The notes beneath the pieces are model-generated. The model saw only the letters and a program-made list of their open reading frames with translations. It did not search any database and was not told the DNA's origin. 64,000 nt of DNA from a virus. Lineage: Duplodnaviria; Heunggongvirae; Uroviricota; Caudoviricetes. A program made the translations under genes and the position numbers. This document shows positions 1 to 64,000 of the stretch, one piece after another. The DNA is taken from positions 58,449-122,448 of IMG/VR virus record IMGVR_UViG_3300037454_000478; one strand, 5' to 3'. How positions within the stretch are numbered: the stretch's first letter is position 1; every line of letters starts with the position of its first letter.

Positions 1-12
1 ACGCGTGCTCTT

Positions 13-642
13 ATGGAGTATATAACCGAACACCCTGAATATGATGTGATAATCAATACAAATGCATGTACCGTTGTTAATTTGGAATTTATCAATAAAT
101 TCGTAAATGATGACAATGTGTATGAAATGGCCAAAAACCATTTTATTGGACATGTTATGGTTGTATTGCCCGGACAGGAATGGCCTATGCTTACCGGTAC
201 ATTTATGATGTTTGACCGGAAATTATACATGGATCATCTTTCGGATATTAGTAGATATGATGAATACAACGAGTATATAAGACGCACCTCATATCATCCA
301 GCCGATACGTATAATGATAAAGGGGATACTCAATGGGAAGGAGCGAGCAACGATGCTATTTGGGCTAAAATGATGGTTGATGATTGTGTTGATTTTTTAA
401 TACTACCATCAATATCCACCAGGAGTAAAGATTATATTTGGGCCACCCTTGGTGATGATGTATTCAAATTAAATATATCACCGATATATGATCAACACTT
501 CGAAATACCGTACGATGAAAGGCGAATAGTTGAACCAATAGCAATGAAGCTTGCTTTTATGGGGATGATGAATCACCATATAACCACTGATGAATATGCC
601 ACTATATTATCAAAAATATTGTATAGCTATAATAGGAAATAA
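13..642 (+). CDS. hypothetical protein (209 aa). The start may lie upstream of the window edge.
   Basis: Long ORF on the dominant + strand with no antisense competitor. No recognisable motif. Confidence 0.55.
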   Translation: MEYITEHPEYDVIINTNACTVVNLEFINKFVNDDNVYEMAKNHFIGHVMVVLPGQEWPMLTGTFMMFDRKLYMDHLSDISRYDEYNEYIRRTSYHPADTYNDKGDTQWEGASNDAIWAKMMVDDCVDFLILPSISTRSKDYIWATLGDDVFKLNISPIYDQHFEIPYDERRIVEPIAMKLAFMGMMNHHITTDEYATILSKILYSYNRK

Positions 643-653
643 ACATAAGGAAT

Positions 654-1406
654 ATGCCAAGAAAGGGAAAACCAGGGAAAAAACAAGACGGATTTGATGC
701 CGTGGATGATGTGCAGCAATATCTCTTTGGGGAAGCTGCAGAAAAACTCGGCATACCGGACGGTATTGGTGTTGATGATTTGGAGGATATGTATGAAATC
801 GATACGGAAAATATCGGTGGAGAAGCAAATACCTTGGCCGCATCCAATATACAAAACCTTTTACGTCTATATAACAACAAGGAATTTACGGATGAACACC
901 CGGATTTCAAGCGCCGTATTGATACGGAAATTGAATCTCTCCGGATGCTCTATAAGATGAAGAAGATCAATGAGATAGTCCATGATCATCTCGTTGGTTC
1001 CATCGCAAAACACCCCGGAAATGCCAGTTTATACAAGGCACTTAACGATATGCAGGGAAGGATGCTTTCCGTGGATAAGCAAATCCGTGAGCAGATAGCC
1101 GGATTCAACAAGATTATCACCGGATATCAAATGGAACTCAACTTTGCACAGGATAATGATCTTGGTGGGGATTCCGGCGGTACCGCCAGCCTCGATGACG
1201 GAAGCGTCATGTCTCGCGGCAATAAGGCATTCATCGAGGAAATGAAAAATCGTAAAAAAGAAGCCAACCAACCCACCGGCGATATCAACAACATAGATCC
1301 CGATAATTTACCTACAGGATGGAAGATTGATGAAGAAACCGGGGAGATTTATGATGATGATACCGGCGAGGTCATGGGCAAAATTAACGATATCAAAAAA
1401 CCATAA
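654..1406 (+). CDS. hypothetical protein (250 aa)
   Basis: ORF placed tightly 12 nt after the previous stop; acidic C-terminus. Confidence 0.65.
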   Translation: MPRKGKPGKKQDGFDAVDDVQQYLFGEAAEKLGIPDGIGVDDLEDMYEIDTENIGGEANTLAASNIQNLLRLYNNKEFTDEHPDFKRRIDTEIESLRMLYKMKKINEIVHDHLVGSIAKHPGNASLYKALNDMQGRMLSVDKQIREQIAGFNKIITGYQMELNFAQDNDLGGDSGGTASLDDGSVMSRGNKAFIEEMKNRKKEANQPTGDINNIDPDNLPTGWKIDEETGEIYDDDTGEVMGKINDIKKP

Positions 1407-1463
1407 AGTAACTGAAAACAAATCAAGGTATAATTATTAAGGTAGAAAAATATTATCAAAGCC

Positions 1464-1769
1464 ATGAAATCACTCACTGAATCTGTACAAACAGCCCTTA
1501 ACGAAAGTCTTGAAGGCATGCTTCAATCCCGCGCGGAGATCATTTCGAAAAACAAGAAGGGCGAGGACGAATACGGTATGATTAGACTTGACCATCCGGT
1601 CGATATTGGTGAAAATTCCGCATGTATTGATGCCATTAATGCAACCGGAAACATCGTTCGATTTGATATCGATGGCTCATCCGATGCCGTTGAGATTAAA
1701 TTCTTCTCCGATACAGTCCTCAAGGAGATCGTCAAGGAACTCGATGCAATGGTTAAAAAAATCAAATAA
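1464..1769 (+). CDS. hypothetical protein (101 aa)
   Basis: ORF followed directly by a hairpin terminator. Confidence 0.55.
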   Translation: MKSLTESVQTALNESLEGMLQSRAEIISKNKKGEDEYGMIRLDHPVDIGENSACIDAINATGNIVRFDIDGSSDAVEIKFFSDTVLKEIVKELDAMVKKIK

Positions 1770-1802
1770 CCAACATGGGAACTGATTGAACGTTCGAATA
1801 AA

Positions 1803-1831
1803 GGCTCCATCCCCGGATGAGCCTTTTTTTA
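1803..1831 (+). terminator. rho-independent terminator
   Basis: GGCTCCATCC-cc-GGATGAGCC stem followed by a T7 run. Confidence 0.7.
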
Positions 1832-1928
1832 TGCACATAATGATGGAGGTTGGACATAATGGTATTCAACCATAATTGTGTTAAAAATCATATACATATT
1901 CCTATATTACTACAATGAATTAAACGTA

Positions 1929-2216
1929 ATGATAAGGTTAACCATATATCACAGATTTAATGAATACACATTTGAAGGTGAAGGTAAACTTACCCGTATT
2001 GGGGAAGTTGAGAAATCCAATACGGCCCATGTGAAGGTTGATTTCGACAAATCCTATGAGCAGGCCGTACGTGATTTCCTGTATGATGTATCTTGTGGTG
2101 ATAAATGCAAGGTTTGCGATAATGAAAACCGGTATTTTAACGGGGAATATGTGACCAAATCCCGCATTGATGGTAACCCTATTTTAGAATTGTCAAAGAT
2201 ATCACAATACATTTAA
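1929..2216 (+). CDS. hypothetical Cys-containing protein. The ATG at 1929 is preferred over the GTG at 1878.
   Basis: ORF with a CGDKCKVC motif. Start choice is uncertain. Confidence 0.45.
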   Translation: MIRLTIYHRFNEYTFEGEGKLTRIGEVEKSNTAHVKVDFDKSYEQAVRDFLYDVSCGDKCKVCDNENRYFNGEYVTKSRIDGNPILELSKISQYI

Positions 2217-2233
2217 AAAAACACGCTATACAT

Positions 2234-2812
2234 ATGCAAATAGTACTTGTTGGTGCCCAAAGCACAGGCAAAACCAGCGTAATGAACGCATTACCAAATG
2301 AACTCAAAAAATATGGTATCCGGGAGGTCATACGTAATATGACCGCACAGGATCCGACCGTCCATATCAACCAAAATGGCGATGACTGGTCTCAAAATAG
2401 GTTCTTTTTTGAATACCTTTATCTTTTCGCCAAGTACCCCAAGTATATCTCCGACCGCGGATTATTGGATGTATGTGCATACACCCTTTGGCTTGTCCGT
2501 ACCGGAAAAGTATCACAGGAAACCTACGAGAAACAAATGTATGTTCTTCAGGATTGGATGAAAACCCATCCGGATGTCGTACATATTTATTTCCCCGCAT
2601 CCTATTTTGGTGTCGTTGATGATGGTTACCGGGATGCGAACGAAATGAACCGTCAGGAGGTCGACCAATGCGTCCGCGAGGTCATTGGTGATCTGATTGC
2701 ACGAAAATTATGGAAAGGGTACACAATTAGCGATAGTTCCATCACAGATCGAGTGAAGGAACTCAATGACATTATCAAAACATGTTTCCCCGGTGAAGAA
2801 ATAAAAATGTAA
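2234..2812 (+). CDS. P-loop NTPase, (d)NMP or nucleoside kinase-like
   Basis: Walker A motif VLVGAQSTGKTS. A downstream SDRG..DVCAY segment resembles the DR(Y) / ERS-type motif of dNMP and dN kinases. Confidence 0.6.
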   Translation: MQIVLVGAQSTGKTSVMNALPNELKKYGIREVIRNMTAQDPTVHINQNGDDWSQNRFFFEYLYLFAKYPKYISDRGLLDVCAYTLWLVRTGKVSQETYEKQMYVLQDWMKTHPDVVHIYFPASYFGVVDDGYRDANEMNRQEVDQCVREVIGDLIARKLWKGYTISDSSITDRVKELNDIIKTCFPGEEIKM

Positions 2813-2818
2813 CATATT

Positions 2819-3745
2819 ATGTTTGAAAAAGTTAACCCAAGTCATCCGGATAAAATCGCCGATCGTATAGCCGGTGCTCTTGTCGATAAGGCATATACCA
2901 TCGAGGATAATCCTAAAATTGCTATCGAGGTTCTTATCGGTCATGGGGTTTGTTTGATCCTCATTGAATCAAATATCTCATACAGGAGCCTTGATGAATA
3001 CGTAACGGAAACCGGCGAATACATCCGTGGTGGATTTGTCCGTGATACCGTATATCGAATCATCGGAACCGATGATATTGATTTGAAGACCATTTGTGTT
3101 CCGCAAGACGGATATCTCGCGGAAAACCAAGTCAACGACCTTCATTGTGGTGATAACGGCATTTTCCGTGGCGTTAAAAATACCCCGGAACAAAACGAGC
3201 TTACAAGGATCGCCGGATTCCTGTATGAAGACTGCCCATATGACGGAAAGTATCTCATTGATAATTACGCAGATAAACTTATTATCTGTCAAAGTCATGC
3301 AACCAACGAGTGGGTGGAAAACGAACTGGAAAACCACAACGTCAGCTTTGGTAATTTGATTATCAATCCCCTTGGTGACTGGACTGGCGGGATTGACGTG
3401 GATTCCGGTGCAACGAACCGTAAACTCGGATCCGATATGGGGGATGGGGTTACCGGTGGCGGAATCCATGGTAAGGATCTTTCAAAGACCGATGTATCGG
3501 TAAACATATTTGCTTGGTTATTGGTCAATGACCCGGATTACGTCAATGCCCGTGGAACCTTCCCGGGAAAACACTATGGAGATAAATGTGAATTTGAATG
3601 TGCCATTGGTGATACCAATATTGGTGGCTATCCGTTTGATTTCATTGTTAGTGTTGCTCGCGACTACATTAATGATATAGGTGGATTCGAAAAACTCGCC
3701 GAGTGGGGACTCATAAGACCTGCCATGTCCGCGATGGAAATGTAG
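2819..3745 (+). CDS. metK: S-adenosylmethionine synthetase-like protein (truncated MetK family, 308 aa)
   Basis: By-eye match to E. coli MetK motifs. SHPDKIADRIAGALVDKA matches GHPDKIADQISDAVLDA. HCGDNGIFRG matches GAGDQGLMFG. INPLGDWTGG matches INPTGRFVIGG. GGGIHGKDLSKTDVS matches GGGAFSGKDPSKVDRS. CEFECAIG matches CEIQVSYAIG. Confidence 0.7.
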   Translation: MFEKVNPSHPDKIADRIAGALVDKAYTIEDNPKIAIEVLIGHGVCLILIESNISYRSLDEYVTETGEYIRGGFVRDTVYRIIGTDDIDLKTICVPQDGYLAENQVNDLHCGDNGIFRGVKNTPEQNELTRIAGFLYEDCPYDGKYLIDNYADKLIICQSHATNEWVENELENHNVSFGNLIINPLGDWTGGIDVDSGATNRKLGSDMGDGVTGGGIHGKDLSKTDVSVNIFAWLLVNDPDYVNARGTFPGKHYGDKCEFECAIGDTNIGGYPFDFIVSVARDYINDIGGFEKLAEWGLIRPAMSAMEM

Positions 3746-3797
3746 GTAACAGGTTTCTTGTTTGTCGATTATTTTATTCATAAAGAAACGTACAAAT

Positions 3798-4049
3798 ATG
3801 AAAGACCTTAAAGAACATATGCAATCGGAGCTCAATGAATCGACCAATAAAGGTACCGAAATTGCCAATTACGTCAAAGGTTGGTTGATGGAAGCCAGTG
3901 ATGAAAGATCCGCATGGGACGTCATTATGGGCATCGAAGCCGGTGTAAATATGGCAATCACTGAACGCAATGGCATCAAAACCGATAGTAAATACAAATT
4001 TGCCACATTGGTGATGGAAAAACTATCACGCGCCCTTGGTAATTTGTAA
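3798..4049 (+). CDS. hypothetical protein (83 aa from the ATG; a TTG start at 3762 is also possible)
   Basis: ORF followed by a terminator. Confidence 0.45.
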   Translation: MKDLKEHMQSELNESTNKGTEIANYVKGWLMEASDERSAWDVIMGIEAGVNMAITERNGIKTDSKYKFATLVMEKLSRALGNL

Positions 4050-4081
4050 TAATCCAGTACACAATATTACAAACAACAAAA

Positions 4082-4110
4082 GACCCGGTTAAAACGCCGG
4101 GTCTTTTGTT
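4082..4110 (+). terminator. rho-independent terminator, overlapping a promoter variant
   Basis: GACCCGG-ttaaaacg-CCGGGTC stem followed by TTTTGTTT. Confidence 0.7.
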
Positions 4111-4144
4111 TATATTCATTAAAGTAAACTTAAACATTATACAT

Positions 4145-5014
4145 ATGTCCGAAAAATTCAAAAATTTCACTCGTACTGAAAAGGAAAAATTTGCAGTTGT
4201 TTCGTATTCCGGTGGAATGGATAGCACATGCCTCCTTCTTTATCTCCTTTCCAAGGGGTATATGATCAAAGCTATCTCGTTCGATTACGGACAGAGTCAT
4301 TCGTTGGAATTGAAACGAGCCAAAAAGATTGTGAAATACCTACAAAACATGGGTATGGCAATCAATCATCAAATCATCAACCTACAGGATGCGTTTTCCG
4401 ACAGTCAGTCCTCATTGGTTCTTGGCGAACATGCCCCGGAGGGCCACTACGAAGACGAATCCATGAAGGCAACCGTGGTGGAAAACCGTAACGTCATCTT
4501 CTCCGCCATCACATTCGGTAAGGCATTGGGTTGGGCCAAGATGAATCTCAATAGTTACAAACGTAACCTCCCGGAAGATGAGGCCCGCAAGATTTCCAAA
4601 GTCGTTATCTCCCTTGGTGTCCATGCCGGCGACCACTCCATTTATCCGGACTGTACGGAAGAGTCTGTGGAGATGGCCAAAGAACTTTACCGCATTTCCA
4701 ACTGGGACTCCGATCTCGTGGAATACGATACTCCATTCGTTAATTTCTCAAAGGCCGAGGTGTTGAACGTTGGTATCTCGAGTGCCCTTGAAATTGGCAT
4801 GAGTCATCGTCAAATCACAATGATCTTCAAGAACACGGTTTCCTGCTACAACGCCAACGAAAAAGGTGTTTCCTGCGGTAAGTGTGGAACTTGCACTGAA
4901 CGTCTTGAGGCATTTTGGAATAACAACCTGAATGACCCGGCACCGTATGTCGATGCGAATATGGGTAAGAAACCAAAAAATTGGAATTACATTCCTGTGG
5001 AGGATCAAGGATGA
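4145..5014 (+). CDS. queC: 7-cyano-7-deazaguanine synthase QueC
   Basis: VVSYSGGMDSTCLL (PP-loop motif SGGxDS). FDYGQSH. NRNVIFSAIT. SIYPDC. C-terminal CYNANEKGVSCGKCGTCTERL Zn-Cys cluster, as in QueC. Confidence 0.8.
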   Translation: MSEKFKNFTRTEKEKFAVVSYSGGMDSTCLLLYLLSKGYMIKAISFDYGQSHSLELKRAKKIVKYLQNMGMAINHQIINLQDAFSDSQSSLVLGEHAPEGHYEDESMKATVVENRNVIFSAITFGKALGWAKMNLNSYKRNLPEDEARKISKVVISLGVHAGDHSIYPDCTEESVEMAKELYRISNWDSDLVEYDTPFVNFSKAEVLNVGISSALEIGMSHRQITMIFKNTVSCYNANEKGVSCGKCGTCTERLEAFWNNNLNDPAPYVDANMGKKPKNWNYIPVEDQG

Positions 5015-5137
5015 AACACTTTACATTTACGGACGAAATAATATTAACGAACTCCAATGGAGTTCTTATTTTTTATAAAACTAATGGATCCCCAATTGAA
5101 ATCAAATAGAAAAATATTAAAATAATCAATAAATGAT

Positions 5138-7633
5138 ATGGGAAATAGTGAACTTAAAACAACAATTGAAAAAACCATTAAACCAAATGGTAGAGGTGAG
5201 ATCACAGGAAGTAACCTACAATATGTTTTGAATGAAATGGTGGATGTATTGGGCGCCGGTTATATGTATCTTGGGGATGCTACTCCAATAACATCGCCGG
5301 GTACACCCGATAATAATGTTTGTTATTTAGCCATTGAAGAAGGTAGTTATACTTACTTTGATAATATTGTTGTATCTGAACCATCGATCCTTTACTTTGA
5401 TACACAATGGCATAGTAGAACTCTTAATGGTAATTTTTCAACCGTAATACGCGCGGCTGATATTATAAATAATCTAAATAGTTCTGCAACCGATAAGGTT
5501 TTAAGTGCTGCAATGGGTAAATCACTTGCAGATAGTATAAAAAACCTAATTGATGATTTAAAAAACGGCACCCTTATCCCAAAGAACTCCGAAAATATTG
5601 AATCTTGGGAAGGCAACAATCACCCCGTGGATAATGATTTTAACGATACAATACGTACAACTGCTGGCAACGATCCTATTGATACAGATGCCGGTGGTGT
5701 GCTTTTGGCCATTAAAGCATTAAGTGATTTCAAGTGTACTGGTTTATTGGCAACTGCAGAAAACCAATTACGTTTGAAAAGCGATGGTGGTGGAGCAGTT
5801 GCCGTGGGTACTGGCTGGTATTTTCCTGTGCCAAAATTGACATATGGTGCTTTTGGAACTGCCGATGAAAATAACGGATTAATTCTTGTCGCAAAAGATG
5901 GATCCAATATTCAGAATGCAACTGTTTATTTTAAAGCACTTGCTAATGGTGTACCTACTGGTGTTACTGATGGTGTTGTTGCTTCAAGTCAGAATGTAAC
6001 ATATAATGGTAATACTTATAAGGTCTATACAACAAACGGCCCTGGATATCTCATAGTAAGTGATGTCACGTATGCGGAGACATGCGCTCGTATTGCATGG
6101 GAAGATTGGTATGATAAATTTGTTGCCCCGGATGAACAAGATGATCTTGGTGGTAGTATCGATCTTGCAGCTTTATTTACAGCAGCTCCTAACGGAACAG
6201 GTAAATTTATCGTATGCGGTGGTTCGTCAACACATGCTGAACGCATCAGTGCAAGTCAATGGAGAATTACAGATCCTGTTGGAAGAATTTCTTCACCAGT
6301 ATGGACTGATACTCCGGATGAAGTAGAAGAAGGAGAAACACAAACATATACCCATACACTTAATATTGTTGGTATATCTAATAATGGTATAGCAATAATT
6401 GAAGGCAGCTCCCAATCGTTATCGATTAATGGTACTGTTGTGAGTTATACTGATACTAATGATACTGCTATCAGTGGTGCTGTTCGTTATGAGTTGGCTA
6501 CACCAGCTACTGCTACAGTAAATATCGCCAGTGAATATACACTTAATGATGTTGGTATAGAAATGAAGGAGGGTGCTGAAGGTGAAGCAATTTTTACATG
6601 TCAGTATTCCCAAAATATTGCAGATTCGTTGGCTCTTGGTGCTCCAAAACTTAATATTCTTCGTAGTAACGCAGCTGCAATTAGTCTTGGATATGGACTT
6701 TGTATAACAGGTACGTATGTAAAAGATAAGGTAGTAACTATTCCTGATTTTATGTTACTTCAAAATGGTACAATTAATGTACTTTTCACTACACCTATTA
6801 ATACTGAAAATTCAACACTTAATGTATCATTAACAGGAGCTAAACCATTACGTATTCTTGGACAAAATCTTCCGGCTGGTGTTGTTAAGGCACAATCATA
6901 CGTCACTCTTGCATATGATGGTGAAGCGTGGAATATTATTAATATATTCTGTCCGGATTCATCATTTGACCCTGCAAGCCTTGTCGTTGATATGGGATTA
7001 GCAAGTGGTACAAAATGGGCTGTTCGTGATATTGACCTTACTAAACCAGGAGGTTTCTGTGATACTCCGTTTGTATATGAGAAGACATTCTTTAGCTGGG
7101 GCAATATCGATGGATATAATCCAAAAAATAATTCGTTTGCCAACGTTCACAACTGGGGTTCTGTTAATGGATCTGAACCATGGTATGATGGTCAACCTTA
7201 TGGTAATACTAAAGGCAATACACTTACTGGTAATATTCCTGTAGGTGAGGAATTTGATGCTGCTCGTGCTAATCTTGGTGCTCCATGGAGAATGCCGACA
7301 AATACCGAGTTCGGAGAACTTTTTAACGGATGTATTTATATTGATGCCACAGGTACGGAGATTTCCGTAGGAACTACTGATAAGAGAGTTACTGTTAATG
7401 GTATTGTGGGATTATATCTCCAATCCAAAGCAAATGGTAATAGGTTGTTTTTCGCTTGCTCCGGTCGCGGCAATGGTACGTCTTGGAACGTCCGTGGTTC
7501 GTACGGTTTCTTCTGGTCTGCGTCATTCAACTCTGCCCGTTATGCAAGGGGCTTGTACTTCGACAGTGGAGGCGTTTCTCCGCAGTACTACTACAACCGG
7601 TACTACGGGTTCGCGTTGCGCCCGGTTCAGTAA
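5138..7633 (+). CDS. DGR target protein: receptor-binding / tail fibre-like protein with a C-terminal Fib_succ/C-type-lectin-like variable domain
   Basis: 831-aa ORF. The last ~61 codons (GRGNGTSWNVRGSYGFFWSASFNSARYARGLYFDSGGVSPQYYYNRYYGFALRPVQ) are the VR, matching a TR about 970 bp downstream. Confidence 0.85.
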   Translation: MGNSELKTTIEKTIKPNGRGEITGSNLQYVLNEMVDVLGAGYMYLGDATPITSPGTPDNNVCYLAIEEGSYTYFDNIVVSEPSILYFDTQWHSRTLNGNFSTVIRAADIINNLNSSATDKVLSAAMGKSLADSIKNLIDDLKNGTLIPKNSENIESWEGNNHPVDNDFNDTIRTTAGNDPIDTDAGGVLLAIKALSDFKCTGLLATAENQLRLKSDGGGAVAVGTGWYFPVPKLTYGAFGTADENNGLILVAKDGSNIQNATVYFKALANGVPTGVTDGVVASSQNVTYNGNTYKVYTTNGPGYLIVSDVTYAETCARIAWEDWYDKFVAPDEQDDLGGSIDLAALFTAAPNGTGKFIVCGGSSTHAERISASQWRITDPVGRISSPVWTDTPDEVEEGETQTYTHTLNIVGISNNGIAIIEGSSQSLSINGTVVSYTDTNDTAISGAVRYELATPATATVNIASEYTLNDVGIEMKEGAEGEAIFTCQYSQNIADSLALGAPKLNILRSNAAAISLGYGLCITGTYVKDKVVTIPDFMLLQNGTINVLFTTPINTENSTLNVSLTGAKPLRILGQNLPAGVVKAQSYVTLAYDGEAWNIINIFCPDSSFDPASLVVDMGLASGTKWAVRDIDLTKPGGFCDTPFVYEKTFFSWGNIDGYNPKNNSFANVHNWGSVNGSEPWYDGQPYGNTKGNTLTGNIPVGEEFDAARANLGAPWRMPTNTEFGELFNGCIYIDATGTEISVGTTDKRVTVNGIVGLYLQSKANGNRLFFACSGRGNGTSWNVRGSYGFFWSASFNSARYARGLYFDSGGVSPQYYYNRYYGFALRPVQ
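7447..7630 (+). repeat. DGR variable repeat (VR)
   Basis: 184-nt near-identity with 8419-8602. 21 of 22 mismatches fall where the TR has A, mostly TAC/TTC here against AAC in the TR. Confidence 0.9.
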
Positions 7634-7673
7634 TATCGTTTTACCAACGGATAAAATAAAAGGAGTGTACCAC

Positions 7674-7691
7674 AGATGCGCCCCAGCGCAT
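7674..7691 (+). other. GC-rich hairpin downstream of the VR (candidate DGR homing-enhancer stem-loop)
   Basis: GATGCGC-ccca-GCGCATC, a 7-bp stem with a 4-nt loop, 44 nt after the VR end. Confidence 0.5.
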
Positions 7692-7735
7692 CCCATGGTG
7701 CACCCCTTAATAAATTTCAACACAGGTATTAACAT

Positions 7736-8284
7736 ATGACAATAACGGAAATAAGAAAAATAGAAGAAGACCGTAAAGATACGCTTGATGTGGTACATCT
7801 TATTAAAGAAGGTAGTTTCTATCACGCTAACGATTGGAGTGCTTGGTTAATGTCGACATACCCTATAGGGGAGGCAGTTCACAAACCCATGGTTGTTACA
7901 GTAAAAAAGTTAAAGGATGATTATCTTCATGCTTTTGTTGGTTTCCCCACAACATCATTAGCTAAATATGTACCTAATGATGGTAGTGTTGAATTTCGCC
8001 CTATCAGCGATAATCAAATAGATGTTGTTCTTAATATAGATTTTGATCAATTAACTACGGATCAAATAAGACATATGGTGGATGAATGGAAAGAAAACTT
8101 ACCAATACGTGAAAATAAGAAGCAACATCGTGAAGATAAGGATATCATTAATGAAGCAACGCGCATTACCCGTATTAGCGATGTGGTTGTTAAAATCATC
8201 TCATTACCCATGGAGGATATATCACCTAAACAAGCGTATGATATTTTAAGGGACTTACGTAAACAAATTTCCGCTTTATTTTAA
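7736..8284 (+). CDS. putative DGR accessory protein (Avd-like by position only)
   Basis: The only ORF between the VR and the TR, which is the canonical avd position. At 182 aa it is longer than typical Avd, and I saw no motif. Confidence 0.4.
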   Translation: MTITEIRKIEEDRKDTLDVVHLIKEGSFYHANDWSAWLMSTYPIGEAVHKPMVVTVKKLKDDYLHAFVGFPTTSLAKYVPNDGSVEFRPISDNQIDVVLNIDFDQLTTDQIRHMVDEWKENLPIRENKKQHREDKDIINEATRITRISDVVVKIISLPMEDISPKQAYDILRDLRKQISALF

Positions 8285-8418
8285 TAAAATAGGATGACGG
8301 TTCAGAACGATATTCATAGGTCATGCGTCTTATCTTTTTAAAAGATGGGAAAAAGTAAAGACACCACTTGGCTTCCACATGGATTCTTTGAGGCGTTCGT
8401 AAAAGGATATGACCGATA

Positions 8419-8602
8419 GTTTTTCGCTTGCTCCGGTAACGGCAATGGAACGTCTTGGAACAACCGTGGTTCGAACGGTAACTACTGGTCTGCGACATTC
8501 AACTCTGCCCGTAATGCAAGGAACTTGAACTTCAACAGTGGAGGCGTTAATCCGCAGAACAACAACAACCGGTACAACGGGTTCGCGGTGCGCCCGGTTC
8601 AG
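8419..8602 (+). repeat. DGR template repeat (TR)
   Basis: Adenine-rich copy of the VR (AAC codons where the VR has TAC, TTC, GGC or CGC). Intergenic, immediately upstream of the reverse transcriptase. Confidence 0.9.
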
Positions 8603-8638
8603 CATACACTTCTAACAGTCATCCTTTTTTCTTTATAA

Positions 8639-9826
8639 ATGGTTTTAACACGGCAGCAATTACTTCTTGATCTTTATCAAGCATATTATGATGCAAAAAA
8701 ACATAAATCCAAACGTTCATATGTAAGGAAATGGGAATCCAACCTAAAACAGAACATGGATGATTTATGTGATGATCTTTATACACGTTGTTATAAACCA
8801 TTACCATCAAAATGTTTTATTGTAGATTATCCAAAGAAAAGGGAAATATTTGCTGCTGCATTTAGAGATAGAATTGTACATCATCTTTACTATAACTATA
8901 CTAACAAGTTATATCAGCACACGTTCATCCAAGACTCGTATTCCTGTATCAAAGGGCGTGGTACACATTATGGCATAAATCGTATTAATACATTTTGCCG
9001 TAAAGAAAGTCTTAACTGGCAACGGCCATGTTATGCTATGCATCTTGATATTAGAGGATATTTTATGCATATTGTCCGTAAAAGACTTCTTGAAATATCC
9101 ATCAATTCATTACATAAGATGGCAACCCATCGCATCAATAATCATTCCTCAAAAACCTGGAGTGATATTCTTGATATGGATTTCATTGAATGGTTAACTG
9201 AATTGATCATAATGATAGATCCAAAAGAAAATTGCATTATTTGTGGAGAACTTGAGGATTGGGATGATTTGGATCCGGCTAAATCATTATTATGGCTTGA
9301 AGATGGTCTTGGGTTACCGATTGGTAATCTTACTTCACAACTATTTTCCAATATTTATCTTAATATACTCGATCAATTTATGAAACGAGTATTAAAGTGT
9401 CATTATTATGGTCGTTATGTTGATGATGCTATAGTGGTAAGTTGTGATAAGGAATGGTTATTATCATTAGTGCCAAAGATAAAAAAGTTCCTTTGGGATG
9501 AGCTTCAACTCGAATTGCATCTTGGTAAACTTGAAATATCGGAAGTACATAAAGGTGTTGAAATACTTGGTGTGTATATAAAACCTTATCGTATATATGT
9601 TTCAAATCATTCGTTAAGAAAAATGGAAAAGAAAATATCCGAATTTGATTATTCAGATTATTCATCAGTATTAAGAAGTGTTAATAGTTATCTTGGAATA
9701 CTCCAGCATGTATCTTCATATAATTTACGCCGTAAACTATTTATGATTCAACCAATAATGAAAATATGTAATTTTAATACGGATATAACAAAAGCGATTG
9801 ATATAAGAAAATCATTGCGGTTTTAA
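8639..9826 (+). CDS. DGR-type reverse transcriptase
   Basis: FRDRIVHH, SYSCIKGRGTH, LPIGNLTSQLFSNIYLN (DGR-specific motif) and YGRYVDDAIVV (YxDD). Confidence 0.85.
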   Translation: MVLTRQQLLLDLYQAYYDAKKHKSKRSYVRKWESNLKQNMDDLCDDLYTRCYKPLPSKCFIVDYPKKREIFAAAFRDRIVHHLYYNYTNKLYQHTFIQDSYSCIKGRGTHYGINRINTFCRKESLNWQRPCYAMHLDIRGYFMHIVRKRLLEISINSLHKMATHRINNHSSKTWSDILDMDFIEWLTELIIMIDPKENCIICGELEDWDDLDPAKSLLWLEDGLGLPIGNLTSQLFSNIYLNILDQFMKRVLKCHYYGRYVDDAIVVSCDKEWLLSLVPKIKKFLWDELQLELHLGKLEISEVHKGVEILGVYIKPYRIYVSNHSLRKMEKKISEFDYSDYSSVLRSVNSYLGILQHVSSYNLRRKLFMIQPIMKICNFNTDITKAIDIRKSLRF

Positions 9827-9835
9827 ATCCCGTTT

Positions 9836-9862
9836 AAAGGCTCCCCCGTGGAGCTTTTATTA
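9836..9862 (+). terminator. rho-independent terminator
   Basis: AAAGGCTCC-cccgt-GGAGCTTTT stem followed by a T-rich run. Confidence 0.6.
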
Positions 9863-9887
9863 TTTATATACATGAAATAAATTCACA

Positions 9888-10379
9888 ATGTCCATGAAAC
9901 CATTAACTGATTATATCACAGAAGCAATGGCTCCTCAAACCGGTATTGGTGCATTTGATTGGCAAATTGGGGGTAATCACGTGATTATCAACAATATCAC
10001 ACAACAACTAAAAGCCCATGGATTTACACCAACAACCGGCAATAATCGCGTAAAATATAAGGAGTACAAGGTTACACATAATGGCTCCTGCCTTACAATC
10101 GGGCTCAAAGGTATACGTAAAGGAGATTCCAAGGAACACACCCATAAGGTATTCATTCGTCAGGATAGCGATGGTATGATTGATATCATTACCAAGCATT
10201 ATGACCCGGATGGCTCCGGTACATGGTTTACCGGTTGGTTAATCAAACACGGGGATATTGAAATTGGATACTATAAGTCCAACGATCTCCCAAGAAAAGG
10301 AACGATTGAGGATACCGCGGAAAATTCCGTTATGATTTTGAATAAAATCCTTACAAGAAGCAAACGTTTCGGAAAATAA
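9888..10379 (+). CDS. hypothetical protein (163 aa)
   Basis: ORF on the + strand. Confidence 0.6.
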   Translation: MSMKPLTDYITEAMAPQTGIGAFDWQIGGNHVIINNITQQLKAHGFTPTTGNNRVKYKEYKVTHNGSCLTIGLKGIRKGDSKEHTHKVFIRQDSDGMIDIITKHYDPDGSGTWFTGWLIKHGDIEIGYYKSNDLPRKGTIEDTAENSVMILNKILTRSKRFGK

Positions 10380-10390
10380 TTTATCACAAT

Positions 10391-11086
10391 ATGGAACAAG
10401 TGAAAGAGATACGTTATTACCTTGCAAATAAGAAGTCATGGAGTGATGTGACAATCGCTGTTACTTATAAAGGGCTCCCAAAAGAAGGTCAAGTCATCAA
10501 TGTAGGTAAAATCAAGATGAATGTGAAATCAATTGCTGATGGTACTTCAAATGGCCGTTCAGTTATAAAAGTATTTCTTGAAAACGAAAATGACCGTACG
10601 CCATTGGACGAGGCCATTGAAATGCTCGATAATCCCACATTCATCACAATTGATGAGGATGTCAACGAGGCAAAAGGTAAAGCAGCCGTTAAAGTCGGTG
10701 GTAGCATGGATAACCGTACATATACATCCGTAAGACCATTTAGTGATACTGCAGATGCCATCCGTGCATTTGGCCCCGGTTCATTTGGCACCCTTGGTGG
10801 ATATGTTAGATCCGCACTTTCCGGTCTTGGTGTTGGTTACGGAGTACAGGTAACTGATTTCGGAGAGGCTGTCACGGTTACCATCACATATTCGAACTCG
10901 CGTACCGGGCGTATTTCCGGCCAAAGCTTTGTAATCGTGATGCACCATGGTAATAGTCACAAATACCTATATACGGTATACGCACATTCCGCCCGCTGGC
11001 GTGACTGTGATGATTACAACCAAGCCATTGGTTTTATTCGCTCCAAGGCATCCGCACTTGCCGGTCAAACAAGTGGTGGAGTTTAA
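10391..11086 (+). CDS. hypothetical protein (231 aa)
   Basis: ORF; the antisense ORF is shorter. Confidence 0.6.
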   Translation: MEQVKEIRYYLANKKSWSDVTIAVTYKGLPKEGQVINVGKIKMNVKSIADGTSNGRSVIKVFLENENDRTPLDEAIEMLDNPTFITIDEDVNEAKGKAAVKVGGSMDNRTYTSVRPFSDTADAIRAFGPGSFGTLGGYVRSALSGLGVGYGVQVTDFGEAVTVTITYSNSRTGRISGQSFVIVMHHGNSHKYLYTVYAHSARWRDCDDYNQAIGFIRSKASALAGQTSGGV

Positions 11087-11103
11087 AAAAACATAGATAT
11101 ACT

Positions 11104-12813
11104 GTGTCCTGCCCTATAAAAAGACTTATAACGATCACAGTCCCTGTGAAGTATCAACCTGTCAATATATTTGACGAAAACGGGATTGATGTCACGGCAT
11201 CGTGCCAATTTTCTTGGTCATCCGATTCCGTATGTTGGACCAATTTTGTATCATATGAGCAGTACACACGGATGGCTTCCAATATCGAAACCGATTATTT
11301 TCTCCGTATATTGATTACCACCGGTTTCTCAAAACTTGCATTGGATAATACGATAGTGGATTGCTATACGATATGCTTGTACAATGAGAACCCGTACCTC
11401 ATGGATCTTTGCGTAAATCAAACAGTTGACTTTTACGCCAACCTTGATTGTGCGCTTCAAATGTATCAGCAGATGTCGGATCTGATTTGTTGTACCATCG
11501 GTATCCCATGTTATTACTTCCGCGTTATGCCGGATCAAAGTACAGCGGATTATACATTTAAGGAGTATCTGCTTCATAACGTGGTGGATATGAAACATCT
11601 TAAACTCGTATGTCAGGATGGATCAATGCCATCATCAAAACCTCAAATGACCGAGTTTGATTTTGATTGGGAAACCGATTGGGAGGTTGAGATGTCCAAA
11701 TCAGCATTTGCAAAGGCATTTGGTGACACTGCCTTTCCAAAACAGCGCGATCTTATATGGATTCCACTGATGGGACGTATGTGGGAGGTCAATTCCGCAT
11801 ATGATGAGAAGAACGAGGCATTTATGTGGCGTCCGGTAACATGGAAGCTCGGATTGGTCAAGTGGAACGATAAAACCAACGTAAACCAAGGGGATTTCGC
11901 AGACATTATTGATTCTTGGGCGATCAATCGGATGGAGAATTTTATGGATCGTGAACGTGAGGAACAAGAACACCAATCCGGAGTCAATCAAATTGATGCA
12001 CCATTATTCAGTGGTGATAATTTGTATATGACGTTTTTGGAGGATGCAATTAGAACCGGCGTTACTGTTTCCGAGAAAAATAACGTATCCAAGACCCAAC
12101 TCAATCATAATGCGGTGATCGTCACCCGGAACATGTACCGTTTTGCAAACGGTGATTCCATCGTGAAATATAACAAGACCACATGTGGTGATCATGGCAC
12201 TCTTATGTTCCTCATAGATACCTCAAACAACCAATATATCAATAATTGTTTTGAAAACGATGCGATGGTTGAATACAAAAAGGTTCTTTTCAAGGCCGGC
12301 CACATTGAGGTACTATTAAGAATAACAAGGACTTACGATAGGAGATTTGGATGGTCATATAAATACTACGTTTCATTTAATGGTATGGAATGCGAATTAC
12401 ATGACCCCAATAATCCTCCGGGAGTATCCGTATATACTGGTATTTATGAAGTTCAATGCCGCTGGAATAGAAGTAATTTCACCACGGAGATGAATGTCAT
12501 ACCTTATATCCAAACCATACCGGCCGGCACGCCTCCGTATTCAGTCCGCCCGGAAATGCATATTTTGGACTTTACCAATCCGGTATGTACAATGACCTCA
12601 AATTATAACAATGATTTCATTCAGGAACAACCGGTAAGCATCATTCTATCTCCAGCTCCGGTCGGTATCTCCAACGTCAAGCTATTTGATGCGGCACTTT
12701 CCGATAATGAAATGGCAAAGGAATCCATCAAATACACCACAACAGATCCAAGGTGTGTTATAAATGATGTAGCCCGTCCGCTTGTCGAAGATACCGGTTA
12801 TAATGTTAGATAA
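11104..12813 (+). CDS. hypothetical protein (569 aa; GTG start, an ATG alternative exists at 11272)
   Basis: Long ORF; Cys-rich N-terminal half. Confidence 0.6.
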   Translation: MSCPIKRLITITVPVKYQPVNIFDENGIDVTASCQFSWSSDSVCWTNFVSYEQYTRMASNIETDYFLRILITTGFSKLALDNTIVDCYTICLYNENPYLMDLCVNQTVDFYANLDCALQMYQQMSDLICCTIGIPCYYFRVMPDQSTADYTFKEYLLHNVVDMKHLKLVCQDGSMPSSKPQMTEFDFDWETDWEVEMSKSAFAKAFGDTAFPKQRDLIWIPLMGRMWEVNSAYDEKNEAFMWRPVTWKLGLVKWNDKTNVNQGDFADIIDSWAINRMENFMDREREEQEHQSGVNQIDAPLFSGDNLYMTFLEDAIRTGVTVSEKNNVSKTQLNHNAVIVTRNMYRFANGDSIVKYNKTTCGDHGTLMFLIDTSNNQYINNCFENDAMVEYKKVLFKAGHIEVLLRITRTYDRRFGWSYKYYVSFNGMECELHDPNNPPGVSVYTGIYEVQCRWNRSNFTTEMNVIPYIQTIPAGTPPYSVRPEMHILDFTNPVCTMTSNYNNDFIQEQPVSIILSPAPVGISNVKLFDAALSDNEMAKESIKYTTTDPRCVINDVARPLVEDTGYNVR

Positions 12814-12832
12814 CAATTATTTTCAATATTTT

Positions 12833-12863
12833 GTTAAGTTTCTTCCAATGATGTTTATATATA
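12833..12863 (+). promoter_or_regulatory. conserved phage promoter GTTAAG-N15-TTTATATATA
   Basis: gttaag at 12833-38 and tttatatata at 12854-63; ATG at 12892. Confidence 0.6.
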
Positions 12864-12891
12864 CCCGAACCTAATAGGAAAGGGGTATAAA

Positions 12892-13107
12892 ATGGAAGAA
12901 ACAACACAATTCAATACATCCAAAGGCGACATCCTGATTATCACCAAGGATGGTTTGGGTAGGGATTTTCGATTCAAACTTCTCACTACCGATGGCGGTG
13001 GAAAAGATGCCCATATGCTTTGCAACGGCGAACTGGAATCCGCTTTTGAAAGTCATAAGAAGGCCATCCAAGCCGCATATCAAGAGTATTTGGACTCAAT
13101 TAACTAA
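12892..13107 (+). CDS. hypothetical protein (71 aa)
   Basis: ATG 29 nt after a conserved promoter box. Confidence 0.55.
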   Translation: MEETTQFNTSKGDILIITKDGLGRDFRFKLLTTDGGGKDAHMLCNGELESAFESHKKAIQAAYQEYLDSIN

Positions 13108-13127
13108 CCGGACAAAAATAGCGAAAA

Positions 13128-13955
13128 ATGAAAAACATCGATCTTAACAGCCTAACAAAAGCCGAACTCATCCAAGGCATCATCAACCTGACAAATAAGT
13201 ATAACGAATGCATCAAGTCACGTGGCTTTTTGAACATTCACAAGGTTCCATCGGCCAACACGCTTCGTACAAAGTCCCGCGAAGTGGTCGAGGAGAGTTT
13301 TACCCATGCTTGGGATTGGCTCCGTGAGGAGATCCGCGCCTATTACAACGTACTGGATGTGGATGTCGACAAGCAGGCCATTGAGGATCTCAAGGCAAGA
13401 ATTGAAAAGGAGGTTGAGGAAAACTACAAGGCGTACCGAACCGGTACTGATAGTGGTATTGCGGAAATCACCGAACTTATCCATAATTACATCATCAACT
13501 GCGGTATTCTCAACGCATTCCCGGATATCAAACTCGAGGATGTCATCATCGTTTCCGTTTCGGATGAATGCGTGAGCATCAAACTGAATAAATGTTTTGG
13601 TGGTGAGATCAACTATTACCACCGTAACAGCAGGCTTTCGTCCATAACCGATAATGAAACCAAGAAGATCGATGAGATCAACTTTGGCACCATCGGTGCA
13701 TTCGACTTGGATTCCGAGCGTGGTCGTCAACAGCTTTTCCTGATGAATCTGTTGAGCCATATCGGTTGCAACCAGGAGATTCGTACCAAAATGAACGGAA
13801 TCCTCGAAGGTCTCCGTGACATGAACCTCACCCGTATCCGCACAAACCATAAACTTCAAGACAGTATGGTTGCCGGCATCGATGAGATTGTGGCCCCATA
13901 CATCAACAGCGTGGCCACTGGTGAGTTCCTGTGGAAGCCATCCAAGACCGAATAA
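13128..13955 (+). CDS. hypothetical protein (275 aa)
   Basis: ORF; the competing antisense ORF 13218..13961 has shadow-ORF composition. Confidence 0.65.
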   Translation: MKNIDLNSLTKAELIQGIINLTNKYNECIKSRGFLNIHKVPSANTLRTKSREVVEESFTHAWDWLREEIRAYYNVLDVDVDKQAIEDLKARIEKEVEENYKAYRTGTDSGIAEITELIHNYIINCGILNAFPDIKLEDVIIVSVSDECVSIKLNKCFGGEINYYHRNSRLSSITDNETKKIDEINFGTIGAFDLDSERGRQQLFLMNLLSHIGCNQEIRTKMNGILEGLRDMNLTRIRTNHKLQDSMVAGIDEIVAPYINSVATGEFLWKPSKTE

Positions 13956-13973
13956 ATTCAAATTTTGCGCGGT

Positions 13974-14055
13974 TTTATGCGATTTAACGGCCGTTTGAGC
14001 TTACCCCCGAATAACTATATAGGGGATGATGAAATGGCCGTTAAATCGCGTTTTT
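13974..14055. repeat. structured intergenic element, copy A (long imperfect palindrome with conserved inner loop)
   Basis: Arms TATGCGATTTAACGGCCGTTT and AAATGGCCGTTAAATCGCG enclose the loop CCCCCGAATAACTATATAGGGG. Confidence 0.7.
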
Positions 14056-14073
14056 GAATACATATATTATTAC
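14040..14073 (+). promoter_or_regulatory. promoter variant GTTAAA-N15-ATATATTATTA
   Basis: ATG at 14090. Confidence 0.45.
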
Positions 14074-14089
14074 AATTAAACTCGCACAT

Positions 14090-14338
14090 ATGTCTCAAGG
14101 ACAAAAAATAATCATACATGAATACGGGACGGAGAAACAATTATGTCCTCCGGTACATGGATTTGCACTTCCGAGACCCGGCGATCTATATACCATTTTC
14201 GATGAAAAAACGGGTACCTACACCCACTGCGAGGTTATCAACGTATCTCACGGATCGAGCACCAAAACCAATTCAATGATATCGGTATTGCACGTTAAGG
14301 TCTTGGATAGCCTCTCGATGGAAAATAAACCAAATTAA
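14090..14338 (+). CDS. hypothetical protein (82 aa)
   Basis: ATG after a promoter-like GTTAAA-N15-ATATATTATTA. Confidence 0.5.
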   Translation: MSQGQKIIIHEYGTEKQLCPPVHGFALPRPGDLYTIFDEKTGTYTHCEVINVSHGSSTKTNSMISVLHVKVLDSLSMENKPN

Positions 14339-14339
14339 T

Positions 14340-15200
14340 ATGAATGATCAATTACATATAGTTGCATTAAGTGATACCCATGGTAGGCTAAAGACCACAT
14401 ACATCCCCAAATGCGATGTTGTCACGATATCCGGCGACTTTTCTGCTTTAAGGAATGATCGTCAGGTGGCGTATAATGGACCATTATGCAACTGGATTGT
14501 CAACAAATTTATCCCATGGCTTGTGAGTTTGCCTTGTGAAAGGGTCATATTTATCCCGGGGAACCATGATTTTATCACGGAGCAAGGATGGTTTGAACAA
14601 TGGTTCAATGAGAAACTCAAGGCCTTGGATGAATACTACCTTGGCGCCGGTGAAGACAATAAGCCATCCAAAAAGATTGTGTATTTGTGTTACAATACCT
14701 ATGAATATAAAGGTTACACATTTTACGGATGCCCGGCGACAGATATGATGAGGTGGGCATGGCCTTCCAACAACGACTATACCAAATACAAAGCACCTTC
14801 GGGTACAGACATTATGTTAGTCCATCAGGCGCCGGATTGGATGGAATTAGGTACATCCCATTTCAATGACGGATATGCGGAGAATTTTGGCAGCAATTTA
14901 CTCCTCAATGCATTGGCTGATAACCCAAAGGATCTTCCAAAGTTGCTTCTTTGTGGTCACATTCATTCCGGCAACCACCTACCTATCATATACGATTTGA
15001 TGGATGAGGATGGGAAGAAGCACTCCTGCATGATGGCCAACGTATCGACCAAAAACGAAAGTTATGCGGAGTATTTCCATTGTAGAAATTTTGTATTGAT
15101 ACCGGTCGATGATCAAACCTATATTGAAACTTGGGTATCCCCAAGGGAAGGCCCGAGCGAAATTGAGGAATATAATCGCCGAGAACGTTTCATCCTCTAA
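14340..15200 (+). CDS. calcineurin-like metallophosphoesterase
   Basis: ALSDTHG, ISGD, IPGNHD and GHIH motifs. Confidence 0.7.
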   Translation: MNDQLHIVALSDTHGRLKTTYIPKCDVVTISGDFSALRNDRQVAYNGPLCNWIVNKFIPWLVSLPCERVIFIPGNHDFITEQGWFEQWFNEKLKALDEYYLGAGEDNKPSKKIVYLCYNTYEYKGYTFYGCPATDMMRWAWPSNNDYTKYKAPSGTDIMLVHQAPDWMELGTSHFNDGYAENFGSNLLLNALADNPKDLPKLLLCGHIHSGNHLPIIYDLMDEDGKKHSCMMANVSTKNESYAEYFHCRNFVLIPVDDQTYIETWVSPREGPSEIEEYNRRERFIL

Positions 15201-15250
15201 AAAATGATTGCAAATTACATATTTTATTAACAGAAATAAATTCAAACAGC

Positions 15251-15946
15251 ATGAATAGGACAATTGAAAACATTCAAAAGAACATGAAAACCGTTTTTGA
15301 AGGCTACGTTAATGGCCAAAAATTCACGAACCGTGAGTTAATGAACGCATATATCGGTAAGTGCATTTCCGAGGGTTTGCCTATCACCGATCTTTCGTAC
15401 TCAACAACCACCCAGTACAAGGAACCTGCCCCTGAAAACCGTCAATTCGACAACCGTCCCGGCCGTGACGCCATCCGTCAAGCCCAAAAGGAAATCAGTT
15501 GGGTCACCTACACCAACAACCTCAACCAGCGCGTTCCAAAACCATACGACAACGTCATTGGTTACGTGGTACCTTTCGTCCGTGAGGAAATCACCATCAA
15601 CGAGTCAAACGCCGAGTTTATCATCAACGACTTCAGGGCCCGCCTTAACGACCGCTTGGCATTCCTTGAGAATTATGTGTTCTCACAGATCCGTACATGG
15701 AAGTATGATGAGAATCAGGTCAACCAGTGGCTCGATCTCCTCACCAGTTCATTCCAACACAAGCTTGAGTGGGCCAACAACCGCGTCACCCTTATCGAGA
15801 ATTTCTTGAATGATGGTGATCCGTTCATCACTTCACATATCGATCAAACGGCACTTCGTGGTTTCCATGAGATCTACGCCGAAACCGCCGGATTCTGCAG
15901 TGCAGTCATTGACATCATTGCAGAACTCAAGTGCGACCTGCAGTAA
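15251..15946 (+). CDS. hypothetical protein (231 aa)
   Basis: ORF followed by a terminator. Confidence 0.6.
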   Translation: MNRTIENIQKNMKTVFEGYVNGQKFTNRELMNAYIGKCISEGLPITDLSYSTTTQYKEPAPENRQFDNRPGRDAIRQAQKEISWVTYTNNLNQRVPKPYDNVIGYVVPFVREEITINESNAEFIINDFRARLNDRLAFLENYVFSQIRTWKYDENQVNQWLDLLTSSFQHKLEWANNRVTLIENFLNDGDPFITSHIDQTALRGFHEIYAETAGFCSAVIDIIAELKCDLQ

Positions 15947-15965
15947 TCTCCGGGATATACGATCC

Positions 15966-15993
15966 GATACAAAACCCGCCGCGGCGGGTTTTT
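15966..15993 (+). terminator. rho-independent terminator
   Basis: AAACCCGCCG-CGGCGGGTTT stem followed by a T7 run. Confidence 0.75.
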
Positions 15994-16076
15994 TTATGCC
16001 TTTATGGTCTCAAAAATTACGACTACCAAGGAAAAAAACGTACAAAAAACCATATATTTATAAAAGTATTAAATGT

Positions 16077-17108
16077 ATGAAGCACGATAAGCAATGGAAT
16101 CCATCGGAGCATCATAACAAAGGATACGCTCCATATCAAAGGCATAAACTTAAAGCATCAAATTGGGTAACCCCGGAAGAAGCCGCAATGATTAGCAAAC
16201 GCTGCAATAAATGGCGTCATAATGGTATTTGGGGACGCGAGCCGGATTGGAATCTTGAAAGGAAACTCATAAATAAGTATGTTGATAAACCATACGATGT
16301 GTTTATCAAAGCATGGCATGAGAGAACCAAACAACTTCGCAAACAAGGTGTACTTTTGGAATTAAGATGTATCAAGCCAACATTGACGGATAGCCCCTCC
16401 ACTTGGGATGAATTTTATGTGGATACGGAAGGCATTATCCGTAAAAACGATAATTATAGATGGAGGTTCAATAGAAACAAAAAACCCATTAAAGTAGTAG
16501 AAAAAGAAGTGGTCAAATATCATCTTGACGATAAGATTTATAGTAAGAATTGGTGTACGCCAACGCCATTTCATATGATTCTTTCCATTTTGAGCCATTA
16601 TCTTTCCGTAACGGATTATAACGACATTCTTGATGGTGGTATCTCCAAGGAGAAATTCGACCGACTTGTTCAAAGTTCAATGCACAGCGGAATTAACTAT
16701 GCAATTGATAAGTTTGCCCGTAATCACAACAAGGAGTTAGGTAAAAACAACCCACGGTTTTACATGGGATCACCGGGATACTGTAGATACGATTGTTTTA
16801 ATGACTTATTTGTTGCGGATTATAGTGAATCCGTATATAGATACATATATCCGGGAACGCCGGAATATTCACAAATCGTTGCCGAGAGGAATGATGCTTC
16901 CAATAAAGCCCGCCGTGAATACAAAAAGCAAATGGATGATTACCGGGCTGGTCTTTTGCATAATATCGAGGCAAACCGTAAGGCCAAGGAGGATGAGATA
17001 AACCGCCAAAAAATCATCAAGCACGGCTTTGACGAAAACGAATCTTTCCGCGGGGAGGAATATCATGGCAAAAAACATAAAAGACGCAAGATGGCCATCG
17101 ATGCCTGA
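16077..17108 (+). CDS. hypothetical basic protein (343 aa)
   Basis: The ORF 15810.. is trimmed to the first ATG after the terminator. Confidence 0.55.
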   Translation: MKHDKQWNPSEHHNKGYAPYQRHKLKASNWVTPEEAAMISKRCNKWRHNGIWGREPDWNLERKLINKYVDKPYDVFIKAWHERTKQLRKQGVLLELRCIKPTLTDSPSTWDEFYVDTEGIIRKNDNYRWRFNRNKKPIKVVEKEVVKYHLDDKIYSKNWCTPTPFHMILSILSHYLSVTDYNDILDGGISKEKFDRLVQSSMHSGINYAIDKFARNHNKELGKNNPRFYMGSPGYCRYDCFNDLFVADYSESVYRYIYPGTPEYSQIVAERNDASNKARREYKKQMDDYRAGLLHNIEANRKAKEDEINRQKIIKHGFDENESFRGEEYHGKKHKRRKMAIDA

Positions 17109-17109
17109 T

Positions 17110-17140
17110 GTTAAGATTTGACCTGTTTTTGTTATATATA
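17110..17140 (+). promoter_or_regulatory. conserved phage promoter
   Basis: gttaag at 17110-15 and gttatatata at 17131-40; ATG at 17166. Confidence 0.55.
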
Positions 17141-17165
17141 CATGTAAATTATAAAATACCTGAAT

Positions 17166-17348
17166 ATGAATATCGGATTGGAAATACTATCGCTTGTATG
17201 CATTGCAATAGCGCTGGTGTACAACATATTCCACACGGTGGATATGATAGATTTAAAGCGATACACAAAGTGGAATACGCTGTGGGCGCTTGTAATCACC
17301 TGTTGCCTTGCGATAGCATTTGCAATTGGCATATGTAAACTCTTTTAA
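17166..17348 (+). CDS. small membrane protein (60 aa)
   Basis: Hydrophobic ORF after a promoter box. Confidence 0.4.
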   Translation: MNIGLEILSLVCIAIALVYNIFHTVDMIDLKRYTKWNTLWALVITCCLAIAFAIGICKLF

Positions 17349-17359
17349 CAATTAAGACC

Positions 17360-18613
17360 ATGAATAACGCAAATGAAATGATTTTTCCGGGAAACCTCAA
17401 GGTTTTCGCACAGACTGTCGAGCAGGAGGTATACGGCCAGCTATATCGTTTGTTGAGCTTGGATGCCTTCCGTGACGCAAAGATCCGTATCATGCCGGAT
17501 ACCCATGCCGGTATGGGTTGCGTGATTGGATTCACTGCCGCCTTGGGCGATAAGGTTGTCCCTAACCTCGTTGGGGTGGACATCGGATGCGGTATGTTCG
17601 TCCAAAACCTTGGACAAATAGACATTGATCTTCCGGCACTGGATAAATTTATCCGTGAGCATATTCCGTCCGGAAGCGGAGTCAATGAAATACAAGGAAC
17701 CCGCGTTGAATTTCCGGAGCTGAAAGATATGCGGATGTACAAGAGCCTCCGTAATATCGATCACTTACAGTCTTCGATTGGTTCCTTGGGTGGCGGAAAC
17801 CACTTCATTGAACTTGACCGCGACTCGAATGGTAACGTATACCTTGTTATCCATACGGGAAGCCGTAACCTTGGACAGCAGGTGTGTAAGCACTATCAAA
17901 AACTCGCTGTGGATCAATGCAATAAGCACTCTGCGGATATCAAGCGTGAGATCAATTCCGCCATCGAGCAGCTCAAGGCGGAAGGCCGTCAAAAGGAATC
18001 ATCGCGAGTTATCTCGGAAATCAAGGCAAAATACGGACGTATTGATAAGGTTCCGGCGGATTTGTGTTACCTTACCGGTGAACTCCGTGACGACTACCTC
18101 CACGATATGAAGATTTGTCAGGAGTTTGCCCGCCGTAACCGCGAGGAAATCGCCCACCGTATCTTCCGTCACATCAAATGGAGTGGCAAGTGGGGATTCC
18201 ACACCATCCACAATTACATCGATTTCACGGATAAGATCATCCGTAAGGGTGCTATCCGTTGTAATCAGGGTGAGATGGTCATTATCCCGTTGAATATGCG
18301 TGACGGATCGATCCTTGCCATTGGTAAAGGTAACGAGGATTGGAACTTTTCCGGCCCTCATGGCGCTGGTCGTTTGATGTCCCGTTCCGCTGCCAAGGAG
18401 TCAATCTCAATGAAAGACTTTAGGGCTTCGATGGAAGGTATCTACACCACATCGGTCAACAAAAACACCTTGGACGAATCCCCGATGGCATACAAAAACG
18501 CCAACGAAATCGTGGAGGCCATTCGAGATACTGTTGATGTAATTGAGGTGATCAAGCCCATTTACAACTTCAAGGCCAGTGAGACTGATGAGGATTATAA
18601 CCGCCAAAAATAA
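17360..18613 (+). CDS. rtcB: RtcB-family RNA ligase (joins 3'-phosphate to 5'-OH)
   Basis: MPDTHAGMGC, GGGNHFIEL and HNYI motifs, with RtcB-typical length. Confidence 0.85.
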   Translation: MNNANEMIFPGNLKVFAQTVEQEVYGQLYRLLSLDAFRDAKIRIMPDTHAGMGCVIGFTAALGDKVVPNLVGVDIGCGMFVQNLGQIDIDLPALDKFIREHIPSGSGVNEIQGTRVEFPELKDMRMYKSLRNIDHLQSSIGSLGGGNHFIELDRDSNGNVYLVIHTGSRNLGQQVCKHYQKLAVDQCNKHSADIKREINSAIEQLKAEGRQKESSRVISEIKAKYGRIDKVPADLCYLTGELRDDYLHDMKICQEFARRNREEIAHRIFRHIKWSGKWGFHTIHNYIDFTDKIIRKGAIRCNQGEMVIIPLNMRDGSILAIGKGNEDWNFSGPHGAGRLMSRSAAKESISMKDFRASMEGIYTTSVNKNTLDESPMAYKNANEIVEAIRDTVDVIEVIKPIYNFKASETDEDYNRQK

Positions 18614-18624
18614 CCAGCCATTGT

Positions 18625-18981
18625 ATGAAAACGTATCAACCTCACATACATGATTTTGGATACAAGTTGGGGGCTACCGATGAATTTCGGGAGGCCCTCA
18701 AGTCGTTAGGCTTCAAGTTCGTTGCTCCAACGGTAAACCGAGGATGTCACTGGGGTATGGTATACTTCTTCAATGAAGATCTTGAATTGGCTAAATCCTT
18801 GATAGACCCATCGGATAAACATTTCCGTATTGACACGGAAACCCGGTATTTCTATGTATCTCCGTACCGGGCGGATCCGGATTCTTCCCATTGGGGATTC
18901 TCGATCTCCTCAAATAAGCCACGGGTTTACAAATCCGTGACCCGGAAAAAACGAGGCCCATATCATAAAAAAGGTAAATAA
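18625..18981 (+). CDS. hypothetical protein (118 aa)
   Basis: ORF. Confidence 0.5.
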   Translation: MKTYQPHIHDFGYKLGATDEFREALKSLGFKFVAPTVNRGCHWGMVYFFNEDLELAKSLIDPSDKHFRIDTETRYFYVSPYRADPDSSHWGFSISSNKPRVYKSVTRKKRGPYHKKGK

Positions 18982-18999
18982 TTCTAAAACATAAACATC

Positions 19000-19191
19000 A
19001 TGATTATCGTAATAGGTAAAGAAGACCGCGCTAAAATGCTGGACGCACAGGCGTATGTACATCAGTACGGAAAACTCATGCTCCAAGAACAATGGACAAG
19101 TCGGGATTCGGCAAAAATCATAGATGCCGACTGCCAAAAGATAGCCAACCGTATCCTCAAGGCACTCGGAAAAAAATTTCGTCATGAATAA
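19000..19191 (+). CDS. hypothetical protein (63 aa)
   Basis: ORF. Confidence 0.35.
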   Translation: MIIVIGKEDRAKMLDAQAYVHQYGKLMLQEQWTSRDSAKIIDADCQKIANRILKALGKKFRHE

Positions 19192-19523
19192 TGGAAATAC
19201 GTCAACAAAAACCACATACCAAAGAATGTGCCTATGACGGATTCGGTAACGAACTCCATGTAGGTGATAAAGTCGCATTTGCCGCCAGCCGGTGGACTGG
19301 CGATTACATAATGTATATCGGCATTGTCCGTGGATGGTCGGAAAAGATGCTCCGGATTGAAGGGCTTTCCGGTGCAACCAATTCCGACAAGCCCGCCGGT
19401 ATGGAATATACTCCGATTATCGGACGGATTTCCAACCGCAAGCCGGATAAGTGTTTGAAAATTTCCGGCGGAACGGATACCCTGGACGAAGGATTTATCA
19501 AGTTTAAGGAAAGTCAATCATAA
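19191..19523 (+). CDS. hypothetical protein (110 aa)
   Basis: ORF. Confidence 0.5.
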   Translation: MEIRQQKPHTKECAYDGFGNELHVGDKVAFAASRWTGDYIMYIGIVRGWSEKMLRIEGLSGATNSDKPAGMEYTPIIGRISNRKPDKCLKISGGTDTLDEGFIKFKESQS

Positions 19524-19534
19524 ATAACAAACTC

Positions 19535-19903
19535 ATGAAAAACGATAAGTATAGAGGATATATTGTTGAGGATGACCGTGATGGTGATTCGGACGGTTTT
19601 CACAGAAATGTCATTAAACGTCCTGATGGTACCGTGGTGAGGGATGGTGTATATGATTATTGCCTGATGCATGTCATTAACAGCCTCCCGGATTTAACGG
19701 CAGAACCGGATACACTGGAGGTCAAATTTAATTGGAAACATTCATCCAACAAGCCGGCCGACCATTTACCACTTGTATGTATGACAAATAAGGGTAGTAT
19801 TATGACCCTTAAAGCATCAGGTGATGAAAGAACGTGGAAAGAACACTATGTAAGAAAATACAATATCAAATACTGGGCGTACCAGCATGAAATAAACGTA
19901 TAA
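19535..19903 (+). CDS. hypothetical protein (122 aa)
   Basis: ORF. Confidence 0.5.
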   Translation: MKNDKYRGYIVEDDRDGDSDGFHRNVIKRPDGTVVRDGVYDYCLMHVINSLPDLTAEPDTLEVKFNWKHSSNKPADHLPLVCMTNKGSIMTLKASGDERTWKEHYVRKYNIKYWAYQHEINV

Positions 19904-19907
19904 AAAC

Positions 19908-20147
19908 ATGTCAAACGAACAATGGATAAATATTAAGGATCAACATCCGGAAGACGGTCAACGAGTCCTTACATGGAATAACAAATTCTGCGAAGAGCGT
20001 ATTCAGGTGTTCAACGAGGAGTATCAGTGTTGGGATACCGAGGACGCCGATGATTTTGAGTTTGAATTGGGTGCCACATTGCATGGTGGTCAATTGGTCA
20101 TCGAATACTGGCAACCCCTTCCGGGAAAACCCGAACAACATGTATAA
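19908..20147 (+). CDS. hypothetical protein (79 aa)
   Basis: ORF. Confidence 0.45.
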   Translation: MSNEQWINIKDQHPEDGQRVLTWNNKFCEERIQVFNEEYQCWDTEDADDFEFELGATLHGGQLVIEYWQPLPGKPEQHV

Positions 20148-20151
20148 TATT

Positions 20152-20358
20152 ATGGACTTTAAGATTTTCGTTAAGGCATTCGGTGCGGCACTCCTACAGT
20201 TCATCTGTTTATACTTCATTTGTTGGAGTGCCAGTGCCATATTCGACACGCAGTTTACTTACATCAATTATGTATGTACCTGTGTTTTTGTATTAACCGT
20301 CAATTATTTCTACGATGGGATTGAAAAGAAGCAAAATAACAATACAGATCGGCTATGA
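20152..20358 (+). CDS. small membrane protein (68 aa)
   Basis: ATG immediately after the previous stop; two hydrophobic segments. Confidence 0.4.
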   Translation: MDFKIFVKAFGAALLQFICLYFICWSASAIFDTQFTYINYVCTCVFVLTVNYFYDGIEKKQNNNTDRL

Positions 20359-21056
20359 ATCCAAAACGTTTACTTAACTACGAGTTTCTCCGGGATAACA
20401 TAATGTGTATGGATGAACTCGATAAACAAACATCACAGATACTCAAGTCCATGCTGTTGCTTGCTTGCTACGACCTTTCATATATCAAGTTTGTTGACGC
20501 CCGTTTCTTTGTGGATACCATGGGTGGTGACAAGGTAACGATTATCCTTGGCCTAATAAGCAGAAAGCATTCAACACAAATACATTACGAGGTATCCGCG
20601 GATAGCCATTGCCACAACGCCAGCATCAAACGTAAGTTTGGTGTTTTCGAACTCAACAAAGATAATGGCACATGGAACCCGGTAGGAGCGTGTGAGTTGG
20701 GTGAGGATGCAGGTGAATTATTATCGTTGATAATCAAGAACGTACCGAGAGAGTTCATCATTGAAGAGGGGCCGGAAGATTTACCGGTTACCACGGATCC
20801 CATCCCCCCCGGCAAGTTACCAGTGATTCAACCGGATCAACTTCTTCAATTAAAGAAGGATATCGATGATTCCGTTGATGGTAAACTCGAACATGCAGCG
20901 GAAAGGATTCAGGCTTGGATCACTGATGAGTTCTGTCCGGTACTCCAGGAGTGGCTCGAAAAGGCTCTTGGCCGCAAATTGGATGTCAAAATAATGGACA
21001 AAACAAATGACGAGCACAAGGGGGATCCGGATAAAAACAAAAGCAACTTAATATAA
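20355..21056 (+). CDS. hypothetical protein (233 aa)
   Basis: ORF. Confidence 0.55.
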   Translation: MNPKRLLNYEFLRDNIMCMDELDKQTSQILKSMLLLACYDLSYIKFVDARFFVDTMGGDKVTIILGLISRKHSTQIHYEVSADSHCHNASIKRKFGVFELNKDNGTWNPVGACELGEDAGELLSLIIKNVPREFIIEEGPEDLPVTTDPIPPGKLPVIQPDQLLQLKKDIDDSVDGKLEHAAERIQAWITDEFCPVLQEWLEKALGRKLDVKIMDKTNDEHKGDPDKNKSNLI

Positions 21057-21574
21057 TGGAAGTCGGTGGCAATAACAAAACATACCCGGGGAGAAACCTA
21101 TCAAATTTCTTCCCACACCCCTTTATATTCCGCGGATTTGAGATTTCGTCCATGGAAGGTTTTCTGCAAGGATTGAAATTCAAATCGCCGGAAATGCAGG
21201 CAGAAGTATTCAAGTTGGTTGGTCTTGCTGCAAAGAAAAAAGGTGCCCCTAAAAATTGGCAACAAACCCAAACGTTATGGTTCCAGGGTAACCCAATACC
21301 TCGCAGATCCGAAACTTACCAATCCCTTCTTGACGAGGTATATGATGCCATGTACGAACAAAATGGTGCATTCCGTAAGGCATTGGCAGATGTTCCCGTA
21401 GACGCGGTGTTGACCCATTCCATCGGACGCACAAACGAATCGGAAACTGTGCTAACTATTCGGGAGTTTATCAGCCGGTTGAATAAATTACGCCGCGGAG
21501 AAAAGCTGTGCAAAAATCCGGTTATTTTTCCAAAACAGGAAGATATTGAAAATCAATTGTTTACACAAGGATAA
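21056..21574 (+). CDS. hypothetical protein (172 aa)
   Basis: ORF. Confidence 0.55.
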   Translation: MEVGGNNKTYPGRNLSNFFPHPFIFRGFEISSMEGFLQGLKFKSPEMQAEVFKLVGLAAKKKGAPKNWQQTQTLWFQGNPIPRRSETYQSLLDEVYDAMYEQNGAFRKALADVPVDAVLTHSIGRTNESETVLTIREFISRLNKLRRGEKLCKNPVIFPKQEDIENQLFTQG

Positions 21575-21585
21575 CTGTAGAATTT

Positions 21586-21680
21586 TTCCCCTTTTCCACA
21601 GGAAAATCACATCAAAACTTCCCTTTTTCCAAGGAAAAGACATGCCAAAACTTCCCTTTTTCCACGGAAACTACCTGAAC
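21586..21680. promoter_or_regulatory. array of three palindromic TTTTCC-N2/3-GGAAA sites with ~34 bp period (operator or iteron-like)
   Basis: cccTTTTCCacaGGAAAAtcacatcaaaa, cttcccTTTTTCCaaGGAAAAgacatgccaaaa and cttcccTTTTTCCacGGAAActacctgaac. Confidence 0.6.
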
Positions 21681-21685
21681 TGTTT

Positions 21686-21715
21686 GTTAACATCCGGGTA
21701 GTTTTATTTATATAT
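21686..21715 (+). promoter_or_regulatory. conserved phage promoter (GTTAAC variant), downstream of the triple palindrome array
   Basis: gttaac at 21686-91 and tttatatat at 21707-15; ATG at 21734. Confidence 0.5.
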
Positions 21716-21733
21716 CAATGAAATTGTAAAAAT

Positions 21734-22075
21734 ATGGACAACGTGGCGAAAAAAATATGGAGCGTATCCGAGCTCGAAAATTTTGAGCGTACAATCCATA
21801 AAGTCCTTGAAGAGAATGACTGGCGGGATGGACATAAGTTCCATACACGTATAGATGCATATCTTAATAACATCGGCACACGGATTTTGACCAATGCTGT
21901 GGAACTCTCATATGACATCATATATTGCTTTGATAAGGAACGTACCGAAAAACACACTGAATGTTTTACCCCGGGTAACGTTATGTCAATTTACAATCAT
22001 ATTGATGATATTGAGATGTTGGTAAGACTCCACAGTCGTAGGTTAAATGCGATGGAACATTTTAATAGAAAATGA
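21734..22075 (+). CDS. hypothetical protein (113 aa)
   Basis: ATG after a promoter box. Confidence 0.5.
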   Translation: MDNVAKKIWSVSELENFERTIHKVLEENDWRDGHKFHTRIDAYLNNIGTRILTNAVELSYDIIYCFDKERTEKHTECFTPGNVMSIYNHIDDIEMLVRLHSRRLNAMEHFNRK

Positions 22076-22076
22076 T

Positions 22077-22409
22077 ATGGATAACCAATTAAACAACATC
22101 GACTCACAGGATATCGAACAATTCATTAGCAAATTTAGAACCCCCGAAACCATAAAGGTGTTCACGGAAGGTTGTTGCTACTGGTTTGCCCATATCCTTT
22201 ATACCCGGTTTTCAATGACCCATAAGGATCCTGAAATATGGTATAATATGGTGAGTGGACATTTTGCAACAAAGATAAACGGCAAAATATACGACATAAC
22301 CGGAGAAATAAAGGATCCGGATGATAAATGGATTAAATGGGATGAATATTTGACGATTGAACCTTCTTATTCGGTAGTCGTGATTAACGGATGTATCCTA
22401 AAAAATTAA
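22077..22409 (+). CDS. hypothetical protein (110 aa)
   Basis: ATG 2 nt after the previous stop. Confidence 0.5.
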   Translation: MDNQLNNIDSQDIEQFISKFRTPETIKVFTEGCCYWFAHILYTRFSMTHKDPEIWYNMVSGHFATKINGKIYDITGEIKDPDDKWIKWDEYLTIEPSYSVVVINGCILKN

Positions 22410-22421
22410 AAATATAACATT

Positions 22422-22604
22422 ATGAGTTTCAAAGAAGTCCAGCAGTATTTCCGTAATCTCAAAAATCAACCAAGTTGTGATGAGTGTCCATTTCGTTCCA
22501 CGTGTCCGGAAGGCTATCCGATTTGTGATTCCGTAATAGATGCAAATCCAGTGGAGAAACATGAACCGAAAGATCCAAGACAGTTAAACCTTTTTAATCA
22601 ATAA
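22422..22604 (+). CDS. small Cys-rich protein (60 aa)
   Basis: CDECPFRSTCPEGYPICDS. Confidence 0.4.
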   Translation: MSFKEVQQYFRNLKNQPSCDECPFRSTCPEGYPICDSVIDANPVEKHEPKDPRQLNLFNQ

Positions 22605-22606
22605 GA

Positions 22607-23110
22607 TATGGAAAAAAATAAAAAACCGACAAGACCAGCAAGCCCAACGGCTATTCAGAATGTGCTGACAAGGCATACGCCACTTCGGATGAGGTCAAAA
22701 AGCAATTTGCACATTACCTGTACCAACGTGAATGCAACGAAGTAACCGGCGAATGGACGTGCCCAAACTGTCCCTTTAATAAGGAGTGCAACAAAAACCT
22801 CGAAGCCGGTGGATCTGCAACGACTGAATTGTGTGAGGTTATCCTCGGACAGGAGGCTGCAGCCGGAATCCGTAAGCGTACGGCAGAACGTTGGGAAGCC
22901 CATATGAATAACCCCAATGGCGTCTATTACATCGAAAACACCATCGATGAAATACATACCAAGATCAGTGGTTATTTCAAAACCTTCGGTGAAGCCATGG
23001 ATGGTTTGAAGGACTGTGCCGACTGGTTCCGTGATAATGGTACCGGAAAGATCTACTTCCAAGAATACGGTTTCCACTCCCGCCGGAGATTGGTATACGA
23101 AGCTCGATAA
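22607..23110 (+). pseudogene. Cys-motif gene (CPNCPFNKEC) interrupted by two frameshifts: either a sequencing artefact or a pseudogene
   Basis: The ATG 22607 frame hits a stop at 22742. A protein-like frame (KTDKTSKPNGYSECADKAY...EWTCPNCPFNKECNKNL) runs from 22621. The third frame continues from ~22801 (EAGGSATTELCEVILGQ...) to 23110. Both frame changes lie at homopolymer runs (A6/A7 and CCTCC). Confidence 0.35.
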
Positions 23111-23114
23111 TTTT

Positions 23115-23145
23115 GTTAAGGTTCAACCTCCGATGTTTATATATA
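23115..23145 (+). promoter_or_regulatory. conserved phage promoter
   Basis: gttaag at 23115-20 and tttatatata at 23136-45; ATG at 23166. The extended match to 12823-12870 includes ..gatgtttatatataccYgaac. Confidence 0.6.
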
Positions 23146-23165
23146 CCTGAACAAAGGAATATCAT

Positions 23166-23726
23166 ATGAAACACAACAGCTCTATCGAATTTACCGAATG
23201 TTTGGGCGTTCAAATTGCTTATGGTATCCGTCCGGATGTTACCAAAGAAGATATTGACATTATCGTTGAGGAGCTCACAAGAGCAGGTATGAGACCGGAT
23301 TACCGTGAGCCAAAGGCCGTAAAAGATACCTTGTTTGTAGGTGTTGATTACAAGAAACCAACCGTCTTCTTCGATGATGATGGTAGGAAGTTTTGTGTGG
23401 GTTATTATATCCGCACCATTGATCCAGCCAAGGCCACCGAAAGAATCATGCAGATCGTAGTTACTAAATCATATCAGCGTCTAATAAGTGCTGTCGAGGA
23501 GAACCCGGATGAAGATTGGCATGTCAATTATTGCATCCAGTTTAACTGCAAAGGACATGCTTGGGTGCTTGGCCGTAAAAAGCAGATCTGTGGATACACT
23601 CCCAAGGGCATGACCATGGTTTACAAGATGGTGCCAACCATGGAGCCACTCCGTGCAGAAATCCGCCATAACATCGAGACCATCAAGCGCTATATCGATG
23701 GGGGTCAACCTGTTATAAAATCATAA
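23166..23726 (+). CDS. hypothetical protein (186 aa)
   Basis: ATG after a conserved promoter. Confidence 0.6.
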   Translation: MKHNSSIEFTECLGVQIAYGIRPDVTKEDIDIIVEELTRAGMRPDYREPKAVKDTLFVGVDYKKPTVFFDDDGRKFCVGYYIRTIDPAKATERIMQIVVTKSYQRLISAVEENPDEDWHVNYCIQFNCKGHAWVLGRKKQICGYTPKGMTMVYKMVPTMEPLRAEIRHNIETIKRYIDGGQPVIKS

Positions 23727-23827
23727 CCAACGCGCTAAAAACAGGACAGTTTACAACATATTTTTAAAGAGTCGCAGCAATAAAAACTGTGGCTCTTTTT
23801 AATATTTTATAAAAACGCACAATCATA

Positions 23828-24196
23828 ATGGATATCATCATAACCATACCCAAGAATATCAAATGGAACGAATATTTGAAGGAGATTTCCGCAGTGCGGA
23901 ATGGTGATCAGCAGATGATGTTTAAGGTACCTCATTTACCACAACGTGCCAACATTGGGGATCGGTGTTACCTTTGTTATCAAGGAAAAATCATTGGTTT
24001 TATGAATATCAGTTGGCTCGGGTATAACCCGGGGTTTGACTGTACCACAACTGGCATTCATTGGGATGCAGGCAACTATATTGCCCGCTCCGGTCATTTC
24101 TATAGGATATGTGAAGACATTGATTACAAAGGTTTCCAAGGTTTCCGATACGCACCCGTGGAATGGAGGTATATAGGCTTTAAAGACGAACAATAA
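23828..24196 (+). CDS. hypothetical protein (122 aa)
   Basis: ORF. Confidence 0.5.
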   Translation: MDIIITIPKNIKWNEYLKEISAVRNGDQQMMFKVPHLPQRANIGDRCYLCYQGKIIGFMNISWLGYNPGFDCTTTGIHWDAGNYIARSGHFYRICEDIDYKGFQGFRYAPVEWRYIGFKDEQ

Positions 24197-24212
24197 AAAT
24201 AAATCAACATAT

Positions 24213-26525
24213 ATGCCCGATAATCTACATAAGTCCGAGGTGGTAAATGAACTCGTCACCGGATATATGGCGAGTATACGTAATCGCGATATCATCGTTA
24301 TAAAACGTAGTGGTACCAAAGCTAACTACGACCTCGATAAAATCCGTAGGGCAATCCGCCAGTGTTTCAAACGATGCCATGTTCGCTACCGCGTGGAATT
24401 GCTCGAAAAAATTGATAATGAAATCAAACATGCAATTGCCGTAAAGATGGTGGATTATTCCACACATCCACCGTATCCGGAAGAGGTGCGTACCATTAAG
24501 GTGGAGGACATTCAGGATATCGTTGAAAAAACCTTGATGGATAGCCAGCCGGAATGCGCAAAGGAGTACATTCTTTACCGCAACCATCGTGAACAAGTCC
24601 GTTCGTGGGTGGATTCAAAGGAGGATTTCATCCGCAAATATAAAGAAGCAGCCAACACGGCTAACGCAACGATTGATGATAACTCCAACGTAACCAACAA
24701 AAACATCGGTATCCTTAATACGGAAATCCACAAGGAGGACAACATTCAGATCTCCCGCCGTATGGTGGTTCGTAAACTCCGTAAGATATTCCCGGATTTC
24801 GATGCAAAACAGTATGAACGTGATCTCGCCGACCATATCATATACAAGCACGATGAAAGTTCGTTTGCAGGCGCTGTGGCACCTTATTGTGTTGCACTAA
24901 CCATGTATCCGTTCCTTGATGGTGGTATCAAAGGTATCGGTGGTCTTTCAGCAAAACCAAAGAATCTTGATTCGTATTGTGGTATGTTGGTCAATATGAT
25001 CTTCGCTATCTCCGCCCAGTTTGCCGGAGCAGTTGCCTGCCCGGAGGCTCTTTTGTACTTCGATTATTTCGCCCGTAAGGAGTGGGGTGATGATTATTAC
25101 CTCCACCCGGACGACATCGTCAATCCTCGTTCGAAACATCCACGAACAATCCGTGAACAAATCCATCAGCATTTCCAACAGGTGATTTATTCAATCAATC
25201 AACCGGCTGCGGCTCGTGGACTTCAAAGCGCCTTTGTCAATTTCTCATATTATGATAAGGCGTTTTATGACGGGATGTTTGGAAACTTCGCATTTCCGGA
25301 TTTCACGCAACCAATTTGGGAGAGTTTTAACTGGTTACAAAAGGATTTCATGCAATGGTTCAATAACGAACGCAAACGCTGTGTCCTTACGTTCCCGGTG
25401 GAATCATTTGCCATGGTGTATCAGGATCACAAGTTCCTCGACCCGGAAAGCGCCGATTTTGTGGCGGAAGAATATGCCCGTGGACACTCCTTCTTTACGT
25501 ATATTTCCGACACGGTGGACAGCCTTTCCAGTTGCTGCCGTTTGAAAAACAAACTCCAAACCAAGGAGTTCAACTTCACTAACGGTAATATGGGTCTTCA
25601 AACCGGATCCAAGTCGGTTATCACGATTAACCTCAACCGTATTATTCAGGATTGGGCCCGCGTAAATGGCCATATCATTATCCCATCCGGATTCTCCAAG
25701 GAGGCACAGGATAGTTTCATCAAATACCTTGGTGATATCCTTGACCGTATCTATAAATACCACACTGCGTATAACGAGCTTCTTTGGGATATGAAGGACG
25801 CCCATCTCCTCCCGGTATACGATGCCGGTTTCATCGATCTCAACAAACAATACCTCACGATTGGTATCAATGGTCTCAACCAAGCAGCCGAGTTTATCGG
25901 ATATACCTGTAATGACAACGAACAATACAAACATTTCTGTCAATTGATCTTTGGTGCCATCGCTGCCAAAAACAAGGATGCCGGTAAGGAGAAGTTCAAT
26001 GGTCATACACTTACGTTCAACACGGAGCAGGTACCGGCTGAATCCTTGGCCATTAAGAACTATAACTGGGATAAGGAGGATGACTATTGGGTTCCCGAAG
26101 ACACCAACCTTTATGCAAGTTACATTTTCAAACCAAATGATCCGACCACGGATATCTTTGAGAAACTCCGTCTCCATGGCCGTGAATACATCGGGGATTA
26201 TCTTGATGGTGGATCTGCCGCACATATCAACCTCGAGGAACACCTCACCAAGGATCAATACAAGAATATCATCAAGTATGCCGCCGAACAAGGTACCAAT
26301 TACTTCACCTTCAATATCCCAATGTCGGAGTGTTGTGATTGTGGACATATTGTAAACGGCCCGATTGAGGAGTGTCCGGAATGTCATAGCCATAACATTA
26401 AGTACTGGACTCGTATTATCGGATACCTCACTGCGGTGAAATCGTGGTCTGCTGGCCGTCAGGAGGAGTTCAAACACCGTATTTTCCACACTATGGAAAA
26501 GGATAAATTCCGTACGATGGAATAA
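24213..26525 (+). CDS. nrdD: anaerobic ribonucleoside-triphosphate reductase NrdD (class III ribonucleotide reductase)
   Basis: N-terminal ATP-cone (VIKRSGTKANYDLDKIRRAI). C-terminal Zn ribbon CCDCGH...CPECH. Glycyl-radical motif RIIGYLTAV near the C-terminus. Length 770 aa. Confidence 0.85.
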   Translation: MPDNLHKSEVVNELVTGYMASIRNRDIIVIKRSGTKANYDLDKIRRAIRQCFKRCHVRYRVELLEKIDNEIKHAIAVKMVDYSTHPPYPEEVRTIKVEDIQDIVEKTLMDSQPECAKEYILYRNHREQVRSWVDSKEDFIRKYKEAANTANATIDDNSNVTNKNIGILNTEIHKEDNIQISRRMVVRKLRKIFPDFDAKQYERDLADHIIYKHDESSFAGAVAPYCVALTMYPFLDGGIKGIGGLSAKPKNLDSYCGMLVNMIFAISAQFAGAVACPEALLYFDYFARKEWGDDYYLHPDDIVNPRSKHPRTIREQIHQHFQQVIYSINQPAAARGLQSAFVNFSYYDKAFYDGMFGNFAFPDFTQPIWESFNWLQKDFMQWFNNERKRCVLTFPVESFAMVYQDHKFLDPESADFVAEEYARGHSFFTYISDTVDSLSSCCRLKNKLQTKEFNFTNGNMGLQTGSKSVITINLNRIIQDWARVNGHIIIPSGFSKEAQDSFIKYLGDILDRIYKYHTAYNELLWDMKDAHLLPVYDAGFIDLNKQYLTIGINGLNQAAEFIGYTCNDNEQYKHFCQLIFGAIAAKNKDAGKEKFNGHTLTFNTEQVPAESLAIKNYNWDKEDDYWVPEDTNLYASYIFKPNDPTTDIFEKLRLHGREYIGDYLDGGSAAHINLEEHLTKDQYKNIIKYAAEQGTNYFTFNIPMSECCDCGHIVNGPIEECPECHSHNIKYWTRIIGYLTAVKSWSAGRQEEFKHRIFHTMEKDKFRTME

Positions 26526-26548
26526 CCAATAACAATCCAATACAAAAA

Positions 26549-26581
26549 ACCGGCGGTCGTTAAGATTTCGCCGGTTTTTGT
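26549..26581 (+). terminator. rho-independent terminator overlapping a promoter
   Basis: AAACCGGCG-gtcgttaagatttc-GCCGGTTTTT. Confidence 0.7.
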
Positions 26582-26590
26582 TTATATATA
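26559..26590 (+). promoter_or_regulatory. conserved phage promoter
   Basis: gttaag at 26559-64 and tttatatata at 26581-90; ATG at 26611. Confidence 0.5.
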
Positions 26591-26610
26591 TTTGATCAAA
26601 CTTTTTAATT

Positions 26611-26766
26611 ATGACACCGGAACTTGAAGCTTTTATTAGAAAAGAACTCAACCGCACGTGGAACGCCCGATATTACAAATATATCGATGAGTATATCCAA
26701 AACCTCACCGAACATCAACTCCTATACTGGCAGGCATGGAGTGAGGGTAAAATGGGATTATGTTAA
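26611..26766 (+). CDS. small hypothetical protein (51 aa)
   Basis: ATG at canonical spacing after the promoter box 26581-26590. Below the ORF-track cutoff. Confidence 0.35.
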   Translation: MTPELEAFIRKELNRTWNARYYKYIDEYIQNLTEHQLLYWQAWSEGKMGLC

Positions 26767-26775
26767 CCTAAAGTT

Positions 26776-27003
26776 TTGAATATGAAGAAATTATTTAGCA
26801 TTATTATTACGATTACGGTGCTGGCATGTGTCGCTCTTGATGTTGACCTTGCAGTTACCAACTACAACAACGGTAAGATCGGATTGATGATACTTTCGAT
26901 CATGGCAGGAGTATTGTGTTCTTTTGTTGCCGGCTCGAATATCTATGATATTATCCGAGGGATCCGCAAAAAAATAAAATCAATGGTTAACAATAAAGCC
27001 TGA
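26776..27003 (+). CDS. small membrane protein (75 aa)
   Basis: Two hydrophobic segments. Confidence 0.4.
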   Translation: MNMKKLFSIIITITVLACVALDVDLAVTNYNNGKIGLMILSIMAGVLCSFVAGSNIYDIIRGIRKKIKSMVNNKA

Positions 27004-27034
27004 TGCGTTATATAAACCTGAAAATATCATTATT

Positions 27035-28249
27035 ATGACGAACAACCAACACATGCTTTTAATCACGGAACACCTTCATCCGGACATGGCAAAGAAGATC
27101 ATCAAGGATTTCAAGCTTCCGTTCAGTTATCTCAATCCATCCCATTTTGCTACTATGGTGGACAATATGGTGCAGGTGGCACCGGAGTTCAACGATGCAG
27201 TTGATATGATGGTAAACATTTGTGTCAACATCCATCGTGATGAACAACCGTTACTTTGTGGATATATCCGTGAAGTCACTGATCTTATGGTGGAACATAT
27301 CGTCCACAATACTGGTTACCAAATATTTAACCAACGGGATATCAATTCATTCTTCCCGGTGGAACAGCAAAACATCCCAACCGGCGACAACTACAATTAC
27401 GAAAGTGCCGGTAAGGATTTTATTTCCATCGACCTCAAAAACGCTGCATTCCAAGCAATGAAGGCATGGGATCGCCTTTATGGTGATGTTCATGGATATC
27501 TCATTGGTAATACCATCAATGATTACAAGGCATTTGTCGGAATTGTTGCCATCGATAGCGGATTTTGCAAGTCCCATAGCGAAAAGGTAAACAAGATCGT
27601 CATAGACTACATCAGCAAGTGCAAGTCCCTTCGTCAGGTCATCTTTGGTAAAACCAACCCCAAGCGCATCCAACATATCGAAAAGGCCATTATGCAGACA
27701 GTGGTGAAGTTAATTCACTCCGCACTTGATATCATGCCAGTTCGTTTCAATAACGATGAGGTAGTGTATGAATACAATGAGGAACTTGAAAGGTCTCTTT
27801 ATATCGAGGATACCTTGAAGTATTTGGAATACGTGATTACGGACATCGTGGGCAACGAATCTGTCCATATTCAAGTACCAATGGAGTTCCACAAGAACCT
27901 TTACTGCTTGGAGGAATATTCGCTCATTCAGCATGATGACTATATGCCGGTTGATCACAAGAAACCGATTAAGTTCTACGTTAAGAACAACGTAGCCATG
28001 CTTACCCGTACCAAACAGGCACCGGATTTCAAGAGCCTCCCGGCCCAGTTATACCTCATTGCCCGTGCACTTTTCTGTTCCCGTCCGGATTTGGCTCGTT
28101 TCTTTGAGACCCAGCCGGTTCTCGTGGATGGTGTGCTTCATTGGTTGGCTATCCCACACAGTACCTCCGGTGAGGAAATTGCTATCGAAACTACATGGGA
28201 ACTCTGTGGGAACATCCACAATAGCGAGTCCGGGGATATTGAAGAGTAA
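27035..28249 (+). CDS. hypothetical protein (404 aa)
   Basis: Long ORF. Confidence 0.6.
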   Translation: MTNNQHMLLITEHLHPDMAKKIIKDFKLPFSYLNPSHFATMVDNMVQVAPEFNDAVDMMVNICVNIHRDEQPLLCGYIREVTDLMVEHIVHNTGYQIFNQRDINSFFPVEQQNIPTGDNYNYESAGKDFISIDLKNAAFQAMKAWDRLYGDVHGYLIGNTINDYKAFVGIVAIDSGFCKSHSEKVNKIVIDYISKCKSLRQVIFGKTNPKRIQHIEKAIMQTVVKLIHSALDIMPVRFNNDEVVYEYNEELERSLYIEDTLKYLEYVITDIVGNESVHIQVPMEFHKNLYCLEEYSLIQHDDYMPVDHKKPIKFYVKNNVAMLTRTKQAPDFKSLPAQLYLIARALFCSRPDLARFFETQPVLVDGVLHWLAIPHSTSGEEIAIETTWELCGNIHNSESGDIEE

Positions 28250-28290
28250 CCTTTTTATTTCGTAAATCCTTTCCTTTTTGAAGCCCATTT

Positions 28291-28322
28291 GTTAAGTTAC
28301 AGATGGGTTTCTTTATATATAA
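28291..28322 (+). promoter_or_regulatory. conserved phage promoter
   Basis: gttaag at 28291-96 and tttatatata at 28313-22; ATG at 28340. Confidence 0.6.
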
Positions 28323-28339
28323 CCATAAAATTTATACAT

Positions 28340-29869
28340 ATGAGAGCACAATTAGACAATCAATGCGTTTTGAGGATCCGCCGGGAAATCTTACAACCGG
28401 TTGCTGAATCTGAAGGTATTCAAGCTTGGATGGTTGGCGGATGTGTCCGCGACCTGATGCATCACGAAGGGATCAACGACATCGATGTGATATGCACCGA
28501 TGCCAGTAAATTCGTTAAAGCCCTGGATGAATACTTTACAGAGAATAATATTGGCCATTCGATTCACTCGATGGCAAATGGCCACGCCACGGTGATTTCC
28601 GTCAAAACCAAACCGATTTTTGGAGAATTTTTAATTCTTCCGTCTCAATTCGACATCGAAGTCTCCCAGCTCGATTACCTTGATAAACTTACGCCGGAGG
28701 AGGCCATCAAACAAGATGCAGGTTCACGTGATTTTATCTGTAACGCATGGTATATCAGCGTATCCGGCATTGACAAACCATTCACTCCGTTAACCAACGA
28801 GTCGATCGTTTACGATGCCGCCGGCAAGTATATCCATCCGTGCAATAAAAGCGCCACATTTTTTGATAGTCCCTTGCGCGTATTCCGTGCGATGGATCTC
28901 ATGTGCCGTGGATATAAGCCGACCATCGGCCTTGTCCGTGCACTGGATGATTATTTGCAAAACGGTATCAACAAAAAGGCTCACATTAATGCCTACTTAC
29001 AGGTAATCCACAAGATTTTCAGCCGGTTGGCGGATGGTGAGTACGATGTGAATAATGTGATCTATGCATTCAACTATTTTGCGGATCTTTGCGCATGGGG
29101 CAAGATGATCCACCCGGTATTCGAAGGTATGAAATATTGCATGCACAAAAATGATTACCACCATGATTCCGTGTGGCAACATACCATGAATGTGATATAT
29201 AATATGTCACGTTACCGCGTTCTTGACGAGCACGATTTCCCGATCAAGACAAATGCGTACGATTATTGGGCAGCTCTCCTTCATGACGCCGGTAAAACCA
29301 CCACGATTTCATATGATTTTGATGGTAATACCCATTTTTACGATCATCAATGTTCATCGGTGAATATCGCCAAGGAAATTTTGAAGGAAAGCCCCTTGAA
29401 CCGGGTGTGGTCGGAGTTTGTGCTCGAACTCATTGCCCATCACATGGATACCAAGGTTTTTGGTGACGAACCGATTAAGTACCACCAATACAAGCACATC
29501 CGTAAATTACAGTGGGAACTTGGTGCCATGGGTTTCCATCACTTCCTGATACTCAATCACGCCGATTGTGCTGCCAGTGAGCGTTCCGAGAACAAAAACA
29601 CCATCAATATAGTACGTGCCGTCAAGGATATGGCATATAACTGCGGTGAATCCGCGTGGGAATGCTACAAGATTCCGGTTAGCGGAAGTGACATCACGGA
29701 GGCATTTCCGGATGAACCCGGCATAAACATTGGCAAGTACATCAAACAACTTTATAAGGTCACATTCTCCCGGCCGGACGATTACAAGACCAAGGAGCAG
29801 TGCCTCCATTATGTCCGTACTCTTATAAAGACCGGATGGGCCAATAAAGCACGTAAGGAAACAAAATAA
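28340..29869 (+). CDS. tRNA nucleotidyltransferase (CCA-adding enzyme / poly(A) polymerase family) with HD domain
   Basis: WMVGGCVRDLMH...DIDV (Pol-beta nucleotidyltransferase GGxVRD motif). ALLHDAGK and HHMD (HD domain). The ATG after the promoter box is preferred over the TTG at 28289. Confidence 0.7.
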   Translation: MRAQLDNQCVLRIRREILQPVAESEGIQAWMVGGCVRDLMHHEGINDIDVICTDASKFVKALDEYFTENNIGHSIHSMANGHATVISVKTKPIFGEFLILPSQFDIEVSQLDYLDKLTPEEAIKQDAGSRDFICNAWYISVSGIDKPFTPLTNESIVYDAAGKYIHPCNKSATFFDSPLRVFRAMDLMCRGYKPTIGLVRALDDYLQNGINKKAHINAYLQVIHKIFSRLADGEYDVNNVIYAFNYFADLCAWGKMIHPVFEGMKYCMHKNDYHHDSVWQHTMNVIYNMSRYRVLDEHDFPIKTNAYDYWAALLHDAGKTTTISYDFDGNTHFYDHQCSSVNIAKEILKESPLNRVWSEFVLELIAHHMDTKVFGDEPIKYHQYKHIRKLQWELGAMGFHHFLILNHADCAASERSENKNTINIVRAVKDMAYNCGESAWECYKIPVSGSDITEAFPDEPGINIGKYIKQLYKVTFSRPDDYKTKEQCLHYVRTLIKTGWANKARKETK

Positions 29870-29875
29870 TTTATC

Positions 29876-30112
29876 ATGGCAAAAGATACTGTTACCTGTA
29901 GATATGGGATCACCTACACGTATGAAGCAAATGGCTCAAAAGGTGCCCGTGCGAGATTACATGATCTGCTTTCACGATGCTGTTGTTTCGTGTGCCATAA
30001 TCATAACTGCACGGAACCGAGGGATGAACGATTGGAAGAATGTGATCATACCGAAAATGATCTTCTGAATTGCACCTTGTTCACAAAAGTCCCATATTGC
30101 ATGAGAAAATAA
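29876..30112 (+). CDS. small Cys-rich protein (78 aa)
   Basis: CCCFVCHNHNC. Confidence 0.4.
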   Translation: MAKDTVTCRYGITYTYEANGSKGARARLHDLLSRCCCFVCHNHNCTEPRDERLEECDHTENDLLNCTLFTKVPYCMRK

Positions 30113-30124
30113 TTGCGGATCGGT

Positions 30125-30156
30125 GTTAAGTTTTCATAAGTTCCAATTATATATAC
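30125..30156 (+). promoter_or_regulatory. conserved phage promoter
   Basis: gttaag at 30125-30 and ttatatata at 30148-56; ATG at 30181. Confidence 0.6.
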
Positions 30157-30180
30157 CTGTAAAAACGGAAAGGACATATT

Positions 30181-30474
30181 ATGAGACACACTTACGAAAT
30201 CTATCAGTTAAAGAGCTCCAACCCGAAGGCTTTCATGCCGCTTGACTTTGTGAACAACAGGCTCGGTGGAGTCAATTTTGAGGAATACAAGCACGTCTAT
30301 TCCAGTGAGATCGAAGGCGATGATACTATCACCATGTTGGAGACCCTGTTCGAGATCTTCAACTTGAGGCACCCGGAGGACTTTTTGGGACACAGCCTCT
30401 CCATGAGTGATATCGTGATCCTCGATGGCAAGAAGTACTACTGTGATTCGTTCGGCTGGAAGGCCATTGATTAA
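30181..30474 (+). CDS. hypothetical protein (97 aa)
   Basis: ATG after a conserved promoter. Confidence 0.5.
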   Translation: MRHTYEIYQLKSSNPKAFMPLDFVNNRLGGVNFEEYKHVYSSEIEGDDTITMLETLFEIFNLRHPEDFLGHSLSMSDIVILDGKKYYCDSFGWKAID

Positions 30475-30493
30475 CCTTAAAAATGCACACAGT

Positions 30494-30964
30494 ATGAATA
30501 TCCAACAATTTCGTGAAGTTTCACATGTCGATTATGGATGTTTGAGTATGCCTCAATCCAATGTGGAACTCCTTGCGCGACCCGGAGAAAAATTCAAGGA
30601 TCCATCTGATTATCACATCATTTTCCCAAGGAAACTCAAGGCCACAAACTATACGTATAGCATTGGTGCGTGGGATTACGGCACAGCCGATGATGTCGTC
30701 AAATTCTACGAACATCAACTCTCGTACGAGTTCTCCGTGGAGCAGGATCGTCATATCTTCCATTGGCGTCCATACGCCGAGGTTCATTTCCTTGATGGGA
30801 GTAAGCAAACCATCTACTTCAACAATACCGATGAGGTTGCCAAATTCAGCAACCAAATGAAGACCCAACTGGGACTCGATAAACACCTTTTGGTGGATCG
30901 TGGCACCTTCGTAGGTGTTGGAGAAATAAGACCATTTGAAGACCCGGAAGTGGTTAAAAAATGA
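30494..30964 (+). CDS. hypothetical protein (156 aa)
   Basis: ORF 30425.. trimmed to its first ATG. Confidence 0.5.
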   Translation: MNIQQFREVSHVDYGCLSMPQSNVELLARPGEKFKDPSDYHIIFPRKLKATNYTYSIGAWDYGTADDVVKFYEHQLSYEFSVEQDRHIFHWRPYAEVHFLDGSKQTIYFNNTDEVAKFSNQMKTQLGLDKHLLVDRGTFVGVGEIRPFEDPEVVKK

Positions 30965-31026
30965 TAAAAGCCGAATATATTAAAAGCGAAATAGAACAAG
31001 AGTAATAACCTTTAACCCCCAACAAT

Positions 31027-31200
31027 CATGCCAATCATTTGTGAAAAATGCCAAACACGCGCCCGTCACACTAACTTGAACGGATATGGAGTATGTTACG
31101 CACCTAAAACGGCCCCCTGTGATCGATACGTAACGGAGGAGGAACTGGATCAAGAGGTTCAGGCGTTTTACAACAAACAAGGCACATTCACCGGAGACTA
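31027..31200 (+). CDS. small Cys-rich protein (57 aa)
   Basis: CEKCQTR...CYAP...C; below the ORF-track cutoff. Confidence 0.3.
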
Positions 31201-31241
31201 ATAACAGTTAACCAAATATTCATTAATTAAACATCACCATT

Positions 31242-32777
31242 ATGAGTACAACTCTGATTACAATTTTGGCAGTGGCAGTGTTTGTCATTGGATTCATCCT
31301 CGCATCGTACATCAAGGCACCTCCGTCCTACGCGTACATCGTTTCCGGTCTTAATCGCAAGCCGCGTACGTACATCGGTAAAGGTGGATTCCGCATCCCG
31401 GGTCTTGAACGACTCGACAAGGTGTTTCTCGGTCAGGTAACCGTGGACATCAAAACCAGTCGATCTGTTCCTACGAATGACTTTATCAACGTCAACGTGG
31501 ACGCGGTTGCAAAGATTCAGGTCATCAATGATACTGATGGTATCCGACTTGCCGCAAAGAACTTCTTGAACATGACCGGTGCGGAAATCTCCCGACAGGT
31601 TCAGGATTCGCTCGAAGGTAACATGCGTGAGGTGATCGGTGGTATCTCACTCCGTGACATCAACATCAACCGTGATGCATTCTCGGATGCCATTATGGAA
31701 AAGGCCCAAAAGGATATGAATGCCCTCGGCCTCAACATTATTTCGTGCAACATCCAAAACGTGACGGACGACAAGAACCTCATCGAGGACTTGGGTGCCG
31801 ATAACACGTGGACGATCAAGAAACAGGCCAAGATTAACAAGGCCAACGCCGAACGTGATATTGCCAAGGCTGAAGCTGCCGCAAATCAGGAAGCCAACGA
31901 TGCTCGTGTGAAGTCCGAAACCGCCATCGCCGAGCGTAACAACGAACTCGCCGTCAAGAAATCCGAACTTAACATTGTGGAGGAAACCAAGAAGGCTGAC
32001 GCGGACGCCGCTTATGAGATCCAAAAGCAAGTCCAGCAAAAGCGTATCAACGTGGAAACCGTTGAGGCTGAATCCGCCAAGGAAATCCTCCGTCAGGAAC
32101 GTCAAAAGGAGATCAACACCAAGACTGTTGATGCTGAAACCGAGAAGGCACGCCGTCAACAGGAACTCACCGCCGAGCAGGTGAAGATCCAACAGAACCG
32201 ACTCGAGGCTGAAATCGCCAAGAAGGCTGAAGCCGACAAGTTCCAAACAGAAACCAATGCTGCCGCTGAACTCGAACAGCGCAAGCGTAAGGCTGAAGCT
32301 GAAGCATACGAGGCCGAGCAAAAGGCACGCGCCCAAATCGCCCTTGCTGAAGCCAAGAAAAAGCAGATGGTTCTTGAAGCCGAAGGTGTGAAGGCCCAAG
32401 GTGAGGCTGAAGCCTACAAGATCCAATGCGAAGGTGAAGCCCGCGCTGTGGCCATCGAGAAACAAGGTCTTGCTGAAGCCGAGGCCATGAACAAGAAGGC
32501 CGAAGCATACGAGAAGTACGGTCAGGCAGCTATCCTCGACATGATGGTCAAGATCGTTCCGGAAGTTTCGAAGAATGTCGCCGAACCTATCGGAAACATC
32601 GACAACCTCAACATCTACGGCTCATCCGGTCAGGACGCCACTGGTGTATCGGGCATGGTTCCTACGGTCGTCAAACAGTCCTTCGATGTCATCAAGAGTG
32701 CCACCGGAGTCGACATGGGACAACTCGTTCAGGAAAAGACCAAGATCGTTGGCGCTGGAGTGGACATCAACCAGTAA
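31242..32777 (+). CDS. flotillin / SPFH (band-7) domain protein with a long Ala/Glu/Lys-rich coiled coil
   Basis: N-terminal TM, then an SPFH-like region (YIVSGLNRKPRTYIGKGGFRIPGLERL...VDIKT...NVNVDAVAKIQV), then ~250 aa of AEAEA/KKAEA heptads. Confidence 0.7.
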   Translation: MSTTLITILAVAVFVIGFILASYIKAPPSYAYIVSGLNRKPRTYIGKGGFRIPGLERLDKVFLGQVTVDIKTSRSVPTNDFINVNVDAVAKIQVINDTDGIRLAAKNFLNMTGAEISRQVQDSLEGNMREVIGGISLRDININRDAFSDAIMEKAQKDMNALGLNIISCNIQNVTDDKNLIEDLGADNTWTIKKQAKINKANAERDIAKAEAAANQEANDARVKSETAIAERNNELAVKKSELNIVEETKKADADAAYEIQKQVQQKRINVETVEAESAKEILRQERQKEINTKTVDAETEKARRQQELTAEQVKIQQNRLEAEIAKKAEADKFQTETNAAAELEQRKRKAEAEAYEAEQKARAQIALAEAKKKQMVLEAEGVKAQGEAEAYKIQCEGEARAVAIEKQGLAEAEAMNKKAEAYEKYGQAAILDMMVKIVPEVSKNVAEPIGNIDNLNIYGSSGQDATGVSGMVPTVVKQSFDVIKSATGVDMGQLVQEKTKIVGAGVDINQ

Positions 32778-32799
32778 CCGCACAATCGATCGATTTTTG

Positions 32800-32836
32800 A
32801 AAACCGGCTGGATTAAAACCGACCGGTTTTCTTTTA
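32800..32836 (+). terminator. rho-independent terminator
   Basis: AAACCGG-ctggattaaaaccga-CCGGTTTTCTTTT. Confidence 0.6.
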
Positions 32837-32862
32837 TATTATTACAAACCCAAGCGAACGAA

Positions 32863-33252
32863 ATGTTACAAAATTATTATATGAAAAGTATATCAGACCA
32901 TATGACGTGTGAAGAGGACATTTTGGAGCATCTTACCGTGAGTGACGGTAGGCCCATGTACATTGAAACAAATAAATCCAAATCCCAACGTTCGGGTAAA
33001 TCCAAATCAAAACAGAGGAGCTACGCCCCGAATGAAGGTGGTAATGAGGAACACCAAAGAAAACCGGCGGAGGTGCATTATGAGGAACACTATGAGACCC
33101 ATGAGGAATACTGCATCCATCAAAAAAATAATGTCAACCAAGGTATCACAATGTGTGACATTGATCAGGATATAACCATGTGCGCCTCGTGTCCGTACAG
33201 AAAATCCCGCGTTGTGAAATGCAAGGTTTCCTCCGCATCGGCTAAAGTATAA
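32863..33252 (+). CDS. hypothetical His/Glu-rich protein (129 aa)
   Basis: The ORF 32575.. overlaps the previous gene, so I start it at the first ATG after the terminator. Confidence 0.45.
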   Translation: MLQNYYMKSISDHMTCEEDILEHLTVSDGRPMYIETNKSKSQRSGKSKSKQRSYAPNEGGNEEHQRKPAEVHYEEHYETHEEYCIHQKNNVNQGITMCDIDQDITMCASCPYRKSRVVKCKVSSASAKV

Positions 33253-33258
33253 TAAGTT

Positions 33259-33519
33259 ATGAAAATACCCGTATTCATCCAAAAGATTTACAACCGGATA
33301 ACCAGGGCCAAGTTCTTCTATGTAACTTTGGACGTATGTCCGGATTTTGCGACCGGTCAAGGTGAGATGTGTTCATACACCATCCGATCGAAAGATAAAG
33401 ACAAGGCAGAATCCATTGCGGTATCAAAAGCTATGGTCGATTGGGGAGTAGCAAATGATGCCATCTTCGTGGTAGAAGTCGTGGAAACCCAGTCACCGGA
33501 ACTCATTTACGACAAATAA
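33259..33519 (+). CDS. hypothetical protein (86 aa)
   Basis: ORF. Confidence 0.45.
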   Translation: MKIPVFIQKIYNRITRAKFFYVTLDVCPDFATGQGEMCSYTIRSKDKDKAESIAVSKAMVDWGVANDAIFVVEVVETQSPELIYDK

Positions 33520-33540
33520 TTATAAACCTTCCACATACAT

Positions 33541-34218
33541 TTGAATATGAACGATACAAGTAAACTTTCGGCAAAACTTCAAATCCTTGATACAGAATTT
33601 CAAAAACGGGATTCATCGTATTGCACCAACCTCACAACATTGATTGATAGAGGGTGCTCCATCACGGACAATTCCAACCTCCTCGATTGCATTATCACCC
33701 GCAAGGATAAGAACGGTGATATGAAGCATATACCTGCCCATTTTGTGGCAAAACGTATGGTTAGGGACTTCAATCCCGGGTACAAAACCGTTTTGGTGAC
33801 CGCAAAGTTTTTGGACGATATGTTCAAATTCTATATGGAGCATTTTTGCAAATCCACACTTGACCTGTCAAAGAACGAAACCATGTATTTTGTTATGATG
33901 TATGGCGACAGGTTCTTCATGTTTAACATCGGGGATATGATATTCCGCCATGGTATGAATGCCGAACAAGGACGCCGTAAATACATAAAGACCATCAAGG
34001 TCAAAAATCCGGCAACCGGTGGTTGGGATAAGGAAAATCTCTACAATATACCCATCAATTGGGCGGAAGAGTATATGTATGTCGGAACATCAAAGGATGA
34101 CCGCGAAACGATCTACGACAAATGCAAAAAAATCACAAGTGATGCCATAACGGATTCCATCCTTGGCTCACAGGTTATCACGAAGGTCTCCCAACCCGAT
34201 ATATCTCCGTTTATTTGA
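33541..34218 (+). CDS. hypothetical protein (225 aa)
   Basis: ORF. Confidence 0.55.
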   Translation: MNMNDTSKLSAKLQILDTEFQKRDSSYCTNLTTLIDRGCSITDNSNLLDCIITRKDKNGDMKHIPAHFVAKRMVRDFNPGYKTVLVTAKFLDDMFKFYMEHFCKSTLDLSKNETMYFVMMYGDRFFMFNIGDMIFRHGMNAEQGRRKYIKTIKVKNPATGGWDKENLYNIPINWAEEYMYVGTSKDDRETIYDKCKKITSDAITDSILGSQVITKVSQPDISPFI

Positions 34219-34219
34219 T

Positions 34220-34300
34220 GGTTTATTTGCGCTATAATCGCATTTCTCAATTACCCAATATAGTTATGAGGGGGAAACATAAAAACGCGTTAAATCAAAG
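34220..34300. repeat. structured intergenic element, copy D (degenerate)
   Basis: TTTATTTGCGCTATAATCGCA...CCCAATATAGTTATGAGGGGG...AAAAACGCGTTAAATC. Confidence 0.45.
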
Positions 34301-34312
34301 TTATTTGCTGTT

Positions 34313-34591
34313 ATGAGTACATATGCATCAATTGCAATAATGGTTGGAATCGTTCTACTTTTCGCCATCGGCATTCCGCTCGCATACAGATCGGAGAAAA
34401 AAGCGTTCAATAATGGAAAGTGTCCGCATTGTGGTAGTGACCTTAAATGGGAGGATTCCGATTCACAAGGTGGACGTCTTTGGATGTGCCCTGGCCATTA
34501 TACAATAAAGGATAAATATGGGAAACCTTTATGCCCCGGGTATTCGTGTTGGATATCGTACGGCCGGGTAGATAAAAAATTTAGAAAATGA
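34313..34591 (+). CDS. membrane-anchored zinc-ribbon protein (92 aa)
   Basis: N-terminal TM plus CPHCGS...CPGHY. Confidence 0.5.
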   Translation: MSTYASIAIMVGIVLLFAIGIPLAYRSEKKAFNNGKCPHCGSDLKWEDSDSQGGRLWMCPGHYTIKDKYGKPLCPGYSCWISYGRVDKKFRK

Positions 34592-34788
34592 AAATTGTTG
34601 GAATAATCGGTATAATCCTGATAGCGATTGCTGTAATATTTGTTTTTGCATACATATCCACAAAGATGTATGAAAAATTTTGGAATGGAGGATATTGTCC
34701 GGATTGTGGTGAAAAATGGGATGCCATAACATCAAACGGACATGTATATGTGTCCTGCCCAAAATGTGGTAGAACGGCATGCTATTAA
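34588..34788 (+). CDS. membrane-anchored zinc-ribbon protein, paralog of the previous gene (66 aa)
   Basis: N-terminal TM plus CPDCGE...CPKCG; ATGA overlap with the upstream gene. Confidence 0.5.
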   Translation: MKIVGIIGIILIAIAVIFVFAYISTKMYEKFWNGGYCPDCGEKWDAITSNGHVYVSCPKCGRTACY

Positions 34789-34804
34789 CCATTATTATTT
34801 AATC

Positions 34805-35449
34805 ATGAAAACATTACATGAATATATATTGATGGAATCTCCCAAACGGCTTCGTGGAAGTGAAACCGGTTTGATTGTGTTTGATATTGATGATACCCTC
34901 CTCAAGGTGAATGCAGATGACTTCTTTATTTACAAAAACGTAAACGGAAAGGAAATAGCTCTCACCACGGACGAATTTGCCAAGGATCCGGATGCATCCA
35001 ACCCGGATAATATTCACAGCGGTATGTTTGATTATCGTGATTTTGGCAATCCGGAGAAGGTATACATGTCAATCATTACCGGTACCCCACTGTTAAGGAA
35101 TCTCCGTATTTTGGATGATTATGTCGAAGCCGGTTATGAATTTTGTTTCCTCACTGCCCGTCAATGTGAGGATGTTATCAAGAAGGCCATCGATAGTTTC
35201 CTACAGGTACGCCGTAACGGAGTGCTCGAGCCGATTGGGGATGCATTCAATAAGACCCTTTCCCATGCCGTCAATGATAAACTCAAGAATTATCCGGGTA
35301 GGACGGATGCGGAGAAGAAGGCAAACATCCTCATTAAACTCTGTCAAATCTATGACAAGGTGGTATTTGTGGATGATGACCATAAAAATGTCAATGCCGC
35401 CATCAATTTGAATATACCGAACCTAAAGGTGATCAAGGCGTGGGATTAA
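34805..35449 (+). CDS. HAD-superfamily phosphatase
   Basis: IVFDIDDTLL (DxDxT motif I) and VVFVDDDHKNV (motif IV). Confidence 0.6.
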   Translation: MKTLHEYILMESPKRLRGSETGLIVFDIDDTLLKVNADDFFIYKNVNGKEIALTTDEFAKDPDASNPDNIHSGMFDYRDFGNPEKVYMSIITGTPLLRNLRILDDYVEAGYEFCFLTARQCEDVIKKAIDSFLQVRRNGVLEPIGDAFNKTLSHAVNDKLKNYPGRTDAEKKANILIKLCQIYDKVVFVDDDHKNVNAAINLNIPNLKVIKAWD

Positions 35450-35483
35450 ATCCGAATGCATAAAAATTGCACGGATTTATGCG

Positions 35484-35513
35484 TTAACATCTTTTCGGGC
35501 GCGATTATATATA
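35484..35513 (+). promoter_or_regulatory. conserved phage promoter (GTTAAC variant)
   Basis: gttaac at 35484-89 and ttatatata at 35505-13. Confidence 0.45.
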
Positions 35514-35516
35514 TTC

Positions 35517-35879
35517 ATGATGAATTTCACAGTATATTATACGCGAAGAACCCGAGTGGGGTTGAAAGACTTCAGGAGAGTCATTTGGCCAATGATATAT
35601 CAGGCCGATAACGGAGATCATATAGTTGATATCAAGTACGGATACAATTATCAAACCACGGAACATTTTGAGGATTTCGCCTCGGTTCTCCCCGGTAAGA
35701 AATACAAGATCGTACACCAAACCCTTCCCAAAGAGGGTGATATACTTGTCCATGAGAAATCCGGCCGGAAATTTGTGCTCGGAAAGGACATGGAAGACTC
35801 CGTCATCCACAAGTTCCCCATGATGGAAAATGGACGTATCGTTGCCTATCTACGTGCGGAGGATTACTATAAGGATTAA
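35517..35879 (+). CDS. hypothetical protein (120 aa; the start may be the ATG at 35592)
   Basis: ORF. The first ATG sits only 4 nt after a promoter box, so the start is uncertain. Confidence 0.45.
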   Translation: MMNFTVYYTRRTRVGLKDFRRVIWPMIYQADNGDHIVDIKYGYNYQTTEHFEDFASVLPGKKYKIVHQTLPKEGDILVHEKSGRKFVLGKDMEDSVIHKFPMMENGRIVAYLRAEDYYKD

Positions 35880-35907
35880 CCCATATTAAACGTATGGGTT
35901 TTTTCAT
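35879..35907 (+). terminator. rho-independent terminator
   Basis: AACCCATA-ttaaacg-TATGGGTTTTTT. Confidence 0.7.
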
Positions 35908-35936
35908 TATATTATCCCATAATCAAACGAATAGTT

Positions 35937-36305
35937 ATGGATGGAACTGATAAAACCCCGCTGGAAAAGGTATTAGCCTCCATACCGGCCACGCAGCAGA
36001 TGTATGTGCGGGATCAACATAAACGCATAAAGGGGTTATCCCTTATGTTCAATACCCCGCTAAATGCCAAACCAATCAACAAACTCGAATTACTTTATAT
36101 CCTTCATGCCGTTATGTCCGGTGAACTTAAACCGGAGGATTTCGAGCTTTGGACGTATGAAGATGGTGTATTCCACGTGGCTCCGGATGGTACCTGTGAG
36201 AAACTTAAACAATGGGATTACGATAAGGCGATTTGTGATGTCCTTCTAAAAATGAACAATATAAGATCAGGTCAATCCGGTGAAAATGAAACCCAGCAAC
36301 AATGA
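35937..36305 (+). CDS. hypothetical protein (122 aa)
   Basis: ORF. Confidence 0.5.
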   Translation: MDGTDKTPLEKVLASIPATQQMYVRDQHKRIKGLSLMFNTPLNAKPINKLELLYILHAVMSGELKPEDFELWTYEDGVFHVAPDGTCEKLKQWDYDKAICDVLLKMNNIRSGQSGENETQQQ

Positions 36306-37645
36306 GTGAAACAAATGAAGATAACAGATTTCTTGTGGCCATCAAACATGAACCTGTAGCAGTCAGGTGGGCCAAACATGAAGTCGAGGTGGTCATGCAA
36401 CGAATTGCAGAAAGATCACCGGATACCCGATACGATCAAAGTTGTTATAATGCAGCTCTCGCGGCATTTGAAACCCTTTGTAAACAAGGACATACCGGTT
36501 ATTCATTTACAAAAACCTTTGCTATCCTTGATAGGATGTGTCGCCGTATGCCATTATGTCCCATTGAGGACGGAGATTTCCCCCAGCATGGAACCCGGAT
36601 CAACGATGGTCGCCGTGGATCTATCGGGAATGGTATCAAACTCGGTTTAACCAGTTATCAATGTCCTCGCATGACGAGTTTTTTCAAGGACGTATGGGAT
36701 GATGGTGTGATAACCTATCACGATAACAATAGGATGGATTGCTGTAACACGGAGAATATTAACGATATCTATTATTGGGGATTTGCGGCAAAAATCATTG
36801 ATGAAATGTACCCGATTAAACTACCATATTATCCGGATCCAAATCAGCATTTCCGTATTTACGTGACCCAGTTTACCGTTGATAACATGGATGTATGTGC
36901 CATCGACCGTATAGTTGAGCCATCCGGTGTTATTGTCGATGTTGACCGTTATTTCAAGTATACGGACATTCCGGATGAGGATTGTTGTGATTTTGTTGAG
37001 ATTACGAAAGAGGAATACGAGGAATTTAAGGCGAACCGCGATGTTTCCGTGGAGTCCATGTACGCCAATTTCATAATCAACGACCTCATCGATTATCAGG
37101 ATGAGCTAAAAGATGGATATTCCCGCCTGAAATATAAAGAGGTATGGGATGGCCACGATAATAATGCGTACAACAAATACAATCTTCGCAATATTTGGTG
37201 GACTCTTATGCGTAAGTTTAAGGACAGTGAGGAGGTCGAGAGGGTATTTGATACTATCAAAAAGAAATGTGGAGTATTTGTGGTGTATCCGGATGCCGGT
37301 TGGGATATTGTAAGTACATTATGTAGCCCGGTTGCTGCGGATGCAGCCCGGTTTGTTGATAAACACCCGGAATTTTATGATTTAGCCGGAACCATCGAAA
37401 ATGTACGTACACGGATCCGTGAGATCATAACACAATACATTACTCAAATGGATGAATTTGGTGATAAAATTATTGGAATCACTGGAGAAACCCCGGAGCA
37501 AACCATCGAGCTTCGAATTGAAGCCATTAAGGAAATTACTCACGAACTCGAACCCAATCAAAGTCCGGATGAAGAGGATCAATCGGAAAATATCGGAGAG
37601 AAAACGGACGAATGTGATTGTGGATGTTGTTGTGGATGTTGCTAA
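36302..37645 (+). CDS. hypothetical protein with a poly-Cys C-terminal tail (447 aa)
   Basis: Ends ...TDECDCGCCCGCC. Confidence 0.6.
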   Translation: MSETNEDNRFLVAIKHEPVAVRWAKHEVEVVMQRIAERSPDTRYDQSCYNAALAAFETLCKQGHTGYSFTKTFAILDRMCRRMPLCPIEDGDFPQHGTRINDGRRGSIGNGIKLGLTSYQCPRMTSFFKDVWDDGVITYHDNNRMDCCNTENINDIYYWGFAAKIIDEMYPIKLPYYPDPNQHFRIYVTQFTVDNMDVCAIDRIVEPSGVIVDVDRYFKYTDIPDEDCCDFVEITKEEYEEFKANRDVSVESMYANFIINDLIDYQDELKDGYSRLKYKEVWDGHDNNAYNKYNLRNIWWTLMRKFKDSEEVERVFDTIKKKCGVFVVYPDAGWDIVSTLCSPVAADAARFVDKHPEFYDLAGTIENVRTRIREIITQYITQMDEFGDKIIGITGETPEQTIELRIEAIKEITHELEPNQSPDEEDQSENIGEKTDECDCGCCCGCC

Positions 37646-37655
37646 TTGATTTATT

Positions 37656-37847
37656 ATGAATTATATAGATGCTTTTGTAACAGAGGTTGGAGAGATTTAC
37701 CAACGTGACGATGAATGGGCAAAGGGGTGGTGGTTCCGGGATGCCAAGTATGTAGCCGCCAACTGTACACCTCTCGACCATACGTTTATGTCCAAGGATA
37801 GGCAAGAACTTGAAAACATTACCCCCGGGTATAAATTTTTAGTATGA
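37656..37847 (+). CDS. hypothetical protein (63 aa)
   Basis: ORF. Confidence 0.35.
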   Translation: MNYIDAFVTEVGEIYQRDDEWAKGWWFRDAKYVAANCTPLDHTFMSKDRQELENITPGYKFLV

Positions 37848-37995
37848 AACGGAAGTCAAACGAAAAATATAGCAAGAAAAAACAAGGTAGGAAAAAACCG
37901 GCACCATACACCGGCCCCATGAAACCACTTCCGAAACCGGAAGCCGGATGCAATAATGGGCAGTTGTTTATGCTATTCAATCAAAACGAATAATT

Positions 37996-38259
37996 ATGAC
38001 AAGTCAGGAACTAATTGACAACGGATGGGTTCAAAGAGAATGTAAGATAGGAACCTTATATTTCAAAGGAGACTTTTTTGGAAAACTCCAAGGCGATGTG
38101 TTCGAGATGAGGAGCATGCGCGATGATATGTCATCCATCGGTACCGCCAAAACATTCGAGGATATCCGGGAAATCCAAAAGAAATACTATCAAAAGGAGG
38201 TCAAAGACTACGAGATACTGTTGGGAATGGCCAAGTTCAAGCTCAAGCAATTTGAATAA
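37996..38259 (+). CDS. hypothetical protein (87 aa)
   Basis: ORF. Confidence 0.45.
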   Translation: MTSQELIDNGWVQRECKIGTLYFKGDFFGKLQGDVFEMRSMRDDMSSIGTAKTFEDIREIQKKYYQKEVKDYEILLGMAKFKLKQFE

Positions 38260-38298
38260 AACCGGGAATCCCCCAAAATTTTTACGTCCGGAATTTTT

Positions 38299-38329
38299 GT
38301 TAAGTTTCGGACGTTTTCATTTATATATA
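38299..38329 (+). promoter_or_regulatory. conserved phage promoter plus shared leader
   Basis: gttaag at 38299-304 and tttatatata at 38320-29; ATG at 38358. Confidence 0.6.
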
Positions 38330-38357
38330 GGTGAAATTAAAAGGAAAGGAAAATAAA

Positions 38358-38648
38358 ATGAATACCAAGGATCTTTACCGCCAGCTCATTCAGCAAGTTC
38401 TCGTTGAAAACAATGTCAAATCCATCATCCGCATCACCGCGGTTAAGGAGGATTTCTTCGATCGCATCGAAGTGTATGCAAACGGTACCTTGGGTGTGTA
38501 TCGCCATGGCATGAGCATGTGTTTTGACAACTTCTATTTCGACTTCACCTGCGATTTTGCCCGCTGTCTCTCCTATATCGAGGATGAGATCTATATGCAA
38601 AAACGTGCCGGTAAACCCCAACATGGATATCAAGTAATCTTTAAATAA
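38358..38648 (+). CDS. hypothetical protein (96 aa)
   Basis: ATG after a promoter and the 33-bp leader shared with 57105. Confidence 0.5.
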   Translation: MNTKDLYRQLIQQVLVENNVKSIIRITAVKEDFFDRIEVYANGTLGVYRHGMSMCFDNFYFDFTCDFARCLSYIEDEIYMQKRAGKPQHGYQVIFK

Positions 38649-38655
38649 CACAAAT

Positions 38656-38985
38656 ATGGTCAAGCTACAAATTACAAAAAGCGTTGGTCAAAAAGACCAA
38701 GCCTCATACACCGAAGGGAGTGTTGGCTATGCCATCTGTAAGAACATTGCTAAACTCAACTCACTTGCTAACAAGTGCAATGTCAATGAGTTGATCGAAT
38801 TTCTTGACGCGGACGTCCGCGCATGTGTCACAGGCAAGGAACATATCCAGTATCTTGAAGATCTCATTGCAGATGTTCGCAAGCACAGTAACAGCTTTAT
38901 GTTCAACTATCGCCACCTCTACAACCTCTACCTTGCCGGTACCGGTAACGGGGGAGTAATGCGTAACGTAAAATCGATCAAATAA
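38656..38985 (+). CDS. hypothetical protein (109 aa)
   Basis: ORF. Confidence 0.45.
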   Translation: MVKLQITKSVGQKDQASYTEGSVGYAICKNIAKLNSLANKCNVNELIEFLDADVRACVTGKEHIQYLEDLIADVRKHSNSFMFNYRHLYNLYLAGTGNGGVMRNVKSIK

Positions 38986-38998
38986 AAACAAAACTCCT

Positions 38999-39211
38999 AT
39001 GATATACAGCAGACAAAAAGGCCACGTATTGATCATCGATGGCAACACCTTGGTCTATGATGGAACCCGATATGACCTTCCCAAAAGAATATGGAACCGA
39101 AATGGACGTTCGCTTGTTCAGGCCAACAATAAGGTGTATGTGGACGAGTACGCTTTCAAGAACGGAAAGTTCCGTTGGTCGTTTATTGGATTGTTCCATA
39201 AACTATTCTGA
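38999..39211 (+). CDS. hypothetical protein (70 aa)
   Basis: ORF. Confidence 0.4.
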   Translation: MIYSRQKGHVLIIDGNTLVYDGTRYDLPKRIWNRNGRSLVQANNKVYVDEYAFKNGKFRWSFIGLFHKLF

Positions 39212-39250
39212 TCATCCCAATACCACAAAAATCCTAAAAACATAACCATT

Positions 39251-39520
39251 ATGACTGACAACGAAGCTGCAAAAAAATACGCTGAATCATTGGGGGATGG
39301 CCTATATTTTGGCAATAGCCCAATGACCCGAGCCCGCATCCATGCCTTTATGAAGGGTGCAAATTGGAAAGAGGAACAACTGATCAAAAAGGTTGTGGAA
39401 TATTTGGATAGCCTTATGTACTACGTATCGGAGCAAGACCGAAGATTGGTTTGCAATTTTACGAAATTCGATGAGTTTATCGAAGATCTTAAACAAACAA
39501 TCTCAACAAAAAACGATTGA
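39251..39520 (+). CDS. hypothetical protein (89 aa)
   Basis: ORF. Confidence 0.45.
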   Translation: MTDNEAAKKYAESLGDGLYFGNSPMTRARIHAFMKGANWKEEQLIKKVVEYLDSLMYYVSEQDRRLVCNFTKFDEFIEDLKQTISTKND

Positions 39521-39523
39521 ACC

Positions 39524-40150
39524 ATGTACACGTTCCATAAAATCAAACTACCCAACTGGGACAAACCGCGCTGGTATCTCCGAGCCAACAGTATAACCGA
39601 TGTGTTGGATCATTTCAATATTGTTGGTAGACGTGAGATGGCCGCTGGCTGTAAGGAGTATGTTGAGAAAGCGGTTGTTTGTCCGGACGGTACCATGTGG
39701 CACCCTCACCCGGATACCCCGTTTGGCGTTGCAGTTAATGTAATCGAATCAACCTTGGGGATACCTTGGGTTCAAGCAGCAATCACGCTGGAGAATCAAA
39801 CCCTACAGGATCGTATCAGGACATTCCGTGACCCTAATTGCATCAACCTTTATCTTGCTGATAATATGACTTGGTTTTCGCAAAGCAAAAGCATGGTGGT
39901 TGAGGTAATTCAGGAGATTACCTCCCAAGAATTGGTGTATCCGGTTGATGCAGTATTCACGTATGATGATATCCGCACAATGAAATGGGATATCCCCGGG
40001 ATGTCCATCCGTGGCACACATTATTACGCCAAGGTCGACAAATTCGATGTTATTGGGCCCGATGGTTCGATGAAATGGGATACTGAATCGGAAGCCATAG
40101 CTGCCGGCAAGTGGTGGGTTGATGAGTACAACCGTAAGGCATCCGCGTAA
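39524..40150 (+). CDS. hypothetical protein (208 aa)
   Basis: ORF. Confidence 0.55.
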   Translation: MYTFHKIKLPNWDKPRWYLRANSITDVLDHFNIVGRREMAAGCKEYVEKAVVCPDGTMWHPHPDTPFGVAVNVIESTLGIPWVQAAITLENQTLQDRIRTFRDPNCINLYLADNMTWFSQSKSMVVEVIQEITSQELVYPVDAVFTYDDIRTMKWDIPGMSIRGTHYYAKVDKFDVIGPDGSMKWDTESEAIAAGKWWVDEYNRKASA

Positions 40151-40195
40151 AATTCAATAGATAGTACAGATATTTTCTCAACAAAATCTTTTGTT

Positions 40196-40810
40196 ATGAA
40201 GTTAACACCGGAATTTTTCGAGAACGACCCTAATTGGGTAAGAGTTGCGGATAGGTTTGCGCCGGATCGTATTATGTTCGAATCCAATACGGAGCATATT
40301 CAGGAATTTTGGCCTAAATGGGACATGTACCTGACGGTTACTTTCGGTATCGACAATCTCACCGGTGGACGTGGCGTATTTTTCCATCTTGACAATAATG
40401 ATCATGACACGATTGCCGCATTTGATGTGGAGACTTTGGAACAGGCGAATCAAATCCTTGGTGTATACAGCATACGCATTAATAAGGATTGCAATCTGTA
40501 CTTTGATCCAACATGGGCCGGTGATGAGGTTATTGCGGAGTTCGCACTCCCTATTGTGGCATCCCTTTTGCGTAAAACAAACGCATACCCACCGGATCTT
40601 ACATGGAAGGAGTGGCGTAAGATCCTCCGTAGCATCATCTTTGCCCTTCATCAGGTTCAGCATGACCGTATGATGGAAGCCCACGACTGGTTTATTGAGA
40701 AATACGGAAGCGGTCGCGATCAGTACTGGCCTAAATGGCTGGAGTATTTTGACAGGATCCAAGCCGGACTTGAAAATTTCGGTAAATACTTCTCATACCT
40801 TAATTGGTAA
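40196..40810 (+). CDS. hypothetical protein (204 aa)
   Basis: ORF; the antisense ORF 40202..40762 is rejected. Confidence 0.55.
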   Translation: MKLTPEFFENDPNWVRVADRFAPDRIMFESNTEHIQEFWPKWDMYLTVTFGIDNLTGGRGVFFHLDNNDHDTIAAFDVETLEQANQILGVYSIRINKDCNLYFDPTWAGDEVIAEFALPIVASLLRKTNAYPPDLTWKEWRKILRSIIFALHQVQHDRMMEAHDWFIEKYGSGRDQYWPKWLEYFDRIQAGLENFGKYFSYLNW

Positions 40811-40823
40811 AAAAATTCCATAT

Positions 40824-41432
40824 ATGAAAAGATCATACAATCCCAAAGAAGACCCCATTAAGGTTACTGTGGAACCTGTGGAAGGGTCATGGAAACGAGC
40901 AATGAATCTTGCCCGCAGAACAGTGGGTAAACCGGAACTCGATAAGGAGCCATCCAACAAATTCAAGTTCAAAGTCCTTATTCAGGAACATTCACCAATC
41001 CGCGCTGTGGAATACATTCTCCACTTCGAACGTATCCGTCAGTGGGTCACCGTCCACCTTGTCCGCCACTGGCTCGGATTTATTCCGTTTGTTCATAGCC
41101 AACGCGAGGATCGCCGCGTACTGGATGTTCCGCGTGATGAACTTCCACAGGGAGCGGAAAATGACATGGATGTTTTGGTAAACGCTCAAAGCCTTATCAA
41201 TGTTTCCAAGAAGAGACTCTGCCATAAAGCCTCACCGGAAACCCGTAAGGCATGGGAGGATGTCCGTGAGCAAATCCACAAGATGGATCCGGCAATGGCC
41301 GCTGTGATGGTGCCGGAATGTATCTATCGTGGATTCTGTCCATACGGAAAAGAGAGTTGTGGAGCAATTAAAAGTCCGTCCTTCCAGCAGTGGCGAGAAA
41401 ACTATATCGCCATTCCGGAAGTGGAATTTTAG
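40824..41432 (+). CDS. thyX: flavin-dependent thymidylate synthase ThyX-like
   Basis: IRQWVTVHLVRHWLGFIPFVHSQRE compares with the ThyX ARQWFRHRxxxxxxxSxR signature. The spacing is one residue off and the third residue is W rather than R. Confidence 0.45.
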   Translation: MKRSYNPKEDPIKVTVEPVEGSWKRAMNLARRTVGKPELDKEPSNKFKFKVLIQEHSPIRAVEYILHFERIRQWVTVHLVRHWLGFIPFVHSQREDRRVLDVPRDELPQGAENDMDVLVNAQSLINVSKKRLCHKASPETRKAWEDVREQIHKMDPAMAAVMVPECIYRGFCPYGKESCGAIKSPSFQQWRENYIAIPEVEF

Positions 41433-41446
41433 ACACACGGAATAAC

Positions 41447-42238
41447 ATGGAATATTTTGGCATACATTGGCAGATTGGTCGTCCGTGGGGTAACCATCAT
41501 CCGAAACACAATTGCTGGAACGCACCGGAATCCGTAGTATATAAGGATAATGTGTTGCAACTTGGTGTTGATTACAAACCAAGGATATTCGAGTTACCTG
41601 ATCCGGACAACCCTGGTCAAACGTACAAAAAACGGTATCCATGGTCGGTTGGGTATGTTACATCCACGGACTTTTTCAAGTATGGGTATTTCCGCTTTGA
41701 GTTCAAGCTTCCGCTCGGAAGACATTTGTGGCCGGCAATATGGCTTTCCGACCGGGATACATGGCCTCCGGAGGTGGATATCATGGAAGGTTGGACATGG
41801 ATGTACAAATGGCCATTTAAGCCGGAATCCGCGGATCGTATATACCGGATCAATCCGTTTGCCAACCGGATTTTTCCGAGTCTCCATCTCGGAACGAATC
41901 CGGATGAGCATCAAACGATATCGTTTAAGAAACTTAACGGAACCTGTCCAAGTTATCTCAACATCACCGGAGATAATGTTTGTGAACTCATTTGGGCACC
42001 GGATAGACTGGTTGTATATTATAATGGTCATAAGGTTATGGAGGAAACCCGGCCGAATGTTCTTAAATACTACAACGAAAGTAAAGGTATGAAGATCATT
42101 CTAAATAACTATGTGACCAACAATTTCAACATAGATGACTATATTCACATGAATGACCGAAAAGACATGTGTAAGTGGTTTTATATATATAATGTCCAGT
42201 ATAATCCGGACTATAAATTTAACCCTGAAACGAAATGA
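41447..42238 (+). CDS. glycoside hydrolase family 16-like (beta-glycanase)
   Basis: EVDIMEG fits the GH16 catalytic ExDxxE motif. The preceding WPAIWL resembles the GH16 beta-strand. Confidence 0.6.
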   Translation: MEYFGIHWQIGRPWGNHHPKHNCWNAPESVVYKDNVLQLGVDYKPRIFELPDPDNPGQTYKKRYPWSVGYVTSTDFFKYGYFRFEFKLPLGRHLWPAIWLSDRDTWPPEVDIMEGWTWMYKWPFKPESADRIYRINPFANRIFPSLHLGTNPDEHQTISFKKLNGTCPSYLNITGDNVCELIWAPDRLVVYYNGHKVMEETRPNVLKYYNESKGMKIILNNYVTNNFNIDDYIHMNDRKDMCKWFYIYNVQYNPDYKFNPETK

Positions 42239-43746
42239 AACACAAAGTAACATTCATTGGTGCCGGTTACGTGGGTATCGTTAATGCCTTGGGTATGGCG
42301 AGCCGCGGAGTGGAAGTATGGCTTGTTGACAATAATGAGGAACGTATCAAAAATCTTCAAAATGACATTCCACCTATATACGAGGAGGGTATAGAGCATT
42401 ATTTCCGCAGCTCAACTGTCCACGAAAATATGCATTACACTGTCCGTCTTGAGGAGGCTCTCCACAACACGGATTACGTGTTCATCACGGTCGGAACACC
42501 CCAGTCCCCGGATGGATCCGCGGATCTTTCCGCAGTGTTCGCAGTGGCACATTCCATTGGTCAAAAAATGGATCACTCCATGACGGTTATTGTCAAATCC
42601 ACCGTACCGGTTGGAACCACGCAAAAAGTCGAAAATATCATCGCAAACGAACTGGCAAACCGTCAGGTGAAATTCCGCGAAAATCTCATCGCCGAATATG
42701 GGGGTAGTTATATAAAGGATCATCCGGAAATTTATAACGAATCACCCCTTTGTATAGATTTTGGTATTGCCGATAACCCTGAATTTTTAAAAGAAGGACA
42801 CGCATTTACCGACTTCAATTACCCGGATCGCATCGTTGTCGGTACCTATTATGCTGATGATGATGTCAGGATAAAAATACTCGATCTATACTTGGGTATG
42901 GGCTTCCATGAGGATGTGATGTTTATGTGCAATATTCCATCGGCGGAACTTATCAAATACGCATCCAATAGCATGCTCGCCACACGTATTTCTTTTGCCA
43001 ACATGATGGCGGATATATGTACTGTGACCGGTGCCGATGTGGAGGATGTGATGACCGGAATGGGCATGGATAAACGCATTGGACATGCATTTCTCAAACC
43101 CGGTATCGGATATGGTGGAAGTTGTTTCCCGAAGGACATTGCCTCATTGTGTCATCAAATGCTTAATTCCGGTATTGATGGATATTTGTACGAAAAAAGC
43201 CTGCTTGAGGCGGTACGTCATATCAATTACAATGCCAAACAACGTCCATTTAATTTCCTCCGTGCTCATTTGGATAGCTTGGAAGGTAAAACCGTGGCAG
43301 TTTGGGGTGCGGCCTTTAAAGAAGGAACAGATGATATCCGGGAGTCGCCATTCCTTGACCTCATACATGATACATGTGCATATGATCATGTAACGTATAA
43401 GGTTTATGACAAGCTTGCGAAGGAAAACCTCTGCAGATTCCTTGCGGATCCGGCCAATCAGGACGACTATGTAGGTCATAACGAAATAATTGTCGTTGAT
43501 AGTATCCTGGACAGTGTTGAAGGAGCGGATGCCATTATTTTAATGACACCAGTGCAAAGGTACAAGAGCATCGATTTTGGTGTAATGCGTGAACACACCG
43601 GCAAGGAACACCCATACTTTTATGATTGCCGGAATTTCTATGACATTGATGATGTCACGAATATCATCAATGCAGGTTTCCGATACTCCTCGGTAGGACG
43701 ACAATTTAGTTGGTTAAGTCCATCCGGAAAAAATAACATAGTGTAA
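42235..43746 (+). CDS. ugd: UDP-glucose 6-dehydrogenase family (nucleotide-sugar dehydrogenase)
   Basis: N-terminal Rossmann FIGAGYVGIVNALGMA and catalytic GIGYGGSCFPKDI. Confidence 0.8.
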   Translation: MKHKVTFIGAGYVGIVNALGMASRGVEVWLVDNNEERIKNLQNDIPPIYEEGIEHYFRSSTVHENMHYTVRLEEALHNTDYVFITVGTPQSPDGSADLSAVFAVAHSIGQKMDHSMTVIVKSTVPVGTTQKVENIIANELANRQVKFRENLIAEYGGSYIKDHPEIYNESPLCIDFGIADNPEFLKEGHAFTDFNYPDRIVVGTYYADDDVRIKILDLYLGMGFHEDVMFMCNIPSAELIKYASNSMLATRISFANMMADICTVTGADVEDVMTGMGMDKRIGHAFLKPGIGYGGSCFPKDIASLCHQMLNSGIDGYLYEKSLLEAVRHINYNAKQRPFNFLRAHLDSLEGKTVAVWGAAFKEGTDDIRESPFLDLIHDTCAYDHVTYKVYDKLAKENLCRFLADPANQDDYVGHNEIIVVDSILDSVEGADAIILMTPVQRYKSIDFGVMREHTGKEHPYFYDCRNFYDIDDVTNIINAGFRYSSVGRQFSWLSPSGKNNIV

Positions 43747-43758
43747 CTCATTGAAAAC

Positions 43759-43786
43759 TAACGGGGCCCGCAAGGGCCCTGTTAAT
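43759..43786 (+). terminator. rho-independent terminator
   Basis: GGGGCCC-gcaa-GGGCCCTGTT followed by a T-rich run. Confidence 0.65.
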
Positions 43787-43811
43787 ATTTTATGGGTTTT
43801 TGTTATATATA
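43781..43811 (+). promoter_or_regulatory. conserved phage promoter (GTTAAT variant)
   Basis: gttaat at 43781-86 and ttatatata at 43803-11; ATG at 43842. Confidence 0.5.
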
Positions 43812-43841
43812 AACAGGAATAACCCCTTAAATTTAACTTCC

Positions 43842-44132
43842 ATGGGTACATTTAGAGCAATTGCAAACAATTTTGGCGATGTCCTTAACGTAATTCAAAT
43901 GACTGAATCCGGTACTGAAAAAAATACCCATATACCGGTAGTTTACTTCCGATGCGTTGAATGGAATCACGAGGCGGAAATCAAGCTGTGGTTCAGGATA
44001 TTCGATAAATCCAAAATGCAGGCTTATCGGGAATTGGATGGTCAAATGGTAAAACTTGACGGAATCCATCCAAGTTTTCACATGACGATAACCGATATGT
44101 TTGAAAAATTCGAATACATTGTTGAATTTTAA
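43842..44132 (+). CDS. hypothetical protein (96 aa)
   Basis: ATG after a promoter box. Confidence 0.5.
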   Translation: MGTFRAIANNFGDVLNVIQMTESGTEKNTHIPVVYFRCVEWNHEAEIKLWFRIFDKSKMQAYRELDGQMVKLDGIHPSFHMTITDMFEKFEYIVEF

Positions 44133-44152
44133 TACTCATTAACACTTTAATT

Positions 44153-44917
44153 ATGAAACGATTAGATCGTAAGGTAAGTATCTATGATACTGATACCCTT
44201 GAACCCATTGGCGATTACAAAGAAGGCCAAGTGGGTATCATGAAAGAAAATGAAATGGTGCTCGACTTCCGTTCGTATTGGCCAACTTGGTTGATATTCA
44301 TATCCCTTGTGATTGGTTTATGTGTTGTGAGCTGGAAAGTTTCCGATGAATATTGCGCGGCATTACACAAAATCAATCAACTCGAGGCGGAAAATTCCCA
44401 ACTCAAATCCCACATCGAGGTAACCGAACACGAGCTGAATGTGGAGATCCTTGCAGGTAAATATGCCACATTACGTACACCGGCACCTACGGATATGAAT
44501 GAGGTATATAAGATGTGTATCCAATCCGGTGCATGGTACCCGGAAATCATCATGGCCCAATACATCATTGAATCCGGATCGGGTACATCCCAAGTGGCAT
44601 CAAATGCCCGGAATTTTTACGGCATGAAGTATATTGGCACCAAGGGTCGACCAACCCTACAAATTCCGCATATGAATGTCAATGGGTATGGTATGTACCT
44701 TAATTGGCAACATTCGGTTCTCGATAGGGTTTTATGGGACGACTACGTGTTTAACAAGACCAAACCAACCCGGGAGCAATACCTTGTCAAGATCAGGAAC
44801 ATATACGCCGAGGATCCGAATTACATTTGTAAAGTCCTTTCCATCGCCAACGAATGGGCTGCTAAAACCGATTCGATCCGTATGGTAGTAAACCAAGATA
44901 GTCTGCTCATCCAATAA
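44153..44917 (+). CDS. peptidoglycan hydrolase (GH73 N-acetylglucosaminidase domain) with N-terminal TM and coiled coil: candidate endolysin
   Basis: AQYIIESGSGTSQVASNARNFYGMKY matches the FlgJ/AcmA glucosaminidase motif AQAxLESGWG..NNLFGIK. TM segment WPTWLIFISLVIGLCVVSW. Confidence 0.7.
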   Translation: MKRLDRKVSIYDTDTLEPIGDYKEGQVGIMKENEMVLDFRSYWPTWLIFISLVIGLCVVSWKVSDEYCAALHKINQLEAENSQLKSHIEVTEHELNVEILAGKYATLRTPAPTDMNEVYKMCIQSGAWYPEIIMAQYIIESGSGTSQVASNARNFYGMKYIGTKGRPTLQIPHMNVNGYGMYLNWQHSVLDRVLWDDYVFNKTKPTREQYLVKIRNIYAEDPNYICKVLSIANEWAAKTDSIRMVVNQDSLLIQ

Positions 44918-44929
44918 ATCGCAATAAAC

Positions 44930-45018
44930 CGCGTTTTTATGCGATATAAAAGGAGATCTCCCCCGCCCCTATATAGTTATTCGGGACAGAGGAGATCTCC
45001 TTTTATATGCGAATTTTT
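44930..45018. repeat. structured intergenic element, copy B
   Basis: Perfect 20-bp inverted repeat GCGATATAAAAGGAGATCTCC / GGAGATCTCCTTTTATATGCGA flanking the loop CCCCTATATAGTTATTCGGG. Confidence 0.75.
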
Positions 45019-45025
45019 GAGGTTC

Positions 45026-45340
45026 TTATTCGGGGGTATTATCACCGGCAACCACATCCTTCTTATCGGACGTATCATATTTGGTAAGGAACCACTTGAT
45101 CACATAATCATACATCAGGAATTGGACAAAGAAACTACAGAAAATAGCTTCCCTGTCATAATCGAGCCAATAAATACCGGCAATACCCAAAAGGATGGCG
45201 ACCACGGTGCTGATTACTCGTTTCCAGCCGGTTGACGGATCCTTTGGAATGACTTTGATGATCAAATAGGTTATTATGTTACACATGAATATGTAAACAA
45301 TATTCAAGTTGTTGATGATATTTTCAAGCATTATCTCCAT
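45026..45340 (-). CDS. membrane protein (2-3 TM; holin-like, speculative)
   Basis: Hydrophobic segments; first gene of the minus-strand block, opposite the lysin. Confidence 0.45.
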   Translation of the reverse strand: MEIMLENIINNLNIVYIFMCNIITYLIIKVIPKDPSTGWKRVISTVVAILLGIAGIYWLDYDREAIFCSFFVQFLMYDYVIKWFLTKYDTSDKKDVVAGDNTPE

Positions 45341-45609
45341 AGCGAAATGATTTTATTTAATGGCTTTTCAAAATCCGAAATACGTGCCTTGCTATCCACG
45401 ACCCTGATGTAAATGGACGCCCTATCGAATAGTTCGGTACCGACCAATACGAGAGTTGAATCGATGGAGGCTTGCACCTGTTTGTTTTTGAATACATCAT
45501 CCAATGCCTTTTTTGTTATACAGACTATTGGATATTTATTGTAGCTCACCAATTTATCACTCGAATTGTGAATTGGGGCCACCACGTTAATGATATAAGT
45601 GTACGTCAT
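45331..45609 (-). CDS. hypothetical protein (92 aa)
   Basis: ORF in the minus-strand block. Confidence 0.45.
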   Translation of the reverse strand: MTYTYIINVVAPIHNSSDKLVSYNKYPIVCITKKALDDVFKNKQVQASIDSTLVLVGTELFDRASIYIRVVDSKARISDFEKPLNKIISLWR

Positions 45610-45611
45610 AA

Positions 45612-48065
45612 TTAAGGTCTATTTTCAAGTAAAAATGCAGAATTGATGTTGAACTCCTGTAGGTTTTCACCCTTGGTGTATTGGAGTTTAATATTATAAT
45701 AACCCGGTTTGAGTTTTGTAGTCTCCTGTGGCGTGATAAACCAACCCTGCATTCCACCATAATCTTCGATCTTAAAGGTCTTACGGGTGCTGACCTTGCC
45801 ATCATCCGGGCTTGGTTTGCTTGTAAGGTATGATTCAAATTGCTCGCCGGTGGATTTATTTTCAAATATCCAGTTACGAACCTTTATATCCCTACTATGT
45901 CCGAGATGAGGGGCTGCATATATGAGATCCATGGAACCTATGATACTGTTTGTGAGGGGGATCAATACATGCATGAATGGATGGAATTTGAAGCTATACA
46001 TGATATTTTCAAGCTCCACATTCCTATCATCATCGGCTATTTTCTTTATGAATGGACGTAGTGGATTTTCAACAGTCCCATAGTACCTACACACACCGAT
46101 AATCCTCATGTCCGGGATAGGGTCGCTCACAATCCATATATAATCATGTATGTTTGAGTTAAGTACCTCAAATATGGTTTCCCTATTTTTTGACGATACA
46201 TCGAGGGTCAATGAATCATTGAATTTCAATGTGGAAACATCTTCCGGTATATCGAATATAACGGTATGGTTCACATTCATCCAATCCCCATAGAAGGGTT
46301 GCAAGAATATGTTATGTTCCCGGTATTCATAATCTTCTTTATCATCAACGGCAGGATTGATTTGGAATGATTTGAACCAATTCAATCCGGCATCGAAGCT
46401 TGCATTCATGTTCGTTGGATAGAAGGTTTCCGCATCGTTGCGTTTCACCACCTTGTAGAGATTGACATGGTTATGGGTATTATCGTCAATTTCCACTTCC
46501 ACGGTATTTGTCCATGTATTACCGCAAAGTGTATCAAATTGGAAGGTGAGTGTGTAATGACCGGGGTTCATGAATCCAAGTTCAAATTCCGGCAAGAACA
46601 TCCAATTTGTTATACCAATGCCTTCGCGTACCGGTTTTTCCTCGCCGGTTTCCCTGTCAATATACGTTGGATATACTGGTTCTATCGGTACAAATGTGAC
46701 CACGGAACCGATTTCATCCTTGGTTCTCCACTGAAGGGTTTCCTTGTATATACGGTCATTTTCATTATAAGCCAATATCGGGTTATCTTCGGTAACCTTG
46801 AAATGAACAACACCATAAGTGCCACCCATGTGGTATTTGAATACTTCGCCGGACGTTGCGAATATTGTTCGATGTTCCTCACGGAGTTCCCCTTCAAAGC
46901 CAAACACCGGCCCATTGTCGATATAATTACTAAATAAGGTGTCCGAATATGCCCTGTTATTATGCTCCATCATTTTGACACGCTTATCATATACCATGTC
47001 AAAGGAATGTATATTACTGATGGTCGTATAATTATCGATACCTTCACCATGAAGGACTTTCATTGTATATGAAAACACCCAATGCTCGAGGGTTGAGTGA
47101 ATGGTATCTATGTGAATAGGTGTAAAATATGTCGAATAGAAGTTACCAAGTAGGGTCATTTTAAGGCAAAGGTCAATGAGTTGCCACTTGGTTATTGTTT
47201 TCTCAAGAACCGGATTGCTTTCATCATCATACTGGATTTGTCCATTCTCCATGTGTACCCTATCAAGTGCCATGTAGAGACCTATATACGTGGTCTTTGA
47301 ATTGTTAAGGAACTCCGTAATGAACTCATAATTGAGCTCATGATTAAGGTTGGTGAGAAAATATTCCTCCATACCTTCGTGGTGGCGTTTCCAAAATTCT
47401 TCGATACGGACGAGGTCTCCCCATTCAAACCATGCAAGGCTATTTTGGAGACTGTTATACGAACCTTTGTTGGCTACGATATCCCAGTAGTTCATTAATA
47501 GTTCCTTGTATTTGCGGTTCAATGTGATGTTATCATTTGATTCTTCATGAACATCGACATCATAGATGGCTTTTTGGATGGATTCCGGAATATGGACATC
47601 GAAATTGGCGAGATTTGTTTTAAGAACCTCGTTGTCTCCATAAAAATCCGCAGCAATCTCATATTCATGCTCACCATCGGCATCCGTGAGGTATAATGAA
47701 TCATGAATCTCACCGGCTTCCCTCGAGCTGGCGATGATATATATCATGTGAACATAAAAATTATTGTATGGGAATCCATTCGATGTGAAATTATCGGTCT
47801 TTAGATAATCAAGATTCATGTACAACTTTTCGTTGATGATTTCACCCTGGTCATCCGGATTATACACATCGGGGATATTTTGTCCCATATTAAGTAAGGC
47901 AAACGTATCCGATTCCACTCGGGCATGGACAATTCTGCTTGTGGATATGAAACAAATTTTGCGTACGTAGTTTAGGTTAACGGATTGGCCGTTTTCAAAC
48001 CAAAACACGTAAGGTTTGTCTCCATTAAATACTCTGCCATCTTTTATATCGACAAATTCTATCAT
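45612..48065 (-). CDS. large structural protein (tail fibre or baseplate component, 817 aa)
   Basis: Long ORF in the baseplate block. Confidence 0.65.
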   Translation of the reverse strand: MIEFVDIKDGRVFNGDKPYVFWFENGQSVNLNYVRKICFISTSRIVHARVESDTFALLNMGQNIPDVYNPDDQGEIINEKLYMNLDYLKTDNFTSNGFPYNNFYVHMIYIIASSREAGEIHDSLYLTDADGEHEYEIAADFYGDNEVLKTNLANFDVHIPESIQKAIYDVDVHEESNDNITLNRKYKELLMNYWDIVANKGSYNSLQNSLAWFEWGDLVRIEEFWKRHHEGMEEYFLTNLNHELNYEFITEFLNNSKTTYIGLYMALDRVHMENGQIQYDDESNPVLEKTITKWQLIDLCLKMTLLGNFYSTYFTPIHIDTIHSTLEHWVFSYTMKVLHGEGIDNYTTISNIHSFDMVYDKRVKMMEHNNRAYSDTLFSNYIDNGPVFGFEGELREEHRTIFATSGEVFKYHMGGTYGVVHFKVTEDNPILAYNENDRIYKETLQWRTKDEIGSVVTFVPIEPVYPTYIDRETGEEKPVREGIGITNWMFLPEFELGFMNPGHYTLTFQFDTLCGNTWTNTVEVEIDDNTHNHVNLYKVVKRNDAETFYPTNMNASFDAGLNWFKSFQINPAVDDKEDYEYREHNIFLQPFYGDWMNVNHTVIFDIPEDVSTLKFNDSLTLDVSSKNRETIFEVLNSNIHDYIWIVSDPIPDMRIIGVCRYYGTVENPLRPFIKKIADDDRNVELENIMYSFKFHPFMHVLIPLTNSIIGSMDLIYAAPHLGHSRDIKVRNWIFENKSTGEQFESYLTSKPSPDDGKVSTRKTFKIEDYGGMQGWFITPQETTKLKPGYYNIKLQYTKGENLQEFNINSAFLLENRP

Positions 48066-48081
48066 GTTTTATGATTTTTTC

Positions 48082-48843
48082 TTACCAATCAAAGTATACG
48101 ACTCTTCCATCCTTTGTTTCGCCTATATTGGCGAGGCAGAAATCACCGAAGTTGCCGGATATATTATACCCTATTGATTTTAGTTCCTCACGGCAGGTGA
48201 CGAGCCATTCAATTGTTTGTTTCTGTTCCTTGGAAATCGATTCGTTTTGGAGGGCTTCAGCTTCACGATGTTGGGCCACCATGCATTCCAACGACAATAA
48301 CCCTTTACCGACATGTGAGCGGCATAGTGTATAAAAATCCTTAACTTTTTTTGTATATACATCGATAGCCTCACGAATGATGTAACTATCCGTAACCTTA
48401 TATACATCCGGCAAGGTTGTGAAGTGTTTACCCTTCATACGGCGGAACTGATTGATGGTTTCATCCCGGTTCCCCACGAAATTGGTATCGAATATCACTT
48501 TTATAACTCGATTATTACCGATATCATACACCATGCCTTCACCACCGGCACCAAGAATACGTTTGATTCTATCCACTGGCTGTTTCCTAATCATATCAAG
48601 GAATTTTCGACAGGTTTCATCGGTAACTTTACCACCCATACCGGATTTCGAATAAAAGTATGCCGAAAGAATGGCATCCAGCGTGTTTGTACTCATATTT
48701 GGTGGACAAAGCCCGGCCAAAAGCTCCTCATCAAACTCATCATCATCCATCAGGCCGGTGAACAATACCCTGACTTCTTCAATACCGAACTCGGGGTTGA
48801 GATACTCACGGGATTCCAATATATATTCGAACAATGTTTTCAT
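48082..48843 (-). CDS. protein kinase-like fold protein (APH/ChoK-like)
   Basis: Gly-rich loop ILGAGGEGMVYDIG plus VIKVI. C-terminal LANIGETKDGRVVYFDW resembles the HGDLHPGN...IDxE region of PKL kinases. Confidence 0.5.
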   Translation of the reverse strand: MKTLFEYILESREYLNPEFGIEEVRVLFTGLMDDDEFDEELLAGLCPPNMSTNTLDAILSAYFYSKSGMGGKVTDETCRKFLDMIRKQPVDRIKRILGAGGEGMVYDIGNNRVIKVIFDTNFVGNRDETINQFRRMKGKHFTTLPDVYKVTDSYIIREAIDVYTKKVKDFYTLCRSHVGKGLLSLECMVAQHREAEALQNESISKEQKQTIEWLVTCREELKSIGYNISGNFGDFCLANIGETKDGRVVYFDW

Positions 48844-48861
48844 TATCCAGCGGGATTTTAT

Positions 48862-50550
48862 TTATTCGTAAATTATGGTTAACGGATCAGTGACCGTGGT
48901 GAAGGTGACGGGGTCACCATCGGCGGAGCTGATGAACGACCATCCACCCATCAATACCGGGAACTGGTCAGTATTGTCGAGGTATATATTACCATGACTA
49001 TCAAGACCTATATTTGGATTTTCACCATCATATAGATATACCGTTTCCTTCTTAATGTCATAAGTACAACGGGAAGGATCATAGTTATAGGTCTTGTTCA
49101 CATAATAGTGATTTTTAAGGGCCTGTTCATTACGGTCGGAGATGAAGTATATGTTGACACCATCAATCGCATCGATTTCATCCTTCAAAAGGTGGATGAT
49201 ATCCGATTTCGGGATAAATATATCCGATTTGATATCGGCAAAGAAACTACCAATGAGTTTACGGATTTGATTTGAAATATATGGAGTATCGTATGTGGTG
49301 TTCTTGAGTTTGACATATACGTACATGGCATATTTGGCTATCTCCGGGTCAAACACATTGAATACCGCACCGGCAAGTTGTTGGCCGGTCTTATTGATAT
49401 GGGATACGATGGATTGTTTTTGTTGTTTGGAAAGGAAAAAGTCGCTTTCCTTGAGTTTGAAGTAATCCAACCCATCCGACATCTTGATTTTGAAATTGGC
49501 CAACACAAGGCTGTTGATGATAAGCGAACCCGGCTCGCTCCATGTACGGTTATATCCACAGAAGGAGAAACGATTGAGGTATTGCTTATAGTTCTTGGGA
49601 TCTGCCAATACGAGGGAACGACTATTCAAACCAATCATATTACGGACGGTTTCGATATCCTCGGAATTGGTGCCACTGTTTACATTATCATTATCACAAA
49701 GGGCAATGTTCAAAATGGAATTACCATCAATATCATTACCAAGGGTATCGTACAAGGAATCGTTAAACTTGAAGGATGCATTGGATCCGCTCGATATGTT
49801 TCCATTTTCACCATTATGGAGGAGGTAGGTTACTTTTATATCGTCCTCATTTTCAAGAGCTTTACCGTATTGCCCATTACCGAATATGATGTCAATACCT
49901 TTTTTCAATGATACCCGGACTGTATATTCATGGCTTTCCGGATCCATGTCGTATAAGCTTTCTCTCCTCTCCCATATCTCATTGTTCACCATAACCTCAA
50001 GGTAATCAAGGTCACAATCACCCTGGAATGGGACATTGATCGTATACAACTCACCACCGGCGGCATGGAATGTTTGACTTTCGAATTTACCTTCAACAAT
50101 GGTAAGGTACTTTGTGGTATTGTCCATACGAGGTGAAAGTATAATAGCCTCTTGTGGTAAAATGATGTTGTATGTCGATCCATTTTGTTCGCAATTCAAT
50201 GTGGTACGGTTGCGAATAACAACATCACTATATTGGTTATTGCTGGGCATAAACGATACGGCAACGGTACATGATGTGGCCGTACCGAGTGATGGCTGAT
50301 ACCCGGAAATTGATGCGAGGTTGTAGATGGAACGCTTACGGGTGGCCGTATACTTGTTTTGTTCCGTTAAACTATCCTCAATATATGAAAGGATATTTTG
50401 AACGGCTGCGCTAACCACGGTGATCAATTGTCCAAAAATGGAACTATTTGTATATTTGTATGATAATCCATTAAGCACGGTCGAAAGGTAATCTCGAACA
50501 GCTTTTTCGAATTTATCATATTGCATTTGTATCATTGAAAATAATTTCAT
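48862..50550 (-). CDS. baseplate protein (gpJ/gp6-like by position)
   Basis: 562-aa ORF immediately downstream of the gp25-like gene. Confidence 0.55.
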   Translation of the reverse strand: MKLFSMIQMQYDKFEKAVRDYLSTVLNGLSYKYTNSSIFGQLITVVSAAVQNILSYIEDSLTEQNKYTATRKRSIYNLASISGYQPSLGTATSCTVAVSFMPSNNQYSDVVIRNRTTLNCEQNGSTYNIILPQEAIILSPRMDNTTKYLTIVEGKFESQTFHAAGGELYTINVPFQGDCDLDYLEVMVNNEIWERRESLYDMDPESHEYTVRVSLKKGIDIIFGNGQYGKALENEDDIKVTYLLHNGENGNISSGSNASFKFNDSLYDTLGNDIDGNSILNIALCDNDNVNSGTNSEDIETVRNMIGLNSRSLVLADPKNYKQYLNRFSFCGYNRTWSEPGSLIINSLVLANFKIKMSDGLDYFKLKESDFFLSKQQKQSIVSHINKTGQQLAGAVFNVFDPEIAKYAMYVYVKLKNTTYDTPYISNQIRKLIGSFFADIKSDIFIPKSDIIHLLKDEIDAIDGVNIYFISDRNEQALKNHYYVNKTYNYDPSRCTYDIKKETVYLYDGENPNIGLDSHGNIYLDNTDQFPVLMGGWSFISSADGDPVTFTTVTDPLTIIYE

Positions 50551-50566
50551 ATCCTATGTTTGTTTT

Positions 50567-50929
50567 TTAGATATAATTCACGGCACCCTGTGATACCTTA
50601 TATATTTTGGAGTATGATTCAGTTTCCTTTGAGAATGTGACCTTCATGAGCATGATATCATGTTGGGTACCGGCAAGGAACTCGACATTTACAGTTACTG
50701 TCCAGCCAAACAACTCCACATTTTGCTCGATATAGTGTTTCACCTCATTTTCGACAGTTTTATTACCGATGTTGGGATTGAAAAGGTACGTATCGAAACG
50801 GGTACCAAAATCGTATGCCCCAAGAACATCGCCACAACGGGTGTCGAAAAGCATCTCTATCTGTTGGATGATAAGGTCAACATCCTGATCGAGAACGATC
50901 GCGTCCAATGTACTACAAAAATCAATCAT
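50567..50929 (-). CDS. baseplate wedge protein, gp25/GPW-like
   Basis: 120 aa; LFDTRCGDVLGAYDFGTRFDTYLF matches the gp25 family motif LxTRxGERxxxPxFG. Confidence 0.55.
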   Translation of the reverse strand: MIDFCSTLDAIVLDQDVDLIIQQIEMLFDTRCGDVLGAYDFGTRFDTYLFNPNIGNKTVENEVKHYIEQNVELFGWTVTVNVEFLAGTQHDIMLMKVTFSKETESYSKIYKVSQGAVNYI

Positions 50930-50931
50930 TG

Positions 50932-52542
50932 TTATTGTTCATATTTATAATGGGCTGTTGTAACCAACCCGAAATTTTCATCGAGTATATACGCTATACC
51001 TTCGGTCGCGGCATTTGGTAGAAGGTTACCATCAATGCAGAATACGATGGATGCCGGCGTGCGTCCGATTTCAATGAAATCAACCCCTTCGATGCGTAGG
51101 TGAAATACACCCACTTTCGATTTGTACTTATTAAGGTTGAGCGCAATGTTTTCGGATACTGCCGGGTGAATGGTAATGTCGCCAAGGGGTTCCGTGCGGA
51201 TAAACACAGGACGTATGATATTTGATTTATAATCTTCGGGCCTATTGATTTTCACAACCTCTTTGTGGATTTTATTGACCACACTTACTTCATAGTTATT
51301 CATATCTACTAAATCAAGATTTATTCTTTTGCCATGACGCATATTAGCGCTCGTTGGGACAAGGAACTTGTATGTTTCCTTATTGAGGGGAATCTCATTG
51401 GTTACGAGATCAACAACCGGCAAGGTCGTGACGCGAAGTTTCTCCTGATCATTTTTGTAATCCTCCGGGAGACCGCTAACATCGTATATCTCAACACTAC
51501 CTTGAAGAATAAGTCCATCTTTATACCAATCCCATGGTTTTTCTATGATGGATTTGTTGAATTTATGTTCATTGACGGAACTGGTAAGCCATGTTTTTTC
51601 AAAATAAACATTCTCCTTGTCGCGGATGATCAACTCAAAAATCATGCGGTTTTCCCTTGGAACCGGCATGTCAAACTCGTCCTTAATAATATGACCCTCA
51701 TCATCAACTTCCCACATCCCATATGTTTCCGCGAGGTATAAATCAAGGTCTTCTTCGTACACATCATTAAATCCTAATGAAATATTCGCATCACCATCGA
51801 AATTAAGATCTGCATGGAAGAAATCCATTAGTTTGTTTCCAAACGGCATACTTGTTATGCCACCTGTAAATTCCGAGGAACGTATGTAATAATTTCCTTC
51901 ATCACTCAAAATGACCGGGTCAAGATCAATATGTATCAAGGAGCCGGTGTTATTGATGTTTTCCGTTTCACCACAAATTTGCGTACGGAAACCAATCCAT
52001 TCGTCATTATAGGTGATGGAAATAGGATCCAATATATTGAAATCGACACAGAGCTGGAAATCATCCATCTTATAACGAACTTTCCCGTTAGTGGCGCGCG
52101 AACTACCAAGGTCAAAAAGATAACTTCCGAGCACCACCTTTACTCCAGCAATGTATATGTATGCAGTGATGATGTATTGGATGCCGGAAAGACTCATCTC
52201 ATGATCCTCGCCAAACTCCTTGTCATAAAAAGATTCCATCGAATAACGAGGAATAAATAACGTTATTTGGCGTTGTTGAACCGTACGCGGGATGTAATAG
52301 TTTGAAAATATCCGGGTTTCCGGAACCCATATGTTCGTATTACTACGGACAACATTATGGATATAGTTATTTTCGAAATTATCAATCAATCGTTGGTTAC
52401 GGATAAAATGTATCTCATTACCAGCGGTCATGTACGAATATTCACCATGGGTAACATCGATGATGCCGGTATCATGAAACTCCACCATGTAGTGAAGTTT
52501 CTTCGTACCATGCATAATATTTATGTGTGAACGCTGTTTCAT
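50932..52542 (-). CDS. baseplate/tail structural protein (536 aa)
   Basis: Long ORF at the head of the minus-strand operon. Confidence 0.6.
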   Translation of the reverse strand: MKQRSHINIMHGTKKLHYMVEFHDTGIIDVTHGEYSYMTAGNEIHFIRNQRLIDNFENNYIHNVVRSNTNIWVPETRIFSNYYIPRTVQQRQITLFIPRYSMESFYDKEFGEDHEMSLSGIQYIITAYIYIAGVKVVLGSYLFDLGSSRATNGKVRYKMDDFQLCVDFNILDPISITYNDEWIGFRTQICGETENINNTGSLIHIDLDPVILSDEGNYYIRSSEFTGGITSMPFGNKLMDFFHADLNFDGDANISLGFNDVYEEDLDLYLAETYGMWEVDDEGHIIKDEFDMPVPRENRMIFELIIRDKENVYFEKTWLTSSVNEHKFNKSIIEKPWDWYKDGLILQGSVEIYDVSGLPEDYKNDQEKLRVTTLPVVDLVTNEIPLNKETYKFLVPTSANMRHGKRINLDLVDMNNYEVSVVNKIHKEVVKINRPEDYKSNIIRPVFIRTEPLGDITIHPAVSENIALNLNKYKSKVGVFHLRIEGVDFIEIGRTPASIVFCIDGNLLPNAATEGIAYILDENFGLVTTAHYKYEQ

Positions 52543-52664
52543 GTATTCGATAATGTATCATTATAAATATAATAATTATATCACAAACACTTTCTTATCA
52601 ATCATTTTAATTTTCGGTTAGGTTTCATATATTACCATGATTTATAGTCAAAACGGGTATTTAT

Positions 52665-55625
52665 ATGATATTAGACTACGAATATTCACGGGATAAAAAG
52701 CAATTTAGCATATCCTTCATCAAGCCGGATGGCAATAAGGAGGTAATGCACTTTGATAACATTCAAAAGTTCCTCACCTATTACTACACGCCCGAGGGAC
52801 GTTTCAATACATGGAATGAGGCCAAGTGTGATACCAAGTATACTTACAATCCAAGTAAGTTTGATATCAAGGAGTTTATTTATAACCTTGCACCGGAAAT
52901 TCAGGAGAAATTGGATGGTAAAACCTTCCCTAAACTTTATACGTTCGATATTGAAACCCGATTAAAATCGGGCCCTCACGGGGAGATTGGTTTGGGTGAT
53001 TTCACAGATCCTACCGTGGCGGATGAGCCTATCCACTGTATCTCGTTGGTTTCGCCGAATTTGAACAGTGTGGTTATGGGCGATAAACCATTGAGCGAGA
53101 AACAAATCCAATGGGTTGCCGACCAGTTCTACGCATATCTTGATAGTATTCCTTTTTATCGCACATTAGGCATTCCAAAGCCTCAATTCAAGTATGTGTA
53201 CTTTGACAGCGAGGAGCGAATGATTCGGTTTTTCCTTGAGAATGTTATTGCCAAGGTACCGATCCTTGCCGGTTGGAACTCCATCGGATACGACTGGTGT
53301 TACATCACAAGTCGTATCAAAAACTTCTACCCCAACCTGTCCGTGGCAATGGGTTCCCATACTCATACGGTGAATTATTCCAATTACACCAACATCAAAG
53401 GTGAGACCATCAAACTTCCATATCCTACCCACACACTTATCCTTGATATGATGGATATCATTGACAAGGAGGACACGCAGGTGTTGCCTACGAAGGAGTC
53501 AATGAACCTTGACTATATATCCGGTGAAGCATTGGGGGCCAATAAGGTCGAGTATGATGGTAACCTTGAGGAACTTTATATCAACGACTTTCCTCGTTAC
53601 GTATTTTACAACTTGATCGATAGTATCCTCGTCCAGTTGAACGATAAGAAGTTCAAAACGATGGATCACATTTACATGTATTCCTTGTATGCCAAGGAGC
53701 GTATCGGTCAGTGTTTTAGTAAAATCGCCCTCACGGAGTCATTGATTCTCAAGCACTTCCGTTCCACAAACACAAAGATTGTTTGGGAACCAAAAGAACA
53801 GGTGGAACGTGGACGATTGGTCGGAGCGTATGTGAAGATGCCGGTTGCCGGATTGTGGGAGCTGGTATGCTGTAATGACTTTTCCGGCCTATATCCAACG
53901 ACCGGTATTGTAACTAACATCTCATTCGATAACTTCGTTGGAACCTTCTATGACGAGGAGAAACTTGCCCCGTATCGTAGAGACCCGGAAAATTACATTG
54001 TGGTGTGTGCAAGTGTATACAAAAACAAAGGCACACTCGCAAAACCAAAACTTGGAGATTTCATTGTCCAGTATCTTGACGAGGAGAAACTCGCTCCGTA
54101 TCGTGCGGATAAAAATTATTTTGTATCCATCAACGGGCACGTATACAAAAACGATAAGGACTATACCCTTAAACAGGTATGGAACAATCTTCGTTTGGAA
54201 CGTAAGTATAGTAAATACCTCTCCAAGAAACTTGACGCCCATATCAGTAATGATATTGCCCATATCCTTCGTTGCTACAGTGAAAATGGTAACCTTGACA
54301 AACTTCATCATGATGTACTCAATACATATACCGATGATGAAATCACCAAGCTCAAGGAGATGGGTTATAACTTCACCTGTGGTGAAGACCTTGTGGGCTT
54401 GTCGGAAGCAGATCTTAAAGAGCTTTCCCGTATAATCAAGGAGGAAATCACTTATCTTTCCAACCTTGAGCAGGCCATCAAGCTCATGATGAATAGTATA
54501 TACGGTGGTACCTCCCATCAGGCATTCTATTGGTTCAATATTGCCCTTGCCAACGATGTTACCGGTGAAGGTCGTAACCTCACCCACCACATGGAACGTC
54601 ACCTCAATGAGTTTTGGCGCGATGCATGGCAGACCAACCCGGAACTTAAGAAAATTCAGGATGAACTTGGTATTAAACTCAAGCCCAAAGAGGTCATTGA
54701 TCAGATTCTTGCCAATTCACATGATAACTCCTTGGTCACCTGCGTGTATGGAGATACCGACTCATTGTACCTTTCATACAAAGACCTCATTGATACCATT
54801 GAAGGTTCGGAGAGCATGACGCTTGATGAGAAACTTAAAATCATCCTCAAGATCAACACCGAGTTCCTTGACAAACATAACAAGGAGCACATCCGGGATT
54901 ATTTCCTCTCGCGTAATGTCCGTCCTAATACTGCCGACCTTGAAGATTTCGAGTTGGAAACCGTCAATAAACGTGGTGTTTGGCTCCATGAAACGAAAAA
55001 ACGTTATGGTCAAATCCTCCTTTGGAAAGAAGGTAAATTCTATGACATTGATGACCTACCTATTAAGGTCAAAGGCCTTGAGGTTATCAAATCCTCATAC
55101 CCAACCATCGCCCGTAAACAACTCAAACAAATGCTTCGCTTCTTATTGGAATATGACGGTAAGTACCTCACACAGGAACTTAACCTTATGTCACAAAAGT
55201 TCCTCAAGGAGTTCGAGGAGGCGGATGTTGATATGATTAGTGGTAACCTTCGTGTGAATGGATACTTGCAAAAAGTCGTTCAGGACACCGATCCTAACGG
55301 ATTCACAACCGTTCCTAAAGCACCGTTTAATGTCAAGGCATTGGCGATGTATAATTGGCTTAATAATATCCACCATCTCGGTAGTGAACCGATTTATGGC
55401 GGTAAACTCAAGTACTATACCATGAAAGGCTCCAGTGAGAAAAATGGCGACATTTACTTTGCATATGAGGGCACAAAACACCCGAAATGGGCGGAAAAAT
55501 ATGCACCGATTGATCCAAGACGTATGTATCAAAAGTTTGTGCTTGACCCAATCAACAGAATCCTCTCAAGTGCAAGTATGCCATTACTACGGGCAGATGG
55601 AAGTATTCAGTTGGATCTATTTTAA
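52665..55625 (+). CDS. family B DNA polymerase
   Basis: Exo I YTFDIETR; Pol C motif CVYGDTDSLYLSY; KKRYG. Confidence 0.9.
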   Translation: MILDYEYSRDKKQFSISFIKPDGNKEVMHFDNIQKFLTYYYTPEGRFNTWNEAKCDTKYTYNPSKFDIKEFIYNLAPEIQEKLDGKTFPKLYTFDIETRLKSGPHGEIGLGDFTDPTVADEPIHCISLVSPNLNSVVMGDKPLSEKQIQWVADQFYAYLDSIPFYRTLGIPKPQFKYVYFDSEERMIRFFLENVIAKVPILAGWNSIGYDWCYITSRIKNFYPNLSVAMGSHTHTVNYSNYTNIKGETIKLPYPTHTLILDMMDIIDKEDTQVLPTKESMNLDYISGEALGANKVEYDGNLEELYINDFPRYVFYNLIDSILVQLNDKKFKTMDHIYMYSLYAKERIGQCFSKIALTESLILKHFRSTNTKIVWEPKEQVERGRLVGAYVKMPVAGLWELVCCNDFSGLYPTTGIVTNISFDNFVGTFYDEEKLAPYRRDPENYIVVCASVYKNKGTLAKPKLGDFIVQYLDEEKLAPYRADKNYFVSINGHVYKNDKDYTLKQVWNNLRLERKYSKYLSKKLDAHISNDIAHILRCYSENGNLDKLHHDVLNTYTDDEITKLKEMGYNFTCGEDLVGLSEADLKELSRIIKEEITYLSNLEQAIKLMMNSIYGGTSHQAFYWFNIALANDVTGEGRNLTHHMERHLNEFWRDAWQTNPELKKIQDELGIKLKPKEVIDQILANSHDNSLVTCVYGDTDSLYLSYKDLIDTIEGSESMTLDEKLKIILKINTEFLDKHNKEHIRDYFLSRNVRPNTADLEDFELETVNKRGVWLHETKKRYGQILLWKEGKFYDIDDLPIKVKGLEVIKSSYPTIARKQLKQMLRFLLEYDGKYLTQELNLMSQKFLKEFEEADVDMISGNLRVNGYLQKVVQDTDPNGFTTVPKAPFNVKALAMYNWLNNIHHLGSEPIYGGKLKYYTMKGSSEKNGDIYFAYEGTKHPKWAEKYAPIDPRRMYQKFVLDPINRILSSASMPLLRADGSIQLDLF

Positions 55626-55670
55626 AACAGTTGAAAAACGTATATATTCAGTAAATAAACCACATTAGTT

Positions 55671-56228
55671 ATGCAACTTACAGGTAAGGAAATCGTACAG
55701 GAAAACATTATCACCGGATATGTTCCCGAGGCAATTCAGCAACAGGGTATTGACCTTCGTTTAATGGAGGTTCGTGAATTTGGCCACGTTAACGAGCAAA
55801 CCAAGGTATGGGAACAAAACTTCCACCTTGATTGTATCGGAATCATCCCCACCGAAGGTAAAACCACCCTTCCAAAGTCACGAGTTGTTGAAAAAGGACT
55901 ATATGCCGATATGTCCGGTTGGAAGCTCAAACCCGGCTATTACGAGGTCATCTTTGAAGAGGGCTGCGTTATGCCTAAAGACAGAGTCATGGTGTTTATC
56001 ACCCGTTCAAGCGGCGTCCGTTGTGGTGTTGAGATCATCTGCGGCCAGTTCGATGCCGGATTTAAGACCGAACATATGGGTTGCTTTATGCGTGTCCACG
56101 AGCATGTGTTCATCGGAGATCACGCCCGCATCGCCCAAACCCGTATCACCAAGACCGCTCCGGTTGACGAGGACAAGGTATATAACGGCCAATGGCAAGG
56201 TGACAAGCAACGTGCTGAACAAAAGTAA
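55671..56228 (+). CDS. dCTP deaminase / dUTPase-fold protein
   Basis: N-terminal MQLTGKEI...GIDLRL and SSGVRCGVEI resemble Dcd MRLCDRDI...VDVRL and SSLARLGL. Confidence 0.65.
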   Translation: MQLTGKEIVQENIITGYVPEAIQQQGIDLRLMEVREFGHVNEQTKVWEQNFHLDCIGIIPTEGKTTLPKSRVVEKGLYADMSGWKLKPGYYEVIFEEGCVMPKDRVMVFITRSSGVRCGVEIICGQFDAGFKTEHMGCFMRVHEHVFIGDHARIAQTRITKTAPVDEDKVYNGQWQGDKQRAEQK

Positions 56229-56234
56229 CCGATT

Positions 56235-57044
56235 ATGCTACCATTAATTAACACGTTGAAATACGCGAATGCTCAAGTGGTCTTTCAGGAGTTTCCCGGA
56301 GAGACCACTCTTGCCATAAATATATCGGGATGCCCTAATCATTGTCCGGATTGTCATTCTCCTTATCTGTGGAAAGATGAAGGTACCCCTTTAACGGTAG
56401 ATGCCTTGACCGGACTTATCGAACCATACAAGGATACAATCACATGTGTTGGTTTCATGGGAGGAGATCAGAATATCCGTGCTCTGCATTATCTCATTGA
56501 TGCTGTGAAACCTACGTATCCCGGCCTCAAATTTGGATGGTATAGCGGCAGGAACCAATGGACTGACAATATCATCGAACCATTTGATTATGTCAAATTC
56601 GGGCCATATAAAAAGGAACGTGGTGGATTGGATAATCCAACAACCAACCAAATAATGCTCAAGCGTATTGCCAATGAGGATGGTTCCTTTGTTATGTGGC
56701 TTGATATTACGAAATACTTTTGGAGAAGCACTCCTCAAGAGCTAAAGGATGTATACCTTAAAGTAACGTATAAAAATATTGCGTTTTTACATCATGTAGC
56801 CGGAGAAACCATGTTGTTCCAGGGTATTGGGATGACTGTTGATGGATATGCGACAAAACTCGTACAACCCACCGAGGAGAATTTTGTCAAAGGCTTCATC
56901 ATGTCACTTAATGGTCAAACTCCGCCGGATGAATGCGTCACTCATGAGTTCCGTAGAAAATGGGGGAGTAATGATGAATGGGAGGATGCGGGCCCCTTAC
57001 CACCTTTTCGAGCGATGTCGGATCCCAAAAAAATTGCTGAATAG
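56235..57044 (+). CDS. nrdG: anaerobic ribonucleotide reductase activating protein NrdG (radical SAM) with an extra ~120-aa C-terminal domain
   Basis: PGETTLAINISGCPNHCPDCHS (CxxxCxxC), GFMGGDQ and WYSGRNQW align with E. coli NrdG. Confidence 0.75.
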   Translation: MLPLINTLKYANAQVVFQEFPGETTLAINISGCPNHCPDCHSPYLWKDEGTPLTVDALTGLIEPYKDTITCVGFMGGDQNIRALHYLIDAVKPTYPGLKFGWYSGRNQWTDNIIEPFDYVKFGPYKKERGGLDNPTTNQIMLKRIANEDGSFVMWLDITKYFWRSTPQELKDVYLKVTYKNIAFLHHVAGETMLFQGIGMTVDGYATKLVQPTEENFVKGFIMSLNGQTPPDECVTHEFRRKWGSNDEWEDAGPLPPFRAMSDPKKIAE

Positions 57045-57045
57045 T

Positions 57046-57076
57046 GTTAATTTTGTTCCTTGCCCGTTTATATATA
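57046..57076 (+). promoter_or_regulatory. conserved phage promoter (GTTAAT variant) plus shared leader
   Basis: gttaat at 57046-51 and tttatatata at 57067-76; ATG at 57105. Confidence 0.55.
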
Positions 57077-57104
57077 GGTGAAATTAAAAGGAAAGGAACA
57101 CAAT

Positions 57105-57485
57105 ATGGAAAACAGATTCTATCAAAACAACGCGGAATACAAGCCGGTCGAAATGTCCAAGAGACGTATGATCGAACACCTCACCAAGATCCAGGATGAA
57201 TGCTTTGACGAGGAACTCGCAAAGAAATGCTATAAGATCCCGGGTATCCGTAAAAAGGACTTCGCCTATCACTTCAACGTGAGATACGGCCGTCCTTTGA
57301 AAAAGGAGGTGATCGTGTTCAGCAAAGGTGGTTCCGATATTTGCGGAAGTTTCTGCATGACTGAATCCATGGGTGTGGAAATCGAAGAACCGGTCAAGGT
57401 CGTGGTGGTCCTCAAGTCTGCACCTAATACATACCAAGTGTGGAGTTTTGATTGGGACGATAAATTCTTCGATAAGTGGTTCTAA
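57105..57485 (+). CDS. hypothetical protein (126 aa)
   Basis: ATG after a promoter and the duplicated 33-bp leader. Confidence 0.5.
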   Translation: MENRFYQNNAEYKPVEMSKRRMIEHLTKIQDECFDEELAKKCYKIPGIRKKDFAYHFNVRYGRPLKKEVIVFSKGGSDICGSFCMTESMGVEIEEPVKVVVVLKSAPNTYQVWSFDWDDKFFDKWF

Positions 57486-57496
57486 ATCAATGACAT

Positions 57497-57742
57497 ATGG
57501 CAGATATTAGGATCTATAATTTCGACACCACAAACGAAAACCTAAAGAATTGCCCGTTTTGCGGATGCACTCCGGAGTGGTTTTTGAAAGGAAACGATGT
57601 AACTCCATCAAGAACCGTGGTAATCAAATGCCCACATTGTAATGTGAGGATGGAAACCAGTGGGCGAAGATGGAGTACAGTTGAAGTGGCTCAACGCGCC
57701 ATGGATAAGTGGAATCAACGAATCGGCGAAAGCCGTTGGTAA
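57497..57742 (+). CDS. Lar-family restriction alleviation protein-like
   Basis: 81 aa; CPFCG...CPHC Zn ribbon and C-terminal AQRAMDKWNQR, as in the Lar family. Confidence 0.55.
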   Translation: MADIRIYNFDTTNENLKNCPFCGCTPEWFLKGNDVTPSRTVVIKCPHCNVRMETSGRRWSTVEVAQRAMDKWNQRIGESRW

Positions 57743-57921
57743 TCAATAAATTAACATTAAACCCCTAATATTATGAAGGAAAACGTCAAGCAATTTTTCG
57801 TGAAGTTAATCAACTATCTGCAATTCCTTTTGGAAGGATCATTCATCACTCCCTACAAGGCGCCCACCATGGAGCAGCTCCGTTCAACGAACAAATATTG
57901 AATTAACACAAAACTGTAGTT

Positions 57922-58440
57922 ATGGATCGAAAAGAATACCTCAAATCATTAAACCAACCGGCCCCGGAATCCGCGGAATTTGACAATAAGCATCATCCGG
58001 TATTCCTATCGTTGGCCGAGTACCTCGCCGCACGCCGTAAATGCGCGGAATACGAGGAATCCGAAAACATTTCCGACCAATTGACGGCCGAGGACTATCG
58101 CTTGTTCGATAAGAACTTCGAAAATGCCCTTCACGATGCCCTGTACAAGGACAACGATTTCGACAAGGACGAGATCGAACGTACAATCCAAATGATGAAG
58201 TCCGTTGGTTGGACTTGGGCACATGGCCTTACCGATAACCGTAAGCCATCAACACCCAATTGTAAGGAATTTATCGATACCATCAGGTACTGCTACGAGA
58301 GTTGCTTTAACAACGGCTCTGCACATGGCTTCTGCGCTACCGGTGGAATCTCCGTGGAAATCGATATTTTGGATCACTTTGTGAAGATCCAATTCAGCAG
58401 CATCGATGTCTTTGCATTTGATGGTGACGATAGCCACTAA
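57922..58440 (+). CDS. hypothetical protein (172 aa)
   Basis: ORF. Confidence 0.5.
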   Translation: MDRKEYLKSLNQPAPESAEFDNKHHPVFLSLAEYLAARRKCAEYEESENISDQLTAEDYRLFDKNFENALHDALYKDNDFDKDEIERTIQMMKSVGWTWAHGLTDNRKPSTPNCKEFIDTIRYCYESCFNNGSAHGFCATGGISVEIDILDHFVKIQFSSIDVFAFDGDDSH

Positions 58441-58454
58441 AAATCGATTTTAAC

Positions 58455-58545
58455 CGCATTTATTTGCGATATAACAAGAGATCCCATTTGCCCTGATAAA
58501 CTATGAAGGGTAAATGGGATCTCCTTTTATATGCGATTTTTTGGG
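58455..58545. repeat. structured intergenic element, copy C
   Basis: TTTGCGATATAACAAGAGATCCCATTT / AAATGGGATCTCCTTTTATATGCGA arms with the loop CCCTGATAAACTATGAAGGG. Confidence 0.7.
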
Positions 58546-58552
58546 TATAAAA

Positions 58553-58581
58553 AAAGAACCCCCGGAGAGGTTCTTTTCTTA
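58553..58581. terminator. bidirectional rho-independent terminator between convergent genes
   Basis: AAAAAAGAACC-cccggaga-GGTTCTTTTCTT. Confidence 0.7.
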
Positions 58582-58601
58582 TATTTACCAACTTGGATGA
58601 A

Positions 58602-59861
58602 TTATTCGAGGCTTGCGAGCTCGGAAGCAATCTGTGAAAGCATTGCGAGGCGGGTTGGATCGCCCTTGTACTTTTCAGTAAGCTCGGCGATCTTGGCCTT
58701 ACGTTTTTCGATTGCCTCTTTTTCGAGGTTTTCCTTCATCTGTTGGCCCTCTTTCTCCTTGGCGGCAGTAACGGCACCCTCAATCGAATGCTCATAGAGC
58801 TTGGTGAGATCGATATGGGTGTACTTCTTGACGGCCTCAACGATCTGTGCGATGTCACCTTTGACTTCCCATGGTTGGCTACGGTTCGTGCGAAGGAGTT
58901 TTGCGTATGCGTTACCTTCATTTTCAATAACAATGAACTGGTCATTGCTGTTGCTGATGATGGAAACGTTATTGAGGATGGCGATCTTGCTGAAGTTTTC
59001 AACAACCTTGGCAAATCCCTCAAGCATACTTGCACGTTGTGCTTTTTGGTTGACCGGGGCAGCATTGACAAGATAGTTGTTATTCTCGCGGAGTTGATCA
59101 ACGGTGTATTCACCGACAACACCTTCATTCGTGATTGTGCATTGAACCTGCTCGTCCTTCTCTTCGACCTTGTAAGTACGGTTGAAAGCCTCCATTACAA
59201 GGGCGCCGTCCTTAAACTTAACGGTACCGGATTCGATCATGTTGGCGACAATGAGGAACTCATTGGAAACATCCTTTCGAGATGCCTCATAGATGCCGGA
59301 TTCATTGACGCGGAAGAGATGACCACCAGCGTGGAAATAGAAACCAGTTTCACCCTTTTCACAAAGAGCCACCGGATGAACGGCCGTATATTGGTCGGAA
59401 TACTCGACTATAGGTTGTTCACGATAAATGGCCTTTGCAATGGTGCGGAAGGATTCAACATACATGACATCCTTGAGGGCACCGGATTTGATATAGGAAA
59501 CAATTTCCTTCTCTTCCATTTCGAGCATTGGACGAACCTGCTCAACAGCACGCATTTGGAGGTAATTGCTATGACCATTACCGCCGTTTTCGATGGACTC
59601 ACATACGCTTGCGAGTGCCCATCCGAACTTGTTGGCATTGATCGTTTCTGCAATAGCCTCGACAACGGCTTGGATACCGGTATCGTAGGAAAGACCACGG
59701 GCTTCACGGAGGAATGAGTTAACAGTACCACAGGTAGCAGGGTTGGCCACCAAATAAGTACGATATTTATTGATCAATTCATTACCAATAGCAGTTTGTG
59801 CCTTGGCTTCAAACAACTTACCGGAAAAATCGAGTCCGGCCAAAACCTTGTACATGTTCAT
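58602..59861 (-). CDS. hypothetical structural protein with C-terminal coiled coil (419 aa)
   Basis: The + strand ORF 58743..59717 has shadow-ORF composition, so the minus-strand ORF is preferred. Confidence 0.6.
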   Translation of the reverse strand: MNMYKVLAGLDFSGKLFEAKAQTAIGNELINKYRTYLVANPATCGTVNSFLREARGLSYDTGIQAVVEAIAETINANKFGWALASVCESIENGGNGHSNYLQMRAVEQVRPMLEMEEKEIVSYIKSGALKDVMYVESFRTIAKAIYREQPIVEYSDQYTAVHPVALCEKGETGFYFHAGGHLFRVNESGIYEASRKDVSNEFLIVANMIESGTVKFKDGALVMEAFNRTYKVEEKDEQVQCTITNEGVVGEYTVDQLRENNNYLVNAAPVNQKAQRASMLEGFAKVVENFSKIAILNNVSIISNSNDQFIVIENEGNAYAKLLRTNRSQPWEVKGDIAQIVEAVKKYTHIDLTKLYEHSIEGAVTAAKEKEGQQMKENLEKEAIEKRKAKIAELTEKYKGDPTRLAMLSQIASELASLE

Positions 59862-59943
59862 ACTATTATTAAGCTTTTTTTCTTATCGGGTTTCCCCGTG
59901 TACTTCTATATAATAATCACTCCGCGAAACACATGATACTTAT

Positions 59944-62900
59944 TTACTTTACAGCTACCTGTTGTTCAGCTTGCTGTAAAACAACGGAGCTTTCGGTGTG
60001 GTACCATTGATTCAAAGATATCTTCGGACGTGGGCTTGGTCTCGTTATTATACCGGATACTTGTCCATCAGTAACAAGCATACGACCGTTGGATATCAAG
60101 TGGTCACCACCAGCCGATGCGTCATTTTGGGCATCCGGAAGGTTGTCAATAACATATTGAATTATGCTGCTACCAGTACCGGAACCTCTCGTTTCATCTT
60201 TTTTACCACCGGATCCGGCGACACTCACACCACTGTTAGGAGTATCCGAATCATTATCCTTACCATCCTCTTTGCCGGATGCACCGGATACACCGGATGC
60301 ATGTGTCGTCGTAATTGATGGAGTCATCATGATCGCACATGGTGTAAATGGATACGTTAAAACACCATTGAGTGTAATCGGTGATCCATTGGCATTTTCA
60401 TCCGACTTGAAATTACCACATCCTATTTTCAAATAGCCGGGCTTCGATCCTGCATTGAAACTACCTCCAACATATCCCTCGTAAGGAATGATTACGTATG
60501 GTATAGGTTCGGCGGATTCCCACTGAATTTCTGTTTCATCAACGTTCCACGTCCATGTTCCTCTATACGAGTTATTTGGGCATATCTTGACATTATTTTC
60601 AACAACTCTCAAGGATGGCGTAATATCAAAGTAGTTCGCACTTAAATTATCAACAGTAAGAACCTCAACGGATACCTTATCGGTTGGTTTAGCAAGCGGG
60701 CTATCAAACAATCCAATTATATATTGGGATTCGATATCCTCGCCGGATAATATCACCGATTGAGGGCCATTGATAACATTTGAGTTTTTATCTTGTGAGA
60801 ATGTCTCCGTATATAAATTAGATATAAGTGCGTTGGCCAACGTATAATACGGTACGTATGTGACTGATGATGGGTCTTCCGGTTGAGGTTGGGATCCGGA
60901 AGCTGCCTTGGCACCACCACGAGTTGTGGTATCCGAATTGGTATCCTCATCATTTCCGCCGGATGCATCACTGCTTGATGGGTTGTAATCCGAATTACCA
61001 TTATCGGTGGATGTTTCATCATCCTTTCCGCTGGATGAACCACCTATTGTGGAGCTTGAATTCGAATCGGAGCCACTGGAACCACCATTCGATCCACCAC
61101 CGGAACCGCCACCGGAATTTGGTCCGGTGCTATATGATGCCGGTTGCGGATCTACCTGTGCCTCCTCTTGTTCAAGATCATATACGGTGATATTTGGAAG
61201 ACTGATGTTCAACTCCGAAATACTGGCACGTATCGAATTTGAACGCTCATTATTCACGTTGATTGCATTCCATATAGGTGCGTGGAACTCCGTTGAGTTT
61301 TTCTTACACCTTATGAAACCAAACGGCACAATATCGAGGAATATGTTGTAGTCCATATCGCTGCAATAGAAATAATCCACTCCACTACCACTGCGTTTTG
61401 TTTTCCACGTGGTGTAATCAACTTCGAATATCCTTGGGAATAAATCGAAGTAATATTCAAACTCCATCATATAAGGTGCATAACGAAGTTTGCCGTAGAC
61501 TGCATATTTCTTTTGGGCATTGTTCTTGGTGATATTTCTCTGTCCATCGGCACGTTGTGCGAGACTCGACACTATACCGAGTGAAGAATCGGCTGCATGG
61601 TGGGTTTGACTTGCAGGATATTGCATTATTTTCTCAATACTGCAGTTTGATATGTCATACAACAAATCATCTGTTATATCGAGGTATGGTACACCATCAA
61701 TATCGGTTGTCCTCAAAATTTCGCTTCCCCATACATCGTAACTACCATTCGCTTTGATCTTTTTCCTGTTAAATCCTTCGATGATGGATCTCAATGATAT
61801 TTGACCTTGAGTGTTCTTCTCCTTATATATGGTTCGTGGAACGTCCTTCCATGCTGTGTTATTTGCATAATATCCGAATCCAAAAATATTGGGTTTATAT
61901 CCTGTTGAGTTGTGTAGGGAGCCGGGCGTTGTCACTTCTTTGGTGATGTCAAAAGGAATCTCATATTTGACAACATTATAGAGTTTTGAACGTTGTTTAC
62001 AATCAGTGCCCTCAAATGCATTGGTTGCAGCAGTGTCCGTACTACGAGCCCCTTCGTATGGTTTATAATCTTGCCAGTTAGGCCCGTAACCGGATATTGC
62101 GCGGTGAGGTGCGGAGTAACTTTCGGAATTATTGAACCATGACAACACGCCGATGTTCAACTCAAGTGTTCCTGTGATGGCAACCGTATATCCGAATGTT
62201 TTGTTTACGGAATCTATCGATCTCTTGAGCGAATAAGCCACATCCTTGAATCGTGACATACATGCGACTTTTGGTGTATTGATAACAGTTCCAAACGGTT
62301 TACCTGTGATAGTGAAACCTTGTCCACCAATTATAGTACCCTGAACAACCACACTGCCTTGGATTGTAGTGTTGCCTTGGATTGTAGCGTTACCCTGGAC
62401 ATTGATATTGTTATTAAAGACCGAATCACCCTGTACAAACATGGATCCTTGAACGGAGGTGTTACCTTGTACGCCTACATTGTAATCAATTTGCCAATCA
62501 CCAATATGATCTGCTTGAGGGTTATCGGTTTGGCTCATCCTCGTTGGGTCGTTTTGTCCACTACGATCAATCGGGGCGGAATGTAACTTCGAAAAGCCAG
62601 CACTGTCGGTGCGATTCTTTTCGGAATAAGTCATGTGGACTTTTGTTGGCTTTGTATTCGGATCCACAGGGGATTGATCAGGGTTTGCCGGGAGAATGTA
62701 TCCACGCGGTGCACCAATGGTGTTTGAATTGATATTCAACATAAGTGTCCAATAATCGTGGAGCTTGATGCTTTCAAAAACATCACAACGAGCATCATCG
62801 TCATAGCCTATATATGTATACGCACTAACGGTACCAACGTATACCTTTCCTAAATAGGCATATTCGTATACGCTATTTGGGCCTCCAGCGTGGTTTTCTG

Positions 62901-63867
62901 CAGGGAAAAACACCAAGGCAAGGTCGTTTGTCTTTGGCTGTTCAATTTCCACATATTCACCACCGTATTGGTAACCCCAAATGCCTTCGCTATTCCTCGT
63001 TGCCCATACGATTCGGCCTTCATCATCAATCGCCTGAATTTTGTTGAAAGTGATGATTGCGCCGGATTTTGCACCAACTGCAATGATTACGCTTGGGGAT
63101 AAACCATCGTCACCCTTGATACCTTGGGCAGTGATACCGGTTTGTTGGCCGTTAACATTCCAACAAAATTCCTTGACGGCATCGTCAAAGTAAAGTTTCG
63201 GTACGATCTGTACTGCCTCAAAATCCCAATTCCATGTAGCTGGATTGTTTATGTTATGTTGAGGATTGGATGCCACATATGTACCTTTACCGTAAATGGC
63301 GACCGAGAAATCATGGAATGTTTTATAAATCTCATCGTCATGGGCATGTCTACGAACCATGCGGTTAAGACCGGCAATACGGTTGTCGATGAAAATATAT
63401 GGGCTTGCAAGATATGCTTCCCCGGTAATGTCATCGACATTGATTTCGATATCGAACCCCGCAGGATTCGATCCAACCATGAGGGATGGGATTGCCTTAT
63501 ATTCAACACCATCAACAACCACGGAAGGTGCTACACCGCCATTAGTGAAGTAATCGTCATCAACCATCATACCAACACCACTACCGGCAATCATATCATT
63601 GACTGCTTGTGGCCCCATCGCGGTAGTAAAGGTCGTGTTAAATATTGTGCTTAATATACCTGCACTCAACTTCGTAAGTTTATGTGAGGTATAGCCAACG
63701 TGAACCGATCTTGTATATACACTGTTGCCGGGTTCGCCTTTTGTATACTGTACAGATATCAATCGCTCGATATTCTGTTTCATCGCATTACAAAATGCGG
63801 CGAAATCCTCTTGAAATCCCGGATCCCCGAGTTGGGGGATTCTCATTTCCGTAAAAATATTATTCAT
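59944..63867 (-). CDS. giant fibre-like structural protein (1307 aa)
   Basis: Collagen-like GEPGNS, tandem (V/I)QGNxT repeats, and two long Gly/Ser/Asp-rich linkers. Confidence 0.75.
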   Translation of the reverse strand: MNNIFTEMRIPQLGDPGFQEDFAAFCNAMKQNIERLISVQYTKGEPGNSVYTRSVHVGYTSHKLTKLSAGILSTIFNTTFTTAMGPQAVNDMIAGSGVGMMVDDDYFTNGGVAPSVVVDGVEYKAIPSLMVGSNPAGFDIEINVDDITGEAYLASPYIFIDNRIAGLNRMVRRHAHDDEIYKTFHDFSVAIYGKGTYVASNPQHNINNPATWNWDFEAVQIVPKLYFDDAVKEFCWNVNGQQTGITAQGIKGDDGLSPSVIIAVGAKSGAIITFNKIQAIDDEGRIVWATRNSEGIWGYQYGGEYVEIEQPKTNDLALVFFPAENHAGGPNSVYEYAYLGKVYVGTVSAYTYIGYDDDARCDVFESIKLHDYWTLMLNINSNTIGAPRGYILPANPDQSPVDPNTKPTKVHMTYSEKNRTDSAGFSKLHSAPIDRSGQNDPTRMSQTDNPQADHIGDWQIDYNVGVQGNTSVQGSMFVQGDSVFNNNINVQGNATIQGNTTIQGSVVVQGTIIGGQGFTITGKPFGTVINTPKVACMSRFKDVAYSLKRSIDSVNKTFGYTVAITGTLELNIGVLSWFNNSESYSAPHRAISGYGPNWQDYKPYEGARSTDTAATNAFEGTDCKQRSKLYNVVKYEIPFDITKEVTTPGSLHNSTGYKPNIFGFGYYANNTAWKDVPRTIYKEKNTQGQISLRSIIEGFNRKKIKANGSYDVWGSEILRTTDIDGVPYLDITDDLLYDISNCSIEKIMQYPASQTHHAADSSLGIVSSLAQRADGQRNITKNNAQKKYAVYGKLRYAPYMMEFEYYFDLFPRIFEVDYTTWKTKRSGSGVDYFYCSDMDYNIFLDIVPFGFIRCKKNSTEFHAPIWNAINVNNERSNSIRASISELNISLPNITVYDLEQEEAQVDPQPASYSTGPNSGGGSGGGSNGGSSGSDSNSSSTIGGSSSGKDDETSTDNGNSDYNPSSSDASGGNDEDTNSDTTTRGGAKAASGSQPQPEDPSSVTYVPYYTLANALISNLYTETFSQDKNSNVINGPQSVILSGEDIESQYIIGLFDSPLAKPTDKVSVEVLTVDNLSANYFDITPSLRVVENNVKICPNNSYRGTWTWNVDETEIQWESAEPIPYVIIPYEGYVGGSFNAGSKPGYLKIGCGNFKSDENANGSPITLNGVLTYPFTPCAIMMTPSITTTHASGVSGASGKEDGKDNDSDTPNSGVSVAGSGGKKDETRGSGTGSSIIQYVIDNLPDAQNDASAGGDHLISNGRMLVTDGQVSGIITRPSPRPKISLNQWYHTESSVVLQQAEQQVAVK

Positions 63868-64000
63868 AATTATCCATGTATTTTCGTTTTAACGTAATCT
63901 GAACCTTACGTGATATATTATATGTTCCACATCAGTTTCGCTGGCGTACTCAAAATTATATGAGATGTTGTATAACTCCTTTAGCTTATGTTTCATCCAT

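Follow-up and report, generated by a model that had tools for sequence, protein, structure and literature searches.

Among phages with 7-deazaguanines in their DNA, a DpdA3-type enzyme has been assigned to Campylobacter phage CP220 (dADG) and Flavobacterium phage immuto (fdPreQ1), both with complete guanine replacement (PMC10516641). In that work DpdA is treated as a signature of DNA modification, the CP220 and immuto DpdA3 proteins resisted functional testing in E. coli, and a SAM-dependent enzyme, DpdM, is reported from other deazaguanine phages. The paper leaves unmentioned the P-loop kinase described below, and our literature search found no DpdA-associated kinase. A second relevant system is viral metK, an abundant published auxiliary gene (bioRxiv 10.1101/2021.01.05.425418) that 58.9% of the Ca. 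Heliusvirales genomes carry (PMC11283538) and that also occurs in prophages such as phi1207.3 (orf29; PMC4260502). We found no published assay of the compact phage form of this enzyme in the literature searched.

Here, we analyze a stretch of 64,000 nucleotides (the window) from a large uncultured T4-like phage of the rumen or gut, of lytic type, in which a compact MetK homologue lies between a P-loop kinase and QueC. We consider it probable that this is a catalytically complete MetK making SAM, inserted among the kinase and QueC of a DpdA3 system in one sublineage. What the analysis shows directly is the predicted fold, the retained motifs, the size of the family, the gene order, and a DpdA3 homologue in the same phage; the enzyme activities, a 7-deazaguanine in the phage DNA, and a general use of the SAM are inferred from them.

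Gene order at the locus

A first-pass annotation of this DNA had described a three-gene order of P-loop kinase, 308-aa MetK-like protein, and QueC. All three ORFs are present on the + strand (Table 1), the third as an ORF of 4106-5014. The TTG at 4106 falls inside a hairpin, and QueC in relatives is 289 aa long; the start of the gene is the ATG at 4145, which gives the same length here. The small ORF upstream of the hairpin had no match in Pfam and PHROG searches. The same gene is called in an identical contig (L090), and its position is occupied in relatives by other small genes or by a GT2 glycosyltransferase. The hairpin itself, a match to the terminator consensus, has a T-rich tail after a 15-bp stem that includes 7 G-C pairs, and it separates the block of kinase, MetK, and small ORF from QueC. 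MetK probably shares a transcript with the kinase but not with QueC.

Table 1. Features of the kinase-MetK-QueC locus, in window coordinates
Feature	Position	Strand	Remarks
P-loop kinase, deoxynucleoside-kinase/thymidylate-kinase-like fold	2234..2812	+	192 aa; Pfam AAA_28, PHROG 2107
Compact MetK / methionine adenosyltransferase homologue	2819..3745	+	308 aa; PHROG 1569
Small ORF, 83 aa	3798..4049	+	ATG at 3798; variable slot between MetK and QueC
Terminator-like hairpin	4075..4110	+	Consensus scan and sequence reading
QueC (7-cyano-7-deazaguanine synthase family)	4145..5014	+	289 aa; Pfam QueC

RtcB, a CCA-adding/HD enzyme, and phosphoesterases are also encoded near QueC. A megablast search with window positions 1-12000 gave no match among INPHARED phages.

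A compact MetK and its family

The MetK-like protein matches the Pfam S-AdoMet_synt_N domain (8.8e-9) and PHROG 1569 (7e-52), while no match came from the Pfam models for the other two MetK domains, central and C-terminal. PDB MetK chains align to it with HMMER at the HPDK and GGG..GKD regions. Because its TIGR01034 (metK) score of 47.9 bits lies below the cut-off of 309.4 and S-AdoMet_synt_N is its sole Pfam match, we regard it as a member of a divergent compact subfamily and not as an equivalog. An AlphaFold (AF2) model (pLDDT 88.2, pTM 0.89) was compared with the PDB using Foldseek, and the best 50 matches are all MAT/MetK (best E value, 5e-17; query TM, 0.58-0.67). A fold search of BFVD with the same model returned no significant match.

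Compared with bacterial MetK (E. coli, 1FUG/7LL3; Ureaplasma MAT, 6RK5), the phage protein has the same fold (Foldseek probability, 1.00; E value of about 1e-16) and the same catalytic and substrate-binding residues, yet identity is only ~20% and the length is 308 aa here and ~260 aa in the family, against ~384 aa. The compact form has trimmed central-domain loops, an altered gating loop, and no C-terminal tail, and it scores below the cut-off of the curated full-length model. The first-pass annotation had placed the apparent deletions in the central domain. Loops are indeed trimmed there, but a MAFFT alignment to E. coli MetK also shows losses of ~6 aa at the N terminus, ~10 aa near E. coli residues 79-88, and ~30-60 aa from the C terminus. 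The window MetK in turn carries two lineage-specific insertions that the 260-aa norm of the family lacks.

The MetK motifs noted in the first pass are present and invariant across an alignment of 61 homologues. The first of the invariant columns are H9, D11, K12, E37, E50, Q96, D112, and D142-G-K144, equivalent to E. coli H14, D16, K17, E42, E55, Q98, D118, and D163/K165. Further along, W188, D195, R201, K202, GGG213-215, K219, D220, K223, and D225 are invariant, and the E. coli equivalents include F230 (Trp here), D238, R244, K245, K265, K269, and D271. The HPDK motif (S-H9-P-D11-K12) is thus kept in all 61 with its His14, Asp16, and Lys17 counterparts, as are the central-domain motifs C-G-D112-N-G (Asp118) and D142-G-K144, where equivalence to Lys165 is based on the motif and on the order of secondary structure and is not a confident residue alignment. 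The triphosphate loop, also invariant, reads GGGIHGKD and is one residue shorter than GGGAFSGKD. Eight substrate-binding motifs have served to describe viral MetK (bioRxiv 10.1101/2021.01.05.425418), and the 308-aa protein has every one of them. It is, then, a MetK-superfamily member with complete catalytic and substrate-binding motifs, and its sequence and modelled fold lead us to predict an active SAM synthetase. Its catalytic status had been left open in the first pass; the family-wide invariance of all catalytic-residue equivalents narrows this question considerably.

An alternative is that the protein is no SAM synthetase. It could instead be an adenosyltransferase that uses another acceptor, or a decoy or regulator to which SAM or the MetK of the host binds. 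It is ~76 residues shorter than bacterial MetK, its score is far below the curated cut-off, its gating loop is replaced by a family-specific VPQDxxLAxNQ, and F230 has become Trp. We nevertheless consider this very improbable, given that the triphosphate-, metal-, and methionine-binding residues are all invariant (n=61), that the model shows a MAT fold at high confidence, and that the family-wide tight pairing with DNA methyltransferases fits SAM production.

This pairing is evident across the family, which is very large and is borne by phages and prophages. Compact MetK homologues form at least 8000 clusters at 90% identity, with 290 representatives at 50% identity (E <= 1e-30) and a median length of 264 aa among the 120 matches listed. 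The initial view that a phage-encoded SAM synthetase is uncommon was therefore wrong, as the published abundance of viral metK already implied. A ParB-methyltransferase homologue is found in 65 of 80 IMG/VR compact-MetK loci and lies directly downstream of metK in 56 of the 73 with downstream room (median gap, 6 nt), an order also seen in Enterococcus prophages. Like the phi1207.3 and Ca. Heliusvirales proteins, the window MetK is a phage-borne homologue that retains the motifs, and it is 50-57% identical to compact forms from Streptococcus, Enterococcus, Oscillospiraceae, and Gardnerella phages. Those genes, however, reside beside DNA methyltransferases near the terminase of temperate siphoviruses, whereas this one, with its two insertions, resides among deazaguanine genes in a large T4-like lytic-type phage. 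Searches of the 64 kb with Pfam, PHROGs, and tblastn (using ParB- and Streptomyces-phage methyltransferases as queries) found no methyltransferase, and so the usual SAM consumer is missing at this locus.

QueC, DpdA3, and the P-loop kinase

The identification of QueC was upheld. The protein matches Pfam QueC at 5e-43 (147 bits against a threshold of 22) and scores 138.4 bits with TIGR00364 (cut-off, 150.3). Alignments with PDB 2pg3 and 3bl5 span the entire protein and take in the PP-loop (SGGxDS, here SGGMDS) and a C-terminal zinc cluster of C-x9-C-x2-C-x2-C aligned to 2pg3. An uncultured immuto-like genome (L099) has a complete QueC-QueD-QueE-FolE-QueF-DpdA3 cluster, and its QueC and the one described here share 59% identity.

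QueC had appeared to be an orphan, with no FolE, QueD, QueE, or DpdA recognized in the 64 kb, and within the window this holds. TGT/DpdA, FolE, QueD, and QueE were not found among the window ORFs with Pfam and PHROGs; tblastn of the window with immuto QueD and QueE gave nothing, and with the L099 cluster proteins only QueC and the kinase matched. A PHROGs scan of the 44 window ORFs lacking a Pfam match likewise yielded no DpdA, QueD, QueE, FolE, or methyltransferase; its matches were confined to baseplate proteins, a Lar-like protein, and two families that have no functional label. The radical-SAM gene at 56235-57044 (269 aa) was considered as a QueE and rejected: it has a CPNHCPDC motif and matches the NrdG family phrog_626, in line with its earlier reading as NrdG, while a true QueE matches phrog_2076 at 5e-52.

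The puzzle largely dissolves just outside the window. Two contigs (L090 and L101) are 100% identical to the window, L090 over positions 1-11406, and they show that a DNA guanine transglycosylase of the DpdA3 type is encoded 7.2-8.3 kb before window position 1, on its upstream side. The 371-aa product shares 36% identity with immuto DpdA gp206 (1e-50) and 33% with CP220 gp056 (4.5e-37) over nearly the whole length, with conserved ILDNS, PD, GVxQG, HHLLG, and SxDTSNP motifs, and its gene is translationally abutted to a second kinase paralogue. We assign it as a putative DpdA3 on this identity to the CP220 and immuto proteins. FolE, QueD, QueE, and QueF were not found in the ~80 kb made up of the window and ~14.3 kb upstream. 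Related contigs measure 180-235 kb, among them ENA ERZ27291651 k119_475973 (179,853 bp; kinase 93% identical) and ERZ28653736 scaffold_118 (234,837 bp); a third, ERZ28612998 scaffold_123, has 117,975 bp. Scanning with the DpdA3-like protein gave nothing in IMG/VR and, in JGI metagenomes, one 7.8-kb contig that adds 5.5 kb upstream and contains no Que genes.

With a DpdA3 homologue so close, QueC most likely belongs to a DpdA3 system that modifies DNA with 7-deazaguanine, and the phage DNA would then carry such a base. The locus shares QueC, DpdA3, and a homologous P-loop kinase with the CP220 and immuto systems. It differs in that DpdA3 has ~100 extra residues, the kinase is present as two paralogues, a compact MetK intervenes between kinase and QueC, and FolE, QueD, QueE, and QueF were not found in the ~80 kb.

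The kinase was also read correctly in the first pass as dNMP-kinase-like, as far as its modelled fold indicates. It matches Pfam AAA_28 (1.7e-10), has a Walker A P-loop (GAQSTGKTS), and has invariant D74-R75 and R133. Its AF2 model (pLDDT 92) finds as best Foldseek matches the deoxyadenosine kinase 2jat of M. mycoides (1.8e-5), thymidylate kinases, Drosophila dNK, and the ribosylnicotinamide-kinase domain of NadR, all with probability 1.00 and E values of 2e-5 to 1e-3. With these, human TMPK included, it shares the P-loop kinase fold, an Arg-rich lid segment, and the conserved D-R motif, but identity is only 10-19%; the PHROG label "thymidylate kinase" is the annotation of the family. A second AAA_28 gene and a cytidylyltransferase-like gene upstream were at first read as candidates for NadR-like NAD salvage; for the latter gene, PHROG favors a generic cytidylyltransferase (2.5e-14) over NMNAT (1e-3).

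Homologues of the kinase (immuto gp203, 32% identity, 3.5e-16; CP220 gp057, HMM 9e-22) have DpdA3 or Que genes as neighbors in CP220, in immuto, and in L099, and the arrangement is found again and again, in four phage lineages distant from one another. No kinase is recognizable next to more distant DpdA-like genes of Chryseobacterium phage MA9V-3 and Aeromonas phage Ahp1, and in Bacillus phage BSTP12 a DpdA-like gene is adjoined only by a weakly related P-loop protein. In Streptomyces phages, kinase homologues stand beside a methyltransferase and a terminase, with no Que genes in a 12.5-kb stretch.

The Streptomyces arrangement would fit a reading in which the kinase is an unrelated, ordinary dNMP kinase and QueC serves tRNA queuosine as part of an RNA-repair/translation toolkit. 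The presence of RtcB and its neighbors near QueC is consistent with such a toolkit, as is the lack of any detected FolE, QueD, QueE, or QueF. We find this improbable, however: a DpdA3 homologue, the DNA-modification signature (PMC10516641), is encoded in the same genome and abuts a kinase paralogue, kinases adjoin DpdA3 or Que genes in four distant lineages, and a scan of the 64-kb window found no tRNA genes. The kinase and QueC would instead be parts of a DpdA3-type 7-deazaguanine DNA-modification system.

A more speculative possibility, to which we give a rather low probability, is that the kinase supplies the missing nucleoside-level step of a pre-replicative route. DpdA3 would swap guanine for 7-deazaguanine on a free deoxynucleoside or nucleotide, the dNK-like kinase, always beside DpdA3/Que genes, would re-phosphorylate the product for the phage polymerase, and MetK would add a SAM-dependent decoration. 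Such a route would explain the 100% replacement that is seen only with DpdA3.

MetK in a variable slot

Comparison with relatives indicates that MetK is a lineage-specific insertion between kinase and QueC. The kinase abuts QueC in one relative without MetK (L095), where a 307-aa radical-SAM-like gene without a homologue in the window lies near QueC, and the slot holds differing genes in two others (L005 and L008). Relatives that have MetK share 59-66% identity in this protein, whereas their kinase and QueC are 79-87% identical. MetK was not found in the CP220 and immuto genomes, nor seen in the examined parts of L099. Synteny thus lends no support to a specific functional link between MetK and QueC. 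In our preferred explanation, the gene entered this slot in one sublineage of large rumen/gut T4-like phages, and its most likely role is SAM supply, with SAM made from ATP and methionine during infection. This SAM may serve general needs, such as the radical-SAM NrdG, a QueE if there is one, and methyltransferases.

A dedicated coupling, in which kinase, MetK, and QueC form one module and MetK feeds a SAM-dependent deazaguanine step, is possible but unlikely in our view. Such a step could be that of a radical-SAM QueE, or else preQ1 could be methylated in a DpdM-like reaction, and there is precedent for SAM-dependent DpdM in other deazaguanine phages (PMC10516641). The methyltransferase that usually accompanies members of the family was not found with the window MetK, and the order kinase-MetK-(variable)-QueC is kept in relatives even at the low MetK identity; that the gene has stayed in one place may point to a genuine functional tie. 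Against this stand the genomes without MetK listed above, the hairpin between MetK and QueC, and ~80 kb in which no QueE, DpdM-like gene, or other methyltransferase was found. QueE, moreover, uses SAM catalytically. We accordingly prefer general SAM supply over one tied to the deazaguanine pathway.

Taken together, these results show metK as a common auxiliary gene that phages normally carry in a short form. Its abundant ~260-aa family looks catalytically complete from its conserved residues and might represent a minimal SAM synthetase. QueC, at first sight an orphan, has a DpdA3 partner just outside the window, and a new lineage of large rumen/gut T4-like phages probably carries DpdA3-type guanine replacement. 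The recurrence of a dNK-like kinase beside DpdA3/Que genes is directly relevant to the question of how all guanine comes to be replaced in DpdA3 phages.

Compact predicted SAM synthetases of phages

The MetK-like gene, which the first-pass annotation described as a truncated MetK, is a homolog of methionine adenosyltransferases (MATs). Pfam matched only the N-terminal MetK domain (8.8e-9), and the protein scored 47.9 bits against the curated metK equivalog, far under its threshold of 309. A PDB sequence search aligned it to methionine adenosyltransferases at HPDK and GGG..GKD, both active-site ends. An AlphaFold model from a 61-sequence alignment (pLDDT 88, pTM 0.89) predicts a MAT fold; when it was compared with PDB structures, each of the 50 top-ranked matches was a MAT/MetK (probability 1.00, lowest E 5e-17, query TM 0.58-0.67).

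In the same alignment the catalytic columns are invariant: H9, D11, K12, E37, E50, Q96, D112, D142-G-K144, W188, D195, R201, K202, GGG213-215, K219, D220, K223, and D225. Equivalents in E. coli MetK are H14, D16, K17, E42, E55, Q98, D118, D163/K165, F230, D238, R244, K245, K265, K269, and D271, where F230 is replaced by W188 in the window protein and the K165 equivalence follows motif and secondary-structure order rather than a confident alignment. The E. coli sequence used for the comparison carries the expected residue at 16 of 16 literature positions. All eight motifs taken as functional evidence in a viral AMG survey (bioRxiv 10.1101/2021.01.05.425418) are also kept. Because these motifs and the catalytic residues are retained, the gene most likely encodes a catalytically competent SAM synthetase, as predicted from sequence.

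Its shortness is the norm of a family rather than a one-off truncation, and is not confined to the central domain as first proposed. Homologs form at least 8000 clusters at 90% identity, the best 120 of which span 260-313 aa (median, 264); the window protein exceeds this norm through two lineage-specific insertions, at about residues 55-70 and 238-255. When 1.84 billion representatives at 50% identity were searched exhaustively with a profile, 290 matched at E <= 1e-30. The family, PHROG 1569 (labeled "unknown function"), is abundant yet not very divergent. Given this abundance, and the SAM synthetase carried by 58.9% of "Ca. Heliusvirales" genomes (PMC11283538), the first-pass annotation was wrong to regard a phage-encoded SAM synthetase as uncommon.

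The usual partner of compact metK is a DNA methyltransferase. In Enterococcus prophages, metK lies between the small terminase gene and a ParB_N + N6_N4 DNA methyltransferase gene, a homolog of which occurs in 65 of 80 IMG/VR compact-metK loci and directly 3' of metK in 56 of the 73 with downstream room (median gap, 6 nt). The orf29 product of phi1207.3 has been proposed as a methyl-group donor source for the adjoining DNA methylase gene product (PMC4260502).

QueC and an upstream DpdA3 homolog

The cluster reported in the first-pass annotation is present with its named motifs, as part of four genes tightly packed on the + strand. For orf83, identical contigs carry the 83-aa gene call and not the longer, TTG-started reading (3762-4049). 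The QueC start, initially placed at TTG 4106, falls inside a strong terminator-like hairpin between orf83 and QueC, and relatives use an ATG equivalent to 4145, so we assign QueC from that ATG. With a second terminator-like hairpin and T-run directly 3', QueC may form a monocistronic unit.

Features of the window and of related loci (negative positions are window-relative)
Feature	Position	Strand	Remark
Kinase	2234-2812	+	192 aa; 7-nt gap before next gene
MetK-like	2819-3745	+	308 aa
orf83	3798-4049	+	83 aa
Hairpin	4075-4110
QueC	4145-5014	+	289 aa
Hairpin	5049-5065
DpdA3 homolog	-8342 to -7227		371 aa
DpdA3-kinase paralog-cytidylyltransferase block	-8342 to -5811		L090 469-3000
Diversity-generating retroelement	5138-9826
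Variable repeat	7447-7630
Template repeat	8419-8602
Reverse transcriptase	8639-9826		RVT_1
RNA-repair-like set	14340-15200, 17360-18613, 28289-29869
SPFH/Band 7 protein	31242-32777		511 aa; flotillin domain
Tad3-like protein	36302-37645		447 aa
Partial ThyX-like match	40695-41432
GH16 match	41390-42238		weak
UDP-glucose/GDP-mannose dehydrogenase	42235-43746		full
NrdG-like radical-SAM gene	56235-57044
Cys-rich ORF	57497-57742		81 aa
Immuto QueC	L009 11995-12876
Radical-SAM-like protein	L095 15322-16245		307 aa
CP220 kinase-DpdA3 locus	L102 53542-56035
Immuto kinase-Que locus	L100 34089-37015
Immuto-like kinase-Que-DpdA3 locus	L099 7932-14571

The identity of QueC is supported by Pfam (5e-43), and its TIGR00364 score, 138 bits, is slightly under 150. 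As first noted, the window shows no pathway partner: FolE, QueD, QueE, and DpdA were absent from Pfam searches of all ORFs of at least 120 aa and PHROGs searches of 44 unassigned ORFs. The radical-SAM gene was rejected as a Que partner, being NrdG-like. FolE, QueD, and QueE were not found across about 80 kb examined; related contigs measure 180-235 kb.

QueC is nevertheless not an orphan. Contig L090, 100% identical to window positions 1-11406, extends 8.8 kb upstream, and contig L101 adds 5.5 kb more. The upstream sequence encodes a protein with 36% identity (1e-50) to gp206 of Flavobacterium phage immuto, annotated "DNA guanine transglycosylase," and 33% identity (4.5e-37) to gp056 of Campylobacter phage CP220. 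Cui et al. 2023 (PMC10516641) assigned DpdA3 to both and reported that phages with DpdA3 have their guanine completely replaced, by dADG in CP220 and by fdPreQ1 in immuto. A dpdA-type partner is thus present in the same genome, and this phage is predicted to carry a DpdA3-type deazaguanine system, which would place a modified base in its DNA.

The nearest QueC from a cultured phage is that of immuto (36% identity), whose Que genes are spread over about 18 kb. QueC of an uncultured immuto-like phage (L099) is 59% identical and belongs to a complete cluster, kinase-acetyltransferase-QueC-QueD-QueE-FolE-QueF-DpdA3. Immuto QueC lacks the C-terminal cysteine cluster present in window and bacterial QueC. 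In the related locus L095, QueC is followed 4 kb downstream by a radical-SAM-like protein carrying the motif CNMQCPFC; this protein has no homolog in the window and, by eye, appears unlike QueE. The upstream block, also present in L091, L094, and L101, ends with a 203-aa cytidylyltransferase-like gene; farther upstream lie a sigma-70-like gene, a 106-aa ORF (GIY-YIG-like by eye), and a 1125-aa gene (primase/helicase-like by eye).

Other features of the window

The variable repeat, the 3' end of an 831-aa tail-fiber gene, is 88% identical to the template repeat, with 21 of 22 differences at template adenines; the reverse transcriptase gene lies just downstream of the latter. The Tad3-like protein matches this type I Thoeris inhibitor N-terminally (PF25185, 1.6e-16), and relative L108 encodes a Tad6-like protein. 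The RNA-repair-like set comprises a metallophosphoesterase, an RtcB ligase (3.9e-60), and a PolyA_pol-head + HD protein resembling CCA-adding enzyme; the 64-kb window holds no tRNA genes. One ORF in a scanned batch gave a Lar-like restriction-alleviation match (phrog_599, 5e-10), its guessed carrier being the Cys-rich ORF. The ThyX-like match covers only the C-terminal 50 residues. GT92 or GT2 glycosyltransferases adjoin the kinase-MetK-QueC region in relatives L005 and L008, and together with the dehydrogenase and GH16 match they hint at sugar chemistry, acting on DNA or not.

MetK and kinase neighborhoods

Between kinase and QueC lies a variable slot, occupied by MetK and orf83 in the window, by MetK with 60-aa and 159-aa genes in L005, and by MetK with a 48-aa gene and GT2 in L008, but empty in L095, whose kinase (63% identical) adjoins QueC. 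MetK is 59-66% identical among relatives, against 79-87% for their kinase and QueC, and neither the CP220 genome nor that of immuto has it. Most likely, a phage SAM-synthetase gene of a common type, probably drawn from the gene pool of temperate Firmicutes phages (50-57% identity), landed in a permissive slot and was kept. Its predicted product would raise SAM for whichever SAM users the phage relies on; one, NrdG, is encoded in the window, as first reported. MetK might instead serve the deazaguanine pathway in particular, but this is less likely and has no specific support. Overall, the MetK homology, QueC, and kinase type of the first reading stand; rarity, central-domain-only deletions, and an orphan QueC do not. 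The compact viral MetK and the DpdA3-type system are of known kinds; what is new is the phage lineage.

The kinase matches Pfam AAA_28 (1.7e-10), and the nearest folds to its model (pLDDT 92) are deoxyadenosine kinase, thymidylate kinases, Drosophila dNK, and the NadR ribosylnicotinamide-kinase domain, which fits the proposed dNMP-kinase-like P-loop type. Its context is more informative than its fold. The CP220 homolog gp057 (profile E, 9e-22) directly follows DpdA3 within a tail-gene block, the immuto homolog gp203 (32% identity) lies between DpdN and QueF, and the L099 homolog heads the Que-DpdA3 cluster. In this phage itself, a 242-aa AAA_28 paralog starts overlapping the DpdA3 stop codon. 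CP220 DpdA3 is preceded by an HD-domain and P-loop protein, gp055.

This association is not universal. Homologs in Streptomyces phages adjoin methyltransferase and terminase genes, one 41%-identical homolog stands alone, and more distant DpdA-like genes have no such kinase neighbor. The DpdA3 paper (PMC10516641) nowhere uses the word "kinase" in its main text, and a literature search for a DpdA3-kinase link found nothing specific. That distant phages repeatedly carry this kinase beside DpdA3 or Que genes, the most interesting by-product of the analysis, suggests that complete guanine replacement involves a testable step acting on nucleosides or nucleotides.

Follow-up and report, generated by a model that had tools for sequence, protein, structure and literature searches.

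A diversity-generating retroelement with a MutS-domain-I-like accessory protein and a structured RNA leader, probably from a large T4-like phage of Bacteroidales

Diversity-generating retroelements (DGRs) are well known in phages, and tens of thousands of them have been catalogued. The accessory protein Avd is encoded in about 70% of the catalogued DGRs and is essential in the DGR of Bordetella phage BPP-1. To our knowledge, everything known of the structure and biochemistry of DGR reverse transcription stems from this Avd-dependent system, and we know of no survey recording Avd-less DGR lineages that explains how they work. The BPP-1 cassette has the order mtd-avd-TR-brt, where Avd is a basic four-helix-bundle protein, with a gap of 0 nt before the template repeat (TR) and a spacer of ~140-144 nt after it. 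In the BPP-1 DGR RNA (Handa et al.), the stretch upstream of TR and that downstream of it form the 'cPRT Stop' duplex (mean 13 bp), and the spacer 3' of TR contains an Avd-binding stem-loop, a primer strand and an RT-binding stem (bioRxiv 10.1101/2023.10.23.563531). Of 278 Avd-DGRs, 207 have an Avd-binding stem-loop just 3' of TR (bioRxiv 10.1101/2023.10.23.563531).

Among GenBank phages, the reverse transcriptase (RT) closest to the one described here, at 33-34% identity, belongs to the DGR of Bacteroides phage Bacuni F1/F2. Both cassettes are from Bacteroidales phages, have a lectin target of the DUF1566/Fib_succ type and share the order target, accessory, TR, RT. However, the accessory slot of Bacuni holds a bAvd-family protein (Pfam, 4.7e-36), to which the MSL-family HMM has no match, and Bacuni has two targets, whereas the window analysed here, meaning the whole 64-kb stretch of viral DNA, has one. 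Small stand-alone relatives of MutS domain I, which recognises mismatches, are similar to the accessory gene reported below and are found in DGR cassettes as MSL genes (Wu et al. 2018; Msl of Bacteroides ICE DGRs, Macadangdang et al. 2024 preprint); in a comparison by published description only, MSL genes always accompany avd (16/16 in Wu et al. 2018) and have a mean pI of ~7.2, whereas no avd was found among the window ORFs tested and the pI of the family is 5.4. The CH1 accessories of Avd-less Lineage 3a DGRs (Wu et al. 2018) are likewise described as small, acidic and present only in Avd-less DGRs of Bacteroides and relatives; again compared by description only, they have no recognised motif, a length of 160-169 aa and a pI of 4.7, against 175-207 aa and 5.4 here. 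Lineage 3a DGRs are possibly phage-associated, with single targets and few non-A substitutions (Wu et al. 2018). If CH1 and the accessory protein are the same family, this type of cassette has already been catalogued, while the MutS-like fold and the RNA leader remain new.

The locus is very probably an active DGR in a large T4-like phage (myovirus) of rumen or gut Bacteroidales, another host phage than BPP-1 and a cassette that differs from the BPP-1 model. Analysis revealed an invariant TR, a near-identical variable repeat (VR) ending a fibre-like gene, a bRT-type RT after TR, and natural alleles with adenine-limited differences (Table 1). The DGR as such is a well-known kind of phage system; its variant part is the Avd-less lineage with a 5' leader. 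There are two linked departures from the BPP-1 model, a MutS-like accessory protein without Avd and a structured RNA 5' of TR.

Table 1. Features of the DGR cassette; positions are those of the 64-kb window
Feature	Position	Strand	Remarks
Target gene, 831 aa	5138..7633	+	Fibre-like protein; VR at C-terminus
Variable repeat (VR)	7447..7630	+	Alignment, repeat finder, four natural alleles
GC-rich invariant VR 3' tail, IMH-like	7607..7630	+	TR counterpart 8579-8602
Nested hairpin, 30 nt 3' of VR	7660..7708	+	Inner stem GATGCGC/GCGCATC, loop CCCA; DNA fold z = -3.35
Accessory gene, 182 aa, pI 5.5	7736..8284	+	Between VR and TR; slot of Avd in BPP-1 and Bacuni phages
Structured RNA leader, ~130 nt, 5' of TR	8291..8418	+	RNAalifold, covariation
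Leader helices	P1 5' strand 8291-8307; P2 8319-8325/8408-8414; P3 8328-8336/8342-8350; P4 within 8365-8392	+	
Template repeat (TR), intergenic	8419..8602	+	Alignment; invariant in four contigs of the phage
P1 3' strand	8610..8626	+	Pairs with 8291-8307; one long-range stem encloses leader and TR
DGR reverse transcriptase, 395 aa	8639..9826	+	Pfam RVT_1; PHROG 1423, 5e-84
Terminator-like hairpin with T-run	9835..9869	+	Terminator-like site found only after RT

The repeat finder returned one direct repeat, 184 nt long with 88% identity, and in the alignment the similarity of VR and TR vanishes directly beyond its bounds. A preliminary description of this DNA had reported 22 mismatches, 21 of them at TR adenines, and tabulation of the pairwise alignment gave exactly these numbers, the TR-A mismatches comprising 14 A>T, 5 A>G and 2 A>C. 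Since TR contains 46 adenines in 184 nt, the hypergeometric probability that 21 or more of the 22 mismatches fall on A is 6e-14. The substitutions at TR-A sites span positions 7466 to 7605 of VR, which makes up the final 61 codons of the target gene, the stop codon lying directly 3' of the repeat. Codon positions 1 and 2 hold 42 of the 46 TR adenines, in codons including 14 AAC and 3 AAT. No TR codon is able to mutate to a stop, and ~10^24.7 protein variants can be encoded. A second VR was not found in the window, even with A positions masked.

The 3' end of the repeat is nearly free of adenines. The last 26 nt of VR have a GC content of 73%, and after the last substituted A (repeat position 159) a single A remains at position 183, which is the same in all four natural alleles. 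The lone mismatch outside adenines, a G in TR and a T in VR at repeat position 170 (window position 7616), was originally taken for the difference between IMH and IMH*. This interpretation had to be abandoned, as the T is private to one allele; the three other alleles have G, as in TR, and the IMH-like tails of VR and TR are identical in three of the four. In some DGRs the discrimination of IMH and IMH* relies on sequence beyond the repeat (PMC5758913), and here, too, VR and TR would have to be told apart by sequence outside the repeat.

Four metagenome contigs from different samples, compared as assembled consensus sequences, carry this locus with flanks that are 99.9-100% identical over 2300 nt on the upstream and 788 nt on the downstream side. 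Their TRs are identical and their VRs are all different, with 19-31 differing sites. Across the four alleles 39 VR positions vary and 37 of these are TR adenines, in agreement with the earlier expectation that population variation would be confined to such sites. All cassette ORFs are intact, and none of the four VR alleles contains a stop codon. The DGR is very probably active in nature, because its VR alleles differ nearly only at TR adenines inside otherwise identical DNA.

The N-terminus of the target protein resembles a virion anchor and has matches among fibre-position proteins of Bacteroidota phages; a phage fibre repeat occupies aa 109-139, and a C-type-lectin-fold domain, in which VR lies, extends over aa ~590-831. 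The suggestion of a CLec/Fib_succ tip was upheld for the fold but not for the family profiles. Structure prediction models the C-terminal ~240 aa as a C-type-lectin fold, whereas the scores of Pfam Fib_succ_major (PF09603; 16.8 bits, gathering threshold 33.9), Pfam Lcl_C (PF07603, DUF1566; 14.5 bits, threshold 34.9) and NCBIfam TIGR02145 (13.7, threshold 41.65) on the target are all below threshold. The model thus supports a C-type-lectin tip on the grounds of its fold. Several homologues, 57-79% identical to the target, bear Fib_succ/Lcl_C families in precomputed annotation, which suggests that the target domain is a diverged relative. Homology and the position of the gene lead us to infer that the protein may bind receptors and that its diversification may switch tropism. 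The central claim of the preliminary description, a complete DGR that diversifies a lectin-fold tip at the C-terminus of a fibre-like protein, is borne out by the repeat pair, the RT homology and the predicted fold.

The best PDB match of the RT is 8ub7_A (3e-28), a 328-aa chain named 'Reverse transcriptase'. Its length suggests that this chain is BPP-1 bRT, since the product of brt (1756-2742) also has 328 aa. RTs of group II introns and of the retron type match at 1e-5 to 1e-6. That the alignment with 8ub7_A starts at residue 8 speaks for the long RT ORF. The DGR motif, [I/L]GxxxSQ, is present as IGNLTSQLF, compared with IGSLTSQLF in 8ub7_A (pattern IGxLTSQLF), and the active-site motif is YVDD. 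The motif that had been quoted as DGR-specific for ORF 8639-9826 indeed aligns with GIPIGSLTSQLFANVY of the Bordetella phage RT. Judged from these similarities, the RT adjoining TR appears to belong to the bRT-type, or DGR, clade; compared with BPP-1, it is 395 aa long with an insertion of ~55 aa.

The canonical order of target with VR, small ORF, TR and RT, noted from the outset, is present in this cassette and, with adenine-specific mismatches, in 20 of the 21 related loci with enough flanking sequence, but the small ORF does not encode Avd, so that the cassette as a whole is not canonical. The identity with Avd was rejected, as Pfam bAvd finds no match in the ORF and its product is MutS-domain-I-like. 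The bAvd and 23S_rRNA_IVP families are absent from the cassette, the neighbour genes and 45 small window ORFs, while BPP-1 Avd and Bacuni Avd, used as positive controls for bAvd, were detected at 1e-36; in eight related contigs, the genes called up to 6 kb away likewise include no member of an Avd family. The absence of Avd does not bar the cassette from the DGRs, because not every DGR has it. In place of the basic Avd of BPP-1, there is an acidic protein whose N-terminal ~120 aa are MutS-domain-I-like and whose C-terminus is helical. It represents an unannotated family of about 600 clusters with this predicted fold, ~185 aa long (175-207 aa) and with a pI of 5.36 +/- 0.22. Of the Phe-X-Glu mismatch-contact motif of MutS, the protein retains GxF (G26, F28), with His at the Glu position (Arg in the family consensus), so that the motif itself is absent, and its alignment to GDFYE is without statistical significance. 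Apart from this motif, the protein has the character of a small, MSL-like homologue of MutS domain I.

The second departure from the BPP-1 model is the arrangement of the RNA around TR. RNAalifold predicted 35 pairs in the leader, 25 of them with compensatory changes. In the named structure 94.6% of cells are paired, as against 39-50% when it is slid, and 27 of 36 pairs show double changes; none of 500 shuffles reached the observed values. Three unpaired motifs are conserved, GGGAAAAA, AAAGA and UCGURNAAGG. A sequence pattern derived from the leader matches only these cassettes in IMG/VR, and the leader itself has no match in Rfam. The long-range stem P1 (helix 1) has 13 pairs, 9 of them with compensatory changes, with 90% of cells paired, and as a pairing across TR it corresponds to the 'cPRT Stop' duplex of BPP-1. 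The structured 3' spacer of BPP-1, in contrast, has no counterpart: the first 200 nt 3' of TR contain no conserved structure or covariation, and the structured domain lies upstream of TR instead. Here a 134-nt leader and a 36-nt trailer flank TR, and related loci have 134-194 nt 5' of TR and 29-50 nt from TR to the RT start codon. The GC-rich inverted repeat 3' of the IMH in BPP-1 corresponds to the three-tiered hairpin after VR, whose design is shared by all 21 related loci (-26 to -51 kcal/mol); its A/C-rich internal loops are kept while the sequence covaries, and all nine pairs of the middle stem show compensatory changes. No T-run follows this hairpin, and it is not called as a terminator. 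The covariation-supported leader 5' of TR, the 13-bp stem around TR and the conserved three-tier hairpin after VR are new.

Other explanations of the locus were considered. The VR differences might have arisen by ordinary recombination, or by selection, among alleles of the tail fibre, the RT cassette being a dead relic; fibre tips are often hypervariable in phage populations, and only assembled consensus alleles were compared. The restriction of variation to TR adenines beside an invariant TR, the near-identical flanks, the intact ORFs and the stop-free VRs make this highly improbable. It is just as improbable that the 182-aa ORF is a DGR-unrelated phage gene that merely happens to lie between VR and TR. 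Some DGR cassettes hold nested unrelated ORFs (PMC5758913), but homologues of this protein down to 45% identity are found at this very place in 20 of the 21 loci whose flanks are long enough, despite differing neighbours, and in IMG/VR the protein and the leader motif co-occur exclusively.

A canonical Avd-dependent DGR, with Avd encoded outside the window and the 182-aa ORF providing just an auxiliary factor of the MSL type, as in the DGRs of Legionella and of Bacteroides ICEs, would agree with the observation that every MSL-containing DGR of a 2018 survey also had avd (PMC5758913), and the window is part of a probably much larger genome, with relatives on contigs of 108-246 kb. We nevertheless regard this as quite unlikely, given the negative searches of the window ORFs and related contigs, the location of the MSL-like gene in the exact Avd slot of Bacuni and BPP-1, the short interval after TR, which leaves no room for an Avd-binding stem-loop, and the existence of known DGR lineages without Avd (PMC5758913). 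The hairpin and leader, for their part, could be ordinary expression signals, namely a terminator or mRNA stabiliser and an RT 5' UTR or attenuator, with no role in retrohoming. Their positions, after the target stop codon and before RT, would suit such functions, and high-confidence inverted repeats follow the IMH in only a minority of DGRs (PMC5758913). This, too, seems unlikely, as a standard terminator-like site follows RT whereas the hairpin has no T-run, its three-tier design persists under covariation, and P1 pairs across the entire TR, without obvious use in translation control, matching the upstream-downstream duplex needed for BPP-1 cDNA synthesis.

In an active DGR that departs from the BPP-1 model as described, and by analogy with BPP-1, accessory gene, leader, TR and RT would share one transcript, RT would copy TR to cDNA with misincorporation opposite adenines, and the cDNA would replace VR, with the GC-rich 3' tail and the hairpin downstream as guides. 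Up to 25 codons could be rewritten on the ligand-binding face of the C-type-lectin-fold tip, so that the phage population may carry many receptor specificities. The leader may serve as an RT-binding scaffold and the P1 stem as the equivalent of the 'cPRT Stop' duplex, while the MutS-like protein might be an RT cofactor in place of Avd or might shield the heavily mismatched cDNA:VR heteroduplex from host mismatch repair; host MutS is reported to restrict retrohoming in Bacteroides (bioRxiv 10.1101/2024.11.15.621889). It is also conceivable, although we put this forward only tentatively, that these cassettes are an Avd-independent DGR branch where the MutS-domain-I-like protein and the 5' leader together replaced Avd and the 3' spacer, the protein coupling reverse transcription to heteroduplex handling, for example by blocking host MutS. 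Such a branch would offer a DGR that is natural and compact, has two proteins and wires its RNA scaffold differently.

A cassette without Avd that is very probably active in nature and has a defined partner family and an RNA scaffold on the opposite side of TR makes it testable which RNA and protein elements adenine-mutagenic cDNA synthesis truly requires, and whether DGRs bring their own answer to host mismatch repair. A compact system of RT, MSL and leader would be of interest for DGR engineering in directed evolution. With regard to phage biology, the locus adds a large T4-like Bacteroidales phage with a fibre tip encoding ~10^24 variants. The transcript of the cassette probably ends at the hairpin with a T-run downstream of RT.

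The region contains a single long direct repeat of 184 nt (88% identity), recovered by repeat search. One copy, the variable repeat (VR), forms the final 61 codons of the 831-aa target gene, and the other, the template repeat (TR), is intergenic; on alignment of both copies the similarity ends abruptly on either side. The repeats differ at 22 positions, 21 of which are adenines in the TR (14 A>T, 5 A>G and 2 A>C), the exception being a TR-G to VR-T change at 7616. Given 46 adenines in the TR, the probability of such a bias is ~6e-14, and the coordinates, counts and direction in the preliminary description of this retroelement were all correct. Of the TR adenines, 42 of 46 occupy codon positions 1 or 2 (14 AAC and 3 AAT codons), none of the TR codons is convertible to a stop, and ~10^24.7 proteins are encodable. 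No second VR was found in the 64-kb window, including by a search with the adenine positions masked.

Contigs that encode exactly the accessory protein of the window came from four further data sets (Logan SRR12681651 and JGI 3300037455, 3300028832 and 3300031998). Relative to the window, the 2300 nt upstream of the VR and the 788-nt VR-TR interval are 99.9-100% identical and the TR is identical in these four contigs; one VR is the same as that of the window, and the remaining three are each distinct. Between any two of the distinct VRs there are 19-31 differences, and of the 39 sites that vary, 37 are adenines in the TR. The population-level variation at such sites anticipated earlier is thus found among assembled alleles, evidence of activity in nature. 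The substituted adenines lie at repeat positions 20-159, and the final 26 nt of the repeat (73% GC) are constant. The change at 7616 had been ascribed to a difference between IMH and IMH*, the VR and TR 3'-end sequences expected to differ; since G occupies this site in the TR and in the remaining three alleles, it is instead a stray non-A substitution private to the window allele.

The reverse transcriptase (RT) matches RVT_1 and PHROG 1423 (5e-84). Its best solved relative is 8ub7_A, a 328-aa chain named 'Reverse transcriptase' (E 3e-28; IGNLTSQLFSNIY aligned with IGSLTSQLFANVY), taken as the Bordetella phage enzyme because brt of phage BPP-1, the model diversity-generating retroelement (DGR), likewise encodes 328 aa. 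The long ORF is supported by the alignment, which starts from residue 8, and an insertion of ~55 aa relative to bRT (aa 167-220) separates the aligned blocks 8-166 and 221-363. Assignment to group II intron, retron or defence (DRT/Abi) RTs was rejected: group II intron and retron-type RTs match at 1e-5 to 1e-6, and the scores of all these classes are far under the bRT match and below their own cut-offs. Among GenBank phage RTs none exceeds 35% identity, the closest being those of Bacteroides uniformis phages F2 and Bacuni.

Coordinates of the cassette and of selected genes in the window
Feature	Position	Remark
Target gene	5138-7633	831 aa
VR	7447-7630	184 nt
Post-VR hairpin	7660-7708	z -3.35
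Accessory (MSL-like) gene	7736-8284	182 aa
P1	8291-8307 with 8610-8626	leader-trailer stem spanning whole TR, 13 bp
P2	8319-8325 with 8408-8414	closes leader domain
P3	8328-8336 with 8342-8350	hairpin
P4	within 8365-8392	hairpin
TR	8419-8602	184 nt
RT	8639-9826	395 aa
Terminator-like hairpin with T-run	9835-9869	directly after RT
RtcB RNA ligase	17360-18613	
gp30.3 family protein	21056-21571	
NrdD	24213-26525	
CCA-adding-type nucleotidyltransferase	28289-29869	
Baseplate wedge protein	48862-50550	(-) strand
gp43-type DNA polymerase	52665-55625	25% identical to enzymes of Flavobacterium and Tenacibaculum phages
dCTP-deaminase-like protein	55671-56225	
Lar-like restriction-alleviation protein	57497-57739	

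No Avd, the usual DGR helper protein, was detectable in the window with Pfam bAvd and positive controls. This search replaced phmmer with the BPP-1 and Bacuni Avds, which found no match in all window ORFs and 53 loci and was dropped as insensitive, because these two Avds fail to detect each other. The accessory gene instead encodes a protein resembling MutS domain I (MSL-like). Its link to MutS is drawn from fold searches and many sub-threshold Pfam hits, since hhalign of the accessory family against the E. coli MutS N-terminus aligned GDFYE with GSFYH without reaching significance. Two profiles of the family, A2 and A5, returned nothing significant from PDB sequences, tblastn found no match to the protein among phages or plasmids, and cluster look-ups attached no names or organisms to family members. 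The annotations of two isolated or assembled Bacteroides phages, Bacteroides phage Versailles and CrAssphage LMMB, place no accessory gene of Avd or MSL size in the interval from fibre gene to RT, where Versailles has just two tiny ORFs (45 and 36 aa); Bacteroidales phage DGRs therefore occur with Avd, with an MSL-like protein, or with neither.

Related contigs, with accessory homologues of 45-96% identity, were collected in three ways: by looking up exact proteins, scanning species-representative genomes and searching IMG/VR. The genome scan gave only three hits among 185,579 species representatives, all rumen MAG contigs (of Prevotella, Bacteroidales and Bacteroidaceae). Where enough flank was available, 20 of 21 loci share one arrangement: the upstream gene ends in a VR, the TR lies 134-194 nt past the accessory stop, and the RT follows the TR by 29-50 nt. 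The TR/VR mismatches in related loci fall overwhelmingly at TR adenines (e.g. 17/17, 19/19, 23/23 and 21/21), and the cassette is a lineage rather than a one-off. The targets vary, most being of 280-390 aa and located downstream of giant 2800-3100-aa proteins, as against 831 aa in the window; shuffling has thus joined the lectin tip to different N-termini.

Some of these loci have individual peculiarities. In locus L053 (1887-2078 on the plus strand and 9571-11479 on the minus strand) the accessory-TR-RT core is the same and the VR-bearing gene lies ~8.7 kb off on the opposite strand, so adjacency of the target is not obligatory in the lineage. In locus L011 (same contig as L015), the TR and VR at 5676-5864 and 6706-6894 are 100% identical over 189 nt, and the 'TR' has 38 A, against 42 A for its sister contig L010; this reflects either a collapse of the two repeats during assembly or overwriting of the TR by a VR allele. 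In locus L031 (2624-2809 and 3639-3824), just 23 of 41 TR/VR mismatches are at TR adenines, and the cassette may be decaying or relaxed in fidelity.

The RNA around the TR was analysed using an alignment of 20 loci, in which the stretch between accessory stop codon and TR was fused to the 3' end of the TR plus the trailer. RNAalifold predicted 35 pairs in this alignment, 25 of them with compensatory changes. For the named structure of four helices (P1-P4), 94.6% of cells are paired, versus 39-50% with the partners slid, double changes occur in 27 of 36 pairs, and the covariation score is 0.59 versus 0.10-0.17; none of 500 shuffles reached the observed values. A-rich unpaired motifs between the helices are also conserved. 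As a negative control, the same analysis of the 200 nt downstream of the TR revealed neither structure nor covariation, which shows that a BPP-1-like spacer is missing, and no Sp-like structure was found on searching the RT gene within its 5' end. Among 2.9 million IMG/VR contigs, a 19-base leader pattern matched 16 times; 14 of the matches are cassettes of this lineage and two represent one chance match in high-GC coding sequence. Rfam contains no family for the leader or for the post-VR hairpin. The heptamer GGTTCAG, found at the end of the VR (7624-7630) and of the TR (8596-8602), recurs in the P1 5' strand (8299-8305), so that the trailer strand has two candidate partners, the leader and, for part of its length, the 3' end of the TR, a hint of alternative RNA conformers.

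A three-tier hairpin of very high stability (-26 to -51 kcal/mol), its internal loops rich in A and C, follows the VR in every locus. All nine pairs of the middle stem show compensatory changes; the formal covariation counts refer to this stem only, as the inner stem, misaligned by MAFFT, rests on single-sequence folds. The hairpin has no T-run and was not called as a terminator; a terminator-like hairpin is located instead after the RT. The presence of this site and the lack of one from the target gene to the RT suggest a single transcript for the whole cassette. The post-VR hairpin fits the GC-rich inverted repeat of BPP-1, which promotes retrohoming in that phage (PMC5758913).

In BPP-1, avd is immediately followed by the TR, and 144 nt of spacer lie between the TR and brt. 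This spacer holds an Avd-binding stem-loop, the primer strand, an RT-binding stem and a strand of the 'cPRT Stop' duplex, which pairs upstream of the TR with a reported mean of 13 bp (10.1101/2023.10.23.563531). P1 resembles this upstream-downstream duplex, whereas the rest of the RNA scaffold in the window is on the opposite side of the template, 5' of the TR rather than 3'. What is observed here comprises the parts with their order and conservation, natural variation specific to adenines, structures in both RNA and DNA, and the lack of a detectable Avd. To these a course of events can be fitted on the pattern of BPP-1, in which the accessory gene, leader, TR and RT would be co-transcribed, cDNA synthesis would be adenine-mutagenic, and the VR would be replaced under the guidance of the GC-rich tail and the hairpin. 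We propose that the leader may act as the RT-binding scaffold and P1 as an analogue of the stop duplex. The MSL-like protein may substitute for Avd, or may shield the mismatched heteroduplex against host MutS, which cuts retrohoming 5-10-fold in Bacteroides (bioRxiv 10.1101/2024.11.15.621889).

Phage DGRs that act on the lectin-fold tip of a fibre are already known, and a 2018 study noted both Avd-less lineages and an unexplained acidic accessory gene, CH1, of DGRs related to Bacteroides (PMC5758913). The MutS-like nature of the sole accessory, the family size, and the conserved leader RNA 5' of the TR together with the long-range stem appear to be new, CH1 having been compared by its description. 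The finding is of moderate interest in general, and of greater interest for studies of DGR mechanism or engineering.

The DNA of the window is that of a T4-type phage, and also encodes NrdG and UDP-glucose dehydrogenase. A near-identity DNA search with the cassette gave no match in GenBank phages, and the phage has no close relative among them. Directly upstream of the target gene (2234-5014) are genes for an AAA_28 ATPase, a protein with a SAM synthetase match limited to the N-domain, and QueC, which may constitute a 7-deazaguanine (queuosine-precursor) DNA-modification module. No tRNA genes were found across the whole 64 kb despite the presence of RtcB and the CCA-adding-type enzyme; these two may serve in tRNA repair against host anticodon nucleases.

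Follow-up and report, generated by a model that had tools for sequence, protein, structure and literature searches.

Promoters read by alternative or phage sigma factors typically combine high information content with a rigid spacer. The Bacillus phage SPO1 has gp28 and gp33/34, with middle promoters of the form AGGAGA-N17-TTTnTTT and late promoters of the form CGTTAGA-N18-GATATT. T4-like phages normally have gp55, and MotA/AsiA-type logic is also known among them. Additionally, promoter-early stem-loop (PeSL) cassettes have been described in T4-like phages (Arbiol et al. 2010, PMC2839356; Comeau et al. 2014, PMC4122927). The housekeeping promoter of Bacteroidota, read by sigma-ABfr, consists of a -33 element (i.e. 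TTTG) and a -7 element (i.e. TAnnTTTG) 19-21 nt apart (PMC6847099). Within the -7 element, TAHHTTTG, the positions T-12, A-11, T-8, T-7, T-6 and G-5 are near-invariant (PMC6847099).

The window analysed here, i.e. a whole stretch of 64,000 nucleotides from IMG/VR virus record IMGVR_UViG_3300037454_000478, belongs to a phage with a DNA polymerase similar to gp43 in 2319 phage records, most of them T4-like, the best matches (~25% identity) being to Flavobacterium phage MaF61 and Tenacibaculum phage pT24. Genes for a baseplate wedge, NrdD/NrdG and a gp30.3 domain were present, the terminase was located on an adjoining contig and a Gp23 capsid gene was found in a sigma-bearing relative (L142). Judged by this gene content, the genome is that of a T4-like myovirus of distant relationship. 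A Shine-Dalgarno motif preceded only 1 of 79 genes as compared to 7 expected, and A made up 63-73% of the bases at -11 to -13 upstream of genes. Such translation signals, with A-rich -11 to -13 positions and no Shine-Dalgarno sequence, are indicative of a Bacteroidota host.

A sequence-only reading of the window had listed 14 instances of a two-part element upstream of + strand genes, and had proposed a motif search and a comparison with related phages. The described sequence was present at all 14 coordinates and the repeat proved real and more numerous, copies at 26986 and 35885 and a weak hexamer-less one at 9835-9877 having been overlooked; the window contains 15-17 copies in total. In the window-wide search, GTTAAN-N16/17-TTATATA had 12 occurrences on the + strand and none on the - strand (0.03 expected per strand), the looser RTTAAN-N16/17-TTATAT had 15 and none, respectively (0.24 expected), and the exact form GTTAA-N14-18-TTTATATATA had six (0.00 expected). 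A weight matrix trained on 14 sites from related phages only recovered 11 window sites at a threshold of 8 bits, against a null of 0.07 per strand. All copies were located in the intergenic gaps of + strand gene blocks, although non-coding DNA makes up only ~5% of the window, and all shared the orientation of the downstream gene. In 16 of 17 sites a spacer of 16 nt separated the hexamer from TTATAT, the remaining site having one of 17 nt. The distance from the end of the 10-mer box to the ATG, given earlier as 25-35 nt, was measured as ~15-30 nt, with one case of 3 nt. The genes downstream of the motif are accessory, nucleotide-metabolism or anti-defence genes of the + strand. No copy was found in the window upstream of the - strand structural genes, which carry another upstream box, TTATTATATA(A/G). 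The proposal of a special promoter class is borne out to the extent of this restriction to particular + strand genes.

Copies without a hairpin were present at 12833..12868 (GTTAAG-N15-TTTATATATAcccGA, upstream of ORF 12892) and 23115..23150 (GTTAAG-N15-TTTATATATAccTGA, upstream of ORF 23166 and the NrdD operon); as had been noticed, these two have the flank gatgTTTATATATAccYgaac in common, at 12850 and 23132. Other putative promoter copies were located at 17110..17145 (GTTAAG-N16-TTATATATAcaTGT, upstream of ORF 17166 and an RtcB gene), 30125..30160 (GTTAAG-N16-TTATATATAccTGT, upstream of a YodL-like ORF at 30181) and 35483..35518 (GTTAAC-N16-TTATATATATTC, upstream of ORF 35517, a gene missing from syntenic relatives), the hexamer of the last beginning at 35483 and not at 35484 as first listed. 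The newly found copy at 26986..27021 (GTTAAC-N16-TTATATAAAccTGA) precedes ORF 27035, and the second + strand block contributes the site at 57046..57081 (GTTAAT-N15-TTTATATATAGGTGA, upstream of ORF 57105). The listed variant at 14040..14075 (GTTAAA-N16-ATATATTATTAC, upstream of ORF 14090) is present but weak, falling below the matrix threshold.

Strong hairpins (dG of -13 or below) that lead into a T-run were found at 9 of the 17 sites and are the top-ranked terminator-like structures in the window. Two of these follow recognizable genes with the hexamer or its variant in the loop: one, past NrdD, at 26545..26595 (dG -18.3, GTTAAG in the loop, box TTTATATATATTTGA, upstream of ORF 26611), which is the sole copy with a 17-nt spacer and whose box TTTATATATATTTGA includes a perfect host-type TATATTTG; the other, a variant past a flotillin gene, at 32799..32847 (dG -16.1, ATTAAA in the loop, TTTTATATTATT, upstream of ORF 32863). 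Terminator hairpins with 13-bp stems were present at 28280..28326 (hexamer in the loop, TTTATATATAAcc, upstream of a CCA-adding/HD-domain gene with its ATG at 28340) and in the best-scoring copy at 38284..38334 (TTGTTAAG in the loop and then TTTATATATAGGTGA, upstream of ORF 38358). This last site (38299) shares an identical 32-nt stretch of box and 5'UTR with site 57046, whereas the downstream proteins are unrelated. At 21667..21721 the hairpin (dG -15.5) extends across GTTAAC and is followed by a T-run and TTTATATATcaaTGA, upstream of ORF 21734. The newly found copy at 35878..35920 has ATTAAA/TAAAC in the loop (hexamer at 35885), a T-run and TTATATTATCCC, upstream of ORF 35937, another gene missing from relatives. 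A variant cassette at 4075..4123 combines a 15-bp-stem hairpin with TTAAAA in the loop, a T-run and the box TTTATATTCA, upstream of a QueC-like gene (ATG 4145). At 43759..43816 a GC-rich terminator hairpin past a UDP-glucose dehydrogenase gene is directly followed by GTTAAT-N16-TTATATATAAAC, upstream of ORF 43842, and the weak variant at 9835..9877, between a reverse-transcriptase gene and ORF 9888, has a terminator hairpin, a T-run and TTTATATACATGAAA without a GTTAA hexamer. About half of the copies have the hexamer within a strong hairpin, as its loop, and a T-run that continues from this hairpin into the TATATA box, such that terminator and promoter would share DNA. This fusion and the resemblance to PeSL had been missed by the sequence-only reading. 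From these features we infer both promoter and terminator activity for the cassettes.

Comparisons with relatives demonstrated conservation of hexamer, spacing and box amid changes in stems, spacers, flanks and neighbouring genes. The L134 orthologs of the 32799..32847 and 43759..43816 sites have another stem and an unrelated stem, respectively, and the L001 and L004 orthologs of the 57046 site conserve hexamer, spacing and box with different flanks. Six of the 12 comparable first downstream genes were missing from syntenic relatives, the rest being 31-47% identical as compared to 65-87% for core genes; the motif-bounded ORFs 35517 and 35937 are both missing in L134, and gene order is rearranged beside sites 38299, L134 5679 and L134 6464. 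The upstream hexamer varies by lineage (GTTAAG here, CTTAAT/CTTAAG in L002/L124 and TGCAAC in Flavobacterium phage MaF61), with a TATATA-type box common to all. Intergenic and co-oriented location, rigid two-part geometry and conservation at orthologous positions despite turnover of the flanks together suggest an element that behaves as a promoter.

A candidate reader is encoded in the genome. A sigma-70-family factor of 329 aa, located at L139 2975-3964, scored above the Pfam cut-off for Sigma70_r2 and Sigma70_r4 and aligned with RpoS/SigA across regions 2-4. The gene lies outside the window, ~8.4 kb to its left, on contigs that are 100% identical to the window where they overlap. This protein is conserved through the lineage, with a nearly invariant region 4.2 helix (i.e. 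S(V/I)AR(V/I)SQI), and makes the phage-encoded factor envisaged earlier a concrete possibility. A relative whose sigma is only 51% identical has the motif as CTTAAC-N15-TTATATATA, and a relative with a 44% identical sigma has boxes that are mainly TTATTATATA and not this motif. Because of the non-host consensus, the rigid spacing and the joint presence of sigma and motif in relatives down to a sigma identity of 51%, we favour reading of the motif by the phage sigma-70-family factor together with the host core RNA polymerase, with a probability of about 0.5. No published description of a sigma-promoter pair in Bacteroidota phages, or of this motif, was found.

In our favoured interpretation the repeats are compact transcription cassettes, each with a putative promoter of sigma-70-family geometry. 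This promoter would comprise a -35-like hexamer, (T)GTTAAG, a 17-bp spacer and a -10-like TATATA within TTTATATATA, with the conserved nnTGAA ~6 nt past TATATA as the probable transcription start region. The predicted 5'UTR would be A-rich and about 15-25 nt long, which suits Shine-Dalgarno-independent translation. Where a hairpin is present, i.e. in about half of the cassettes, the intrinsic terminator of the upstream gene would overlie the promoter, with the hexamer as hairpin loop, the 3' arm as spacer and the U-tract as the T-run opening the box, so that one 45-50-bp unit may end one transcript and start the next. The cassettes appear to bound small accessory genes, which relatives have gained, lost or reshuffled, like PeSL in other T4-like phages. 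With the phage sigma as reader, the repeats would constitute a phage-specific early or middle regulon. At a little under even odds, the wider picture would be that a lineage of T4-like phages of Bacteroidota runs most of its non-structural transcription via its own sigma at (T)GTTAAG-N17-TATATA with a TGAA start, unlike that of the host; that the terminator-embedded promoters double as shuffling points for accessory genes; that the weakened motif at the sigma gene implies autoregulation or a hybrid promoter fired first by the host enzyme; and that this is a PeSL system uncoupled from the host sigma.

The strongest rival, a real though unlikely contender, is that these are PeSL-type early promoters read right after infection by unmodified host RNA polymerase with Bacteroidota sigma-A, much as T4 early promoters are read by sigma-70, the phage sigma being an early product for a later class. 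Deviation from the host consensus, from which the sequence-only reading had argued, is by itself no proof of a phage-specific factor, since the PeSL promoters of T4-like phages are host-sigma promoters with a consensus that varies by lineage (PMC2839356, PMC4122927); the early promoters of T4 itself have been described as departing from the sigma-70 type. The genes downstream have an early look (e.g. anti-defence and host-takeover types), and a degenerate motif copy precedes the sigma gene in three lineages, which is no less compatible with an ordinary early gene under host sigma-A than with autoregulation. Part of the phage genome has to be transcribed by the host enzyme in its unmodified form, and no convincing cluster of host-type promoters was seen in the ~84 kb of genome examined. 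In one register the motif retains the TA....TG of the -7 element, a perfect TAHHTTTG being found only at 26587 in the window and at L055 6526 in a relative, and the T that precedes GTTAAG in ~80% of sites yields a TG or TTG like the host -33 element (TTG before TTAAG in 5 of 12 strict window sites). Against host sigma-A, the best -7 registers (i.e. TATAnnTG or TATATATA) fit 4 of 6 positions; the two near-invariant host positions missed in either register, at which other bases are invariant here, uphold the earlier description of the motif as non-canonical for Bacteroidota (PMC6847099). Neither TAnnTTTG upstream of genes nor canonical TTGACA/TATAAT sites were enriched. Moreover, the hexamer dominates the motif, unlike the weak -33 element of host promoters, a forced TTTG-N19-21-TAnnTTTG alignment places TTTG 22 or 26 nt from the TA of the box, and this rival leaves a sigma with regions 2 and 4 without an identified -35-containing promoter class.

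Considerably less probable is a middle-type arrangement in MotA/AsiA style, in which host sigma-A reads the TATATA region and a non-sigma phage activator reads GTTAAG in place of the -33 contact. The lineage-specificity of the hexamer beside a shared TATATA-type box would suit such an arrangement, as would the PmSL elements of T4-like phages (PMC4122927). The hexamer, however, is at -35 with a 17-bp spacer and the MotA box at -30, the window yielded no MotA- or AsiA-like protein and the TATATA box matches the host -7 element poorly; the full sigma, which includes region 4 and is available in this genome, is the simpler reader.

We give little credence to a non-promoter signal at the RNA or DNA level, i.e. 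a terminator with an AT-rich tail or a site for RNA processing, recombination or packaging. In its favour, half of the copies make good terminators, repeats of the PeSL type also serve as substrates for recombination and the cassettes flank variable genes. Nevertheless, the eight hairpin-less sites retain hexamer, 16-nt spacing and box, indicating that the constraint acts on DNA, and the orientation is always that of the downstream gene with none on the other strand. The distance to the ATG varies (from 18 to 33 nt) but the internal spacing does not, as expected of a two-part site in DNA, and a role in recombination would come on top of promoter function. Least probable of all is a late promoter of the T4 type with a gp55-like sigma as its reader: TATATATA is one base off T4's TATAAATA, but gp55 promoters have no -35 element whereas hexamer and spacing are the most constrained features here, the motif is missing before the - strand structural genes with their TTATTATATA(A/G) box, the downstream genes are accessory or early-type and no gp55 homolog was found in the loci examined, which cover part of the genome.

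Promoters of Bacteroidota phages are poorly characterised, and this motif is compact, high in information and conserved within its lineage. If read by the phage sigma, it would provide an orthogonal transcription module for engineering of Bacteroides or Prevotella and would mean that T4-like phages are able to swap host-sigma early promoters for a regulon of their own; if read by host sigma-A, the accepted -33/-7 model of Bacteroidota promoters would be too narrow. Either way, the PeSL idea of a terminator, promoter and recombination hot-spot in one unit would extend to a distant T4-like branch and another host phylum, and the cassettes may serve as a practical marker of gene-cassette boundaries in such metagenomic genomes.

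Four known systems bear comparison. T4 middle promoters (i.e. a MotA box at -30 with a sigma-70 -10) likewise have a phage-specific upstream element replacing the host -35 contact, and the PmSL of phage nt-1 shows that an upstream element is combinable with stem-loops (PMC4122927); here, however, the element is at -35 with a 17-bp spacer, and a MotA or AsiA homolog was not seen. The SPO1 sigma cascade, in which host core polymerase is redirected by such a factor, shares a phage sigma-70-family factor, many similar two-part promoters, a ~17 bp spacer and a non-host consensus, but involves another phage family and host; the link between sigma and motif is inferential here, where the sigma gene apparently bears a motif variant. 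With the Bacteroidota housekeeping promoter there is agreement in the likely host phylum, in an AT-rich -10 region beginning with TA, in a TG ~6 nt past the box in most copies and in a T or TT before the hexamer G in many, whereas the motif disagrees with near-invariant host positions at T-8/T-7 (or at A-7/A-5 in the other register), has a strong hexamer extending as TTAAG in contrast to the weak -33 element, and has a spacing that does not fit N19-21. PeSL cassettes resemble those described here in combining a repeated two-part promoter (N17 spacer) with a terminator stem-loop, in their location in variable regions before small accessory or orphan genes and rarity in structural modules, and in a lineage-specific consensus with copies flanking insertions, deletions and rearrangements between relatives. 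The PeSL stem-loop may be upstream of the -35/-10 boxes, between them or overlapping; the overlap with hexamer and spacer seen here corresponds to a described subclass (PMC2839356). Differences are that the host phylum is Bacteroidota here and Proteobacteria for PeSL, that PeSL promoters described so far are similar to the sigma-70 type but GTTAAG-N17-TATATA is unlike the consensus of its host, that an A-rich leader takes the place of the Shine-Dalgarno sequence in a genome with its own sigma-70-family factor, and that the present cassettes are known from sequence alone. PeSL is the closest known kind, and the cassettes may be regarded as PeSL-like in design, with a promoter that departs from the host consensus.

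Copies of the motif, a GTTAAG-type hexamer and a TATATA-containing box, were counted across the window using three motif definitions with TTATAT as the anchor. The 10-mer TTTATATATA is present in 8 copies as compared to 0.5 expected, and GTTAA-N14-18-TTTATATATA in 6 as compared to 0. GTTAAN-N16/17-TTATATA occurs 12 times on the + strand and 0 times on the − strand (0.03 per strand by dinucleotide shuffles), and the looser RTTAAN-N16/17-TTATAT 15 and 0 times, respectively (0.24 expected). Single halves exhibited weak or no enrichment, with 20 and 16 copies of TTATATA (8.3 expected) and 18 and 12 copies of GTTAAG (11.9 expected), indicating that the signal is the combination at a fixed spacing. 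A weight matrix trained on 14 sites, all from related phages and none from the window, scored 11 window sites above 8 bits (null of 0.07 per strand); it replaced an iterative matrix seeded with the window's own sites, which was over-fitted. The sequence-only reading had placed the motif at 14 positions, and the described sequence was present at each, that at 14040 being a weak copy. The list was incomplete: it lacked the sites 26986 and 35885 and, at 9835-9877, a copy without the hexamer. The distance of 25-35 nt claimed from box to ATG was also somewhat too large. TTATAT lies 18-33 nt from the start codon, with one exception of 6 nt at 35483.

Of the 17 sites, 16 have a spacing of 16 nt between hexamer and TTATAT and one has a spacing of 17 nt. 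The proposed relation to gene starts held on checking: although coding sequence occupies ~95% of the window, all sites are intergenic, within + strand gene blocks and directed toward the next gene, and both the strict and looser forms are absent from the − strand. Sites of the window and its relatives together give the extended consensus (T)GTTAAG-aTTc-N-TTC(c/t)-TTTATATATA-nn-TGAA, which may be read as a promoter of the sigma-70 family, in which the hexamer would occupy −35 to −30, TATATA −12 to −7 after a 17-bp spacer, and TGAA about −2 to +2. A stable hairpin (dG −13 to −24 kcal/mol) is present at 9 of the 17 sites, with the hexamer in the loop or at its edge, the 3' arm within the spacer and a T-run continuous with the TTT of the box; these hairpins were the top-ranked terminator-like structures in an independent scan of the window. 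The 8 sites lacking a hairpin keep the hexamer, spacing and box, indicating a constraint on DNA geometry and not on RNA fold. Immediately 5' of the cassette at 21686 are three tandem ~33-nt units (21575-21680), each a small hairpin (AAAACTTCCCTTTTTCCAnGGAAA).

IMG/VR and metagenome contigs with 60–86% identical core proteins carry many copies of the same cassette. At orthologous positions (e.g. window 57046 as compared to contigs L001 and L004) the hexamer, spacing and box are kept and all else has changed. The stem at 43781 is unrelated to that at position 11537 of contig L134; at 32812 and L134 788 the stems are unrelated with the same loop type; and the stem at 38299 is similar in contig L055 (6526) and L134 (5679), with wobble and compensatory changes. 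More distant lineages (L002/L124 and the sigma-bearing L142) have CTTAAT, CTTAAG or CTTAAC with spacers of N14-16. An IMG/VR scan for the exact motif returned mostly single chance matches, with two related contigs having 3 each among the matches listed. The set of genes around the cassettes is fluid. The first downstream gene is missing from syntenic relatives in 6 of the 12 comparable cases, L134 lacks both ORF 35517 and ORF 35937, each of which has a cassette of its own in the window, and gene order is rearranged beside site 38299 as compared to relatives. Sites 38299 and 57046 share 32 identical nt of box and leader ahead of unrelated proteins. Flavobacterium phage MaF61 (PQ858689.1), an isolated T4-like Bacteroidota phage, has on the − strand of 1-27600 a repeated intergenic TGCAAC-N14-TGCATT-(0-3)-TTTATATAC, often in a hairpin, and likewise lacks the host-type TAnnTTTG, which suggests that TATATA-type boxes with lineage-specific upstream elements are common in its phage group.

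The genome to which the window belongs is that of a distant T4-like myovirus. Its DNA polymerase matches gp43 of >2,000 phages, mostly T4-like, the best matches being MaF61 and Tenacibaculum phage pT24 (~25% identity), and a baseplate wedge gene, NrdD/NrdG and a gp30.3 domain are present. No near-identical or close phage genomes were found in GenBank, and tRNA and Rfam scans of the window gave no matches. Genes form four blocks: 1-44917 (+), 45026-52542 (−, structural), 52665-58440 (+, DNA polymerase and others) and 58602-63867 (−). Those behind the motif are of accessory, nucleotide-metabolism or anti-defence types (e.g. QueC-like, RtcB, NrdD, a CCA-adding/HD enzyme, YodL-like, flotillin, a Tad3-like protein, UDP-glucose dehydrogenase, glucosaminidase and a Lar-like protein), plus many small unknown ORFs. 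Two candidate genes for anti-defence lie in motif-headed operons, one (36302-37645) encoding a 447-aa protein that begins with a Tad3 (Thoeris inhibitor) domain and the other (57497-57742) a Lar-like restriction-alleviation protein. A diversity-generating retroelement occupies 5138-9826 (VR 7447-7630, TR 8419-8602, reverse transcriptase 8639-9826); its template repeat of 184 nt matches the 3' end of an 831-aa tail-fibre-repeat gene at 88% identity, and 21 of the 22 mismatches fall at template adenines.

Shine-Dalgarno motifs are depleted (1 of 79 genes as compared to 7 expected), and A reaches 63–73% at −11 to −13 and 53% at −3 upstream of starts, a signature described for Bacteroidetes (PMC6847099). 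Judged from such signals, the host is very probably a member of the Bacteroidota. The UDP-glucose dehydrogenase is a weak pointer to the same host: its few named matches (36–39% identity) are mostly Bacteroidota, with one Microgenomates and one Woesearchaeota MAG at similar identity. An archaeal TATA-box/BRE reading was ruled out by the T4-like genome and Bacteroidota-type translation signals. TGTTAAG-N15-TTTATATATA gave single scattered matches in many phyla across 185,579 bacterial and archaeal genomes, with no multi-copy genome among the matches listed and no pointer to the host.

Other intergenic elements were also observed. Inverted arms GCGATATAAAAGGAGATCTCC / GGAGATCTCCTTTTATATGCGA flanking a CTATATAGTTAT core recur at 44918-45025 and 58441-58545 and at 6542-6636 of L139, a contig of the same genome, thereby occupying both convergent gene-block junctions of the window and the one in L139; partial copies lie at 13956-14053 and 34219-34312. 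This element, which has no Rfam match, may terminate transcription in both directions, or it may be mobile or structured. Structural and terminase operons are preceded by GTGTTT(C/G)-N8-11-TTATTATATA(A/G), possibly a second class of promoter, at 59916 (−) and 52575 (−), L136 5441 (+) / 5454 (−) and L139 11493 (+); where terminase and structural operons diverge, it forms a palindrome. In L265, a distant sigma-carrying relative, TTATTATATA boxes also predominate between genes. The stretch from which the structural operon and the DNA polymerase gene diverge (52543-52664) holds a T4-late-like TATAAATA at 52562 (+), conserved in L001 and L004, and a degenerate motif copy, TTTAAT-N15-ATATATTAccaTGA, at 52606-52640 ahead of the polymerase gene.

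The motif was compared with the host consensus. In Bacteroidota promoters, six positions of the −7 element TAHHTTTG are nearly invariant and the −33 element is weak (PMC6847099). Aligned as TATAnnTG or TATATATA, the phage motif matches 4 of the 6 in either register, and it is strongest in the upstream hexamer. TAnnTTTG occurs 26 times on the + and 34 times on the − strand of the window, mostly inside genes and unenriched upstream of them, and TTTG-N19-21-TAnnTTTG 0 times and once. Canonical TTGACA/TATAAT promoters were not enriched in 20-kb segments (54, 49 and 59 as compared to 61, 49 and 59 expected). The proposal of a distinct phage promoter class is supported by the two missed host positions, the fixed spacing and the intergenic location co-oriented with the next gene.

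Extension of the genome with contigs 100% identical across their overlap with the window revealed a 329-aa sigma-70-family gene at L139 2975-3964, ~8.4 kb left of window position 1. Its product contains Sigma70_r2 and Sigma70_r4, both above Pfam cut-offs, and aligns with RpoS/SigA over regions 2-4. Homologs (P0121-P0240; 42–100% identity) are conserved in a metagenomic T4-like lineage, all matches listed being of metagenomic origin, and the search found no relatives in bacterial genomes. A recorded contig of 152 kb encodes identical copies of both this sigma and the UDP-glucose dehydrogenase. The region 4.2 helix S(V/I)AR(V/I)SQI is nearly invariant, and in a hand alignment to E. coli sigma-70 this region appears to differ at TTGACA-reading residues. 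In L142, the 427 nt upstream of the sigma gene (9574-10000; sigma 51% identical) hold 5-6 copies of (A/C)TTAAGCTGGT, possibly regulatory or iteron-like repeats, whose TTAAG core is also that of the hexamer.

A −35 element is required by a sigma that has region 4, and no class in the window other than the motif provides one. High information content with a rigid spacer is typical of alternative or phage sigmas. A phage-specific factor is a plausible reader, now with the 329-aa sigma as a named candidate, and we put the probability that this protein reads the motif at roughly 0.5. Recognition by host sigma-A alone is a weaker, tentative alternative. It is favoured by the precedent of PeSL (promoter-early stem-loop) cassettes, and the degenerate motif copy preceding the sigma gene in three lineages (in L139 together with a T5orf172/MUG113 gene) would fit the sigma as an ordinary host-read early gene. 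That no cluster of host-type promoters was seen in ~84 kb of this genome also counts against the phage sigma, and so may the gp55 search: T4 gp55 matched none of the ORFs of the lineage loci examined, which are parts of genomes, and the sigma may be either an additional factor or that of the late genes. Host sigma assisted by a phage activator is improbable, and it is still harder to credit that the motif is not a promoter; a gp55-type late promoter is the least probable of all.

Literature searches found no publication specific to the motif or to phage sigma factors in Bacteroidota. The closest known kind is the PeSL cassettes of T4-like phages, recurrent units that combine an early promoter with a terminator stem-loop, in which the stem-loop lies upstream of, between or overlapping the −35/−10 boxes (PMC2839356, PMC4122927). 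They cluster in hyperplastic regions ahead of orphan genes, have a lineage-specific consensus and are implicated in modular shuffling (PMC2839356, PMC4122927). Four of their six defining features were found here in full or in part, and one was absent. PeSL promoters resemble the host sigma-70 consensus, whereas the phage motif is unlike that of its own host. From its sequence features, the element is assigned as a PeSL-type terminator-promoter cassette, with predicted activity and a consensus unlike the host's, in a T4-like lineage of Bacteroidota phages.
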